In this document: positions 1 through 45,376 of the stretch, piece by piece | Numbering within the stretch: the first letter of the stretch is position 1 | Layout: each line of letters starts with the position of its first letter | NCBI GenBank assembly: GCA_944372355.1 | Contig: CALVYS010000005.1 | Span: 1 to 45,376, forward strand | Direction of reading: 5' to 3' | Source: an uncultured Clostridia bacterium | GTDB lineage: Bacteria > Bacillota > Clostridia > Christensenellales > UBA1242 | Length of the DNA: 45,376 nt | Made by a program: the position numbers and the translations under genes | Notes under the pieces: model-generated | What the model was told of the DNA's origin: nothing | Databases searched by the model: none | What the model saw: only the letters and a program-made list of their open reading frames with translations

Positions 1-67
1 TTCCAGTGGCCACTGGAACAAAAGTTAAAAATTTTTTGTAAATTTTTAACTTGCGCGGCAGAGCCGC
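1..67. repeat. Cluster of inverted repeats (18-bp palindrome, 13-bp stem-loop, short GC hairpin)
   Basis: TTCCAGTGGCCACTGGAA (1-18) is a perfect palindrome. AAGTTAAAAATTT (22-34) pairs with AAATTTTTAACTT (40-52). GCGGC-AGA-GCCGC at 55-67. Confidence 0.7.
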
Positions 68-225
68 TAAAATCCGTGCGTCTGTCGTTAAAAGCGAAAG
101 TTACGCAGCAAGTGACAGCTTTTTTCAGCAACTTGATTTTAGCATAAAAGTTTTCAATTTGCAAGTTTTTATAAGCCCTTGCAAAAAGATGTCATGCGGG
201 CAAGGTGAAAATTATATAATATTGT

Positions 226-1008
226 ATGAAAATTCGCAGAAAGCTTTTGAGACTTGCTAAAAAGATTTCAAGAAACAGAAAGCTGGCTCTTCACGAGGTG
301 TCACAGTGGTATATGCGTGCCAAAGATATGGCTCTTCAAATCGAGGAGATCGCGCCTTTTTTTGCAGGTAAAAAAGTGGTGTTTTTAGGTGATGGCGATG
401 GAATTTCAATTTTGCTTGCCATAGCTGCTTCAAAAGGGTTGGTTGAGGGGCCGACGCAAATCTGCGTGCTTGACATTGATGAGCGTGAACTCGATTTTTA
501 TTCGCATTTTGCAAGCAAATTTAAAGTAAATTTAGCTTTTTCGACGCAACTTTACAATGTTTTCGACAAGCTGCCAGAGCAGTTAAGACAAAGTTTTGAA
601 GCATTCTACATTAATCCGCCTTACAGCAGCGCAACAAACCCAAAAGGGCTGGGGTTCACATTGTGGCTTGAAAGATGCTTGGAGCTGTGTTCGGCAAAGC
701 CGATTGGTTGTGTGGTTCACCCAATTTATGACAATCAAACCCATTGGATAGGTGAGGTGGAGCAAGCGATCTTGGATTTTGCGAAAAAAGGTGGCTACAA
801 AAAAGGTGAATGCGTGCACTATTATCACGGCACACAGGCCATTTCCGCCAACTTGTTTATAACTTCCTTTGCACGCAAGCGGTCGAAATATCATGCGGCG
901 CTTATTCCAAGAGATATCGCCGACAATCTTTATCACAACTCATTGCCACTTCCGCATTACATTTTTAACGATGGTTCAAAATATGGAAAATTTGACTATA
1001 ATTGGTAA
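226..1008 (+). CDS. Bis(aminopropyl)spermidine synthase (BpsA/DUF43)-like SAM-dependent transferase
   Basis: 260 aa Rossmann-like protein. GKKVVFLGDGDGISI resembles the BpsA GK.I..LGDDDL.S motif; VLDIDER is the acidic SAM-binding strand; YINPPY is motif IV. Confidence 0.7.
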   Translation: MKIRRKLLRLAKKISRNRKLALHEVSQWYMRAKDMALQIEEIAPFFAGKKVVFLGDGDGISILLAIAASKGLVEGPTQICVLDIDERELDFYSHFASKFKVNLAFSTQLYNVFDKLPEQLRQSFEAFYINPPYSSATNPKGLGFTLWLERCLELCSAKPIGCVVHPIYDNQTHWIGEVEQAILDFAKKGGYKKGECVHYYHGTQAISANLFITSFARKRSKYHAALIPRDIADNLYHNSLPLPHYIFNDGSKYGKFDYNW

Positions 1009-1035
1009 AAAAATCGCAAATTTTGCGATTTTTTT
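1007..1035. terminator. Bidirectional intrinsic terminator
   Basis: AAAAAAATCGCAAA / TTTGCGATTTTTTT inverted repeat between convergent genes. Confidence 0.75.
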
Positions 1036-1038
1036 CAT

Positions 1039-1635
1039 TTATTTTATATAATTTGTTTTAATTTTTTGTGGAATGCGAGGTGGAAGAATTTTGTTGTTTT
1101 TCCCACATTCGATGCATTTTAAAATCCAAGCCATATTTCTTCCAAGCACTTGCATGGTTTGAACACCTTCTTCGTCTTTTAAAATTTCTTCTGGGGTGTT
1201 GCCATGAATCATGTTCCAGTAGTTTGAAGAGATCATTGGCATAGAGTAAAATTGTGGATATTTTTCCAAAACCTCCAAACTGCTGGCAGCGCCGCCTCTT
1301 CTGCATGAAACAATGCATGCAGCAGGTTTTTGAGCAAAGTCATTGCAGCAGGCAAACAAACGATCCAAAAAGCTGATGAAAGTGCCGTTTGGCGAAGCGT
1401 AATAAACAGGCGAACCGAACACGAAGCCATCATATTTTTTTATTTCGGCGGCGATTTTTTGAACAAAATTTTGGCTTGCATCGGAAGTCGCTCCAACCCC
1501 CGAAATGTTTTCCTTGCCAACGCAGATTATTTTGCTTTTAATTCCATCTCTTTCAAGTTCGTCGGCAATAATTTTTAATGCCGCATTTGTGCAACCATTT
1601 TCACGTGGACTTCCATTGAATAACAAAACTTTCAT
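1039..1635 (-). CDS. Flavodoxin family / NADPH-dependent FMN reductase (iron-sulfur flavoprotein-like)
   Basis: MKVLLFNGSPRENGCT, FGSPVYYASPNG, SFLDRLF, RRGGA and SSNYWNMIHG are family motifs. AGGAG RBS upstream. Confidence 0.9.
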   Translation of the reverse strand: MKVLLFNGSPRENGCTNAALKIIADELERDGIKSKIICVGKENISGVGATSDASQNFVQKIAAEIKKYDGFVFGSPVYYASPNGTFISFLDRLFACCNDFAQKPAACIVSCRRGGAASSLEVLEKYPQFYSMPMISSNYWNMIHGNTPEEILKDEEGVQTMQVLGRNMAWILKCIECGKNNKILPPRIPQKIKTNYIK

Positions 1636-1681
1636 ATTTTTCTCCTTTTGATAATTATATCAAAACTCAGATGTTTGCAAA

Positions 1682-1713
1682 AGAAAAAAGCTTTCATTTG
1701 AGAGCTTTTTTCT
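1682..1713 (-). terminator. Intrinsic terminator downstream of cysS
   Basis: AGAAAAAAGCTTTCA-TT-TGAGAGCTTTTTTCT hairpin with A/T tails. Confidence 0.65.
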
Positions 1714-1755
1714 AACAATTTGTCTAAATCTTGATGGACTGTTTAATTGAGTCTG

Positions 1756-3114
1756 TCAGTTCTTCAAAATTTCATAGCCATCTTTGGTGTCTTTGATGGT
1801 GAATCCTTTTTTAAGGATTTGAGCGCGCAATTCGTCGGCTTTTGCGAAATCGCGAACTTGTTTGGCGTCCCATCGCTCTTTTGCAAGCTGTTGCACGGCG
1901 GTTGGAATAATTCCATCTGTGAAATCGAAACCTAAAACGGCATTAAATTTCATAAGCAAATCATAGATTCTTCGGTCTCTTGGCAGCTTCAACATTGTCC
2001 AAATCACGCCCAGTGCTTTTGGCAAGTTGAGATCGTCATTTATCGCTTCCAAAAAGGCCTCTTCAACTTTTTGTGGCTTGATTTTTGTGGTTTCGCCTGC
2101 AATTTTATGCTCATTTGCAATCGCTTTCATGGATTTGAGGGCGTTTTTTGCAGCTTCCAAGCCGTCCCATGTGAAATTCTGTTGTTTTGCATAGTGAGCG
2201 GTGAAGAAGAAGTAGCGGTAATCCTCAGGGCTGAAACCTTTCTTTTCAAGGTCGGCAAGTTTGTAAACATTTCCAAGTGACTTGCTCATTTTTTTGGAAT
2301 CGATGAGCAAATGTTCAAGGTGCATCCAAATTTTGACAACTTTATGTCCAGCATAGCAGTCGTCTTGTGCGATTTCATTTTCATGATGCACTGGCCTGTG
2401 TTCGACACCGCCGGTGTGAATGTCGATGTGTTCGCCCAAAAATTTCATGCCAATCGTGCTGCATTCGATGTGCCAACCAGGATAACCTTTGCCCCAAGGG
2501 CTATCCCATTTCATGATATGGTTTTTTGGGGCCTTGATCCAAAGTGCGAAATCCGCTGGGTGGCGTTTTTCATCGTCGATTTCAATTCTCGCACCAGCCA
2601 GTTTGTCGTCAAGGCCTGAGCCACCAAGTTTTCCATATTCAGGGAAGGTGGCGATGTCGAAATAGATGCCCTTTGAGGTTTCGTAAGCATGGCCTTTTTC
2701 AAGCAGAGTTTTGACAAAAACTATGATTTCTGGGATAACGCTGGTTGCTGGGCAAATATGTTCTGGCATGTCGATGTTGAGTTTTTTCATTTCGCCCATA
2801 AAAACGTCGGTGTAATATTTTGCAATTTCTTCCGGTGTTTTATGTTCGCGCTGGCTTGCAACGAGCATTTTGTCCTCGCCCTCATCTTCATCGCTCGTCA
2901 TATGACCAACATCGGTGATGTTCATGACGCCGTCGATTTTCAGGCCGTTATATTTCAACACCCTTCGAAGAGCGTCCATAAAAAGATAGGCCCTCATGTT
3001 TCCAATGTGAGGATAGCTGTAAACAGTTGGGCCACAAGAATACATTCTTACAACGCCGTCTGAAAGCAAAAGCTCTTCTTTGGCTCTGGTTAAAGAATTG
3101 TAAAGTTTTATCAT
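1756..3114 (-). CDS. cysS: Cysteine--tRNA ligase
   Basis: CGPTVY, HIGN, NITDVGH, DFALW, PGWHIECS, HHENEIAQ, KMSKS and AINDDLN motifs. Confidence 0.98.
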   Translation of the reverse strand: MIKLYNSLTRAKEELLLSDGVVRMYSCGPTVYSYPHIGNMRAYLFMDALRRVLKYNGLKIDGVMNITDVGHMTSDEDEGEDKMLVASQREHKTPEEIAKYYTDVFMGEMKKLNIDMPEHICPATSVIPEIIVFVKTLLEKGHAYETSKGIYFDIATFPEYGKLGGSGLDDKLAGARIEIDDEKRHPADFALWIKAPKNHIMKWDSPWGKGYPGWHIECSTIGMKFLGEHIDIHTGGVEHRPVHHENEIAQDDCYAGHKVVKIWMHLEHLLIDSKKMSKSLGNVYKLADLEKKGFSPEDYRYFFFTAHYAKQQNFTWDGLEAAKNALKSMKAIANEHKIAGETTKIKPQKVEEAFLEAINDDLNLPKALGVIWTMLKLPRDRRIYDLLMKFNAVLGFDFTDGIIPTAVQQLAKERWDAKQVRDFAKADELRAQILKKGFTIKDTKDGYEILKN

Positions 3115-3117
3115 ATT

Positions 3118-3501
3118 TTAAATCCTTTTATTTAGATAATTAATTAATATGTCAAGCGAGCGTTCAGTGTCAATGTCGTGGCCTGTGAGCTCGGCGTCTA
3201 TTTTTTCGTAAAAGTCAGAAAGCTCTTTTTCGCCTTTTTCAGTGAGTTTGAGTATTCGACATCGTCTGTCGATTTCTGCATGTTCGATCGTCAAAAGCCC
3301 CTCTCTTTCAAGTTCTGCGGTCAGGAGCGCGAAGTTGGATTTTTTGATTCCAAGCTTTTCGATGATCATGCTGACTGAAAGATTTGAGTAGAGTTTCGCG
3401 AATGCGAGGACTTTAAATTTCAGCAAGCCGCCGTCAGTGTTTCTTTTGAGAAGGTTTTCGCACAACGCTTCTATTTCTAAAATTTTTTGTGCTATTTTCA
3501 T
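3118..3501 (-). CDS. MarR-family winged-helix regulator
   Basis: 127 aa with an HTH (LGIKKSNFALLTAELEREGLL) and the DRR..L.LTEKG wing motif. Ends 3 nt before the cysS start. Confidence 0.85.
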   Translation of the reverse strand: MKIAQKILEIEALCENLLKRNTDGGLLKFKVLAFAKLYSNLSVSMIIEKLGIKKSNFALLTAELEREGLLTIEHAEIDRRCRILKLTEKGEKELSDFYEKIDAELTGHDIDTERSLDILINYLNKRI

Positions 3502-3550
3502 AACTATATTTTATTATAAACATTTTTTTAAATATCGCAAGTGTTTTCGC

Positions 3551-3579
3551 TTGTTTTTCTCATCTTTCGATGTTAAAAT
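3551..3579 (+). promoter_or_regulatory. SigA-like promoter, leaderless geometry (recD2)
   Basis: TTGTTT-N17-TAAAAT with a TG extension, then 6 nt to ATG 3586. No SD sequence. Confidence 0.6.
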
Positions 3580-3585
3580 TTATAT

Positions 3586-5820
3586 ATGCAAATTGAGGGC
3601 ACTCTTGAAGAGGTGATTTTTAGAAATGACGAAAACGGCTACACGGTGGCCGTGCTTTCACACAACAAAACACCTGTCACTATCGTTGGAAAGATGATAG
3701 CTGCAAATGTTGGCGAGAATTTGACCTTGGAAGGCGAATTTGTGCACAACAAAAAGTTTGGCTATCAGTTTGCCTTTTCAAACTATGAAATCACGCTGCC
3801 TCAAACTCTTTCTGGAATCGAAAAATATTTGGCCTCTGGTCTCATCAAGGGGGTGGGACCTGTGACAGCCAAAAATATCGTCAAAACCTTTAAAGCGGAC
3901 ACCTTTTCGATAATCGAAATGGCCCCTGAAAGGCTGACAGAAGTCAAGGGCATCAGCAAAAATAAAGCATATGACATCGCAGCAAAATTTTCAGAACTCA
4001 AATCCATACAAAATGCCATCATGTTTTTGCAAGGATACAACATCACGGTGGGTATGGCGCTAAAAATTTTTGACGTTTATGGCTCAAAGACGGTTGAAAT
4101 CGTCAAGAGAAATCCTTACAGGCTTGTGGAAGATGTGGACGGCATTGGTTTTTTGACTGCCGACCGGATTGCAAAAAGCATTGGAATCCCAGCGGACAGT
4201 GCTTTTAGAGCGAGGGCCGGCATTGTGCATTGCTTGACAAATTCCACGGAAAAAAATGGCAACACCTATTTGCCAAAAGCGATGTTGATCTCAAATGCTG
4301 CCGAGCTTTTGGGTTTGCATGAACTCGAAGACGAACAGCTTTTTGAGCAAGTGTTAGATGAACTTGTGGAAGATAAAACGTGCATGGATTTTTGGCATGA
4401 AAAAGTTGAAATCATCATGCTTACAAAATTTTACAGGTATGAATATTCCATCGCTCAAAAATTGTGCCTGCTCGCCAACGCTTCCAACATGACAAAGTTT
4501 GATGTTTCAAGCGAGATAGCAGATTTTGAGCTTAGAAACAAGGTGGAGTTTCACGCCGATCAAAAGCGCGCCATAGAAAGCGCGGTGAACAACGGCGTTT
4601 CAATCATCACGGGAGGCCCAGGCACAGGAAAAACCACGATTGTCAAATGCATCATAGAGATTTTAAACAATCACAAAGAAAGCGTGTTGCTGCTTGCGCC
4701 AACAGGCCGAGCCGCAAAAAGACTTTCTGACAGCACCGGTCAAGAGGCAAAAACCATTCATCGTGCACTTGAAGTCAATGGTGAAATCGAAAAGGGAAGC
4801 AGGTTTGTTCACAACGAAAACAATCCTTTGGAGGTCAGCGCCGTCATAGTTGACGAAGTCAGCATGGTCGACGTTATGCTTATGAGCTCGCTTTTAAAAG
4901 CGCTTCCGCGAGATGCGAGGTTGGTGCTGGTGGGCGACAAAGACCAACTGCCAAGTGTTGGAGCGGGCAATGTGCTTGGTGACATGCTCAAAAGTGAAGT
5001 CTTTCCAGTTGCAATGCTAACCAAAATTTATCGTCAAACTGATGACAGTTTGATAATTTCCAACGCCCATCTTATCAACAATGGTGTGATGCCTGTCATC
5101 GACAACTCCTCAAAAGATTTCTTCTTTGAACAAAAAACCGAGTTGAACGAGATCCATTCCACGATCATCGACATGGTGACAAAACGCATTCCGGCTTACT
5201 TAAAAATCGAGCCGTCACAAATCCAGGTGCTCGCACCTCTCAAAGCAGGGGTTTGCGGCATTGACAATTTGAACCGCACTTTGCAGGAAATTCTCAATCC
5301 GCCATCACGTTTTAAAACCGAACTGACAGTTGGCACCACGATCTTCCGCGAGGGTGACAAAGTTATGCAAACCTCAAATGATTACAACTTGGTTTGGCAA
5401 AAACGAAATGGCTTTGTGATGGAAGAAGGCGAGGGAATTTTCAATGGCGACATCGGCCAAATTGAGCGTATAGACTATCAAACCGGCGAAACCACTGTCG
5501 TGTTTGAAGATGGCAGAGCTTGCAATTATGCGCGCACCGATCTTGGTGAGCTTTCTCTTGCATATGCGATCACGATTCACAAGTCGCAGGGCTCTGAATT
5601 TGATGTGGTGGTGATTCCGATCATCGCTGGCACCAGCATGATTTTGACCAGAAACTTGATCTACACGGCCGTCACTCGTGCAAAAAAAATGGTGGTGCTT
5701 GTTGGAGAGAAGAAAAATTTGCGTCGCATGGTGGCAAACGCCTACACAGTCAAACGCTTTACAATGCTCACAAGTTTGATTAAGGAGCAAGAAAAGAAAA
5801 TTAAAGAACTTTTTAATTAA
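3586..5820 (+). CDS. recD2: ATP-dependent RecD-like DNA helicase (RecD2)
   Basis: YLASGLIKGVGP HhH, NPYRL..DVDGIGF, GGPGTGKTT, LAPTGRAAKRL, IVDEVSMVD, VGDKDQLPSVG, AYAITIHKSQGSEF and YTAVTRAK motifs. Confidence 0.96.
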   Translation: MQIEGTLEEVIFRNDENGYTVAVLSHNKTPVTIVGKMIAANVGENLTLEGEFVHNKKFGYQFAFSNYEITLPQTLSGIEKYLASGLIKGVGPVTAKNIVKTFKADTFSIIEMAPERLTEVKGISKNKAYDIAAKFSELKSIQNAIMFLQGYNITVGMALKIFDVYGSKTVEIVKRNPYRLVEDVDGIGFLTADRIAKSIGIPADSAFRARAGIVHCLTNSTEKNGNTYLPKAMLISNAAELLGLHELEDEQLFEQVLDELVEDKTCMDFWHEKVEIIMLTKFYRYEYSIAQKLCLLANASNMTKFDVSSEIADFELRNKVEFHADQKRAIESAVNNGVSIITGGPGTGKTTIVKCIIEILNNHKESVLLLAPTGRAAKRLSDSTGQEAKTIHRALEVNGEIEKGSRFVHNENNPLEVSAVIVDEVSMVDVMLMSSLLKALPRDARLVLVGDKDQLPSVGAGNVLGDMLKSEVFPVAMLTKIYRQTDDSLIISNAHLINNGVMPVIDNSSKDFFFEQKTELNEIHSTIIDMVTKRIPAYLKIEPSQIQVLAPLKAGVCGIDNLNRTLQEILNPPSRFKTELTVGTTIFREGDKVMQTSNDYNLVWQKRNGFVMEEGEGIFNGDIGQIERIDYQTGETTVVFEDGRACNYARTDLGELSLAYAITIHKSQGSEFDVVVIPIIAGTSMILTRNLIYTAVTRAKKMVVLVGEKKNLRRMVANAYTVKRFTMLTSLIKEQEKKIKELFN

Positions 5821-5828
5821 AACCGGTA

Positions 5829-5857
5829 TTGACATCTCAAATCAACCGTGTTAAAAT
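5829..5857 (+). promoter_or_regulatory. SigA-like promoter for the paralog pair
   Basis: TTGACA-N17-TAAAAT with a TG extension; AAAGGAG RBS downstream. Confidence 0.75.
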
Positions 5858-5875
5858 AACTTAAAGGAGATTGAT

Positions 5876-6268
5876 ATGGTAAATTTTTTAACTAACGAAG
5901 AGGTGATAGCATTTTTGGAAGACGAAGGATTAAAAGCTCATTTTGCAGACAAGTTGGATCCAAAAGGCTGCGCATTTGATTACACAGGATTCAGATATTC
6001 AAAGGGAGAGCTTCTGGTTATAGTAAGCTATGCGAGGTGCGGTTTGAGCAGAACCACACAAGTGCGTTTGAGCGATGATAATATAACTTTTGACAGCGAG
6101 CTTTTCAAGCGGGATTATTTTGAAAAGCTTCAAAAAACTCAGCAAGATCTTTATTACGATTGGATGAATTATCTCGATCAGCTCGAACCTTTTGTTGAAG
6201 AGAGAAGAGGTGCTATGTTTGAGGAATATCACAAAGCTGTAAACGGCGAAAATGGTATAACTTTGTAA
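5876..6268 (+). CDS. Hypothetical protein (paralog of 6280-6672)
   Basis: 130 aa, strong RBS, aligns end to end with the next ORF. Confidence 0.8.
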   Translation: MVNFLTNEEVIAFLEDEGLKAHFADKLDPKGCAFDYTGFRYSKGELLVIVSYARCGLSRTTQVRLSDDNITFDSELFKRDYFEKLQKTQQDLYYDWMNYLDQLEPFVEERRGAMFEEYHKAVNGENGITL

Positions 6269-6279
6269 AGGAGAGCGAG

Positions 6280-6672
6280 ATGATAAATTTTTTAAAAAAT
6301 AGAGAGATTATAGATTTTTTGAACAGTGAAAAATTGCGGGTTGTTTCATTTTCAACTTGGACAGAGGACGGCCGTGTGCAGGATTTTGACTTAAATGGTT
6401 GTGCTTATGAAGAAAACGGATTTGATTATGCCGACGGCATGCTGACCATTCCAGTTGAGCTTGTGCAGGACAAGATCAGAAGATATTTCACATATGTCAA
6501 ACTCAGCGATTCTGACATCGCATTTGAAAATCCAGCTTTTGAAAAAGCCTTCATCAAAATAACAGGTAAAACCCCGATTGATTTATATGTGGATTGGACA
6601 GATTTTTTGGATAGGAAATCGGAGGTTTTGCAACAACGCCAAGACGAGGCAATTTCAACAATATCAAAATAA
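6280..6672 (+). CDS. Hypothetical protein (paralog of 5876-6268)
   Basis: 130 aa, AAGGAG RBS. Shares NFL.N.E.I.FL, GCA(F/Y)...GF.Y..G.L, V.LSD..I.F and KT..DLY.DW..(F/Y)LD with the previous ORF. Confidence 0.8.
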   Translation: MINFLKNREIIDFLNSEKLRVVSFSTWTEDGRVQDFDLNGCAYEENGFDYADGMLTIPVELVQDKIRRYFTYVKLSDSDIAFENPAFEKAFIKITGKTPIDLYVDWTDFLDRKSEVLQQRQDEAISTISK

Positions 6673-6699
6673 AAAACAGCGATCACTTCGCTGTTTTTT
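6671..6699. terminator. Bidirectional terminator overlapping the mscL stop
   Basis: AAAAAACAGCGA-TCACT-TCGCTGTTTTTT. Confidence 0.8.
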
Positions 6700-7231
6700 C
6701 TTCACTTTTTTCAGCAATTTCCACGTTGGTTTCATTTTGCTTTTTGAGTTCTGTCAAAATCTGTGCCAAAAGCTCCTCACTTGTTGGTTTCGGCGGAACT
6801 GGCGCAGGTTTTTTGGATTCTCTTAAAGCTCTTGTGGCTTCAATCATTTCGCGATGATTTTTTAAGTTCACGCCTTGAGCTTTAAGCTCTTTGCGTTCAG
6901 CTCTGGTTGGCAAGGCTTTAAAAGCTTTTTCGGTGAAACCTTTTGCACTCATCACAGCCTTCATGATGAGGAAAAGGATAAATGCGATAAGCAAGAAATC
7001 AATCACGGCTTGTAAGAAAACGCCATACTGTATTGCAGTGCCGTTTATGTAAAAGGCCAAGCTTTCAACGGTTTCCGCGCCAAAGATAGAGCAGATAAGC
7101 GGCATTAAAATGTTGTTGACAAGTGCGGTCACGATTGCACTGAATGCTGAGCCGATAATGATACCAATGGCCATATCTAAAACATTGCCACGAGAGATAA
7201 AAGCTTTAAAATCTTTAAAAAACTTTTTCAT
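6683..7231 (-). CDS. mscL: Large-conductance mechanosensitive channel
   Basis: FKAFISRGNVLDMAIGIIIGSAFSAIV, YGVFLQAVIDFLLIAF and C-terminal EELLAQILTELK. The cytoplasmic linker is extended. Confidence 0.95.
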   Translation of the reverse strand: MKKFFKDFKAFISRGNVLDMAIGIIIGSAFSAIVTALVNNILMPLICSIFGAETVESLAFYINGTAIQYGVFLQAVIDFLLIAFILFLIMKAVMSAKGFTEKAFKALPTRAERKELKAQGVNLKNHREMIEATRALRESKKPAPVPPKPTSEELLAQILTELKKQNETNVEIAEKSEEKTAK

Positions 7232-7298
7232 ACAAATTTCCTCCGCACAAATAATAGCAAAAAAAACAAAAAAAGCAAAAGAAATTTGCTTTCAATTT

Positions 7299-7775
7299 TC
7301 AATTTTGAGGAAAAATTAAACTTGCACGCGTTTTTGCAGGAGTAAAAGGTGGGGCAAAGGACTTTAACATAAAGTGCTTTTGTGGGGCGGAGCTTTTGAG
7401 CAGCAGTTTGTTATACAAAATGATGTGCCTTTCTGCCAAAACTGAAATAAAGTTTGTAAGGCTTGGCTTTTCGTATGGGGAAAGATAACAAAACCCCTGC
7501 AGGTCATTGACTTTTTTCAAGGTGTTTTTAAAGTAGGCCGCCTCCAAGCTGTGGCGCATGGCACGCTCGACGTTTTCGCTTTTTGTGGAGTAGATTGAGG
7601 CCACTTTGGGCACTATGTTGGCCTTTATTGATTTGAGCAGTTTTGGGTTTTGTACTGCAAAAAATATGGCTTGGCAAAGATAGGAAAATCCTTTTTGTGA
7701 AGTGGAAATTCCAAGAAAGGCCAAATCTGAATAGATGTTTTCACTGCATTTTATTTCTGCGCTTAGCTCCGGCAT
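7299..7775 (-). CDS. Spo0A C-terminal DNA-binding domain protein with no receiver domain
   Basis: LGI....KGFSYL.QAI, PKVA..YST....VERAMRH and KPS...FI..LA match Spo0A_C. AGAGGAG RBS. Confidence 0.85.
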   Translation of the reverse strand: MPELSAEIKCSENIYSDLAFLGISTSQKGFSYLCQAIFFAVQNPKLLKSIKANIVPKVASIYSTKSENVERAMRHSLEAAYFKNTLKKVNDLQGFCYLSPYEKPSLTNFISVLAERHIILYNKLLLKSSAPQKHFMLKSFAPPFTPAKTRASLIFPQN

Positions 7776-7860
7776 AGTTTTTTCTCCTCTTGAGAATTGG
7801 TGACATATGTAATTTTAAATGATTTTGAATTTTTTACAAAACACATTTATGAGCACTTTT

Positions 7861-7867
7861 TGTCGAA
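7861..7867 (+). promoter_or_regulatory. Consensus Spo0A box
   Basis: TGTCGAA in the divergent intergenic region upstream of the Spo0A_C gene. Confidence 0.5.
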
Positions 7868-7887
7868 TTTTTTCACTTTAAAAAAAG

Positions 7888-7916
7888 TTGTCACAAAAGC
7901 GAAAAAATGTTATTAT
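7888..7916 (+). promoter_or_regulatory. SigA-like promoter, leaderless geometry (engB)
   Basis: TTGTCA-N17-TATTAT, then 6 nt to ATG 7923. Confidence 0.6.
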
Positions 7917-7922
7917 AAAAAT

Positions 7923-8498
7923 ATGAAAATAGTGTCGGCAAAATACCTGACGAGCGTTGTGGAGGCAAGCAAACTTTTAAGTGATGGAGTTTGTGAGTTT
8001 GCTTTTGTCGGAAGAAGCAATGTTGGCAAATCAAGCCTGATAAACAACCTGTGCTCATCAAAATCGCTTGCAAAAACCTCTTCCACGCCAGGCGCGACTC
8101 GAATGATCAACTATTTCGACATCAACAATGGCCAGGCGCGGTTTGTAGATCTGCCAGGCTATGGCTATCACAAAGCAGGCAAGCAAAATGAAAAGATGTG
8201 GGCGGGGCTGATTGAAGACTATTTGTTAAACTCGCAGAATTTGAAGCTTGTGCTGTTTTTGCTTGATATACGCCACGAACCAAGCCAGCTTGACAAAATG
8301 ATGTTTGACTTTTTGTTGCAAACTGGAAGAAATTTTGTGATCGTTGCAACCAAGGCAGACAAGCTGTCCAAAGCGCAGCAATATCTTTCCAAGCGTAAAA
8401 TCGCGGCCAGCTTGAAGGTGAGAGAGGAGCTCATCTTTCTCCACAGCAGCCTGAATTCGCAGGGCAAGAGCGAGCTTCTTGATTATCTTGACGCTTAA
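7923..8498 (+). CDS. engB: Ribosome biogenesis GTP-binding protein EngB/YihA/YsxC
   Basis: GRSNVGKSSLIN, AKTSSTPG.T, DLPGYG and TKADK motifs. Start moved from the track's 7797 to MKIVSAKY at 7923. Confidence 0.95.
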   Translation: MKIVSAKYLTSVVEASKLLSDGVCEFAFVGRSNVGKSSLINNLCSSKSLAKTSSTPGATRMINYFDINNGQARFVDLPGYGYHKAGKQNEKMWAGLIEDYLLNSQNLKLVLFLLDIRHEPSQLDKMMFDFLLQTGRNFVIVATKADKLSKAQQYLSKRKIAASLKVREELIFLHSSLNSQGKSELLDYLDA

Positions 8499-8536
8499 AA
8501 GTTTTAAATTGCAAGTTTTGTTTCATACTTATATAT

Positions 8537-9259
8537 GTGAGTGAAGAAAACTGGTCGTTTTGGAAAAAGATTTTAAGGTCACTGCTCGTGCTTTTTGTGC
8601 TGGCAGCTTTTTTAACGTTGGTCTATTTTATCCTGGTCTGGACAAATCTGTGGGAAAAATTCAACTCGGTGGAAAAGCTGCGAGTTTTCATCTTGGACCT
8701 GGGCTTTTGGGGCAGGATAACGTTTGTGTTTTTGCAATTTTTGCAAGTGACTTTTGTGCCAATCCCTTCCACGATTTTGACGATAGCCGGTTCGATCATA
8801 TATGGCCCTTTGCAGGGAGGGTTGTTAAGCCTTTCAGGCATATTGCTTGGCAGCGTGCTTGCGTTCACTCTTGGCAGAGCATTTGGCAGAAAGCTTGTCA
8901 CTTTTATGGTTGGAAAAGAAACCTGTGAAAAATGGGTGAAGTTTCTGTCCAAAGCGCGCTACACCTTCTTTTTTATGATGCTGCTTCCAATGTTTCCAGA
9001 TGACATTTTGTGCCTGGTGGCAGGCGTCACCAGCATGAGCTGGGCATTTTTTGTGACAACAAATCTTGTTACAAGGCCGATAGGCATCTTCATCACCAGC
9101 TATCTTGGCAGTGGCGAAATAATCCCATATCATGGTTGGGGCCTCGTGGTTTGGGCGATTATTTTGGTTGCTGCCATCGTGCTTATGTGGCTTGTGACCA
9201 AATATGACAAACAAATCGAGCAGTTTTTTTTGAAATTATTTAAGAAAAAGAAATCTTGA
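8537..9259 (+). CDS. TVP38/TMEM64 (DedA/VTT domain) membrane protein
   Basis: LQVTFVPIPS, AG..IYGP..G, LLPMFPDDILCLVAG motifs and several TM helices. Confidence 0.9.
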   Translation: MSEENWSFWKKILRSLLVLFVLAAFLTLVYFILVWTNLWEKFNSVEKLRVFILDLGFWGRITFVFLQFLQVTFVPIPSTILTIAGSIIYGPLQGGLLSLSGILLGSVLAFTLGRAFGRKLVTFMVGKETCEKWVKFLSKARYTFFFMMLLPMFPDDILCLVAGVTSMSWAFFVTTNLVTRPIGIFITSYLGSGEIIPYHGWGLVVWAIILVAAIVLMWLVTKYDKQIEQFFLKLFKKKKS

Positions 9260-9266
9260 TAATCGT

Positions 9267-9296
9267 TTGACTAATTTTGTAACATTTTGGTAAAAT
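9267..9296 (+). promoter_or_regulatory. SigA-like promoter, leaderless geometry
   Basis: TTGACT-N18-TAAAAT, then 6 nt to GTG 9303. Confidence 0.65.
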
Positions 9297-9302
9297 AGAA
9301 CT

Positions 9303-11928
9303 GTGAAAAGGAAAACACAAACTTTTAAATTGTTTTTTGGTATGTTATTTGCATGTTGTGGGGCAGTGGCAGGGGGCGTTTTGTTCCCTCGGGGGGGGGG
9401 GCAATTTAGCGATTTACAATGCCGAGCCCACAGTCACCGAAAGAAATCAACTTGCAATCGACCTTGCAAATCAAGCGGTTTCTGATGTTGAATCGCAACT
9501 TGAAGAGCAAGCTTTAATATATCAGGAAGATGTGGCATTGAGGGTCTCGCTCAGCGAGGCTTATTCTTCCGACCTTGCGACATGGTGCACGGAAGGTGGT
9601 GTCGCACCATTAAACAGTGATTCCGACATTTCCGGGCAAGGCCTGCAAAACGACCCTTACTTAATCAAAACGGTGAGGGGTTGGGTTTGGTTTGTTTGTA
9701 AATCCACACACATCGTTGAAAGTCAGAGTTATGTTTATGCAAAGCTTGCGGCAGACTTGGATTTTGATGGCTATGTTTACGATTTGATCACAACCAATTT
9801 TCGCGGATTCTATGGCTCTCTTGATGGAGATGGCTTTGCATTAAAAAATCTTGCGATATCTTGTCCAGGCTTGTTTATGGGCCTTGGGAGTTTGTTGGAT
9901 TTGCAAACAATGGAATTGGCTTTGTATGAACAGCGCACCACTGAAATTTTAAATTTAAATGTAGAAACCATAATTTGTGAATATACAGGCACGCAGGACA
10001 CAGACATTCCTCCATTTGTTTTTGGTATGACAGCCTACAACACAAATTTTGAAAATGTTGAGGTCAAAACTTTTGCTCTTGGCGGGTTTAACGCTGTTGC
10101 AGGTTACACATTTGGTGGAATCAATGTTCAAAATTGCAATTTTGATATGAGTGCAGGCGGATCTTCCAGCCAATCGGTTTTGACAAGCGCATTTATGTAT
10201 GCACTAAGCGGCGAGGGGGTTTCGGCGTTTATGGGGTTGAATGTGACGCCGTTAAAAGACTTTACAAATTTTGAAAACTGCACTGTGAATGTGAGCAGCA
10301 TTTCAAAAAGCAGCATCGGCGACACGGCGTTTGGCTGTTTTGTTGGTGTTTTATGCGGAGGCTCGGCCGACCTTACAAATTGCACCACGCAAGGGCTTCA
10401 TTACGCTTTTGGCGGAATGGGCGGAGCTGGTTTTATTGGGAATGTGATTGACAGCAAAGTTAAGATTGCAAATTGTAAAAATTTTGCAACCATCGTCTCC
10501 TCGCGAAATCTGTCTGGGTTTGTGGCAAGCTTTCAGGTTGGACAACTTTCCACAGTGGGATCTCTTCTCGTGCAAAATTGCAAAAACTATGGTGATTTGT
10601 ATTGCATAGGTTCATCTGCTGAAAACATGGCAGCAGGTGGAATTGTGGGAAGGGTGGATCAAGAAAATGGTTCAGAAAGCCTTGTCACTGTTTCAAATTG
10701 CCAAAACTTTGGCTCAATTTATTCTGGTAATTGCCAGGGCGGCATAATTGGCAGACTTGCAGGCTCCGCCACGATATCTGACAGCGAAAATTATGGAGAT
10801 TTGAAGTTCGTGCTTGTAGAAATTAATCAGGCGGGCATATTGGAAATGGCAATGTTTGGGGCGGCAGCTGGCATTGTGACATCACCATTTTGGTCAAGTG
10901 CAACCACGTTTGTGCTCAACATAGAAAATTGCAACAATTTTGGAAATATAGAAACCAATCCAAGAACTTACGACTATGTTTACGAAACTTCAAACGGACA
11001 ATACCGCCATAGTGAAGGCACCGTTGCCGCAGGAATTTATGCTGGCACAAGCTCATATTTTGGACATGGCACTGGCACTGGTACAAATCCGTCAGGCATC
11101 GACGTTGTCAACATCACAGACAGCAAAAATTTTGGAGATATCAGCGCAAGTTGCAATTTTGTGGCGGGAATAATGTTTGAGTATGGCTATCAATGCACCG
11201 CACGTCTGCTTGAAAATTGTGGAAGTTTTGGCGACATTTTTGTCATCAGCAACAACAGTTATGTCAGCCCACTTGTCTTAACTCAGATGCTAGCACTTGG
11301 GAATGTTATCATTTCAAACTGTTATGTGGAAGCAAGTGCCATTTTGCAAGAACAGCAAGATTCAGATGGAGATATTGTCTCATCAGATAGTTCGTTGGTT
11401 GGCGCGCTCTTGCTCAATCCGCTGGCCGGTGGAATGAGAAACCTGGAAATTTCAAATGTGCAAATTTCTTTTTCTATCAACCTAGAAAATTTGACCGCGT
11501 TGTCAGCCGATGCAAATGTTTTGAACAATTCAGTAGGAGCCTCCACGCCAATTGATTTTGGCTATGTCGAGGGGCAAACTGTTGGGTCAGTGAGCAATGT
11601 TTTGGTGGATTTGAATTACATCTTTCCGGACTATTTTCAACCAGAAGAGAAAAACTATTCCAGGGAATGGACCGACATTTCAATAGGTCAAAGCATCTTG
11701 ATTGATGTGGAGTTTTGCAAAAATCAAACGCGTGAAGATGTTTGCAAAAACTATGTTCACACAAACGATCAGACCCAGCCTTTTTCAACAAGCGATTGGT
11801 TTTTTGATGAGAAACTCAACAATGGCATGCCAATGCTGAGAAGTTTCTATTTTCTTGCAAACAATCTGACCGATCAGCAAGACGTGCTTGCACGGCTTTT
11901 AGAACTAGGTTTCACACCACAAGCCTAG
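9303..11928 (+). CDS. Secreted GLUG/ZmpC-like beta-helical surface protein, frameshifted at a G11 tract (874 aa if G10)
   Basis: The signal peptide MKRKTQTFKLFFGMLFACCGAVAGGVLFPR is in the 9303 frame and the body is in the +1 frame. The body has GQG...DPYLIKT, KLAADLDF, FYGSLDGDGF.LKNL, repeated NC.N(Y/F)G and GGIVG, and C-terminal W..DEKLNNGMPML. Confidence 0.8.
9391..9401 (+). repeat. Poly-G homopolymer (G11)
   Basis: TTCCCTC-GGGGGGGGGGG-CAATTTAGC, located at the frame junction. Confidence 0.95.
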
Positions 11929-12086
11929 TTTTTGGTTATGGAAAGGATCACGCCTTCCTTGATTGCGCTTGGGGTGATGTAGTTTTCCACTAAAATTTGA
12001 GTTGGATTGACATCAAACTTTTTGGCGATGGAGTTGAGGCTGTCGCCTTTTTTTACAACATAAAACGGAACATAATTTTTTTGCAT
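11925..12086 (-). CDS. Small single-LysM-domain protein (53 aa, below the ORF-track cutoff)
   Basis: MQKNYVPFYVVKKGDSLNSIAKKFDVNPTQILVENYITPSAIKEGVILSITKN. YVVKKGDSL..IAKKF is the LysM signature. GAGGTG RBS 4 nt upstream. Confidence 0.9.
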   Translation of the reverse strand: MQKNYVPFYVVKKGDSLNSIAKKFDVNPTQILVENYITPSAIKEGVILSITKN

Positions 12087-12106
12087 TTTTCACCTCTTTT
12101 GTCTTT

Positions 12107-12139
12107 ATTGTATTATTTGGAAAAGCTTTTTAATACATT
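12107..12139. promoter_or_regulatory. Putative divergent SigE-like promoters (spoVB and lysM)
   Basis: TGTATTA-N15-TAATACA inverted repeat. It gives AATACATT on + and AATACAAT on -, both resembling the SigE -10 cATAcanT. Confidence 0.45.
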
Positions 12140-12153
12140 AAAGTGGAGGAAAA

Positions 12154-13686
12154 ATGAAGTCTCTTGTCAAAACAGTTGTGCTTATTACTGGGTTTTCTGT
12201 GCTCACCAGAGTGGCGGGCTTTTTGTTTCGAATCTATCTTTCACGTGCAATAGGGGCGGAGGCTCTGGGACTTTATCAAGTGGCTTTTTCGGTTTTTACA
12301 GTGCTCATGACAATCATCAGCAGTGGACTGCCTTTTATCATATCTCGAATGAGCGCGTCTTATCGAATCGGTGGAGACAAAAAGCGCTCTGGCAAGCTTG
12401 TCAGCTCTGCATTGATTTTGGGGTTGGTGATAAGCTTGACAATTTGCGGTTTGGTTTTGCTTATGCGCAATGTTTTTGCCGGATTGTTCACCGATGAGGC
12501 CTGCATTTTGATTTTGATAGCACTGTTGCCAGCACTCGTCTTTTCAGCAGTTTACAGCGTTTTTCGTGGTGCGCTTTGGGGTCAGGACAACTATTTTGCC
12601 CTGTGCGTCAGCGAATTTTTTGAGCAAGTGGTGCGAATTTTTGTTTGTATCTTGCTGATTGCCCCGGCTGCAAGCGTCATCACAAAAGCGGTTGATGTGG
12701 CCTGGTCGCTGACAATAGCGTGTGGCCTTTCGGCTCTGTTCGTCGTTTTGCTGTATTTCATCTATGGCGGAAAAATGTCAAAGCCTGGGAGGGAATACAA
12801 GGAGCTTATTCGAAGGTCGGCACCAATCACAGGGGTCAGGGTGGCGGGCAGCCTTGCTCAACCTTTGATTGCACTCATCATTCCATTGCGTTTGACCGCG
12901 ATCGGCTATTCATCTTCGCAGGCGATGAGTTTGTTCGGCGTGGCGGTTGGAATGACGATGCCTCTTCTGTTTGTGCCAACAACCCTGATTGGTTCGCTTT
13001 CCACCGCTCTGGTTCCTGACATTTCCATGGCGGTTGCAAAAGATGATGCCGCGCACATAGCTTCGCGCGTTCGATCCTCGGTGGTTTTTACCCTTTTTGT
13101 TTCGGCCATGGTGGTGCCACTTTTTGCTGGCGCAGGTGAAATGATCGGTGAATTTTTGTTCGGAAACACTTTGAGTGGGGTGATTTTGGCCTCATCTGCT
13201 TGGATAATGATTCCAATGGGGATCACGAACATCACTTCATCTCTTCTCAACTCGTTGGGATATGAAATTCGCTCGTGTGTGAACTATTTTGTTGGAGCGA
13301 TTGTGATGTTTGTTGCCATGTGGTTTCTTCCAACCCTTTGCGGAATCAATGCACTATTTTGGGGAATGGGGCTTTGCATGTGCACAACGGCAGTGTTAAA
13401 CTTTTTTATGTTAAAGCGCAAAACCAAGGTGAAGTTGAAAATTTTGAAGCCGCTTTTGATTTTGATTGCAATCACGCTTCCTTGCGCAGCAATCACCTCG
13501 TTTGTTGGTGAGCTGTGTGCGATGATCTTGCCACAATTTTTGTCAATCATCATCTCTTGTGGAGTGGGAGGATTGTTCTATCTCTTGCTTTGCATGATTT
13601 TCAATGTGGTGGACGTGAAAGGCTATTTTGTGCAGGTTGCAAGCAAATTAAAGTTTAAAAAGAAAGAAAAAGTCGCAAAAGTTTGA
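12154..13686 (+). CDS. spoVB: SpoVB / MurJ-family (MOP superfamily) flippase
   Basis: TRVAGFLFRIYLSRAIGAEALGLYQ, SSGLP, EQVVRI, GMTMPLLFVP and STALVPDIS motifs; many TM helices; GGAGG RBS. Confidence 0.8.
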   Translation: MKSLVKTVVLITGFSVLTRVAGFLFRIYLSRAIGAEALGLYQVAFSVFTVLMTIISSGLPFIISRMSASYRIGGDKKRSGKLVSSALILGLVISLTICGLVLLMRNVFAGLFTDEACILILIALLPALVFSAVYSVFRGALWGQDNYFALCVSEFFEQVVRIFVCILLIAPAASVITKAVDVAWSLTIACGLSALFVVLLYFIYGGKMSKPGREYKELIRRSAPITGVRVAGSLAQPLIALIIPLRLTAIGYSSSQAMSLFGVAVGMTMPLLFVPTTLIGSLSTALVPDISMAVAKDDAAHIASRVRSSVVFTLFVSAMVVPLFAGAGEMIGEFLFGNTLSGVILASSAWIMIPMGITNITSSLLNSLGYEIRSCVNYFVGAIVMFVAMWFLPTLCGINALFWGMGLCMCTTAVLNFFMLKRKTKVKLKILKPLLILIAITLPCAAITSFVGELCAMILPQFLSIIISCGVGGLFYLLLCMIFNVVDVKGYFVQVASKLKFKKKEKVAKV

Positions 13687-13712
13687 TAAGAATTCAATTT
13701 TTAAGCATACTA
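13684..13712 (+). promoter_or_regulatory. SigG-like promoter for the DUF421 operon
   Basis: TGATA-N17-CATACTA, then 5 nt to ATG 13718. YetF/DUF421 genes are forespore-expressed in Bacillus. Confidence 0.5.
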
Positions 13713-13717
13713 ACGCC

Positions 13718-14434
13718 ATGTTGACGATAGTTTTGCGAGCGATAATCATTTATTTGGTGGTGCTTTTTGTGTTCAGAGTCATGGGCAAGCGTCAGCTTGG
13801 TCAAATGCAGCCTTTCGAACTTGTCCTAACTTTGATTATTGCGGACCTGGCCACAATTCCGATGGCAGAAATAGGCGTGCCAGTTTTGCATGGCATAATC
13901 CCGCTGCTCACACTCGTCATATTGCATTTTTTGCTTACATTGCTTTCCAGGCTCAGCACAAAATTTTCTATGATAATCAGCGGCAAACCGGTGATTGTGA
14001 TCAATCCAAAAGGCATTGATTACAAAGCGCTGAAAAAACTCAACATCACCATCGATGATGTTTTTGAAGCTATGCGTGGGCTTGGATATTTTTCCCTCGA
14101 TCAAGTTGAATATGCAATCATGGAAACCAATGGCAAGCTCAGTGTTATGCCAAAAGCTGAGGCCGCCCCAGCAACCAATGGAGCGCTAAAAATCAAAACC
14201 GAACCGGCTGCGATCCCTGTCACCATTGTCAGCGAGGGCAAGCTGATGAAGGACAATCTCGTATTTGCCAAGGTGGACGAGGAGTTTATTCAAAATTTTT
14301 TAAAAGAAAAATTGGGCGACAAGGCAAAGATAAAGAATGTGCTTGTCATGACCATCGACAAAAATGGATTGGTTTATCTTCAAATGAAAAATGGCTCAAA
14401 GCAGGTTTTTGAAAATGTGAGGGAAGCGGCATGA
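13718..14434 (+). CDS. DUF421 (YetF family) membrane protein
   Basis: RVMGKRQLGQMQPFELV, GKPVIVI and YAIMETNGKLSV.PK motifs. Confidence 0.92.
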   Translation: MLTIVLRAIIIYLVVLFVFRVMGKRQLGQMQPFELVLTLIIADLATIPMAEIGVPVLHGIIPLLTLVILHFLLTLLSRLSTKFSMIISGKPVIVINPKGIDYKALKKLNITIDDVFEAMRGLGYFSLDQVEYAIMETNGKLSVMPKAEAAPATNGALKIKTEPAAIPVTIVSEGKLMKDNLVFAKVDEEFIQNFLKEKLGDKAKIKNVLVMTIDKNGLVYLQMKNGSKQVFENVREAA

Positions 14435-14826
14435 AAATATTTTCAAAGGTCTGTTTGGTTTTGATTTTTCTGTTTTTGGTGGCGATGTGCATAGTTGAGG
14501 ATTATGTCGCATCAACAGCTCTTGCAACTGTGGAAGATGATTGTTTAAGGCTAGAGGAGATGACTGCAAATCTTGACAACATTGTGACGATGGAAGTCGC
14601 ACTCGCTGTTGACACTTTGGAATATAACTGGACTGGGAACGAAAGCAAGCTTTGCTATCTTGTAAATCACAAAAGCATTCAAGAAATAGGCATGGAAATT
14701 GCAAAGCTCAAAGTCTATCAACAAGAAAATGACGTCAAAGAGTTTAGAGCCTCGCTTGAAGCCGTCAAGTTTTACTCGCACAGTTATCTGCACTTTATGG
14801 GTGCAAGTTTGCACAACGTTATTTAA
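14431..14826 (+). CDS. DUF4363-like protein
   Basis: ATGA overlap with the DUF421 gene (a common pairing), N-terminal TM helix, W......L..LVNH.SI..I and C-terminal SL.NVI. Confidence 0.75.
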   Translation: MKIFSKVCLVLIFLFLVAMCIVEDYVASTALATVEDDCLRLEEMTANLDNIVTMEVALAVDTLEYNWTGNESKLCYLVNHKSIQEIGMEIAKLKVYQQENDVKEFRASLEAVKFYSHSYLHFMGASLHNVI

Positions 14827-14853
14827 AAAAAGCACCATTCGGTGCTTTTAATT
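14825..14853. terminator. Bidirectional terminator
   Basis: AAAAAAAGCACC-ATTC-GGTGCTTTT between convergent genes. Confidence 0.8.
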
Positions 14854-15963
14854 TTAATAAACTTTTTCCTTTTTGATTGAAACAACAATCACAACTGCAA
14901 CCACAATCGCTGCAACCACAGCAGCGGCCACAACAATCCAGATGATGGTTTGAGGTGACATTCCACTTTCTGTCGAAATGGCATCGCTCATCACGGTGTA
15001 AATCGGCGACGAACCTGCGGTTGGTGTTTGAGAGTAAATTCTGCAAGTTGCAATCCAGGTTCCCTCAACGCGAGTGTCAAAATTGAAGGTGTAGCCTGTT
15101 CTGTAATAAGATCCAGAAGCAAACAGGGCGTTGTCGGTTGCAGGATCCACAATGTCGTCTTCGGTCAGCACATATCGAAGCCCATCTCTTCCTGTTCCTT
15201 CAACGGACCAAACCAAAAGGCTGCGATCGACAAACCTATATTCTTCACTCAAACTAAACAGATATGCGCTTTGCATTCCAAGGCTGGAAGGTTGTTCCGC
15301 AACGGTGACTGTCGGCTCTGAAAGAGTGTTCACGTCGGTTGGCAAAACTTCAAAAACTGCGCTTGTGACCTCTGCTCCATTGCAAACAAAACTGAAAATG
15401 TAAAGGCCCCAGCCGCCATGGGTTTGATAAAGGTTGTCGTCGCTGACAAGCACTTGTGAGGCGCTGTAAGTGTTGCTTGCGTCCATGGTCAAATCATCGA
15501 TCGTCAGGTTGATAGCGCTGATAATTTGGCTTTTTTCAGTGGCTTGTGCAGAAAAAATGGTGCCGTTTACAGTGTGTGCAGTGTTGAAATCTGCGGTGCC
15601 CTCAGAAACCCTTGCAGGCGTCCAAGAAACGGTGTAGGAATAGTTGTAGGTTGAGGAATCTGGAAGGTTTGAAATGTTGAAGCCTATTGAAAAGTTGCGA
15701 AGCTCCGACCAGTTTGTAGTGTAATAATTGTAGTCCTGATAAGTGGTTCCGTTGTATTGAATGGAAGAAAGCGTTCCCTGAGGTGCCGACAGAGTTTCGC
15801 CATCATAGTTTTGGGCGCTGACGCTGATGTTTTCTGAGTAAGACAAAGAGCTTGCTGCATTCGCAGTCAAAATCGTTGAAGAAAAACTTGCTGCAAGCAT
15901 GGCAACAAGGCAAGCCCCTGCTATTAAAAAATAAGATTTGTTTAATGATTTTGCTTTTTTCAT
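14854..15963 (-). CDS. Hypothetical secreted protein with a C-terminal membrane anchor (369 aa)
   Basis: Start MKKAKS after GAGGTG, signal peptide ending about ANA/A, S/T/Y-rich beta body, then IIWIVVAAAVVAAIVVAVVIVVSI followed by KKEK. Confidence 0.8.
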   Translation of the reverse strand: MKKAKSLNKSYFLIAGACLVAMLAASFSSTILTANAASSLSYSENISVSAQNYDGETLSAPQGTLSSIQYNGTTYQDYNYYTTNWSELRNFSIGFNISNLPDSSTYNYSYTVSWTPARVSEGTADFNTAHTVNGTIFSAQATEKSQIISAINLTIDDLTMDASNTYSASQVLVSDDNLYQTHGGWGLYIFSFVCNGAEVTSAVFEVLPTDVNTLSEPTVTVAEQPSSLGMQSAYLFSLSEEYRFVDRSLLVWSVEGTGRDGLRYVLTEDDIVDPATDNALFASGSYYRTGYTFNFDTRVEGTWIATCRIYSQTPTAGSSPIYTVMSDAISTESGMSPQTIIWIVVAAAVVAAIVVAVVIVVSIKKEKVY

Positions 15964-16072
15964 TTCCACCTCTCTTTGTTTTTGACAATTCAGGTTAATA
16001 AATAATAGCATAAAAACAAAAAACTTAAAAATATTTTTGACACATTGTAAAAAAATGTTGCTAAAAATTCGT

Positions 16073-16102
16073 TTGACTTTTGCAGGGAATTGGCATTATA
16101 AT
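16073..16102 (+). promoter_or_regulatory. SigA-like promoter, leaderless geometry
   Basis: TTGACT-N18-TATAAT, then 6 nt to ATG 16109. Confidence 0.7.
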
Positions 16103-16108
16103 GAAACT

Positions 16109-16870
16109 ATGATTGAAGAACTAACTATTGAAGAAACCAAGATTGAAGAAGAGGAAAGCTCAATTCTTTCAAAGGCGATAGTCACGGCCAAAAGTTATGA
16201 TTGGGTGGAGGAAGAAAGCCTTGCAATCATTTTAAGGCGGCCGCTTGCAAATTTGCAACTTTGTGGCAAAAGTCAGTTGGATTGGGTGAAGCTCGCATGC
16301 GGAAAAATGCAAAAAGTTGTGCTTGACGAAGTTAAGGAAGAGGACTTTTTGCAGGCCTTGCGTCCGTATGCTGAAAGCAAAAAGTATATCATCGTGCTTT
16401 ACAGCGACACTCCGCTGCTGGAAAAACAAACCATAGCAGAGGCGTTGGATTATTTTGCGAGCAAAAACTTGAATGCCATGGTGCTTCCTCGCGGATATGT
16501 TTTTGCCGCAGATTATCTGCTTTCAACCGATGTAATCTTCTCTCCGGTTCGCAAGAGTTTTGCACCAGAGCAGTTTGTTTGCGTTTCAACTCCTGACCAA
16601 ATCAGTCGCGCTTTTGAAGTTTTGAGTCAGAGGATAAGAAACTATCACAAATCAAACGGTGTGGTTTTGCTTGGAGAGGCAAGCATTTATATCGACGCCG
16701 ATGTGGAAATTGGACCGGGCGTGATCATTGAGCCTTTCAATGTTTTGAAGGGCAACACACTAATTGAAGAGCAGTGCCATTTAAAAAGTGGTAATGTGAT
16801 CATAGACACGATTGTCAAAAAGGGCAGTATTGTTGCAGGCAAACGCCTTGTTGGGGGAAAGGAAGAATGA
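16109..16870 (+). CDS. Degenerate, truncated GlmU-like protein (253 aa)
   Basis: LCGKSQLDWV, VLYSDTPLL and H..NGV......IYIDADVEIG...IIEP..VLKGNT.I match GlmU. There is no LAAGxGxRM motif and most of the left-handed beta-helix is absent. It sits upstream of pth, as glmU usually does. Confidence 0.75.
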   Translation: MIEELTIEETKIEEEESSILSKAIVTAKSYDWVEEESLAIILRRPLANLQLCGKSQLDWVKLACGKMQKVVLDEVKEEDFLQALRPYAESKKYIIVLYSDTPLLEKQTIAEALDYFASKNLNAMVLPRGYVFAADYLLSTDVIFSPVRKSFAPEQFVCVSTPDQISRAFEVLSQRIRNYHKSNGVVLLGEASIYIDADVEIGPGVIIEPFNVLKGNTLIEEQCHLKSGNVIIDTIVKKGSIVAGKRLVGGKEE

Positions 16871-17361
16871 CAATTTTTATCGGGCTTGGAAATCCTGGCA
16901 AAGAATATCAAAACACCTATCACAATGTTGGATTTAAAGTGATTGACGAGCTTTCACGCCGCTTTGACATAAAACTTTCAAAAAAGGGTTGTAAAGCGGT
17001 TTATGGAGAGGGAAAAATTAACGGTAAAAAAATCATGCTTGTCAAACCTCAAACATATATGAACCTTTCTGGTGAGTGCGTTGTCATGCTGAAAAACAAG
17101 TTTAAGGATGCAAATTTGATTGTGATTGCCGATGACATCGACCTTGAAAAGGGCAAGCTGCGCTTTCGTTTGCATGGAAGCGGTGGAACTCACAATGGGC
17201 TGAGAAACATCGTGTCTTTTATTGGAGAGGATTTTGCTAGATTGCGTGTGGGAATCGGCAGGCCGCAAGGAGACTTAAAAGATTTTGTGCTTTCAAACAT
17301 GGAGCCGGATTTTGAAGAAATCATAATTGCCGCGGCCGATGACCTTGAAAAAAGGATCTGA
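16867..17361 (+). CDS. pth: Peptidyl-tRNA hydrolase
   Basis: IGLGNPG..Y..T.HNVGF, KPQTYMNLSG, DDIDL, GGTHNGLRNI and RLRVGIGRP motifs. Confidence 0.97.
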   Translation: MTIFIGLGNPGKEYQNTYHNVGFKVIDELSRRFDIKLSKKGCKAVYGEGKINGKKIMLVKPQTYMNLSGECVVMLKNKFKDANLIVIADDIDLEKGKLRFRLHGSGGTHNGLRNIVSFIGEDFARLRVGIGRPQGDLKDFVLSNMEPDFEEIIIAAADDLEKRI

Positions 17362-20300
17362 TGGAACGAATTTTAAATTTGCTTAAAACCTCGCCTTTGA
17401 GCAAGGAGGCAGAACTTAGCGGGGCAAAATTGGGCGAGAAGGTTTTGTTTATCGCTCTAAAAAAGCGGGGAGTTGTGCTTGTCGCAGATTTTGTCGAGGC
17501 TGTAAAACTCAAAAGGGCGTTGATTGCTCTCGGCAGACGCGCAGAAATTGTTTCCTGTGGTCGAGAGGTGGGCACTGAAAAGGACGAAAATCTTGTGCCG
17601 TATGCCGAAACGCTGGCAAAGTTTTTTGCTGGCGAGCTTGATTTTGTGCTGTGTTTGCCAAATGCGATCGTCACAAAATTTGACACCAGTCTCTTTTTAA
17701 ATCCCATCAAAGTTGCGCCTGGTTTAAAGTGGGAGCTTTCAGAGCTTGCCGCCAAACTGATAGACTATGGCTATCAGCGCACTAGCCTGGTTTCCCAGCC
17801 TGGTGAATTTGCCGTGAGAGGTGACATTTTTGATATTTTTCCAATCGCAAGTGAAAGCCCTTTGCGATGCGATTTTTTTGACAATGAAATCGAAAGCATC
17901 GCATATTTTAATGTAAATGACATGAAAACTGGCGAAAAACTTGAAAATTATCGCATTTTTCCTGCTTTTTTGCCAAAAGGCAAGGCTGATGTCGGCTGCC
18001 TTGATGCAAATTTAGTCATCGATCAAAAAGAAAGGCTTTCACAAGCTATAACTGTGCTGCTTGAAAGTTTTAGGGTTATGCAAGGCTTTGAGGAAAGCGA
18101 TTATGCAAAGTTTGAAGACTTCAAGGCCGATCTGACTTTTTCATTGTCCGGAGGAGTGGAACTGGCAACCGGATCAGAGATCAGCTATGTTCACTCGTTT
18201 AACGAGCTTGCCTCAGACATAAAGGCTTTTAATCCACACAAAAACAGGATTTTGCTTTTTGCAGGTGACGAGCCGGCAAAGAAAAGATTAAAAAACTTCT
18301 TGCTTGGGCAAGAGCTTTCTTTTTTTGATTATGAAGACTCCGCTTTCATAGAAAATGGAATCTATGTGAGTGAGAAATACTTTCCAAACTCTTTCGAATT
18401 GCAAGACTTGGCGATCATCGCGGTGGGCTCTGACAACCTTTCCAAACAAAAGCAGTCGATTTTGGCGACAGCGAAGAAGGAGGCCTTCTATCAACCACAA
18501 ATAGGCGAATATGTCGTGCATGAATTTCATGGCATAGGCAAATGCATCGGAATTGAGAGAATGAGCCTTGCCGACTATGAAAAGGATTATTTTGTCATTG
18601 AATATCGCAATGGTGGCATGCTTTATCTTCCAAGTGAGCAGGCAAGTTCGCTTTCAGCATATGTCGGAGGAGAAGCCGAGCCAAAAATGAACGTGCTTGG
18701 TGGGCGTGAGTTTGAGCAGCTCAAAAAAAAGGTGAAAGAAAAGCTTGAAGGTTTTGCTTTGGAACTTATGCAACTTTATAAGCAGCGTGAAGAGAGCAAG
18801 GGTTTTGCGTTTAAAAAGGAAGAATTTTTGGAAGATGAATTTGCAAATGCGTTTGAATTTGAAGAGACTCCTGATCAAACCCAAGCGATTGGAGATGTGC
18901 TCAGCGATATGGCCTCTTCCAAAATCATGGACAGACTGCTTTGTGGCGACGTTGGTTTTGGAAAAACCGAGGTGGCATATCGTGCGGCATTCAGGGCGGT
19001 TGTCAACGACAAACAAGTTGCGCTGCTGTGTCCGACCACGGTTTTAAGCGAACAGCACTTTTTAAACGCAAAAAAGAGATTTGCAAACTTTGGAGTGAGG
19101 ATTGAGGTTTTAAACAGGTTTAAGACTGTTTCGCAAGAAAGGGAAGTGCTGTCAAAACTCAAAGCTGGTGAGATCGATCTTTTGATTGGCACGCACAAGA
19201 TGCTTTCAAAAAACGTGGAGTTTAAGGATCTTGGACTGCTCATCATAGATGAAGAGCAGCGTTTTGGAGTTGCGGCCAAAGAAAAAATCAAAAATTTAAG
19301 AAAAAACGTCGATGTTCTTGCGCTTTCGGCCACACCGATTCCAAGAACGCTTCATATGTCGCTGACAGGGATCCGTGACATTTCAGTCATCGCCACACCT
19401 CCAAGGGACAGATTGCCGATTCAAACATATGTCACGGCGGAGGACGAAGAGATTGTCAAAAGCGTGTTAAAGCGAGAGCTCGCTCGTGGAGGCAGGGCGT
19501 TTGTGATTTACAATCGCGTGCAATCTATTTTTAACATAGCTTCTCACATCGCTAAAATCGTGCCAGAAGCAAAGGTTGGCGTTGCACACGGACAGATGAG
19601 TGAAAGAGAGCTGCAAAATGCCATAGACAAGCTGTTTAAAGGCGAATTTAATGTGTTTGTTTCAACCACGCTCATTGAAAACGGCATAGACTTGCCGTCA
19701 GCAAACACTATGATAATATTTGACGCTGATTTGCTTGGCCTAAGCCAACTCTATCAACTGAGGGGCAGGATCGGCCGCAGCGACAAGTTAAGCTATGCCT
19801 ACCTGTTTTATAAAGGCGACAAGCTTTTGACCCAGGAGTCTTACAAAAGGCTGGAGGCGATCAAAGAGTTTCGTGAGCTTGGCAGCGGCTTTAAAATTTC
19901 GATGCGCGATTTGGAAATCAGAGGGGCTGGAAACATCTTTGGCAAGCAGCAGCATGGCCACATTGAAAAGGTTGGCTACGACATGTTTATCAAACTTTTG
20001 AATGAAACCGTCAGAGAACTTTCTGGCAGCAAAACTGTGCAAGAGCGGCCGATTCGCATAGATCTACCTGTTGACGCCTTTATTCCAGAAACCTACATTT
20101 CAACCAGTGAGCAAAGAATCAACATTTACATGAGAATAAGTGAAATCGCATCAAGCGAGCAAATGCAAAGCCTTTTTGAAAGTTTGAAAGACGGTTATGG
20201 CGATCTGCCTCCTGAAACCGAAAATCTGGCCAAGATTGCCTATATCAAAAATCTGGCATCAAATTTCGGCGTGAAAGAGGTTAAAGCGGCTGCTGGCGAA

Positions 20301-20489
20301 ATCCAGATCGTGCTTTACAAAGATGAAGAGGTTGTGGACAAGAGACTGCTTGATGTGCTTCCAAAACATGGGGCAAGTTTAAGATTTGAAAATTTGCCTA
20401 TAATCAAATTGCCACGAGCAAAAACCATGTCCAAAACCTTAAATCAAATAATAGAGTTTTTTGAAGATGCCAAAAATACAAATTCTTAA
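17361..20489 (+). CDS. mfd: Transcription-repair coupling factor (N-terminal region diverged)
   Basis: GEFAVRGDIFDIFP, VVHEFHGIG (RID), MDRLLCGDVGFGKTEVA, DEEQRFGV, SATPIPRTL, QLRGRIGRS and DLEIRGAGN motifs. Confidence 0.97.
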   Translation: MERILNLLKTSPLSKEAELSGAKLGEKVLFIALKKRGVVLVADFVEAVKLKRALIALGRRAEIVSCGREVGTEKDENLVPYAETLAKFFAGELDFVLCLPNAIVTKFDTSLFLNPIKVAPGLKWELSELAAKLIDYGYQRTSLVSQPGEFAVRGDIFDIFPIASESPLRCDFFDNEIESIAYFNVNDMKTGEKLENYRIFPAFLPKGKADVGCLDANLVIDQKERLSQAITVLLESFRVMQGFEESDYAKFEDFKADLTFSLSGGVELATGSEISYVHSFNELASDIKAFNPHKNRILLFAGDEPAKKRLKNFLLGQELSFFDYEDSAFIENGIYVSEKYFPNSFELQDLAIIAVGSDNLSKQKQSILATAKKEAFYQPQIGEYVVHEFHGIGKCIGIERMSLADYEKDYFVIEYRNGGMLYLPSEQASSLSAYVGGEAEPKMNVLGGREFEQLKKKVKEKLEGFALELMQLYKQREESKGFAFKKEEFLEDEFANAFEFEETPDQTQAIGDVLSDMASSKIMDRLLCGDVGFGKTEVAYRAAFRAVVNDKQVALLCPTTVLSEQHFLNAKKRFANFGVRIEVLNRFKTVSQEREVLSKLKAGEIDLLIGTHKMLSKNVEFKDLGLLIIDEEQRFGVAAKEKIKNLRKNVDVLALSATPIPRTLHMSLTGIRDISVIATPPRDRLPIQTYVTAEDEEIVKSVLKRELARGGRAFVIYNRVQSIFNIASHIAKIVPEAKVGVAHGQMSERELQNAIDKLFKGEFNVFVSTTLIENGIDLPSANTMIIFDADLLGLSQLYQLRGRIGRSDKLSYAYLFYKGDKLLTQESYKRLEAIKEFRELGSGFKISMRDLEIRGAGNIFGKQQHGHIEKVGYDMFIKLLNETVRELSGSKTVQERPIRIDLPVDAFIPETYISTSEQRINIYMRISEIASSEQMQSLFESLKDGYGDLPPETENLAKIAYIKNLASNFGVKEVKAAAGEIQIVLYKDEEVVDKRLLDVLPKHGASLRFENLPIIKLPRAKTMSKTLNQIIEFFEDAKNTNS

Positions 20490-20507
20490 AAAACAGCCTA
20501 AAATCAC

Positions 20508-20536
20508 TTGAAAAACTTATAAACTTTTTGTATACT
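20508..20536 (+). promoter_or_regulatory. SigA-like promoter
   Basis: TTGAAA-N17-TATACT; GGAG RBS before ATG 20564. Confidence 0.6.
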
Positions 20537-20563
20537 ATCAAGGAACTATTTTTACGGAGAACT

Positions 20564-22327
20564 ATGAAAAAAACCAAACTTACAAGCTTAATACTTTCAC
20601 TGTCGCTGTGTCTGATCATGTGCGTCTCGGTTTTTGCTGGCTGCACATTGGTGACAACAGACATGTCAAGATATTATTCCGAAGTGGTGGCCACGCTTGA
20701 CTATGAAGATGGCGAGCGCATTGAAATAACAAAAAAAGATCTTTCCATCGCAGTTGCAAATTATGGCTCCTACTATATGCAAAACTATGGAATGAGCGGA
20801 GAAGAAACCGTTAGTCAACTGCTGGAAATGGTGATAAATGAAAAGCTTATCATACGCGACGCAGAAAAGTTGGCAAGCGAGCAAAATGGTGGAGATGTGT
20901 TGACAACCAAGGAAAAAACCTATCTTTGGGAAACGACTTACGAAACCATTGAAGACAACATCATAAGCTACTATAATGAAATCAATGGCATCACTGAGGA
21001 GGATCAAGAAGAGGATTCCACCGACGGGGTTGTGAGCCAAACGATTTATGAAATCCCAGTTTCACTGCAAATGGACAGTCAAGGAAAGTATTCACTCGTT
21101 TTAGAAACCACACCAACAACAGAGGTTGAAGATCACGTTTACTGGAATGGCCAAGACAGAGATTTGAGCACGGGAAACGACCTTGATGCGCTTTATGAAT
21201 GCGTGAGGCGCTTCTTAACCGACAGGCCTGAGTATGCACAAGGTTACAGCCGCTATCTTTCTGAGGCCAAAAGCTCAGAACAGGGAATGGGGCTTTCAAC
21301 CGACAACGAATCAGTGTTCAAGCGCGAAATTCAAAGGGTTTATGGCGTGCTTTACGATTCATTTATGATTGAAAAGTATGCTGAAATCAATCAAACCAAC
21401 AATTCTTCTGTGACCATCGAAAACATCTTAAATCTCTATGAAAGCAAAGTGACAAGCGACTACAACAAATATATGGTTGAAGGCGCAACAACCTATGAAT
21501 CAGACATTTTGGAAGATGCAGGCAATGTTTATTACTTTAAGGAAACCGGATCTCAATTCTTCTATGTTTCGCATGTTTTGGCAAAATTTTCAGATAAAGA
21601 GCAAGCGATTTATGACGAATGTCAAAATGTTTTAAACGGCACCAGCACAAAATACACGATTCAAGAAGCTCAAAGCAAGATTGAAGACCTTTATGCAAAT
21701 CTCGCTTTCCCAGTCAGAGAAAAAAATGAAGATGGCGATTGGGTGGAAACTGGTGAAACCAAATCTGTGAGCGCAGTTTTGCAGGAAATCCAACTCAAAC
21801 TTGCCACAGCTGGCGACAACGAGCAACTTAAAGCAGAATACTTTGACGAGTTTGTTTACAAATATAACGAAGATGAAGGCATTATGAATGCCGAAAGAAA
21901 CTATGTGATTGGTGTGGATTACACAACTCCTGACACCGAAAATGACAGGAATTACACAGTTTACTCCAACATGGTTGACTCTTTCACAAATGCTGCGATC
22001 GAGCTTTACAATTACGGAAACGCCAAGGTTGGGGAATTGTATGCTGAGCCAATTCGCTCGGATTACGGCATTCACATCATGGTTTTTGAAGGCAAAGTGC
22101 AAAACGTGTTCACAAACATCGATTCAAACTTCAACCTTTCAACTTCTGACATCGCTGCGTTGAGCAACACACGAATTAAAGCGGGCGAAGAAAAAACACT
22201 GCTGCATGAACTTTTCGATGAACTCAACTCGGACAGATATTCACTTTTTGAAAATATGAACATTCAGTTCTTGCGCGATGAAGTGCAAATAACCCGTTAT
22301 CCGGATGCTTACAAAGATTTATATTAA
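20564..22327 (+). CDS. PrsA/SurA-like parvulin foldase lipoprotein (long, acidic)
   Basis: Lipobox FAGC; parvulin-like YVSHVL, F......YNED.G, MVDSFTNAA and IRSDYGIHIM. It lies downstream of mfd, as clostridial foldases do. Confidence 0.75.
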   Translation: MKKTKLTSLILSLSLCLIMCVSVFAGCTLVTTDMSRYYSEVVATLDYEDGERIEITKKDLSIAVANYGSYYMQNYGMSGEETVSQLLEMVINEKLIIRDAEKLASEQNGGDVLTTKEKTYLWETTYETIEDNIISYYNEINGITEEDQEEDSTDGVVSQTIYEIPVSLQMDSQGKYSLVLETTPTTEVEDHVYWNGQDRDLSTGNDLDALYECVRRFLTDRPEYAQGYSRYLSEAKSSEQGMGLSTDNESVFKREIQRVYGVLYDSFMIEKYAEINQTNNSSVTIENILNLYESKVTSDYNKYMVEGATTYESDILEDAGNVYYFKETGSQFFYVSHVLAKFSDKEQAIYDECQNVLNGTSTKYTIQEAQSKIEDLYANLAFPVREKNEDGDWVETGETKSVSAVLQEIQLKLATAGDNEQLKAEYFDEFVYKYNEDEGIMNAERNYVIGVDYTTPDTENDRNYTVYSNMVDSFTNAAIELYNYGNAKVGELYAEPIRSDYGIHIMVFEGKVQNVFTNIDSNFNLSTSDIAALSNTRIKAGEEKTLLHELFDELNSDRYSLFENMNIQFLRDEVQITRYPDAYKDLY

Positions 22328-22337
22328 TAATAAAAAT

Positions 22338-22368
22338 AACTCTTGTTTAATTTGACAAGAGTTTTTTT
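22338..22368 (+). terminator. Intrinsic terminator overlapping the next promoter
   Basis: AACTCTTGTT...GACAAGAGTT followed by a T tract. Confidence 0.7.
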
Positions 22369-22380
22369 ATTTGATAGAAT
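22352..22380 (+). promoter_or_regulatory. SigA-like promoter, very short leader
   Basis: TTGACA-N17-TAGAAT, then 9 nt to ATG 22390. No SD sequence. Confidence 0.7.
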
Positions 22381-22389
22381 TATCAAGAT

Positions 22390-23682
22390 ATGAACGACGA
22401 GCAAAGCAAGTTACAACCAGCAGAGGAAGAGAAAAAAGAAGGGCAGCCTTCTAATTTTTCACAACTGGAAATGGAAGTTAAACCCATGACAAGTGAAGAA
22501 AAGGCGAAACTTGACGAGGCTCAACAGGCTGTTGCAAAGCGTAGCGGAAAAAACAAGCGTGCATGGAACATTTCAATGTTTTTTCTCAACGTTGGAATCA
22601 TCGCCGGCATTTTGTTGTATACGCTGTTTACGAATGAGTTCACTCCGCTCAGTGAGATAGATGTCAACGTTGAATGGTTTTTTGTTGCTTGTTTGTTGTA
22701 TGGTGTTGCGTTTTTGTTTGATTCTGCCTCAGTGTCTTACTTGTTAAAGAAAAATTGTGGCAAGCCTCGGTTTGTTCTTTCTATGAAGGCGACGATGTGT
22801 GGAAGATATTATGACGCCGTCACGCCGCTGGCAACTGGTGGGCAGCCATTTCAAATGACATACTTGTCTTCTCGCGATGTGCCTTCTGCTGCAGCACTAT
22901 CTGTGCCTATGGCGAGAATGTTTTTTCAGCAGCTGACATGGCTGTTGTTGTCGGGTGTGTGTCTGATCGTTTCAGCTGTTACAAACATGTACAACATGGT
23001 GGTGTTTGTTGCAGCTATTATCGGTTTCGTGCTTGCATTTTTAATGATGTCAACAACGCTATTTCTTTCTATAAGCAAAAAAACTGGAAAGGTGCTGGTT
23101 GTCAAAACTTTGAAACTGCTTCACAAAATGAAGATAGTGAAAAACTATGAAAAGCAGTATCAACGTGTGGCAAAATATGTTGAAGATTATCAAAACATCA
23201 TGACAAATTATGTAAAATCTCCAAAGGATTTTATATTTATGACAATTTCCTGTTTGGCGAGAGATATTGTCACTTATATGATACCTTTCTTTGTTTTTTG
23301 CATGTTCAGTGATTTTGATCCGTCGTTGTTCGGGTACATGATGGTGATGGGCGTCATAATAGACCTGGCTTCAAGCTACACGCCTCTTCCTGGTGGATCT
23401 GGAGCCATGGAACTTTCATTCAGCATGATGTTTGGTGCATATTTCCAGGGCGGGCAGTTGTTCTGGGCTTTGATTATTTGGAGATTTTTCTCTTATTACA
23501 GCTATTTAATCTTTGGATTTGGAATGGTGACCTACGACTTTTTGTATGGCAACAGAAAATATCGCTGGCAAAAAGTGGAACGCAGTTTGCAACTTGAAAG
23601 CAAACAGTTCAAGGAAAATCAGATCGCTCAGTTTAGAACCCAAAGGGCTTACAGACGCAAAAGACAATTAAAGAAAAGTTAG
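22390..23682 (+). CDS. Lysylphosphatidylglycerol synthase TM-domain (UPF0104, flippase-like) protein
   Basis: GRYYDAVTPLATGGQPFQ, PLPGGSGAME and LIIWRFFSYY motifs. Confidence 0.9.
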   Translation: MNDEQSKLQPAEEEKKEGQPSNFSQLEMEVKPMTSEEKAKLDEAQQAVAKRSGKNKRAWNISMFFLNVGIIAGILLYTLFTNEFTPLSEIDVNVEWFFVACLLYGVAFLFDSASVSYLLKKNCGKPRFVLSMKATMCGRYYDAVTPLATGGQPFQMTYLSSRDVPSAAALSVPMARMFFQQLTWLLLSGVCLIVSAVTNMYNMVVFVAAIIGFVLAFLMMSTTLFLSISKKTGKVLVVKTLKLLHKMKIVKNYEKQYQRVAKYVEDYQNIMTNYVKSPKDFIFMTISCLARDIVTYMIPFFVFCMFSDFDPSLFGYMMVMGVIIDLASSYTPLPGGSGAMELSFSMMFGAYFQGGQLFWALIIWRFFSYYSYLIFGFGMVTYDFLYGNRKYRWQKVERSLQLESKQFKENQIAQFRTQRAYRRKRQLKKS

Positions 23683-23715
23683 AATAATAAAGTTTAAAAA
23701 GATAAGAATAAAACC

Positions 23716-24249
23716 ATGAGAAAGCTTAAAAAAAGCACTTATGGTTTTATTTTTGCAATTATTGTGCTCGTGATAGCTCTTGGAATTACGCTGTATTTGG
23801 GGCTGTCTGGCTGGTTTTATTCAAACGTGACAAAGCTTGAATCTGACATGCAGCTTGGACAGACCGTCAATTTAAGTTTGACTGGAAATGAAACCGAGGC
23901 GGTGTCCTTTACTGTCAGCGGAGCCTATCTTCCAGGGCACAATTTGCAGCAATATGTCAATGTGACGAATGAGTCTGACAAGCCGTTGTATGTTCGAGCC
24001 AAGGCATTCATTTTTTCCTATTCTCTTGGTGACACAAAGGTTGAGCTTGGCATAAGTGAGCATTGGACGGAAAATGGAGAATACTACTATTTTGATGAAC
24101 CGGTGGAAGTTTCAAACAAAATTGCCGTCTCTTCATATGTGAAACTTTTGGAAGATGAGTTTTATGATTCTCAAAAAAGCTATGTTTTGACGATCGTTGT
24201 CGAAGGCTTGGACGCGAGTTTAAACAGGGCTGAAATTTGGGGTTATTAA
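23716..24249 (+). CDS. Exported protein, possibly SipW-class/TasA-like signal
   Basis: N-terminal TM followed by SGWF; PG......V.N......YVRA and W...GEYYYF resemble SipW-dependent exported proteins. Confidence 0.55.
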   Translation: MRKLKKSTYGFIFAIIVLVIALGITLYLGLSGWFYSNVTKLESDMQLGQTVNLSLTGNETEAVSFTVSGAYLPGHNLQQYVNVTNESDKPLYVRAKAFIFSYSLGDTKVELGISEHWTENGEYYYFDEPVEVSNKIAVSSYVKLLEDEFYDSQKSYVLTIVVEGLDASLNRAEIWGY

Positions 24250-24274
24250 GAAAAAAACTGTCAATAATTTCGGT

Positions 24275-24727
24275 ATGAAAAAATTGGCAGTTTTTATTTT
24301 TGTGGGATTGATTTTAGCTGGGCTCATGTTTGTTCCCAAACAATTTTCAGTTCAAGAGGAACTGATTCAAAAGGCTTTGGTTGTGACGGATTTGGCATCA
24401 GCGACTGGCAGCGGTGAAAAGTTTGTGGTCAATGGAAATGATGCAATAATTTGTTTAAACGCTGAAAAATTGCAAGAATTTCAAAAAAATTTTCCGGTTA
24501 AAGCGCTGATTTTTACAATCAACAAGCAAGATTTTGCCAAATTTACGCGAAATCTTCAATTACAAACCATCACTCAAACTCAGATTGAAGGCATGCAAGT
24601 CACCTATGCCTACACGCCGATGTTTAGCCAAAGCCATATTGCTGACGGCAGAAAATGCAACATTGAAATTGCCGAGAGAGAGGAAGATGTTGTAATAGGC
24701 TTTCCAAGCATTGTTACGGGTTACTAA
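24275..24727 (+). CDS. YwmB-like protein
   Basis: N-terminal TM, YAYTP, NIEIA and C-terminal IGFPSIVTGY (YwmB-like IGxPxI); position upstream of spoIIQ-like and spoIIID genes. Confidence 0.7.
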   Translation: MKKLAVFIFVGLILAGLMFVPKQFSVQEELIQKALVVTDLASATGSGEKFVVNGNDAIICLNAEKLQEFQKNFPVKALIFTINKQDFAKFTRNLQLQTITQTQIEGMQVTYAYTPMFSQSHIADGRKCNIEIAEREEDVVIGFPSIVTGY

Positions 24728-24734
24728 AAAAAAT

Positions 24735-24762
24735 GTATACAAAAATTTTTTGTGTCAATAAT
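24735..24762 (+). promoter_or_regulatory. SigF-like promoter
   Basis: GTATA-N14-GTCAATAAT upstream of a GAGGAGG RBS. spoIIQ is SigF-dependent in Bacillus. Confidence 0.4.
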
Positions 24763-24781
24763 CGTAGGCGAGGAGGGAAAA

Positions 24782-25357
24782 ATGGAAATTAGAAAGGATA
24801 ACAAATTATTCACATTCATGAAAAGGTTTGGGTTTTACATCTTAGGGGGAGTGATCATTTTGGCTGTGATTATTACTGCGATCGTGGCCGGCGTGCTTGG
24901 CAGCAGAGGCGATAATGCTGTCGATGTCACAACTGAGCCTATCAGTTTCACATTGCCAATGAATGAGGCCAGCTTGATCAAGGATTATTCCGACACCGAT
25001 TTGCAGTACAACGAAACCTTGGGCAAGTATCATGCGCATCTTTCGGTTGATCTGACAAGTGAAGATCCAACCGTCATGGCGATTGCCGATGGAACTGTCA
25101 CTGATGTAAGCTACAAATATCTCACTGGTTACACCGTCACCATAGAGCACACGGACGGCTTTGTAAGTGTTTATTCTTCACTTGATGAGGCTGTTGATGT
25201 GAAAGAGGGTGATACGGTTAAAAAGGGAGACAAGATCGGCTCCATCTCAACGTCCGCGGCAGGCGAGGCCACATATGGCGCTCATCTTGACTTAAAGCTT
25301 TATCAAAATAATGAAGCAGTAGATCCAAACAACTATCTTTCCTTGCAAGAAAAATAG
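24782..25357 (+). CDS. M23 (LytM) peptidase-family protein, SpoIIQ-like
   Basis: N-terminal TM; HLSVD, VMAIADGTV, IEHTDG..SVYSSL, VKEGDTVKKGDKIG, HLD (second His of HxH replaced) and VDP..YL. Start MEIRK after GAGGAGG. Confidence 0.85.
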   Translation: MEIRKDNKLFTFMKRFGFYILGGVIILAVIITAIVAGVLGSRGDNAVDVTTEPISFTLPMNEASLIKDYSDTDLQYNETLGKYHAHLSVDLTSEDPTVMAIADGTVTDVSYKYLTGYTVTIEHTDGFVSVYSSLDEAVDVKEGDTVKKGDKIGSISTSAAGEATYGAHLDLKLYQNNEAVDPNNYLSLQEK

Positions 25358-25376
25358 TTAAATTCGTTCAAAACAT

Positions 25377-25405
25377 TTGTCTTCCGCAAACAATTATGAT
25401 ATAAT
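25377..25405 (+). promoter_or_regulatory. SigA-like promoter for acpP
   Basis: TTGTCT-N17-TATAAT with a TG extension. Confidence 0.65.
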
Positions 25406-25429
25406 CGTTTTTGTTAATGGAGGAAGACG

Positions 25430-25651
25430 ATGAAAGAGAAGGTTAAAACATTGATTGCTGATCAGCTTTGCATTTCACCGGAAGACATTGCGGACGATGC
25501 AGACATTGTCAATGACTTGGGCGCGGATTCTCTTGATGTTGTAGAAATGCTTATGACACTTGAAGATGAATTTTCAATCAAGATTCCAGATGACCAAGTT
25601 GACAAAATCAGAACGGTCAATGCCATCTGCGAAATTATAGAAAAAAATTGA
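25430..25651 (+). CDS. acpP: Acyl carrier protein
   Basis: DLGADSLDVVE phosphopantetheine site, LEDEF.I.IPD, GGAGG RBS. Confidence 0.96.
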   Translation: MKEKVKTLIADQLCISPEDIADDADIVNDLGADSLDVVEMLMTLEDEFSIKIPDDQVDKIRTVNAICEIIEKN

Positions 25652-25654
25652 ATC

Positions 25655-25685
25655 AAACGAGGCAGCAACAAAGCCTCGTTTTTTT
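25655..25685 (+). terminator. Intrinsic terminator after acpP
   Basis: AAACGAGGC-N9-GCCTCGTTT followed by a T tract. Confidence 0.8.
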
Positions 25686-25750
25686 ATTGCAAAATTTGAC
25701 ATATCTCGACAAAAAGCGGAATAGACATAATGCAAGGAGGTTGTTCTGCC

Positions 25751-25999
25751 GTGAGAGAAGAGATATGTAAAAGAGTGCTTTTGGAAGCTGAATACATCAC
25801 TGGCACTCGCAGCACACTCAGACAAACGGCCGCTCTGTTTGGCGTAAGCAAAAGCACGGTCCATGTTGATATGTCCAAGAGATTAAAAAAACTAAGCGAA
25901 AAAAAATATAAAAAAATAGAAAAAATATTAAATATAAATTTTTCAGAAAAACATTTAAGAGGAGGTCAAGCGACAAAAAATAAATATTTATTAAAATAA
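25751..25999 (+). CDS. spoIIID: Sporulation transcriptional regulator SpoIIID
   Basis: AEYI.....T.RQTA..FGVSKSTVH.D..RL and HLRGGQATK.KY. GTG start 10 nt after AAGGAGG gives the canonical N-terminus. Confidence 0.92.
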   Translation: MREEICKRVLLEAEYITGTRSTLRQTAALFGVSKSTVHVDMSKRLKKLSEKKYKKIEKILNINFSEKHLRGGQATKNKYLLK

Positions 26000-26078
26000 T
26001 TTTTTGCGAAAAAATAATTAAAAAAATAAAAAAATAATAAAAAATGGCCATTTTTTTGCATTTTTTATTATTTTTTTG

Positions 26079-26792
26079 TTAATTTTCAATTTTCCATAAA
26101 TTATATCTTTCTGGATTTGTCAATGCATTTAACATGGATTTTTTCGTCCCTGACATTTTGTCTTCAAGGGATGAAAGAAAGTTTTTGACGTCTTGTCTGA
26201 GCGTGTAATGATCTGCCGGGCAGATGTTTTTGACAACGGGAAGCGATTGTGCTTCTGCGATGATTTCGCTTTCAAAGGTCAAAAGCAGGGGGCGAATAAC
26301 TGTCAAATCGGTGCGGCTTAAATAGCTTTTTGGTGGCAAAAGAAAAAGCCGCTCTTCTTGTTTTATGCTCATCAGAAAAGTTTCCAAAAGGTCGTCAGCA
26401 TGATGGGCCAAAGCAACTTTGTTGCAACCTGCTTTTTTGGCCGCACTGTTAAGGATTCCTCGTCTTAAATTGGCACATAAAGAACACGGATTTTTTTCCT
26501 TTCTTATTTCAAAAACAACCTCGAAAACATTTGAGTTTATCACTTGAAATTCAACCCCAAGTTTTTTGCAAAACTCTTCAATTGGCTGAAAGTTCATCTG
26601 GCCGTTTGACAGATCCACGCATATCGCCATCAACGAAAAACTGTTTTTGAATGCGGTTTTCAAATTGGCCAGCGCTTTAAGCAGCACCAGACTGTCCTTT
26701 CCGCCAGAAACGCCAACAGCGATTTTGTCTCCTGCTGAAATTAAATTGAATTTTTTGCACATTTTTTTGATTTGAGAAAGTATATTTTTCAT
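26079..26792 (-). CDS. ttcA: tRNA 2-thiocytidine biosynthesis protein TtcA family
   Basis: PP-loop SGGKDS, PCSLCANLRRGIL, ALAHHADD..ET, IRPL and C-terminal CPAD. Confidence 0.9.
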   Translation of the reverse strand: MKNILSQIKKMCKKFNLISAGDKIAVGVSGGKDSLVLLKALANLKTAFKNSFSLMAICVDLSNGQMNFQPIEEFCKKLGVEFQVINSNVFEVVFEIRKEKNPCSLCANLRRGILNSAAKKAGCNKVALAHHADDLLETFLMSIKQEERLFLLPPKSYLSRTDLTVIRPLLLTFESEIIAEAQSLPVVKNICPADHYTLRQDVKNFLSSLEDKMSGTKKSMLNALTNPERYNLWKIEN

Positions 26793-26798
26793 GCCATA

Positions 26799-26827
26799 AT
26801 TTTAATTTATTTTTGCCGAATTTGCAA
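26799..26827 (-). promoter_or_regulatory. SigA-like promoter, leaderless geometry (ttcA)
   Basis: Minus strand TTGCAA-N17-TAAAAT, then 6 nt to ATG. Confidence 0.7.
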
Positions 26828-26836
26828 GCTTTTTAT

Positions 26837-26866
26837 TTGACATTTTTTCGTAGAATGTTTTATAAT
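26837..26866 (+). promoter_or_regulatory. Consensus SigA promoter of the giant gene
   Basis: TTGACA-N18-TATAAT; GGGAGG RBS at 26941-26946. Confidence 0.75.
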
Positions 26867-26951
26867 TTTATATATCTAGATTTATTTTACTTTTTTGCGA
26901 CAAAATTTGATAAAAAGCGTTTATTTAAAAATAATAAAATGGGAGGCAAAT

Positions 26952-29900
26952 TTGAAGAAATATTTATTGGCAGTTTTAAGCGTTTTTCTTCTCGTGGGTG
27001 GCGTGTTTATTTCTGCATGCTCAAACAGTGCTCCACAAGCTGTAATCAACGTTTCTTCTTCTGACTTTGTTTCCGAAGATTACATCGAAATCGATTTAAA
27101 CTCTGACAGGCCTTATGCGCAAGTAACCGCAAGTGTTGAAAATGTTTCCTCAGGCAGGGTGAGCGCCAACAACAACTCAGAAAGCATATTGCAAGCAAGC
27201 GCTGCCTACAATTCAGACGCAAACAACACATTGATCACCATCACTGGTGTGAGTGAAGGATTGGGTTATGTTGAATTGCGCAGTGAGGAGGGCGATGGCA
27301 CAAGGCTTATCACGGTTTATGTTTACAGCGACATATTGGGCATGAGCCAGAAGGCCGATGAAGTTGGCCAAGCCAGCGACCAATATGTTGTCAGAAGTCA
27401 GCAGGGTGAAAACCTTGTCAACATTTTGGATTCTGAAAGATATCTGACCTTTCTTTCACGTGAAAATGGTGAAAGCAATCGAAAAGATGTGACATGGGCA
27501 TTTTCACAAAACCAGCAAAACAATTTGACCGGATTGATTTTGGAAGCAAACAGCCTTGTGGTTCAAAACGGCTACATTGGTGACACGGTTGAATTGGTGG
27601 CAAGCTCGGTTTACACAGATTACTCTGCAACCGTTCAGCTGCATGTGCTCTCTCAACTTTCAGAGCCAACTTTGCAGTTTAGCAGAAGTGCAAACTCCAA
27701 CTTTGGCGACTACAACTCATCGTTTGAAACCCTGGTAAAAAATGACCAGTCAAAAGCAGAATCCGCTCTTTATGTCAGCCTTTCGGTTGAAGCTTCTGAG
27801 GACATCGAGGTTTTGCCTGTTGTGCTTGACAGGTTTGGAAACAATGTGACAAATGCACTCACCATCAGGCGCATCAATGAAAGCTCGTCAGGTGGATTGA
27901 TTCAACGAACCTATGTCGTTGAAGCGGCAAGTGCAGGGTTGGATCCTCAAACATTGACGGTTTACTTTGAAGTTTCTTATCAAGACTACAATTACACTCA
28001 AAACAGCCAGCAGTTCCAAGTTTCCTTGGTCGACGTGGTGGATTCCATCAACATCACAACAGATGGACAAACCGTGACCAATGGCGACACATTTGATGTT
28101 TACAACAACTACAACAACACCGATGGCTCCGGCAACTATGGCAGGCCTTTCGTTGTTAACCTTGGCCCTGACACTGTGGCAAATGATCAAGCAACCTTTG
28201 CAATCAGAATGCGAGAAAATCCAAACGGCAGATTTTTGATATATGTTTCAAATTCAAACAGCAGCTATTACATTCAAGAAAATTTCACACCAGTGCTGAT
28301 TGATGGAATCACTTACTATCAAAGCCAGCCGATCGCCAATGGTTCAGTGGTGTATTTCAGAGCATCTGGAACCTTTGGAAGTGGTGATGAAACCGATGTT
28401 GCATTCTATTCAACTCAATCTGAAAATGTGGCCTTAAATTTCAAATTGCGCAGCTATTTTGCTCCAAGTGCCAATTTTAATTTCAGCAACAATGTCACTT
28501 TGGATTATCACATCTCAACACAAACTTTAAATTCTGTCACAATCTCTTTCACACTTGATGAAGTGCAGCTTGCAGACATTGCCTCTGGGTTATACTTGGA
28601 TCCGACAGATGGAGCAGGCAATCCAAACACCGATTTTGAAGTCAGTGAACTGACAATTGTTGGAGAAACCGGCACTTTCACTGTGTCAAACCTTGAAACC
28701 AACTTGACAGGTTCATCACTCACAATCGCTTTGAGGCACAGAAATGGCTTCTATGCTACGGCAAATTTCACTGTTCAGGCTTTTGTGCCTTTGTCAGATG
28801 CCGTGCTCAGCTATCAAGGCAACAGCACCAACGCGGTGGCTGCGTCGGGAAACGCTTATCAAACGAGTGGAGGCATTGAGTCGTTCACATTGAACAGGCT
28901 TGTGATGACCTCTACAAATTCTTTGGTGTTGAACGTTCGCACCAACACAAATGCAACATTGAGCAGCCCTTACGCTTTTGCGTTTTACAAAACAGACGAA
29001 GAGCTTGACGGTTCGATTCTTGATCAGCTTCAAGAAAGCATGCGTGACAATGCTTCCGTAACATTTGATGCGACAACGGGCAGAATGACGGTGAACAATG
29101 ATGTCAAAGGGTATGTGGTTTTCACCTTTGATGGCTTTGATCAAAAACACAATCAAATCACCGTGCAAAGATGGTTTTATTTGGAAGGCTTCACATCGCC
29201 AACCAGTCTGAGGCCAAACCCTCAAAGCCTTTCTCTCATTGCAAGAGATTCGATTTCCACGCAAGATGCATCACTGGCGCAGGGATCGGTGAGAGTGACA
29301 TTCAGAACCGATGGAAATGCAATCACTTACTATGACGAGAGCAATTTTAGTTTCACTTCCTCCACAGGGGCAAGCGTAAATTTGCTGGAAAAAGGCTATA
29401 ATTATCAAATAACAAAAATCAGCACAACAGATCAGGTTTTGAGCTTTGACGTCGTTGCAAACACCACAAATGGGTTCAAAACTTTTGTCGATACGCTGGT
29501 TGTGGAATACACTGTTTTTGGAAGAACTTATTACGCTACAATTGAAATCAACATAACAAATGCCACAAGAGTTGAGCAGGTTGTTTGGGAAAATCAAACC
29601 TCAGATGGTGAAATTTACATAGATCTTTATGCAACAAACTCCACAGACAGGCAGTTCACAATCATAACCTCAACCTTGCCTTTAAGTGCATATAACGACG
29701 AATTGACTTACATCTTTGTTCCAGACAGTGGCACAAGCGCGAACCTTGTTTCCATCAACGAGCTTGGCATTGTCACTCCAAATTCGCAAACAGTGGGTGG
29801 AACAGGAACCATCTTTGTGCTGCCTAGCGATGCCATAAGGGTTGTCGGCGGCGTGGCTCAAATCGTTTATCTTTCAGAAGTTGATGGAGAGGTTACATCA

Positions 29901-32900
29901 AATTCAGTCCCTCTTTCAGAGCTTTCCAATCGCTATGATGAAATCATAAACGGCTACTTTGTTTCAGACAGAACAGCCGAAGATGTTACTAATGTTTATT
30001 ATAGAGATATTATTCTTAGAATAAGATTAACTGTTGCAGATGGCAGAAGCGAAGAGACTGCAACAAGGATTTATAATGCCGCTCAGTTTGCAGAAATAGA
30101 TCCAAACATGCACTACATTCTCATGTCCTCAATCGAACTTGCAGATTGGGAGTCTTTTGGCGCGCCACTTACAGGATCACTGAAAGGCTATGACAACAAC
30201 ATTTCAATAAGTTTAACGGGCCAGCCAATTTTCAATCAAATTGCCTCAACTGGAAAATTTGAAAACTTCACTTTGTCTGGCGAAGTCAATGGCGGAGGCT
30301 TTGTTGCAAATCTCAACCAAGGGTCAATCAAAAATGTGACCATCACCGTGCAGTCATCTACTTCTTCACCAAGTTTGCTCAACGGCGGATATGAATTTGA
30401 TGGAAATCTTTATGCAGGTGCAATCGTCGGAATCAACGAGGGAAGCATAGGTGCAGAAGATGGCGAAGTCAGAATCGAAGGTGTGACAGTAGACATTGCA
30501 ACCGGCGACGACCTTTCTTATGCCGGTATGTTTGCCGGAAGCAACTCAGGAGCGATCTCTTACACTTACGGCGAATTCTATATTTTTGATCAAACAGAAA
30601 GTGGAGACGATGTCATCAACACCATCACAGCTGCATATGTTGGAGGCTTTGTTGGCAGCCTCACTGGCGGATCAATCACTCACAGCTATGTGTTTAACTA
30701 CACTTTTGATGGAAACGGCACATTCACTGCCAATGCATTGAATGCCGAAGTATATAGTGGGGCTTTTGCAGGGGCTTACAGTTCAGGCGAGATTTCAAAC
30801 TCTTTTGCAATGGTCCAAGATAATATTAATTCAGGAATACTAACAAACATTTCAAATTCTTACTGGGGTGTAAGCGACGACACAGGTGACACCAACTCAG
30901 AGTATTGGATCGATGCTGGCGAAGAAGGCTTTAATTCATATGTAAGAAACGGCCAGCCTCATCTTCGTTTCTATCAGTCAGAGGCGCTGCTGGATTTAAG
31001 CGTGATAGCAGTTCAAACCACTTCAAAATTTTTGCCAGTCAATAATGGAGAAGAGGGTATCTTGTTCTTGCACAGGGTGCAAAACAGTTTGGGCATGTCG
31101 GATTCAGCTTCCACAGCGCTGACGCAGCTCAACACCATCTCTTTTGTTGAATTGTTTGGCAACGCAAGCATCGTGGCAACCTCGCTCAACAACAACATTG
31201 CAGAGGTTGTTGGCAACAACGTCCTCATCAAAGAAACCGGCGATTTGACATTGCAAATCACAGGCAAACAAGACTACACTCAAAGCAGAGAAATCAACTT
31301 TAAAGTCGTTTATGTGGTGGAAGATTTCCAGGCAACCTATGGCGGCATTCAATCCACAGGTTTTGACTTGCAGGAAGGCCAAACCGCAAACATCATCTTC
31401 AAAATCAAAAACAGCGTCTATCTTGCAAACGAAACCCAGCCGAGAACGCTGCGTTTGGAAGAAATGAGCCTGACAAACGAGGTTGGCATAGAAGACGACA
31501 ATGGCGAGACTATCAACTTCGATAGTGAGTTTGTCAACTACACTGTCAACGGCATGGTTGGAACGGTGAGCTTTGGGCTTGGTTTGACTGATGAACTTGA
31601 AAACAGAACAAGCGTTATATTGACTTCAAAAATAAATCTGACCGATTTTGCAGATAACGATGCCTACCAAACGGCAATTGAGCAGGCTTTCTCGCAAAGC
31701 TTGACCGTGAGACCTTTCCAAGGTGCAAATGAGATTTTGACAAATGTTGACAGCATGACTATAAACCCTTCTGTCACATCAAAAATCACCGTTGTGCTTG
31801 CCACAGATTCGAGTGCAGACAGCATCAGTTTGCAACTGTTGAGAAATGGCTCTCCGCTCACTTTTGGCGGAGCAAACAACGGCCAAACATCATTTGTTTA
31901 CAGTGACGATGGCACCAGCGCAAGCATCTTCTATTCGCAGGCGATTTTAGATATGTCGATTTCAAGGTCAGCCTATGATGAAACCACACAAACTTACACC
32001 TATGAAATCACATTTAAGGTGGCGGAAGATTATCGCTCACAGATTGCGGCCAACGAGGATTACACTTTGGTGATTAGCTCGGTTTCTGGCACAGCAAGAA
32101 ATGAGGGCAGAGAAGTTGACATCACTTTGACAAGACAAGACATCAACTACATCGACATTGCAAACTATGAAGCTTCAAATGTTTCCAACATCAATGGAAA
32201 CATTGTCTACACTTACCAAACCAATCAAGTTTCGGTGCTTTCACCAGGACGCAGCTCATTTATGGTTGTAAATGTGGATCCAAGTTTTGCTTATTACAAC
32301 TATATGACTCTCACTTACAGCGCAGTCGACACAACAACCAATCAGCCATCTTCTTCAATCTTGACCATGGCAAAATTGAACGAGTTTTCGGGCGGCGGCG
32401 TCAACAACGGCTATGTTGTGGATTATTCATCAAATGTTTCAAATGATGTCATCAATGGTTTGAGGGTGAACAGAGATGACTCTGGCATCTATGTTTTCAG
32501 ACTGTATCCATCTCCAAACATTGGATCCGACACAACTTTTGTCATCACAGCAGCCTTCTACGATGCAAACGGCAATCAAATTGCACAGTCGGTTTACGAA
32601 TTGTTTGTTTCCTATCTGCCACAGGCTGAAATTTTGGTTGACGGTCAAAACTCCACAATTCTCGCCAAAGGCGGCACGGCAGAACTTTCCATCTTGTTGC
32701 AGCAGGGGCAAGAACTCGACTATTTGACGGCCACGGGAGCAACAGGTGTGACCATCTCTCCAAAAGAGGCTTGGCAGGTTGAAGAATTGAGCAATGGAAC
32801 CGTGCTTTACACAGCTCAGCTTCGTGCATCGCTGAATGCTTCTGTCAACGGCACAAATGGAACCTTTGAGGTTACTGCACAAGTTTCAAGATATCTCAAT

Positions 32901-35900
32901 GGTGAGACCGACCGCAAAACCTCCACGGCATATGTCACACTTGTGAACTTCAAACCAACCTCAGCAAGCTTGGAGGGAGCTACTTACAACTCATCAAACA
33001 ACACCTATATGTTTGACACTTATGTTGGCATCACAAATGGACTGACTTTTGATTACAGTTTCAATCCAGAGAGCTATGCTTATGACGCTTCAAATCAAGA
33101 CGAGGTCGAGCTTGCAAACAGTCTGTATGAAGCAAGAGAGCAGTTTATTCAAGCAGGTTATTATCAAGACGACGAAACCGGCTTTTCAATCAATTATTAT
33201 AACGGCAACGCCATTCCAATTTATCAGAGATTGGAAATGAATGGCACGCGTCTCAATTTCACGCAGTCTGGCGATGGCGTTTATACTTATTCAAACACAA
33301 GGTTCAGATTGACCTACACCGAAGAGCGCAATGATGACAACGAAATCACGAGTGCGTATCTCACCGTGACAGGATTGACAACAACAGCTTCGCCTGTTTA
33401 TCTGACCCTTGTTGACGAAATCAGATTGGACAGCGACGGCTCAGATGTGCTTTATGAAATAGAAACCAACTTTGCAATCTCAGTTGGAATTTATTCGGAT
33501 CAAGACAGGGCGTTGCCTATTCGCACAGCAGAAGAATTTTTGAGCGTGGCAGATGAAGGACAGGCAGCGGATTACATCTTGCTAAGCGACATCACCTTGA
33601 CAAACTACACTCCAATTTCTTCTTCAAACTTCCGCTCTCTTGATGGAAACGGCTACACAATCAACATTGAAAGCTTCAATCTTGAAGGGTCTGGAACGCT
33701 GAATTTGGCACTCTTCACAACGATTTCAGCAGATTCTGTCATCAAAAACGTTAGAGTCAATTATTATCAAAGCCAGCCTATAACCATTGATGTAACCTCA
33801 ACTGGCTATTCAAACATCAACATCGCGGGCTTGGCGATCACAAACAACGGAACGGTGACAAACACCCAAGTTGTTGCTTACAAAACGGCATCGACAAGCT
33901 TTACAAATTCTGGTGACATAGGAATCATCGTGAATTATGTTCGCGGTTCAACACCGGTTTACATCGATGCAAATTCCTCCATCAGCAGCCAGGTTGCAGG
34001 TTTTGTCATCACCAACTCAGGCTCCATCACCAACTCAAAAGTGGGAGGAGAGGAGATTATCATCATAGGCGAGCAGGTGGCAGACAGCGACAGATTTGAA
34101 TACACCACCGAATCGCTTTCCACCTTCACAATTTCGGCGCAGGGCACTGTGTCTGGGTTTGTCATCACCAACTCAGGCGACATTGCGTCAAGCAGCGCAT
34201 CACAGGTTCAAATAACAAACCTTGCTTCTTCCAACCAAACTCAAACCGCAGGCTTTGTCATCACCAACTCCGGTGACATTCGCGCCTCGGCAGTGCAAGG
34301 CGTCAAGAGGCAGGGCACGGGCAATGATGCTGACACCTATCATCGCACTGGCAGCAACATATCAGCAAACGGCACGGTTTCTGGATTTGCCATTCGCAAC
34401 ACCACAACAGGTGTGATCAGTGATGGCTACTCCAATATTCTCATCTCCGACAGATCCACTCAAAACAGTTTGACAAGTGCCGGATTCATCTATCAAAATG
34501 AGGGCTACATTGAAACCTCTTATGCAGCTTCGTATGTTGAAAAAGCCAACATTCGTCAACTCAGCTTCTCAGGTGTGGATTCCACCGGTCACTCGTTGAA
34601 CACCGGAACCATTGAGCTTTCTTACTACTATATCGCCGATTACGATGATGACACGGCAAGCGATGTGGAAGGCACTTTGGATTCTGCAAACCTTATAAGC
34701 AGAGAAGAGGTTGAAAATCAAAACGCCTACTATGGCTTCATCTTCAATTCAACCTCCTCAGCAGGTGACGGAATTTGGACGTTGATTGAAGGCGAGGGCG
34801 TGGAACCGGTTTCGCTTTCAACCTTGACAATCTCTCACAGATATTATGTTGCCGGGCAAGATGGAGAATACTTCCTTCCATATTCAATTCTGACAAACTC
34901 TGGCAACTCTTTCGCGCCGGATTACGACACAACATATGGCGAAGACATCAACCCAATTTTGATCACTTCGGCACAGGATTTCCAAGAGGCGATGGGTGCT
35001 TCAACCTCCACCTCAGTTGGCGGACAGTTCAATGACACAGAAATTTTTGGTTCCTATCGATTCGCTGCCGATATCGATCTTTCAGAGCTGAACAACGACA
35101 TTGGAAATGCCGAAGTTGGTTCGGTTGACAGAATTTTCAGCGGCCAAATTGACGGAAATGGCTTTACAATCAACAACATATCTCTTTCCAGCAGCAACAA
35201 CGCAGTTGGTCTGTTTGCAGAAACTCGAAATGCTTTGATTCAAAATCTCAACATTGAAATCAACTCGATCACTGCCGGCAACTCGGTTGTGGTTGGCGGG
35301 CTCGTTGGCGTGGCAAAAGATTCCAGAATCATCAACATTCAAATGAGCCAACGCACCACCACTTCGGGAGATTCCGAGGAGCGTGGCGTGCACGGCCGCA
35401 ATGTCACCGGAGGCATCGTGGGCGCGGCCTTTGGTCAAAGCGTGCTGGTGGGCCTTTCAGCCACAGACGCCATCGTTCAAAGCGGTTATTACAACAATTC
35501 AACAGCAAACAATTTTAATCAGGCAATCTACTCACGAGGCGATTGGTCCTTCAACGCGCAAGCAGTGCGAACTTACGCGGAGGCAAATTCGTCGCAGCTT
35601 TATGCGGCCGACGGCCTTGGTCAAACCTCGTTTGCAGGTGGGCTTGTGGGTTATCTAGACATTTACACAGCTTCACAAGTTTTGCAATCCAACTATATTT
35701 ATGTCACAAATCTCAGCAACTCTGATTACAGCGTAAGCAATTTCAGGGTCAACAATTCAATTGACGTGCGTGCAGAAATCGTGGGCGGTTTGATAGGCTA
35801 CACCGGTCCTCAAACCAGAGTGCAAGATGCTGGAATTTACTTCACAAATCAAGCCAACACCTATGCCAACCTGCTTTCTTACAACTTTGCAGCAGGCGGC

Positions 35901-38900
35901 CTTGTTGGCCTTGCAAACGGCGATTTCTATCAAGTTTTTGCACAATATGAGCAAACCTTGCAAGATGAAATTGAAAGCAGCACCAGCCAGTATTATGGCG
36001 GAGCTTCAACCACCGAGCGTGGCTTGACCGACATATTTGAAGGCACGGCAAGTGAAGTTGGCGCTCAAAGCTATCAACCAAAGTTTGTTGGTGGTCTGTT
36101 CGGCGTGATTGGCACGGGCAGGGTTTACATTGCTTACAGCAAAATCAATGCAATCAATCCTCAAAATGGCGGCTATGCAGGTGGCATTGCCGGAGGGGTT
36201 TATAATGCCTCCGAATTCTTGATAGACGATCCTGCATCAAGCAGCAGTCAAGCAACGATTGCAACCACACTTTTGCTCAATGAAGTTTACGCTTCTGGCG
36301 ATGTTTATGCCGAAGGTGTCTTCAACAATGTTGCAACGCATTTCGGCGGGCTGTTTGGCAGATTCCTGAACGTTGGCAGCACCAATGTCAAACTTTCAAT
36401 GGCCGCAGTCAATGCAGTCAACGAATATGGCATCTTGGGTGAGGGTTATTATTCCGAATCCAACCCAACTGGAATTAATCAGATAAACGCCTTAGTGGGA
36501 ACGATGGACGCCGGCGCTTCTGTGTTTGTCTATGCAGTTTCTGCAAGCGGACAAAATTTGCCAGATGTGTCCGACATCAAATCGTATGGCTACATGAGCT
36601 CCTACACCTCTGGCTCTGTCACCGTCAACGTGAAGAGCGGCGTATATAAAGAAACTGAGTCAAGTGGAGATGAAGAAACTGGGTCAGATGATGGAAGCAG
36701 CCCTAATGAAGTAGATGCTGACTATGTGTTCAGAATCGAGTCAGTCAGCTCGTTCACCTCGCCAGAAGATGGCTTCACTGACACAAACGGAGCCTTCATC
36801 AATTCAAACGCTTGGAGCAGCGACAACTGGATTCATGAAACCACCAAGCTCTATCCAGACATCAACCTTGTCAACACCATTTCTTACATTTATCTTGATC
36901 AAGATAATGTTGACAGCGTGGTGGCAAGAATGCAAAATTCGTCCATCGAAGTTCGTGTGCGCGGCAAAAGAGTAGACGAAAATGGCAATGTCTCATATGG
37001 ATATGTGGATTTGAGAGATTACACAATTGAAAACTTCACTGGCCGTTTGGTTGGTGCGGTTGACAACAGCTGGTTTGTAAACTCCAATTTCGGAGCATAT
37101 ACAAATGGCGATGAGAATTCTACGGACATCTTCAGCAACAACTATCCAGGTATAATCTTGAATGGCACATTGTTTGAAACCCCGCTCTCAGGTGCAACTT
37201 TCCAAAATTTGAACATAGTTTTTGACTCAGAACCAGAAGGAGCATCTATTGGCAGCTCGTTTATTTCAGGAACAAACTTGCAGGATCTCACATTCTCTGA
37301 TATAAACGCTTGGTTTGTTGATGGAGTAAGCATCACTGCCGAAGAAAGCGGCGGCAACGCCTATGGCGGCTTGTTTGTTTCCTCTGCAACCAACACAAGT
37401 TTCAGAAACATCTTGTTGCAATTCTCTGCAACTAACACTGATAGCGGTAATATAGTCAAATTCACAACCAGTACCAACAATAATAATGATGAGGTTCAAT
37501 ATACTGATGCTGCTTTTGGCTTGCTGGCAGGTCAGCTTGTGCAGGGCTCGCCATTTGACGCATTGCGTGTTCAAAACATTACAATCAAACACAAAGAAAT
37601 AGACAATCTTGATGCCGACCATGCATTGATGAGGGTTGAAATTGGAAATAATGTTGCAAACCTCTATGCAGGCTTGTATGTTGGAAACATTAGAAACTCA
37701 GAGGGAGGACAATATGCAGGAGTCAACATCACAGCCAGAGCACCTCAATCGGCAAATGATGATTATAGTGAAGATACCTTTACATCAGCTTTGAGCCTTG
37801 GTGGCGGATTCAGCGTGACAGGCACGGCTTATATTGGCGGATTTGTTGGTCAAATATCCACATCAAACACGGCCTTCACATTCATAAAGGATCAAACTTA
37901 TCAGCAAAGCATAAACATCTATGCCGATTTCGCGGCTGCGGATATGAACATTGGTGGACTTTTTGGTGATGCCACTCTGACAAGTTTTTCAACAGACATA
38001 ACGGTGGAAGGCACACAGCAATTATTTGATTCGAACATTCGCCTGACGAAAAACATTGGAACTGATAACGGAAATGACAAAAAAGGAAATCTTAATGCTG
38101 GTCTGCTTGCGGGTAGTATCTCCTCTGGGGCGAACATAAGCCTTAATCCTACTTCACGCTACACGATTTCTGGCTCCATCAGTGCGGCCATTACATCAAG
38201 CACGACTGAAACTGACACCACAGGAATAAGCGGCAACGCACATTTGGGCGGCTTGGTTGGACGCAATAATGCCAACATCACTGTCACAAACCTTGATCTT
38301 TCCTTTGAAATTTATGGAACAGGCAATGACGAAAGTGCAGATGAAAATGCCTTTGAGTTGACAAACGATGCAATGGGAAAAGCCTTCCAAGCAAACGCAA
38401 TCGATGCTGGTGGCCTTGTTGGAACCAATGCTGGCGATCTGATCATTGGCGAAGAGCAAGAGGTGGGCCCAGGCACTGGTGTCAGCGTAAATGCAGATCG
38501 AGAAAACCTCAGGCTTCAAGCCACTGGTGGAGAGCTCAATGCTGGCGGTCTTGTTGGAAATATGACCGGAGGCAGCGCCACAATTCAGGCTTTAAGCGAC
38601 AATGCTTCAATAATTTGGGCTCTTGGCAACACAAGTGGAACAACAAATGTTGGCGGCATAATCGGCGATGTGACAAGCGGCGTTTCTGAATTGAGCATCA
38701 GTAAGGCACAAAGTGATGTCAACTTCTTTGTAAGCGCAAAAGATGTCAACGCAGGTGGAATCATAGGCCATTTAAATTCAGCTGCAACAATCGACAGCAC
38801 TGAAATCGACAGCACTGAATTTTCTGGCTCCTTCAAGGTGTTTGGCGGCACAAGCAATTCCGGCGATCATAAGATGGGCGGTGTTGTTGGATATGTCGGT

Positions 38901-41900
38901 GAGGGGTCTCAAATCGATATAATTTCAAACAAAACCTATGGTGATGTAATTTACACCTACGGCTCTGACTTCACGGGATTAGGTAGTTATCACTTTGGCG
39001 GCGTTGTTGGTGACGTGGATTCAGGTTCGGTATCACTTGGTGCAAACATTGTGGCGTTCACAAACAACAATCAAGCGCGCGCAAGTGGAACGCATTTCGC
39101 TGATGCAATGGTGGGGAATGGTGGCTTTACTCAGTATACAGGAATTTCGGATATCACCAACTATTATTCTTCGCAGCTTGTTTTGGCAACCAGCGACAAC
39201 GCTGTGGATTTGAACTACAACATAGAAAAAGGCACAACACCAGTCACAGGTTATTCTCCAAATGGTGAAAATTATCAGGCTCTAGCTCAATCCATCATTA
39301 CAAAGCTTTTTGGCAAAGATGTTTATGGCGACAGTGGCACAAAATTCAACCCTGTAACAGATGGCACAACAGCCGTTACCACTGAGGGTGAGGTAAAAAC
39401 AGTCAACACCACTCATGGCATTCAGTATTACACAACCAAATATCCAAACTACATTCAAGGCACCACTGAGTCAACCACTGAGACAACCACAACCTCGCCA
39501 AATGCCTACGCCTTTATCGGTGATTGGGTTCAGCAAACATCGGCACTTGAAACGCTTTCACAACACAGCTTCGTCTCCGGCGTTTACACCAATCTTGACA
39601 TTCAAGACGCAAATAATACGACTCGTTATGGCAAAAACAGCGGCGGAATTGTCAACACAATGACTGGCGGCATAATCTATGCCAGCCTATCCTCTGGCAC
39701 GCTTTCAGTGGGTGGAGGTGAAGATAAACAAATAAACCTTGGTGGCATCGTTGGCCTCATGACAGGCGGCTACATCAACGAATGCTCTTCCTCACTTGAA
39801 ATCGTCTATCGCGCAGCAACAGGTGGCACAGCTTCTGGCATTGCAACGTCGTTAGAAACAGACAACACAACAAACACACCGCTCAACAGAATTTACATCA
39901 ACAACACTTATTCAACTGGCACAATCACCTCTTACATTGATGCCAACCTCTTTTCCTTCACAAATGGCACAGCAGCGGGCACAGGCACCGATGGAAGAAC
40001 CCATTTCTACATTACAAACAGCTACACAATCTCTCGCGTAAATTGGAATGATTACACAAGTGATAAAACATCACATGCTAATACTATATATTTGGGCGTT
40101 ACTGGTTCTGCGCAAACAAATACTTTTGCCTATGATCCTAACGCTTTAGGAGATGCTTATAATAAAGAAAATAAAAGCACAGAAGCAATAGATAATTCCG
40201 ACGACTCACAAGATACAAATAAATGGATTTATCCAGCGTCATTTAATTCTAACGATTCAGGCTCTGTTCCAGGGGGTGGTATTCTGATTGGGACAGACAA
40301 AGGTTGGTCGAAAACTAACACGATCAACTATGGCTATCCTGTGCGCAACTTTGCACAATTCAAAGATTTTACAACTCAAACAACAATTGGCACCATAATT
40401 TATCAACAAATCCCAAATGTCACCAAGTTTGTTCAAGCATCTGACACAGACAAAAACTACATTCTCACAAACGACATTGATTTCAACGAAACGACTTATG
40501 CTGATTCTTGGACCAGCCTTATCTTTACAAACGTCGCATACTTCGATGGTGACGGGCACACGATCAGCAACCTTACGGCTAGGACATTGATTGACACGGT
40601 TCAAAACATTTCCAACCTCCGCGTGACAGATGCTGCGCTGAACGCCCAAGCAGTGGTTGCCCTTCATGTCACAGGAAACGCAACCAATGTGATCGCAACA
40701 GGAACGTTGAATGGCTCAGGCTCCAATGTTGGAGGGCTGTTCGCACAAGCAGAAGGGGAAATAGAAAATTGTAAAAACTATGTGGCAATATTAAGTTGTT
40801 CAACCCCAGGAGCGCGTGTTGGAGGAATTGTAGGGTATTCAACCGCTTCAATTTCCAACTCGTTCAACTATTCTCCAATTGATGCGAATGTAACAGGTGG
40901 TTATGTCGGAGGTATTGTGGGTTATTTATATGGATCCACCGGAAATGAAATTACTGATTGTGGCAATGAAAACACGGTGTTTAATGGTTACACCACTACA
41001 ACCAATAATGGCGACTATTATGCTGCCGGCATTGCAGGTTATTCAAATGTCAACATTTCCAACTGCTACAACACCTCGATGGTCAAAGCTGGCAACAAGG
41101 GCATCAATGCGGATGGATCTGGTGCAGCCTATGCCGCAGGTATAGTGGCAACAGCAAATAATAATATTTCAGTTTCCTCCTGCACAAACACCGGCTTCAT
41201 TGAGGCACTTGGAAGCAACACACCAAATACTAAAACAGCGTTCAGTTTTGGGGAAGATATATACTCAGACGGAAGCGAAGATGAAAATGAAAACAAACAA
41301 TTAACCGGCACGACAAAAAATGACGAATATTTTACTACAACGGAATACATTTCATACTTAATAAATTGCAATAATATAATAAACGTTCAGGTCGATCCTA
41401 TTGGAATTGACATGAGTAGTCAAAGTGACAACTTAAACGAAGGCTCGATTTACAAAAACGGAGCATTTGGCTCTCGGTCAGGAAGTGTGTTGGTGACAAT
41501 CCCAACCTACGAACCTGGCTGGAATGGTTCAAGCGTGAACATATCAGTTAATGATATAACAATTTCATTAACTTCTGCTCCAACAGCAGTTGTCGCAGAA
41601 ACCGATGAACTTGGTGCAATGACCAAATTCTATGTCAAGACCCAAAGAACGATTAATTATGCGTGGTCAGTTCAAAGATATCAACAACGATATTGGGAAG
41701 TTGTTGATATTAACCAAAATGGAAACCAACAAGTAGATTTTAGTCAAAATAAATATTATGCGCAACGAGCAAAAATGGGAACCTCTTATAATGGAGGTGG
41801 CGCAAGCATTAACACAAATCAAGGTTCAGGGGAATACGAACTAGTATCAATTAATGGAGCTAAATATTATTTTGTAGACAGTGCTTCTGCATTTATGACG

Positions 41901-44900
41901 GTGGTTCAGGCGGGCATTTCAACAGCCACGACAACATATAGTGGAACAATTGGTGAAAAGTCCATTGCAGCTTTGCAAGCCGCAGGTTACACTTTCTCTA
42001 TAACACCAACGACTGATCCTGAGAACTCAAATGTATCTGTTTCGTATTATTATCAAGATGAGAAGTTGTTTATCTCTTTCACAACACAAGATACGGGTGA
42101 TCCAGGTGTAACAATCACTGGTTATACAATTTTAGCAAATAAAGCTGATGAAACAGAAAGTTTCTCACTTTCAAGCAGTAATATAAAATTTGAAAAAGGT
42201 ACTATTACGATATATACAGATTTTGATGCAGATGTTCTGGCAAATTTACAAAATGGAAAAACATACAATGTTTCAGCTGGCAATGCAACATATAAATTCG
42301 TTTGGAATCAAGAAGAGGAAATATTAACATTCTCTGGTACCACTAAAAGTGATTACAATAATATTCTCGGAAGAGGTGTTGTGACCTTAACATTTCTTGA
42401 TGAGAACTCAATTCTTGAACAAACTGTTTCAACAGAGATAGGCCTGACTCCAACCAACATTGAGACATCTTATGATGGAAGCACAACAGAAACAATAAGG
42501 CATGTGAGAAGTATAGACTTTGTGATGTTTCGGGATGTTGTGGGAGATGAGACCGAAACGTTCACATTGTCAGGAAGCAATGATGTTCAGTTCTCAAATG
42601 ATGAAATAACGATTTATACAAACTTTAACTCAAACATAACTTCATCACTCATTAATGGCTGGGAGTATAATGTCAAGATAGATAATACAACTTACGAATT
42701 TATGTGGAATTCAACAAGCCAAACCTTAACAATGGCTGGTGATGAGGAGACATTTAACAAGATTAGAAATTCTAGCGCGACATTATATTATCTCAAATAT
42801 GTTGACAACGAAAACGAATTGATCATTTATGACGATGATTCGTTAACACTGACTCAAACTGTCACAGTCCAAGGCAGGGCAACAAGATTTTCTTTTGGCA
42901 ATTATGTTTATGAAATACCTGAATCAGGAGAAACTGACAATACTTTGGATTTGACTCCAAACGGTGGAACGAATGTGATGAACTTTAAAACGCGCTATGA
43001 TGGACAAATGACCATCTTAACAGTTGAAGCCGAAAGCTCTGATGGTATGTTGTCTGTTGCATTTTTAGGCGGGCGATATAAGTTCGAATTTGCAGATCCA
43101 ACTGGCGACAGCACGATGTTTGCAGAAACAAAAACAGTTGAAGACGTGGAGACATTCTCGGGAGATTTTGTAACGGCAACTTACACAAGATCAAATGAAG
43201 AAGGAGCATTTTCAAGCGTCGGCAAAACTTTGTATTTGGGAGAAGATACACTTGCGGGTCAGCAAGCCATAGTTGAGGTGTATGACTACACACAAACCTA
43301 TGATCTGTCACAAATCGAAATCGCCGTTCAAGAAGGCGAAGCAAGAGAATATCTTGCGGTATACAACACAACCGAAGAAACACAGAAAGTGAACAGTGGC
43401 GATGAAATCCGAACGATAACCTTTAACAATTTAAATGGAGCAAATATTTTATTAGTTTTAAAGAAGAGAAACGTTAACCTTTCTTTGGAGGCTTCAGAAG
43501 AGTTTATACAAGAGGGCTCTCTTAGTTTGACATTAAAAACTCAAGATGTTATTTTAACTGCAGAGGATGCGAACACTATAATAGGTGCATATAACACTGA
43601 TGAAACGCAGGCTACTTTCACCATAAACTCACAAGTATACTCTGTGCTGTTCGATGAAGATGGTAATATCACAAATATTTTAAACAGCAGTGGCATAGAA
43701 TCCGGTAATATAAATGATTATTACATAACAATCGATGGAATGAATTTTATGTTTATCAGTAATGATGATTCTGCTCCAATGCTGGTTGAATGTTTGGTCG
43801 GTTCTAATGGAACTGTTAATATTGAAAGCTTAAATATTTCATATGAAGCTAACACAGCAGAAAATGCAGAGCAGCCTTTTGTTTTCAAAGATGGAGACTC
43901 AATTATACCTATCACTCCTGCGACAGAAGATAGAGAGGCCTATATAACCATTAATGGAACAAATTATACATTCCAGCCTATCACAACTGTTATTGAAAAT
44001 ATTACTGATTACACGCAGGGTACTGATGAAGATGGAAATGTTGTTTTGGACATCATATATTCAATCGATAGTCTTAACGCTCCAAATGCCTATATTGAAG
44101 CAACCTTTGATCAATTATCCACCGGAACTCAAAATATAAGTATCGCTTACAATACCTACACTTTGGATTTTTCTACAACTGGATTAAAAAACATAACGTT
44201 TGTAGATGCAGAAAGTGAAGAGACCTCGAGTACAAATACAACATTTGGCCCAATATTTAATGGTGATTTAAGTGTGATAGGAAGTTATACTGCGACCGCT
44301 ACATATGATGATTACCAAGAGAAGAACATACCATTTGATAATCCTACTGATGATTCAGATGATGATCCTGAAACGGAAACTGTTGACCCTGCACCTATCG
44401 TGGTAACAGCTGATATCGATTTGGGAAATATTAATAGTGCTTTGCCTACAAAAGTTGCAATGATCACAAGCACAAATTCAAACATTGTAACTTTCCGCAC
44501 TCAAACAGCTACAGGTTTATTGGATCAGCAATCGTCAGGTAATTCAGAACAACCGGAATATAGCCCACTTATGATGAAAAATATCGCTTTTGCCGGTTCA
44601 GTGAAGATGGAGAATGGGAACAACTCATATGGTTTGATCGCCGCCAGTCTAAACAGCACCACGGCAATTAATGTTTCAACTTATGGGACGATTTACAATC
44701 TTGGTGCTGCAGGTGCGACAGGTGGAGGCGTGGCAGGGAGCTTTACTGGAATATTAAACAACGTGAAGTCTTTCACTTCCTTCTCACACGACACAAGCAA
44801 CACCTCTCGTGAAGACAGCGATTTCACCGGCTCGATGGCGGGAATTGCTTGGAAGATTACTCCTGAAAGCACTGAAAGCACTGAAAAGATTAGAGTTTTC

Positions 44901-45376
44901 AACTACGGCACGATAATTGGAACCAATGGCTCGCACGGCACTTCTTATGGAACAGGAGACACAAATAATACTAGAAATGGTGGCAACGGGCAAAGTGTTT
45001 ACGCGATTGCTTCTACCATTACTAACTCTGCGTCAAATGTGACTTTTACGGAGAGTTACAACTATGGCATAGTCAAAGCAGGCGACGCCGGCAGCGGCGC
45101 AAGAGGCCGCGACGGCGTTGGCGGCTCAGACACAAGCAACAATTCTTCCCCAGGCAATGGAACAAGTGGTGGCCTCGCAGGCACAGCCGGCAGTCCTGGA
45201 ATAGCTTACTTGCACGGGCAACTTAACGAGGAAGAAGATACAGAAATAGAATTGTTTGATGGAAGGCAAGAAAATCAAACACAAGAAAATCAAACAGCAA
45301 ACTCTGATAAAGTTTTTGGTAATATAGACCCAGTTGCAGGAAGCCGAGGCAACGACGGCTATGGTGGCTTGAATTT
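26952..45376 (+). CDS. Giant surface lipoprotein (at least 6,141 aa, runs off the 3' end) with Ig-like and GLUG/ZmpC-like modules
   Basis: TTG start after GGGAGG gives MKKYLLAVLSVFLLVGGVFISA-C (lipobox, Cys23). The same frame reads open wherever I translated it (27.2, 30.1, 31.2, 33.5, 35, 40.4, 42.2, 42.6 and 45 kb, and the last codons NDGYGGLN). The track lists no + ORF in this frame, as expected if there is no stop. Confidence 0.92.
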   Translation, partial: MKKYLLAVLSVFLLVGGVFISACSNSAPQAVINVSSSDFVSEDYIEIDLNSDRPYAQVTASVENVSSGRVSANNNSESILQASAAYNSDANNTLITITGVSEGLGYVELRSEEGDGTRLITVYVYSDILGMSQKADEVGQASDQYVVRSQQGENLVNILDSERYLTFLSRENGESNRKDVTWAFSQNQQNNLTGLILEANSLVVQNGYIGDTVELVASSVYTDYSATVQLHVLSQLSEPTLQFSRSANSNFGDYNSSFETLVKNDQSKAESALYVSLSVEASEDIEVLPVVLDRFGNNVTNALTIRRINESSSGGLIQRTYVVEAASAGLDPQTLTVYFEVSYQDYNYTQNSQQFQVSLVDVVDSINITTDGQTVTNGDTFDVYNNYNNTDGSGNYGRPFVVNLGPDTVANDQATFAIRMRENPNGRFLIYVSNSNSSYYIQENFTPVLIDGITYYQSQPIANGSVVYFRASGTFGSGDETDVAFYSTQSENVALNFKLRSYFAPSANFNFSNNVTLDYHISTQTLNSVTISFTLDEVQLADIASGLYLDPTDGAGNPNTDFEVSELTIVGETGTFTVSNLETNLTGSSLTIALRHRNGFYATANFTVQAFVPLSDAVLSYQGNSTNAVAASGNAYQTSGGIESFTLNRLVMTSTNSLVLNVRTNTNATLSSPYAFAFYKTDEELDGSILDQLQESMRDNASVTFDATTGRMTVNNDVKGYVVFTFDGFDQKHNQITVQRWFYLEGFTSPTSLRPNPQSLSLIARDSISTQDASLAQGSVRVTFRTDGNAITYYDESNFSFTSSTGASVNLLEKGYNYQITKISTTDQVLSFDVVANTTNGFKTFVDTLVVEYTVFGRTYYATIEINITNATRVEQVVWENQTSDGEIYIDLYATNSTDRQFTIITSTLPLSAYNDELTYIFVPDSGTSANLVSINELGIVTPNSQTVGGTGTIFVLPSDAIRVVGGVAQIVYLSEVDGEVTSNSVPLSELSNRYDEIINGYFVSDRTAEDVTNVYYRDIILRIRLTVADGRSEETATRIYNAAQFAEIDPNMHYILMSSIELADWESFGAPLTGSLKGYDNNISISLTGQPIFNQIASTGKFENFTLSGEVNGGGFVANLNQGSIKNVTITVQSSTSSPSLLNGGYEFDGNLYAGAIVGINEGSIGAEDGEVRIEGVTVDIATGDDLSYAGMFAGSNSGAISYTYGEFYIFDQTESGDDVINTITAAYVGGFVGSLTGGSITHSYVFNYTFDGNGTFTANALNAEVYSGAFAGAYSSGEISNSFAMVQDNINSGILTNISNSYWGVSDDTGDTNSEYWIDAGEEGFNSYVRNGQPHLRFYQSEALLDLSVIAVQTTSKFLPVNNGEEGILFLHRVQNSLGMSDSASTALTQLNTISFVELFGNASIVATSLNNNIAEVVGNNVLIKETGDLTLQITGKQDYTQSREINFKVVYVVEDFQATYGGIQSTGFDLQEGQTANIIFKIKNSVYLANETQPRTLRLEEMSLTNEVGIEDDNGETINFDSEFVNYTVNGMVGTVSFGLGLTDELENRTSVILTSKINLTDFADNDAYQTAIEQAFSQSLTVRPFQGANEILTNVDSMTINPSVTSKITVVLATDSSADSISLQLLRNGSPLTFGGANNGQTSFVYSDDGTSASIFYSQAILDMSISRSAYDETTQTYTYEITFKVAEDYRSQIAANEDYTLVISSVSGTARNEGREVDITLTRQDINYIDIANYEASNVSNINGNIVYTYQTNQVSVLSPGRSSFMVVNVDPSFAYYNYMTLTYSAVDTTTNQPSSSILTMAKLNEFSGGGVNNGYVVDYSSNVSNDVINGLRVNRDDSGIYVFRLYPSPNIGSDTTFVITAAFYDANGNQIAQSVYELFVSYLPQAEILVDGQNSTILAKGGTAELSILLQQGQELDYLTATGATGVTISPKEAWQVEELSNGTVLYTAQLRASLNASVNGTNGTFEVTAQVSRYLNGETDRKTSTAYVTLVNFKPTSASLEGATYNSSNNTYMFDTYVGITNGLTFDYSFNPESYAYDASNQDEVELANSLYEAREQFIQAGYYQDDETGFSINYYNGNAIPIYQRLEMNGTRLNFTQSGDGVYTYSNTRFRLTYTEERNDDNEITSAYLTVTGLTTTASPVYLTLVDEIRLDSDGSDVLYEIETNFAISVGIYSDQDRALPIRTAEEFLSVADEGQAADYILLSDITLTNYTPISSSNFRSLDGNGYTINIESFNLEGSGTLNLALFTTISADSVIKNVRVNYYQSQPITIDVTSTGYSNINIAGLAITNNGTVTNTQVVAYKTASTSFTNSGDIGIIVNYVRGSTPVYIDANSSISSQVAGFVITNSGSITNSKVGGEEIIIIGEQVADSDRFEYTTESLSTFTISAQGTVSGFVITNSGDIASSSASQVQITNLASSNQTQTAGFVITNSGDIRASAVQGVKRQGTGNDADTYHRTGSNISANGTVSGFAIRNTTTGVISDGYSNILISDRSTQNSLTSAGFIYQNEGYIETSYAASYVEKANIRQLSFSGVDSTGHSLNTGTIELSYYYIADYDDDTASDVEGTLDSANLISREEVENQNAYYGFIFNSTSSAGDGIWTLIEGEGVEPVSLSTLTISHRYYVAGQDGEYFLPYSILTNSGNSFAPDYDTTYGEDINPILITSAQDFQEAMGASTSTSVGGQFNDTEIFGSYRFAADIDLSELNNDIGNAEVGSVDRIFSGQIDGNGFTINNISLSSSNNAVGLFAETRNALIQNLNIEINSITAGNSVVVGGLVGVAKDSRIINIQMSQRTTTSGDSEERGVHGRNVTGGIVGAAFGQSVLVGLSATDAIVQSGYYNNSTANNFNQAIYSRGDWSFNAQAVRTYAEANSSQLYAADGLGQTSFAGGLVGYLDIYTASQVLQSNYIYVTNLSNSDYSVSNFRVNNSIDVRAEIVGGLIGYTGPQTRVQDAGIYFTNQANTYANLLSYNFAAGGLVGLANGDFYQVFAQYEQTLQDEIESSTSQYYGGASTTERGLTDIFEGTASEVGAQSYQPKFVGGLFGVIGTGRVYIAYSKINAINPQNGGYAGGIAGGVYNASEFLIDDPASSSSQATIATTLLLNEVYASGDVYAEGVFNNVATHFGGLFGRFLNVGSTNVKLSMAAVNAVNEYGILGEGYYSESNPTGINQINALVGTMDAGASVFVYAVSASGQNLPDVSDIKSYGYMSSYTSGSVTVNVKSGVYKETESSGDEETGSDDGSSPNEVDADYVFRIESVSSFTSPEDGFTDTNGAFINSNAWSSDNWIHETTKLYPDINLVNTISYIYLDQDNVDSVVARMQNSSIEVRVRGKRVDENGNVSYGYVDLRDYTIENFTGRLVGAVDNSWFVNSNFGAYTNGDENSTDIFSNNYPGIILNGTLFETPLSGATFQNLNIVFDSEPEGASIGSSFISGTNLQDLTFSDINAWFVDGVSITAEESGGNAYGGLFVSSATNTSFRNILLQFSATNTDSGNIVKFTTSTNNNNDEVQYTDAAFGLLAGQLVQGSPFDALRVQNITIKHKEIDNLDADHALMRVEIGNNVANLYAGLYVGNIRNSEGGQYAGVNITARAPQSANDDYSEDTFTSALSLGGGFSVTGTAYIGGFVGQISTSNTAFTFIKDQTYQQSINIYADFAAADMNIGGLFGDATLTSFSTDITVEGTQQLFDSNIRLTKNIGTDNGNDKKGNLNAGLLAGSISSGANISLNPTSRYTISGSISAAITSSTTETDTTGISGNAHLGGLVGRNNANITVTNLDLSFEIYGTGNDESADENAFELTNDAMGKAFQANAIDAGGLVGTNAGDLIIGEEQEVGPGTGVSVNADRENLRLQATGGELNAGGLVGNMTGGSATIQALSDNASIIWALGNTSGTTNVGGIIGDVTSGVSELSISKAQSDVNFFVSAKDVNAGGIIGHLNSAATIDSTEIDSTEFSGSFKVFGGTSNSGDHKMGGVVGYVGEGSQIDIISNKTYGDVIYTYGSDFTGLGSYHFGGVVGDVDSGSVSLGANIVAFTNNNQARASGTHFADAMVGNGGFTQYTGISDITNYYSSQLVLATSDNAVDLNYNIEKGTTPVTGYSPNGENYQALAQSIITKLFGKDVYGDSGTKFNPVTDGTTAVTTEGEVKTVNTTHGIQYYTTKYPNYIQGTTESTTETTTTSPNAYAFIGDWVQQTSALETLSQHSFVSGVYTNLDIQDANNTTRYGKNSGGIVNTMTGGIIYASLSSGTLSVGGGEDKQINLGGIVGLMTGGYINECSSSLEIVYRAATGGTASGIATSLETDNTTNTPLNRIYINNTYSTGTITSYIDANLFSFTNGTAAGTGTDGRTHFYITNSYTISRVNWNDYTSDKTSHANTIYLGVTGSAQTNTFAYDPNALGDAYNKENKSTEAIDNSDDSQDTNKWIYPASFNSNDSGSVPGGGILIGTDKGWSKTNTINYGYPVRNFAQFKDFTTQTTIGTIIYQQIPNVTKFVQASDTDKNYILTNDIDFNETTYADSWTSLIFTNVAYFDGDGHTISNLTARTLIDTVQNISNLRVTDAALNAQAVVALHVTGNATNVIATGTLNGSGSNVGGLFAQAEGEIENCKNYVAILSCSTPGARVGGIVGYSTASISNSFNYSPIDANVTGGYVGGIVGYLYGSTGNEITDCGNENTVFNGYTTTTNNGDYYAAGIAGYSNVNISNCYNTSMVKAGNKGINADGSGAAYAAGIVATANNNISVSSCTNTGFIEALGSNTPNTKTAFSFGEDIYSDGSEDENENKQLTGTTKNDEYFTTTEYISYLINCNNIINVQVDPIGIDMSSQSDNLNEGSIYKNGAFGSRSGSVLVTIPTYEPGWNGSSVNISVNDITISLTSAPTAVVAETDELGAMTKFYVKTQRTINYAWSVQRYQQRYWEVVDINQNGNQQVDFSQNKYYAQRAKMGTSYNGGGASINTNQGSGEYELVSINGAKYYFVDSASAFMTVVQAGISTATTTYSGTIGEKSIAALQAAGYTFSITPTTDPENSNVSVSYYYQDEKLFISFTTQDTGDPGVTITGYTILANKADETESFSLSSSNIKFEKGTITIYTDFDADVLANLQNGKTYNVSAGNATYKFVWNQEEEILTFSGTTKSDYNNILGRGVVTLTFLDENSILEQTVSTEIGLTPTNIETSYDGSTTETIRHVRSIDFVMFRDVVGDETETFTLSGSNDVQFSNDEITIYTNFNSNITSSLINGWEYNVKIDNTTYEFMWNSTSQTLTMAGDEETFNKIRNSSATLYYLKYVDNENELIIYDDDSLTLTQTVTVQGRATRFSFGNYVYEIPESGETDNTLDLTPNGGTNVMNFKTRYDGQMTILTVEAESSDGMLSVAFLGGRYKFEFADPTGDSTMFAETKTVEDVETFSGDFVTATYTRSNEEGAFSSVGKTLYLGEDTLAGQQAIVEVYDYTQTYDLSQIEIAVQEGEAREYLAVYNTTEETQKVNSGDEIRTITFNNLNGANILLVLKKRNVNLSLEASEEFIQEGSLSLTLKTQDVILTAEDANTIIGAYNTDETQATFTINSQVYSVLFDEDGNITNILNSSGIESGNINDYYITIDGMNFMFISNDDSAPMLVECLVGSNGTVNIESLNISYEANTAENAEQPFVFKDGDSIIPITPATEDREAYITINGTNYTFQPITTVIENITDYTQGTDEDGNVVLDIIYSIDSLNAPNAYIEATFDQLSTGTQNISIAYNTYTLDFSTTGLKNITFVDAESEETSSTNTTFGPIFNGDLSVIGSYTATATYDDYQEKNIPFDNPTDDSDDDPETETVDPAPIVVTADIDLGNINSALPTKVAMITSTNSNIVTFRTQTATGLLDQQSSGNSEQPEYSPLMMKNIAFAGSVKMENGNNSYGLIAASLNSTTAINVSTYGTIYNLGAAGATGGGVAGSFTGILNNVKSFTSFSHDTSNTSREDSDFTGSMAGIAWKITPESTESTEKIRVFNYGTIIGTNGSHGTSYGTGDTNNTRNGGNGQSVYAIASTITNSASNVTFTESYNYGIVKAGDAGSGARGRDGVGGSDTSNNSSPGNGTSGGLAGTAGSPGIAYLHGQLNEEEDTEIELFDGRQENQTQENQTANSDKVFGNIDPVAGSRGNDGYGGLN
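33999..34273 (+). repeat. Three near-identical 23-bp intragenic repeats encoding GFVITNSG
   Basis: GGNTTTGTCATCACCAACTCMGG at 33999, 34155 and 34251. Confidence 0.9.
38790..38819 (+). repeat. Perfect 15-bp tandem duplication (IDSTE x2)
   Basis: ATCGACAGCACTGAA x2. Confidence 0.9.
42147..42770 (+). repeat. Two diverged ~75-aa internal protein repeats
   Basis: DETESFSLS..ITIYTDF..L.NG..YNV..NATYKFVWN..LT at 42147 versus DETETFTLS..ITIYTNF..L.NG..YNV..NTTYEFMWN..LT at 42546. Confidence 0.85.
44863..44886 (+). repeat. 9-bp tandem repeat (ESTESTE)
   Basis: CTGAAAGCA x2 plus CTGAAA. Confidence 0.8.
45267..45296 (+). repeat. Perfect 15-bp tandem duplication (QENQT x2)
   Basis: CAAGAAAATCAAACA x2. 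Confidence 0.9.

Follow-up and report, generated by a model that had tools for sequence, protein, structure and literature searches.

A poly-G tract between the leader and body of a GLUG-related surface-protein gene as a likely slipped-strand contingency locus in an uncultured Clostridia bacterium

An uninterrupted run of 11 G residues lies between the signal or anchor part and the body of a surface-protein gene in the window, by which we mean the whole stretch of DNA analysed (45,376 nt; contig C5 of its genome). We consider it likely, from sequence comparisons, that this run is a slipped-strand tract, and the gene a contingency locus for a GLUG-related beta-strand-repeat surface protein of ∼874 aa. 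The features of the locus are as follows.

9267..9296, + strand: sigma-70-type promoter, TTGACT and TG-extended TAAAAT with an 18-nt spacer, 10/12 matches
9303..9305, + strand: GTG start codon, 6 nt after the −10 hexamer
9303..9390, + strand: part predicted to encode the export signal or membrane anchor at the N-terminus, with ∼19 hydrophobic residues after a K/R-rich start
9303..9485, + strand: 60-aa truncated product, the putative OFF state as assembled, an ORF with a GTG start; begins MKRKTQTFKLFFGMLFACCGAVAGGVLFPRGGGQFSDL
9330..9386, + strand: patch of ∼12 substitutions between the window and every other assembly of the gene
9391..9401, + strand: candidate slippage tract, a G11 homopolymer flanked by C at 9390 and C at 9402
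9403..11928, + strand: surface-protein body, 841 aa plus stop, intact and free of internal stops
12024..12057, + strand: terminator-like hairpin and T-run after the stop codon

A long G run within an otherwise intact gene

The sequence-only reading had proposed a promoter ahead of a GTG start at 9303, G11 at 9391–9401, a stop at 9485 and a fused product of 874 aa; a promoter scan places a promoter at 9267–9296, and the remaining elements were all found where it had put them. By frame arithmetic, the in-frame tract lengths are 7, 10, 13 and 16. With G11 the reading frame closes after 60 aa, and with G12 a stop is reached two codons past the tract. The ORF listing shows the long downstream frame as 9337–11928 (863 aa from a TTG codon); when one tract base is skipped, 9303–11928 is read as 874 residues through ...LFPRGGGNLAIYNAEP.... 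The tract lies 95 nt past the −10 box and within the coding region, so that it is not a promoter-spacer switch of the porA/opc type (tract, 9391–9401; promoter, 9267–9296). It shows instead two features of homopolymer contingency loci, a run far longer than background and a place in the 5′ coding region, where one base more or less decides between a full-length product and an early stop.

The length of the tract far exceeds chance expectation. G11 is the sole G/C run of at least 7 in the window, as had been noticed from the letters alone. In the whole genome (874,025 bp), the longest ordinary G/C runs have 6 residues (n = 11); runs of 7–9 are absent where a first-order model expects 13.6, and four runs of 10–13 are observed where the same model expects 0.09.

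The start codon position suggests that the mRNA is probably leaderless, with translation beginning at or beside its 5′ end, which would explain why the gene has no ribosome-binding site. The promoter core TTTGACTAA and the −10 region are conserved in six of six loci, comprising this gene and five paralogous loci (alignment A2), and in all six the start codon stands exactly 6 nt past the −10 hexamer (ATG in five, GTG in the window gene). The N-terminus encoded upstream of the tract aligns with the K-rich and hydrophobic N-terminal segment of intact orthologues. Inspection of the hydrophobic segment by eye revealed cysteines and no clean L-[AS]-[GA]-C lipobox. At the other end, the terminator-like hairpin follows the stop codon, and the gene therefore looks monocistronic.

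The 874-aa read-through product aligns from its N- to its C-terminus with intact orthologues of 877 and 891 aa (identity 29–30% over the full alignment, 32–33% in local matches), which belong to two species of the genus without any run of at least 9 anywhere in their genomes. Because the product is collinear with these proteins, the fused reading is the natural one. The body consists of a predicted helix, a DPYLI cap motif, NCxNxG / GGIxG beta-strand repeats and a conserved C-terminal domain, and is 80–94% identical among the three strain-level records aligned. A scan of species-representative genomes with the window protein gave 51 pattern matches, none of which was confirmed.

The description of the protein as GLUG-like held in part. 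The window protein does not match Pfam GLUG (PF07581) even at E-values up to 10, but comparison of its family profile (A3) with that of the GLUG paralogues in the genome (A4) by hhalign gave a probability of 99.6% (E 1.8e-23, 304 columns), and the matched columns include the DPYLI cap and the NCxNxG...GGIxG repeats. The paralogues on contigs C6, C10 and C23 themselves pass the Pfam GLUG cut-off of 20.5 bits with 29.6–34.5 bits, and the C11 paralogue scores 20.2. Streptococcal IgA1 proteases also carry GLUG motifs in their N-terminal region; the window protein differs from these in lacking both a detected protease domain and a Pfam GLUG match. Its neighbours in a protein atlas are annotated Glug or Peptidase_M26_N, annotations that serve as leads only. 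A structure model consists mostly of beta strands (mean pLDDT 57). Foldseek returned no match in the PDB at E ≤ 0.001, the weak top rows being beta-helix proteins that include IgA1 proteases; given the weak model and the non-significant fold search, we make no claim on the fold.

Tract length among assemblies of the gene

The check proposed along with the initial reading, a comparison of tract lengths across strains, could be made with other assemblies of this gene, and it revealed G10, G11, G12 and interrupted tracts, both in and out of frame. The two closest protein clusters hold 13 records, 12 of which retain the N-terminus; they are related to each other and possibly come in part from the same samples. 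Most tract lengths were deduced from genes called on short-read consensus assemblies rather than from single molecules, and long homopolymers may be miscounted in such data. Four of the 12 records have an uninterrupted G10 that sets the signal peptide in frame (ON), reading ...PRGGGN or SRGGGN. Another three have interrupted tracts (PRGGSN, PREEGGN), all in frame, so that in-frame alleles make up 7/12. In the remaining five the frame is lost: the window and P0009 with G11; P0006 and P0010 with G12 and a downstream 2-nt insertion; and P0003 with G10 on a background carrying the 2-nt insertion, on which 11 or 14 residues would be in frame. In these consensus assemblies, run length thus differs among strains or samples, and both ON and OFF alleles are seen, as is characteristic of contingency loci.

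Two of these variants were also seen at the DNA level. A Logan contig of run X2 reads gaplessly from CCTC through G11 into the downstream flank, and a contig of run X7 has one extra G (G12) together with a GC insertion. Since G11 recurs on the same background in the X2 contig and in P0009, the proposed OFF state of the window cannot be put down to a single slip in one assembly. In all four runs the contigs fail to bridge the tract, and the two deeper runs, X2 and X7, show no other break within 1.5 kb. Such breaks are compatible with length heterogeneity, and could also come from poor sequencing of poly-G. Stretches without contig cover and runs with a small share were kept out of the evidence. 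Exact-pattern scans of JGI metagenome contigs, with both tract flanks or with the downstream flank alone, gave no match.

The tract is preceded in the window by the divergent patch. Eleven differences at 9330–9374 are common to runs X2, X3, X4 and X7, and the N-termini of the other protein records match this alternative allele, including one more difference at 9386; in the export-signal stretch, the other assemblies read MLFGMIMACCVALSCGVLLPR. The N-terminal peptide of the window may accordingly be a rare allele or may be, in part, an assembly error.

Tracts of this kind also matter for how such genomes are read. The 12 records of the gene start at five different places; gene callers mis-start or truncate tract genes, and contigs of metagenome-assembled genomes break at the tracts.

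The DNA-level variants bear on an alternative in which the G run makes RNA polymerase stutter or ribosomes shift frame, a G11 template still giving some full-length protein and the tract acting as a dimmer rather than as a switch in the DNA. In some reduced genomes, namely those of insect endosymbionts, transcriptional slippage on long homopolymers is known to rescue genes that are out of frame, and slippage by polymerase or ribosome could act here on top of DNA slippage. However, length differences among assemblies were seen directly in DNA, so DNA slippage occurs regardless; moreover, there is no positive evidence for slippage in RNA or on the ribosome, none of the runs holding the stretch being recorded as RNA. 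We regard this explanation, taken in place of a DNA switch, as improbable.

Paralogous loci and related genomes

The suspicion that the locus belongs to a genome-wide family was borne out. All four G/C runs of 10–13 in the genome (G11 together with G10, G12 and G13) fall within the 5′ coding part of paralogous genes for surface proteins, 79–93 nt behind start codons, and these genes have the invariant promoter and start in common. Outside the window, the runs occupy C6:37231–37240, C11:19094–19106 and C30:54–65. The four tract genes (on C5, C6, C11 and C30) encode an N-terminal membrane anchor or signal followed by GLUG-type repeats, so that several loci on surface-exposed products (n = 4) occur in one genome. 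As assembled, all four tracts are out of frame; the body of the C30 gene runs off its contig. In three of the four, the tract lies in the cytoplasmic tail before the membrane anchor rather than after a signal. Two further paralogues, on C10 and C23, are tract-free and have the same promoter and N-terminus in one continuous frame. The C6 and C10 genes are not near-identical copies, their overall identity being only 46–51%. For the C11 paralogue, no near-identical records were found elsewhere (best, 53% identical), for which reason strain-level variation of tract length could be checked for the C5 gene only. In C6, C11 and C30, the tract comes directly after a 13-nt motif. Of 121 genomes of the genus, 13 (counting G000) gave a match to this motif, which is followed by a G run only in G000 (three places) and G051 (one place); its other 12 places turned out to be unrelated coding matches.

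Long runs are common beyond this genome. Runs of at least 9 were found in 50/61 genomes of the genus, or 39/48 of those of good quality. When one such tract per genome was examined, 12 of 30 fell into the spacer of a strong promoter-like site, compared with 179 of 6000 random positions; these spacer runs are G/C runs of 9–10 between TTGACx and TAnAAT boxes. Others of the 30 tracts stand directly behind signal peptides. Among 52 genera sampled across the order, 37 showed similar runs, and on this basis the poly-G habit may be order-wide.

Could the true tract be in frame in all cells and the gene intact, G11 being a homopolymer miscount? Short-read data are prone to error at long homopolymers, contigs from all four runs break at the tract, the ∼12 differences in the 57 nt upstream of it suggest a low-quality consensus in the window, and a systematic miscount would also put all four tracts of the genome out of frame. 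On the other hand, G11 on the same background was obtained three times in separately built sequences (window, X2 contig and P0009), other backgrounds combine G10 or G12 with a compensating 2-nt insertion that alters the in-frame length, and the interrupted tracts are all in frame. Random miscounts, furthermore, would not give four tracts in one family together with a genus-wide promoter-spacer pattern. We give the miscount explanation a very low probability. A more specific variant, that poly-G is a dark-cycle artefact of two-colour sequencers, was rejected: tails of this type are confined to the ends of reads and could not connect coherent coding sequence on either side, and the tract recurs in separately built assemblies.

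Gene decay, in which the frameshift is a step in the pseudogenisation of surplus surface-protein genes rather than a reversible switch, would fit the reduced genome (874 kb at 98% completeness) and the out-of-frame state of all four tract-bearing genes as assembled, but we rate it lowest of all, because the 841-codon body is stop-free and conserved among the three strain-level records aligned, in-frame alleles are common (7/12 records), G/C runs longer than 6 are otherwise avoided and yet four very long ones are kept at the same place in one family, and decay would not leave promoter, start and signal conserved.

Proposed switch and known systems

The tract statistics, the paralogous family and the length variation among assemblies support the original proposal of a contingency locus, which we envisage to operate as follows. 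Transcription would proceed from the strong TG-extended promoter, with the start codon 6 nt behind the −10 box, and replication slippage would add or remove a G in the run. With 10 or 13 G, signal and body would share one frame, and the protein would be made and exported (ON). In the assembled state of 11 G, translation would end after 60 codons, and with 12 G it would end two codons past the tract (both OFF). The three further putative switches (G10, G12 and G13) on paralogous GLUG genes would then generate a population with a shifting mix of surface-protein combinations. The likely benefit would be escape from phage, from host immunity or from the constraints of partner-specific attachment.

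Among the closest known parallels are the poly-G contingency genes of Campylobacter jejuni and, in Helicobacter pylori, the poly-G/C tracts, intragenic runs of ∼8–13 near the 5′ end of surface-structure genes. Common to these and to the loci described here are one-base toggling between full-length and truncated products, several loci per small genome and run lengths far outside background. In contrast, the host here is a Gram-positive-type Clostridia bacterium, its tract genes have one common promoter with the start 6 nt after the −10 box, and they encode GLUG-type repeat proteins in place of glycosyltransferases or flagellar modifiers. The systems differ also in mismatch repair: Campylobacter and Helicobacter are not known to have MutS/MutL repair, whereas MutS and MutL are both present in our genome. 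Their presence should reduce the rate of slippage relative to Campylobacter, which counts against a switch. The combination of long G runs with intact mismatch repair provides a natural test of how such runs remain unstable.

In Neisseria, pilC and opa carry repeats in the region encoding the signal peptide, the opa repeat being a pentamer. As proposed for the window gene, a repeat in or just behind the leader part couples or uncouples export signal and mature protein, and paralogues form a family with independent switching; the differences are that the Neisseria are Gram-negative pathogens and that three of the four tracts here precede a membrane anchor rather than follow a signal. The porA and opc genes of Neisseria are switched by poly-G/C in the promoter spacer, an arrangement resembled by the genus relatives (12/30 tracts in spacers) and unlike that of the window tract, which lies within the coding region.

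A commensal parallel is Bifidobacterium breve UCC2003, in which sortase-dependent pilus genes contain an intragenic G-tract whose replication slippage determines whether a surface adhesive structure is made, as demonstrated by error-controlled deep sequencing and in mice (PMC9187656). It is a gut commensal with a Gram-positive envelope and equivalent tracts across its genus, in all of which it is like the lineage studied here; it differs in belonging to the Actinomycetota and in switching pilins, and in that slippage was shown there directly, the evidence here being differences between assemblies.

A literature search found no paper on slippage switching in Christensenellales or UBA1242, and UBA1242 papers searched for these terms mention neither phase variation nor homopolymers. 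Slippage switches are textbook knowledge in a few pathogens and hardly documented for the uncultured majority of gut Firmicutes. For a wider reading we see about as much reason to believe as to doubt: an uncultured, genome-reduced gut Clostridia lineage, probably of the family UBA1242 (Christensenellales; thought to depend on partner cells), would keep MutS/MutL and yet run a Campylobacter-style poly-G contingency system, in which runs in promoter spacers tune transcription and, in leaderless genes for surface proteins, runs that follow the start or signal switch translation, the main targets being large GLUG-type beta-helix proteins likely used to hold on to host, mucus or partner cell. Cell lines would then differ from one another in the adhesins they display, each set being heritable and yet reversible. 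Four putative switches on one surface-protein family in 874 kb point to the molecules most important for this lifestyle, and the products of the tract genes are candidate adhesins for host or partner cell, or candidate phage receptors.

Frames, promoter and product of the C5 gene

In the C5 gene (C5 being the contig of the window), a C at 9390 is followed by eleven G at 9391-9401 and a C at 9402. The gene is laid out as follows:

9267-9296, + strand: promoter-like site, TTGACT, 18 nt, then TAAAAT with TG before it; 10 of 12 matches
9303-9485, + strand: short ORF of the ORF listing, GTG start, 60 aa
9337-11928, + strand: long ORF of the ORF listing, 863 aa, frame shifted by one relative to the short ORF
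12024-12047, + strand: terminator-like hairpin, 3' of the stop codon of the C5 gene

If one base is skipped at the tract, 9303-11928 encodes 874 residues, including ...VLFPRGGGNLAIYNAEP.... By frame arithmetic, signal and body share a frame (ON) with tracts of 7, 10, 13 or 16 G; with G11 the frame ends 27 codons past the tract, and with G12 one further codon precedes the stop. The sequence-only reading had described the tract, the GTG at 9303, the promoter, the G11 stop at 9485 and the 874-aa read-through product, and all these particulars proved correct against sequence, ORFs and frame arithmetic.

That reading had also called the product GLUG-like. With E relaxed to 10, Pfam still gave no match to the C5 protein, so this part of the claim stands on profile-profile comparison, in which the C5 family matched the GLUG paralogues with a probability of 99.6% (E 1.8e-23, 304 columns) across a DPYLI-type cap and NCxNxG...GGIxG repeats. 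Among the paralogues, those on contigs C6, C10 and C23 passed the GLUG threshold of 20.5 bits (29.6-34.5 bits), and that on C11 was borderline at 20.2 bits. Protein-atlas neighbours of the C5 protein carry Glug or Peptidase_M26_N and serve as leads only. The C5 protein, presumably exported, is a divergent relative of GLUG-motif surface proteins. Its AlphaFold model (8 sequences) is weak and consists mostly of beta strands (mean pLDDT 57, pTM 0.67); Foldseek found no PDB match at E ≤ 0.001, and the weak top rows above that value were right-handed beta-helix proteins (putative IgA1 protease, antigen 43, tailspikes and PL6 lyases), making a beta-helix the probable fold as modelled. Pfam, profile and structure comparisons found no catalytic domain. 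In the C11 paralogue (L124:308-4483), an insert at residues ∼470-615 is helical and weakly matches Phage_Mu_Gam (27.3 bits, below cut-off) and Apolipoprotein; it is probably a coiled-coil stalk within a GLUG protein.

Tract length in other assemblies

When the read-through C5 protein was searched against 5.8 billion proteins at an E cut-off of 1e-5, four proteins were retrieved (E ≤ 1e-5). The closest two represent clusters of 10 and 3 member sequences; 12 of these 13 records keep the N-terminus, and one is a C-terminal fragment.

Protein records that keep the N-terminus: record; frame; sequence; tract
P0002, P0011, P0016, P0012; in frame, uninterrupted; MLFGMIMACC..GVLL(P/S)RGGGNLAIY; inferred G10
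P0007; in frame; PRGGSN; interrupted tract
P0008, P0014; in frame; PREEGGN; interrupted tract
P0013 (the window's own call), P0009; out of frame; LGGGGNLAIY; inferred G11
P0006, P0010; out of frame; LGGGGQFSDLANAEP; inferred G12 with a 2-nt insertion downstream
P0003; out of frame; TSGGGQFSDLANAEP; inferred G10 on the 2-nt-insertion background

In the five out-of-frame records, the called start codon is itself out of frame and the signal peptide is missing; after the tract, P0009 and the window do not differ. With the 2-nt insertion present, the in-frame lengths would be 11 or 14 G. We also compared Logan contigs of four chicken-gut sequencing runs (X2, X3, X4 and X7) over 8900-10400. From 9387 on, the X2 contig is gap-free and holds CCTC, G11 and the downstream flank. 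X7 represents a divergent strain with ∼25 substitutions per 500-1000 bases (25 in 511, 27 in 1008); like P0006 and P0010, it carries an additional G together with a GC insertion behind 9416. None of the four runs yielded a contig bridging the tract with 31 nt on each of its two sides, and in the deeper runs, X2 and X7, the tract is the sole break within 1.5 kb. Collectively, protein records and Logan contigs establish that lengths of 10, 11 and 12 exist in nature and that ON and OFF forms both occur. The variation across strains expected from the sequence-only reading is thus found, as G10, G11, G12 and interrupted tracts; the sequences compared are consensus ones, from strains that are related and whose samples may overlap.

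We consider it very likely that replication slippage would alter the length of the G run in the C5 gene, that this length would then couple or uncouple the export signal and the surface-protein body, and that the C5 switch would be one of four independent ones on the GLUG-type family. Switching would take place within a population, and its benefit would presumably lie in interactions with phage, host or partner. RNA-level slippage or frameshifting may add leakiness, but is unlikely to be the main route of expression, because variation is seen directly in the DNA. The assembly error named by the sequence-only reading as the alternative to an OFF state is very improbable: three separately built sequences contain G11, which is reproducible on the window's background (X2 contig and P0009), and the alleles on the insertion background are consistent in their behaviour. 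Gene decay is scarcely credible as the origin of the frameshift, given the intact gene body, the common in-frame alleles and the conserved promoter and start.

Compared with the four runs, the window shows 11 differences in 9330-9374 (five G>T, three T>A, two T>G, one T>C), and position 9386 is probably a further window-specific one; outside 9330-9386, X2-X4 are identical to the window. The other protein records all fit the alternative allele of this patch (MLFGMIMACCVALSCGVLLPR). The window's version may be a rare signal-peptide allele, or else the consensus beside the poly-G is poor in this assembly.

Long G/C runs and the paralogue family

The assembly of G000, the genome that contains the window, comprises 874,025 bp in 32 contigs (41.5% G+C; completeness rating 98%). 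Against expectations from a first-order model, G/C runs of 6 numbered 11 (58.4 expected), runs of 7-9 were absent (13.6 expected) and runs of 10-13 numbered four (0.09 expected); G000 thus avoids G/C runs longer than six, yet retains four very long ones. Besides the G11 on C5, these are:

C6:37231-37240: G10, N-terminal coding part of a GLUG-motif surface-protein gene, same promoter and start
C11:19094-19106: G13, likewise
C30:54-65, minus strand: C12 (G12), likewise

The genome-wide family that had been thought possible is therefore supported, each of the four tracts lying in the 5' coding region of a paralogous surface-protein gene with the same promoter and start. Very long A/T homopolymers also occur: A19 (C1:101834-101852) and A14 (C32:5280-5293) at contig ends, and T18 (C8:871-888) internally, adjoining apparent coding sequence. 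The latter could be a further slippage site or else an assembly artefact.

In an alignment of six paralogous loci (A2; window 9291-9305 and L123, L124, L125, L126 and L127), conservation of the block TTTGACTAA and the -10 region extends to every locus, and the start codon invariably lies exactly 6 nt 3' of the -10 hexamer. This spacing suggests leaderless mRNAs for the family, which would explain the missing ribosome-binding site. The tract follows the start codon by 79-93 nt in all four tract-bearing loci. The C10 and C23 paralogues have the same promoter and N-terminus and no tract, and their proteins read from MKNKEQKIK... to KKHVLSGVLAFLICF... in one uninterrupted frame; the apparent short 'leader ORF' of the tract-bearing copies is hence the true N-terminus. 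The stretch before the tract is a cytoplasmic tail ahead of a membrane anchor in C6, C11 and C30, and a short charged and hydrophobic export signal in C5. As assembled, C5 (G11), C6 (G10) and C11 (G13) are out of frame. So, apparently, is C30 (G12), whose tract lies 54 nt from the contig end and whose gene body runs past it; the C6 and C10 contigs end inside their genes.

Relatives and known switches

Orthologues of the C5 gene were found in two of 40 relatives searched (genomes G006 and G011). They are intact (877 and 891 aa), with 32-33% identity in local matches and 29-30% over the whole alignment, and their N-terminal K-rich and hydrophobic segments align with the fused C5 N-terminus. Neither whole genome has a G/C run ≥ 9, so the C5 gene gained its tract recently. 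Within the genus, such runs occur in 50 of 61 genomes (G000 counted) and in 39 of 48 good-quality ones; many genomes contain at least ten separate tracts, and eleven lack them altogether. Among 30 genus tracts, one per genome with G000 included, 12 are located in the spacer of a strong promoter-like site; random positions drawn from the same loci were so located in 179 of 6000 cases. At loci of other genomes of the genus (L014, L017, L018, L019, L022, L026, L031, L032, L035, L037, L039 and L040), the -35 and -10 elements are near consensus and a run of 9-10 occupies the spacer between them; these runs are candidate transcriptional poly-G switches of sister species. Some of the 30 lie directly behind signal peptides (e.g. 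L021, L034 and L042). In an order sample, 41 of 61 genomes, representing 37 of the 52 genera, contained runs ≥ 9 (raw counts, whatever the G+C content), with dozens of matches in G142, G147, G159 and G177 (also raw counts). G000 encodes MutS and MutL.

Intragenic poly-G genes of Campylobacter and pilC/opa of Neisseria act as switches, and the C5 switch would work alike. The same applies to the G tract of Bifidobacterium breve pilus genes (PMC9187656), which is the nearest gut-commensal precedent. The C5 switch differs from all three in host lineage, gene family, retained mismatch repair and the shared promoter and start cassette. We found no literature on such switches in Christensenellales, UBA1242 or Clostridia MAGs. 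That the C5 locus is a real contingency locus, with an already known mode of switching, is well supported.

By cysteinyl-tRNA synthetase, the nearest named relatives are MAGs of uncultured Clostridia recovered from animal guts (63% identity to Candidatus Onthoplasma, ∼55% to Christensenella), and G000 itself probably belongs to family UBA1242. A 2025 study describes UBA1242 (Christensenellales, including Onthoplasma) as inhabitants of the gut that have genomes < 1 Mb, carry sporulation genes and probably depend on partners; 'phase vari', 'homopolymer', 'surface' and 'adhes' are absent from its main text (PMC12306168). The accessible text of a 2026 chicken-caecum study of UBA1242 mentions neither phase variation nor homopolymers (PMC13155120). 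In the window, a 158-aa ORF (7299-7775, minus strand) has the Spo0A C-terminal (DNA-binding) domain as its sole match; it is too short for a full receiver domain, an odd state for a master regulator of sporulation when the genome is reduced. A giant open frame (26895-45374, plus strand) of at least 6160 aa continues past the window end; its first 1500 aa gave a sub-threshold DUF4313 as the sole Pfam match, and it probably encodes another very large surface protein.

Follow-up and report, generated by a model that had tools for sequence, protein, structure and literature searches.

The last part of a giant gene from an uncultured gut bacterium lies in a segment bounded by inverted repeats; one repeat arm is intragenic and the other lies downstream, where it heads a promoterless spare tail in the orientation opposite to that of the giant gene. 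Taken together, our analyses make it fairly probable that this gene encodes a giant lipoprotein fibre with β-helix modules, whose distal tip is switched by inversion and which is likely to act in attachment. The window, by which we mean the whole stretch of DNA analysed (45,376 nt), is the entire contig C5 of G000, a Clostridia MAG of 874 kb found in chicken gut metagenomes. Its lineage is probably family UBA1242 of Christensenellales.

An earlier note on this DNA had described one frame of at least 6,141 codons running off the window, with a promoter, a GGGAGG ribosome-binding site, a TTG start and an ISA-C lipobox. Full translation of positions 26952-45374 (+) gave a single frame of 6,141 codons with 0 stops, open at its 3' end at the window end, and each of the start signals was found:

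26837..26866, + strand: sigma-70-type promoter-like site, TTGACA-18 nt-TATAAT, agreeing with 12/12 consensus positions and predicted from consensus alone.
26941..26946, + strand: Shine-Dalgarno GGGAGG, seen in the letters 5 nt upstream of the TTG at 26952.
26952..27020, + strand: lipoprotein signal peptide with a KK n-region, a hydrophobic core and the lipobox I-S-A-C, Cys23 being encoded at 27018-27020.
26952..45374, + strand: giant lipoprotein gene, 6,141 codons, cut at its 3' end by the contig end with ~130-160 codons missing.

Judging from orthologs, the full-length protein should be about 6,280-6,300 aa, 130-160 aa of it unassembled. For the mature assembled part we computed a mass of ~656 kDa and a pI of 4.1. 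The description of the protein as N/T/S/G-rich and largely non-repetitive agrees with its composition (T 10.6, S 10.5, G 9.5 and N 9.0 %). Repeats in the gene amount to three tiny tandem arrays and four families of short direct repeats (30-53 nt); self-BLASTP revealed no internal protein repeats. Logan contigs from four runs in two studies cover the gene, with one or zero substitutions in three of the runs. The giant frame is a real, conserved gene. It occupies ~2 % of the G000 genome, 8.8 % of which is given over to seven frames with lengths of 1,500 aa or more, and tblastn of the giant protein against this genome recovered only weak paralogs.

A canonical lipobox, together with the genes for Lgt (PF01790, 226 bits) and LspA, the signal peptidase II (PF01252, 121 bits), in G000, supports the prediction that the giant protein is a membrane-tethered lipoprotein. 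It fits the lipobox pattern that was tested, [LVI][ASTVI][GAS]C behind a positive n-region and a hydrophobic core. A lipoprotein signal ([LFV][STA]AC) was present at the same place in 16/18 fetched orthologs, the remaining two being cut by the fetched stretch. The proposal of a single giant gene for a membrane-tethered protein is thereby strengthened.

GLUG modules had been placed near 30.05, 33.5, 35.0 and 40.4 kb, separated by many GG(L/I)VG coils, and both observations held up. Module-start motifs were located at residues 1055, 2208, 2702 and 4503 (window positions 30114, 33573, 35055 and 40458), and 24 GG(L/I)VG-like motifs were counted, clustered at residues 2782-3132, 3629-4016 and 4624-4692. 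Among six tiles of the protein, Pfam Glug (PF07581) rose above its cut-off once, at residues 1227-1248 (25.2 vs 20.5 bits), and in none of the other five. The further Pfam matches were sub-threshold DUF4313 for the whole protein, and sub-threshold DUF4313 plus other weak matches for the tiles. The parts of the protein can be laid out as follows:

27021..29981, + strand: N-terminal region, residues 24-1010, next to the membrane anchor; possible Ig-like β-sandwich modules, as a lead only.
30114..30695, + strand: first GLUG-type module, with its start motif at residue 1055 and the Pfam Glug match.
33522..34841, + strand: right-handed β-helix module, residues 2191-2630.
34935..36302, + strand: second right-handed β-helix module, residues 2662-3117, situated where conservation along the protein is highest.
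40458..41030, + strand: start of the fourth module, with its motif at residue 4503 and GG(L/I)VG-like coils up to residue 4692.

The structure predicted for the β-helix part (pLDDT 76.4, pTM 0.80) was compared with solved structures, and the modules at 33.5 and 35.0 kb are modelled as right-handed β-helices resembling the helix of IgA1 proteases. The protein carries two or more right-handed β-helix modules of the GLUG / IgA1-protease type, four or five being the probable number. The earlier claim of Ig/Big-like stretches near the N-terminus was not confirmed: Pfam Big_2 was absent in 17 orthologs, the region had no match among PDB sequences, and its ESM Atlas leads to Big_2-rich clusters scored 0.85-0.88, all below 0.9. 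Near 44.4 kb, where the earlier note had tentatively put a further module, just a conserved island was found, and a weak language-model lead (<0.9, ESM Atlas) came from the region just upstream, 41712-44834.

The nearest β-helix is that of the GLUG / IgA1-protease proteins (ZmpA-type, M26) of Firmicutes and Bacteroides (PDB 6xja, 6xjb, 7uvk, 7uvl, 3n6z). The giant protein differs from these in carrying several helices along a 6,300-aa lipoprotein anchored by its lipobox, and in having no sequence-level PDB match even by profile; searches of solved-structure sequences with single sequences or with profiles A2 and A4 returned one chance hit (E 0.94). An M26 IgA1-specific metalloprotease was considered and rejected. 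No HExxH motif occurs in the 6,141 residues, so the assembled protein holds no M26 catalytic site; Peptidase_M26 was not found in Pfam scans, and the unassembled 130-160 aa would not accommodate the domain. Were the modules instead enzymes of another kind, such as the glycan lyases or hydrolases of phage tailspikes, the main role of the protein would be that of a tethered depolymerase opening the glycan layer of a partner or host, and not that of an adhesin. We regard this as unlikely, since the closest solved folds in the model comparison are the non-catalytic helices of IgA1 proteases, 4-6 Z units ahead of enzymes, and no tile matched a Pfam enzyme family.

With modules of this type, a long filament is therefore the most natural reading, and of the two forms that the earlier note had offered, filament or S-layer-like scaffold, we favour the filament. 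A scaffold coating the cell would fit a large, acidic, T/S/N/G-rich protein that is predicted to be surface-tethered and is conserved family-wide. Pfam scans revealed neither SLH nor any other S-layer domain, and known S-layers are not built from a non-repetitive chain of 650 kDa whose distal tip can be switched, so that we rate this reading as quite improbable. The same note had also proposed an undescribed class. Pfam searches and PDB searches by sequence and profile returned no full-length match to a characterised family, as that proposal implied; the building blocks are nevertheless a known fold and giant β-solenoid surface proteins are on record in the cited parts of PMC12863079, so that 'undescribed class' is too strong.

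The core of the protein is kept across the whole family, and its last quarter differs even among strains. Matches to the giant gene were found in 22/24 genomes of the same genus and in 0/16 genomes from the order's other families. The 18 orthologs that were fetched have frames of 6,059-6,622 aa and are collinear with the window's gene up to ~residue 5100. A profile of the core (twin β-helix) matched in 95/121 family genomes and 46/58 genera, with frames up to ~8,400 aa. The region that varies most is the following:

41714..44835, + strand: strain-hypervariable region, residues ~4921-5961, replaced in run X7, with 10-14 % ortholog column identity, the lowest of the protein.

In run X7 one 35-kb contig agrees with the gene, scattered substitutions apart, between 26800 and 41714; 2,934 different letters then stand where the window has 3,120, and the agreement resumes at 44835. 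Loci L076 and L077 are 97-99 % identical to G006 in the flank and just 79-84 % identical in the giant gene. Such rapid evolution, both in the L076/L077 divergence and in the X7 block replacement, would be consistent with a surface ligand.

The giant gene's 3' end lies within the segment flanked by inverted repeats and carrying alternative tails, and for this reason contig C5 stops at 45376. The left arm is placed as follows:

45026..45376, + strand: inverted repeat left arm, 351 nt, encoding a conserved glycine-rich stalk end from NYGIVKAGD (45060-45086) to GNDGYGGLN.

The right arm opens contig C7 of G000, beside a radC-like gene, with bases 1-77 assembled; 45026-45102 and the reverse complement of C7:1-77 are 100 % identical. 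In runs X1 and X7 the arm stretch forms a single contig of 351 and 346 nt, respectively, at ~2x the flanking depth (13.8 vs 7.8 and 7.1 in X1; 36.5 vs 15.9 and 15.5 in X7). Two paths, one from the gene and one from C7, lead into the X1 arm contig, and two distinct contigs of 472 and 475 nt lead out of it. Two inner pieces of ~445 nt were seen in the run contigs. The first 25 codons of the G000 spare tail are assembled, on C7; the interior of the segment, including the ends of both tails, is missing from the G000 assembly. When eight ortholog C-termini were used in tblastn for the missing C-terminus, they matched only C5 and the C7 arm, and other G000 contig ends with 5'-open frames (e.g. C21) had no similarity to it. 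A database ORF related to the G000 spare tail (P0012) was used as a query for longer proteins, and none was found within 467-2000 aa.

Two convergent alternative C-terminal tails between repeat arms were found in five relatives, whose arms compare as follows:

G006: arms of 103 nt, 98 % complementary.
G007: arms of 106 nt, 87 % complementary.
G051: arms of 160 nt, 83 % complementary.
G093: arms of 305 nt, 96 % complementary.
G087: arms of 70 nt, 76 % complementary.

The tail ORFs are intact and convergent in the first four of these genomes, at 125-322 aa, with stops ~30 nt apart or overlapping. In the same four the arms are 90-100 % identical in at least the first 60 nt, and the flanks are 30-67 %, mostly 40-50 %, identical. 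Weak inner repeat pairs accompany the main arm pair in G051, G093 and G087. The repeats were absent in 10/16 loci examined; the switch is therefore optional and limited to one subclade. A profile of the tails matched in 2/121 family genomes, and a C-terminal query in 16/101 genomes of the genus.

That the inverted copy is a functionless, decaying duplication, and that the strain tail swaps are ordinary recombination noise, is a very improbable account. It would explain the shortened or broken members among the spare tails, which measure 125-269 aa in the relatives (G007 is shortest at 125 aa, L075 is split and L077 has decayed), as well as the absence of the repeat from most relatives. It is at odds with the intact spare ORFs of 217-269 aa in G006, G051 and G093, which end in a shared C-terminal motif, and with arms held at 96-100 % identity in three species while their flanks are at background. 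Furthermore, 35 of the 41 database matches of the tail profile are short ORFs (105-462 aa), and those inspected are intact spare-tail ORFs; the 35 may include contig-end fragments.

In the G006 species both states of the segment are recorded: each of the two tails has one record on the giant gene and one as the spare. P0008 has the radC-side flank at its start, followed by the gene tail of G006 (99.1 % over 226 aa). P0011 is a giant of 6,076 aa, 90 % identical to the G006 giant overall and mostly 97-100 % per 200-aa window, and its tail is the spare tail of G006 (97 % over 217-227 aa). An arm variant absent from G006 is common to P0008 and P0011; they are possibly independent strain repertoires rather than parts linked to one genome. 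The gene tail of L076/L077 likewise occupies the spare position in P0006 (94-95 % over 214-224 aa). Changes of position were also seen across species, the gene tail of G007 resembling the spare tail of G093, and that of G047 the spare tail of G051. The reciprocal states in two strains of one related species point to a flip that has occurred in nature, and by extension we infer one in the window's own species.

An alternative, in which the inverted copy acts as a silent donor cassette and tails are altered by non-reciprocal gene conversion as in pilS/pilE-type systems, was weighed against these same states. Near-identical arms are equally needed by and produced by conversion, RecA is present in the absence of an adjoining recombinase, and one flank is joined to many tails in related strains (P0006, P0008, P0016, P0017 and P0033). 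Conversion, however, keeps its donor, yet tail A stands at the spare position exactly where the gene has tail B, and an arm variant is common to the two; a reciprocal flip predicts this exchange. The convergent inverted layout, which conversion does not need, is kept in five species. We therefore hold conversion to be unlikely and inversion to be the better account.

The metagenome data bear on this within the limits of their assembly: all matched sequencing runs were available as Logan contigs (k = 31; none listed as RNA), which break at the repeat so that orientation is not readable. Five stretches on four metagenome contigs were examined for the segment in opposite orientation and none was inverted; stretches of the G006 and G007 species were collinear with the reference or bore other tails. 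No contig held both orientations within one sample, which Logan contigs cannot show.

A conserved motif that marks off a hypervariable C-terminal domain, with a spare module downstream, would also suit a polymorphic-toxin-like delivery protein in which the variable tails are toxins and the downstream copy is an orphan toxin module; CdiA/Rhs orphan modules have a similar layout. The convergent stops, which overlap or are separated by ~30 nt, leave no space for an immunity gene; a radC-like gene always comes next, and the spare module is inverted rather than in tandem. Moreover, eight tails lacked a Pfam family, the tails had no match to a toxin fold (weak evidence), and the tail profile matched this family alone in 1.84 billion representatives. 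We give this alternative hardly any credence. Weak matches of the tails in PHROGs to collagen-like tail-fibre proteins (best E 8e-5) fall in the glycine-rich part and are read as compositional.

Downstream of the locus, seven relatives carry the radC-like gene (always next), small ORFs, uvrB and uvrA, and no adjoining recombinase was found in any of the seven. G000 encodes one serine and one tyrosine recombinase, both on contigs other than the locus, and RecA. With no recombinase adjoining, the flip would be driven by RecA acting on the identical arms of 77-351 nt, or by a recombinase encoded elsewhere.

Switches of comparable layout are known. In the phage Mu G and P1 C segments and the Moraxella type IV pilin (Q/I), a constant N-terminal part lies outside the invertible segment and two convergent variable C-terminal parts lie inside it, and the receptor-facing end of the fibre is switched; these systems rely on crossover sites that are short and on a dedicated invertase (Gin, Cin, Piv) whose gene adjoins the segment. 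The locus described here shares the constant part outside and the two convergent tails inside, but has long homologous arms, no adjoining invertase and a cellular protein ~10x larger. R64-type shufflons have several invertible segments, short sfx repeats and the Rci recombinase; assignment to this type was rejected on account of the single segment, the one long arm pair and the lack of an adjoining recombinase. In Campylobacter fetus sap, RecA-dependent inversion between long conserved coding repeats switches the variable surface-protein part that is expressed; the segment that inverts there carries the promoter and lies between whole genes with common 5' ends. Long coding repeats and a switched variable part of a surface protein are common to both, whereas here it is the 3' end of a single gene that is exchanged.

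Gene-altering inversions ('partial intergenic invertons', shufflon-like) have been catalogued (Milman et al. 2023, as cited; Chanin et al., bioRxiv 10.1101/2023.03.11.532203). As far as the quoted parts of these sources describe them, they have one arm inside a gene and one outside, a homologous alternative domain in reverse, and a gene end that is swapped by the flip, as at the present locus. By the same description they differ in three respects: the arms here, at 77-351 nt, are long and take in coding sequence; they have no adjoining recombinase; and the gene is that of a giant lipoprotein of uncultured reduced-genome Clostridia, its flip being deduced from strains rather than from long reads. 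The lists in the inverton catalogues might already include such loci.

Giant surface proteins in a small-genome Firmicute have been described for Apilactobacillus kunkeei, which in the cited parts of PMC12863079 spends several per cent of its genome on Giant1-5, extracellular proteins of 3,000-8,000 aa with β-solenoid domains that are diversified by intragenic recombination. Going by that description, G000 resembles it in the share of its genome held by very large frames. The solenoid of the A. kunkeei Giants is N-terminal and akin to serine-rich-repeat adhesins, and no inversion cassette is reported in those parts of the source (PMC12863079).

On the joint reading favoured here, the N-terminus would anchor the giant protein by lipid in the cytoplasmic membrane, and the protein may extend as a long, largely rigid fibre across the wall, of some 100-200 nm by a rough estimate based on module sizes. 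In a rigid fibre anchored in this way the variable C-terminal tail (~140-270 residues) would be the distal tip. Recombination between the repeat arms would then flip the segment and exchange the tip for the spare. Attachment, either to partner cells or to the surface of a host, would most likely be the fibre's function, and a switch of tip could change or hide its binding specificity. The adhesin role is inferred; attachment fits a bacterium apparently dependent on partners, UBA1242 having been described as metabolically deficient and probably partner-dependent (PMC12306168). A bolder and more doubtful extension, which we put forward tentatively, is that the fibre serves an ultra-reduced, obligately partner-dependent lineage of gut Clostridia as its organelle of partner recognition. 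Tip inversion might then be a phage-tail-fibre-like host-range switch in a cellular epibiont or parasite, working through general recombination on long coding repeats without a dedicated invertase, and replacement of the last quarter might reflect an arms race with partner surfaces.

The family-wide fibre gene is an obvious candidate for the attachment of partner-dependent UBA1242 bacteria. Its tails are small, separable domains that could be expressed and used as baits for a ligand or partner. The switch adds a case in which the C-terminus of a giant surface protein is recoded by inversion with no neighbouring recombinase. Because the repeat arms cause assembly breaks and an apparently 'truncated' giant gene, comparable switches are probably hidden at contig ends of many MAGs. 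One study found a negative association of UBA1242-type bacteria with broiler weight, according to the cited part of PMC13155120; its data include 61 metatranscriptomes with UBA1242 MAGs. Bacteria of this family are uncultured and are common in animal guts.

The earlier note had claimed a lipoprotein gene of at least 6,141 codons in one frame leaving the window. Translated from 26952 (+), the frame ran for 6,141 codons without a stop, its final complete codon ending at 45374. The proposed start signals were all read in the sequence: a promoter-like TTGACA-18-TATAAT at 26837-26866 matching the consensus at 12 of 12 positions, GGGAGG at 26941-26946, a TTG start 5 nt further on, and an N-terminus in which a KK n-region and hydrophobic core precede the lipobox I-S-A-C (Cys23). 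The claimed N/T/S/G richness and largely non-repetitive DNA were likewise borne out by the composition (T 10.6, S 10.5, G 9.5 and N 9.0%) and by the few short repeats (three micro-arrays of two copies each and four families of short direct repeats). There are nine cysteines overall, and the mature part within the window is ~656 kDa with a pI of 4.1. Four of the upstream neighbours were ordinary; four other sizeable ORFs had no Pfam family at E ≤0.001:

9337-11928, plus strand, ORF of 863 aa, no Pfam family
14854-16011, minus strand, ORF of 385 aa, no Pfam family
17361-20489, plus strand, Mfd
20528-22327, plus strand, ORF of 599 aa, no Pfam family
22390-23682, plus strand, protein with a lysyl-phosphatidylglycerol synthase TM region
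23716-24249, plus strand, ORF of 177 aa, no Pfam family
24752-25357, plus strand, M23 peptidase
26079-26792, minus strand, divergent PP-loop ATPase (called ttcA in the earlier note)

Independent contigs from four public sequencing runs, belonging to two studies and labelled chicken gut metagenome, covered the giant gene. No substitutions were listed in runs X1 and X3 and one in X2, while X7 is a diverged strain. A query of the N-terminal 2,000 residues matched 22 of 24 same-genus genomes but gave no match in 16 genomes representing 16 further families of the order. The longest frames of 18 fetched orthologs were 6,059-6,622 aa, most of them delimited by stops within long contigs; 16 began with the same lipoprotein signal and the remaining two were clipped at the fetched stretch. 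Collinearity with the window's protein extended to about residue 5100 in these orthologs, the eight compared being 28-41% identical to it. The last window residue aligned 126-158 residues short of the ortholog C-termini, and the window therefore holds ~98% of a protein of ~6,280-6,300 aa.

The four proposed module starts were located at residues 1055, 2208, 2702 and 4503; the Ig/Big-like character of the N-terminal 1,000 residues is a lead only. Pfam gave one Glug motif above cut-off (residues 1227-1248) and almost nothing else, and PDB sequence and profile searches with giant-protein queries returned no match. Residues 2150-3250 were modelled with AlphaFold2 from 19 sequences (pLDDT 76.4, pTM 0.80); the prediction contains two right-handed beta-helices (model residues 42-481 and 513-968), and for each the best superposition was with the IgA1-protease helix and a Bacteroides homolog. 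Their fold and a single motif match place the predicted helices with GLUG/IgA1-protease-type domains, in keeping with the GLUG/ZmpC-like modules first proposed. Membership in the IgA1-protease (M26) family was rejected, since no HExxH motif occurs anywhere in the assembled giant protein; it is thus not a protease of that family. Column identity peaked at ~50% at residues 2200-2800 and fell to a minimum of 10-14% at residues 5100-5800, with a conserved island around residues 5900-6100.

The source genome (874,025 bp in 32 contigs, scored 98% complete) is small; the window is the entire contig C5. Genomes of its genus and family are 0.7-1.6 Mb, versus 1.3-3.9 Mb in the order's other families, which fits family UBA1242 of Christensenellales. 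For this family, sub-1-Mb genomes from which many biosynthetic pathways are missing and a probable dependence on partners have been described, with no mention of giant proteins (PMC12306168). A profile of residues 2150-3250, the most conserved part, matched 95 of 121 family genomes and 46 of 58 genera; among the family matches listed, frames were mostly 3,000-8,400 aa, often with two paralogs per genome. Outside the family it matched 22 of 78 genomes, in frames of 241-4,490 aa and over short parts of the profile only, mostly a ~130-residue helix cap. The giant architecture thus marks out this family of reduced genomes. The source genome has seven frames of 1,500 aa or more, which take up 77 kb (8.8%); the other six (1,649-4,427 aa) lie on contigs C2, C7, C13, C1 and C23. 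Lipobox-like N-termini occur in three of the seven: the giant gene, the C2 frame (3,763 aa) and C7:18945-29333 (3,463 aa). The last of these shares the giant protein's beta-helix core (26% over 879 aa; profile E 2e-42); it starts ~19 kb beyond a radC-like gene on that contig, so it is probably just downstream of the giant locus.

The gene end lies in an inverted repeat. Window bases 45026-45102 are identical to the reverse complement of bases 1-77 of C7, a contig that leads beyond this arm into the radC-like gene. On the C7 strand, a short frame passes directly from non-coding flank into the giant gene's own peptide. In X1, a single 351-nt contig (depth 13.8) spans exactly 45026-45376; it is entered from the gene side (depth 7.8) and the C7 side (7.1) and left by two separate contigs, 472 and 475 nt long (8.6 and 5.5). 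X7, from the other study, repeated this picture (346 nt, depth 36.5 versus 15.9 and 15.5). Doubled depth with two entries and two exits therefore places the gene end in a 351-nt two-copy inverted repeat, which also explains why the window stops, by an assembly break, at the repeat's inner edge. Between the arms lies ~0.85 kb of unique, unassembled DNA.

Arm pairs were found in five related genomes (length, identity):

G006, 103 nt, 98%
G007, 106 nt, 87%
G051, 160 nt, 83%
G093, 305 nt, 96%
G087, 70 nt, 76%

Such a pair was absent from ten other loci examined, two of which have short weak pairs only (27-40 nt). The left arm begins a few codons ahead of a conserved NYG(I/V)VKAGDGGNG motif in the giant gene; downstream, on the opposite strand, the right arm heads a frame that lacks its own start signal. 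In G006, G007, G051 and G093 the gene tail (216-322 aa past the motif) and this spare tail (125-269 aa) are convergent, their stops ~30 nt apart or overlapping. Arm identity in these four is a step function, 90-100% over at least the first 60 nt, with both sides outside the arms at a background of 30-67% (mostly 40-50%). The next gene is always radC-like, followed in most by uvrB and uvrA.

Database proteins carried the opposite arrangement. At its start P0008 (248 aa) agrees in 19 of 22 residues with the peptide that flanks the G006 locus on the radC side, and past the arm it carries G006's giant-gene tail (99.1% over 226 aa). P0011, a 6,076-aa giant 90% identical to that of G006 over 5,916 residues (mostly 97-100% in 200-aa windows), ends in G006's spare tail (97% over 217-227 aa). 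Both share an arm variant missing from both G006 arms. Inversion predicts such a reciprocal exchange and non-reciprocal gene conversion does not; the exchange of tails between P0008/P0011 and G006 appears reciprocal, which argues against conversion. In a second case, the tail borne by the giant gene in metagenome loci L076 and L077 follows the flank peptide in P0006 (94-95% over 214-224 aa). Between species, the gene tail of G007 has the G093 spare tail as its closest match, and that of G047 is near the G051 spare tail, though this is not its best match. These comparisons indicate that the segment has flipped in nature between strains of G006's species, P0008 and P0011 possibly coming from separate genomes. 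No sample showed both states, and none of these observations came from the source genome's own species, for which we infer a flip. At least five different tails follow nearly one radC-side flank peptide in G006-related ORFs (P0006, P0008, P0016, P0017 and P0033), so that the strains together keep a varied set of tails at the spare position.

No recombinase adjoins the locus in seven relatives whose downstream genes were read. The source genome encodes RecA, one tyrosine recombinase elsewhere and one large serine recombinase, its only one (C16:25514-25945, minus strand, a 527-aa frame), at the end of a low-GC contig (38.4% versus ~42% elsewhere) that may there be prophage or another mobile element. 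With 77-351 identical bases, the arms would be long enough for homologous recombination. In layout the switch is like those of the Mu G segment and of Moraxella pilin, but here the arms are long and coding and no invertase is neighbouring. The switch falls in the class of gene-altering ('partial intergenic', shufflon-like) inversions as outlined in 10.1101/2023.03.11.532203, and giant beta-solenoid surface proteins diversifying by recombination are described from Apilactobacillus kunkeei (PMC12863079). We found no published description of this protein family or switch, which supplementary inverton lists might include.

The distal quarter evolves faster than any other part of the protein. L076 and L077 are 97-99% identical to the G006 locus (L060) in the housekeeping flank from the radC-like gene onward but just 79-84% in the giant gene, and P0011 compared with G006 is mosaic, some windows being 97-100% identical and others 69-81%; together these suggest frequent intragenic recombination. 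The X7 35-kb contig tracks the giant gene with scattered substitutions and small indels, apart from a 3.1-kb block (41714-44835) swapped for 2,934 unrelated letters before rejoining at 44835, a strain-level cassette-like replacement of residues ~4921-5961. The N-terminal lipid anchor would put the C-terminus farthest from the membrane, and an extracellular fibre would be in keeping with the rigid helices and the acidic, Cys-poor, T/S/N-rich chain. The main functional rival gives the helices a tethered glycan-degrading role. Because the genome is very small and the family is thought partner-dependent, we read the protein as an attachment fibre with switchable tip specificity.

The tails share a plan: the motif, a glycine-rich stretch, G-x-A-Y, GNDGWGGLNL-x-KY, ~130 variable beta-rich residues and, at the end, (F/Y)-Y-V...S-A. 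Among 1.84 billion representatives, a profile built on 22 tails matched only 41 proteins: 4 giant C-termini (6,059-6,321 aa), 2 fragments (1,494 and 2,280 aa) and 35 short ORFs (105-462 aa), none of the 41 in a phage or toxin context. The tail was modelled as a beta-sheet domain (pLDDT 71, pTM 0.58), for which no structural relatives were found. This tail type is restricted to part of the genus: matches came from 16 of 101 genus genomes with the C-terminal query and from 2 of 121 family genomes, both within the same genus, with the tail profile. A 100-nt tail-end stretch is 98% identical between the G007 species (L075:3394-3492) and G093 (L071:3359-3458), the tails being otherwise ~37% identical as protein, and could stem either from a recent exchange or from strong constraint on a C-terminal motif.
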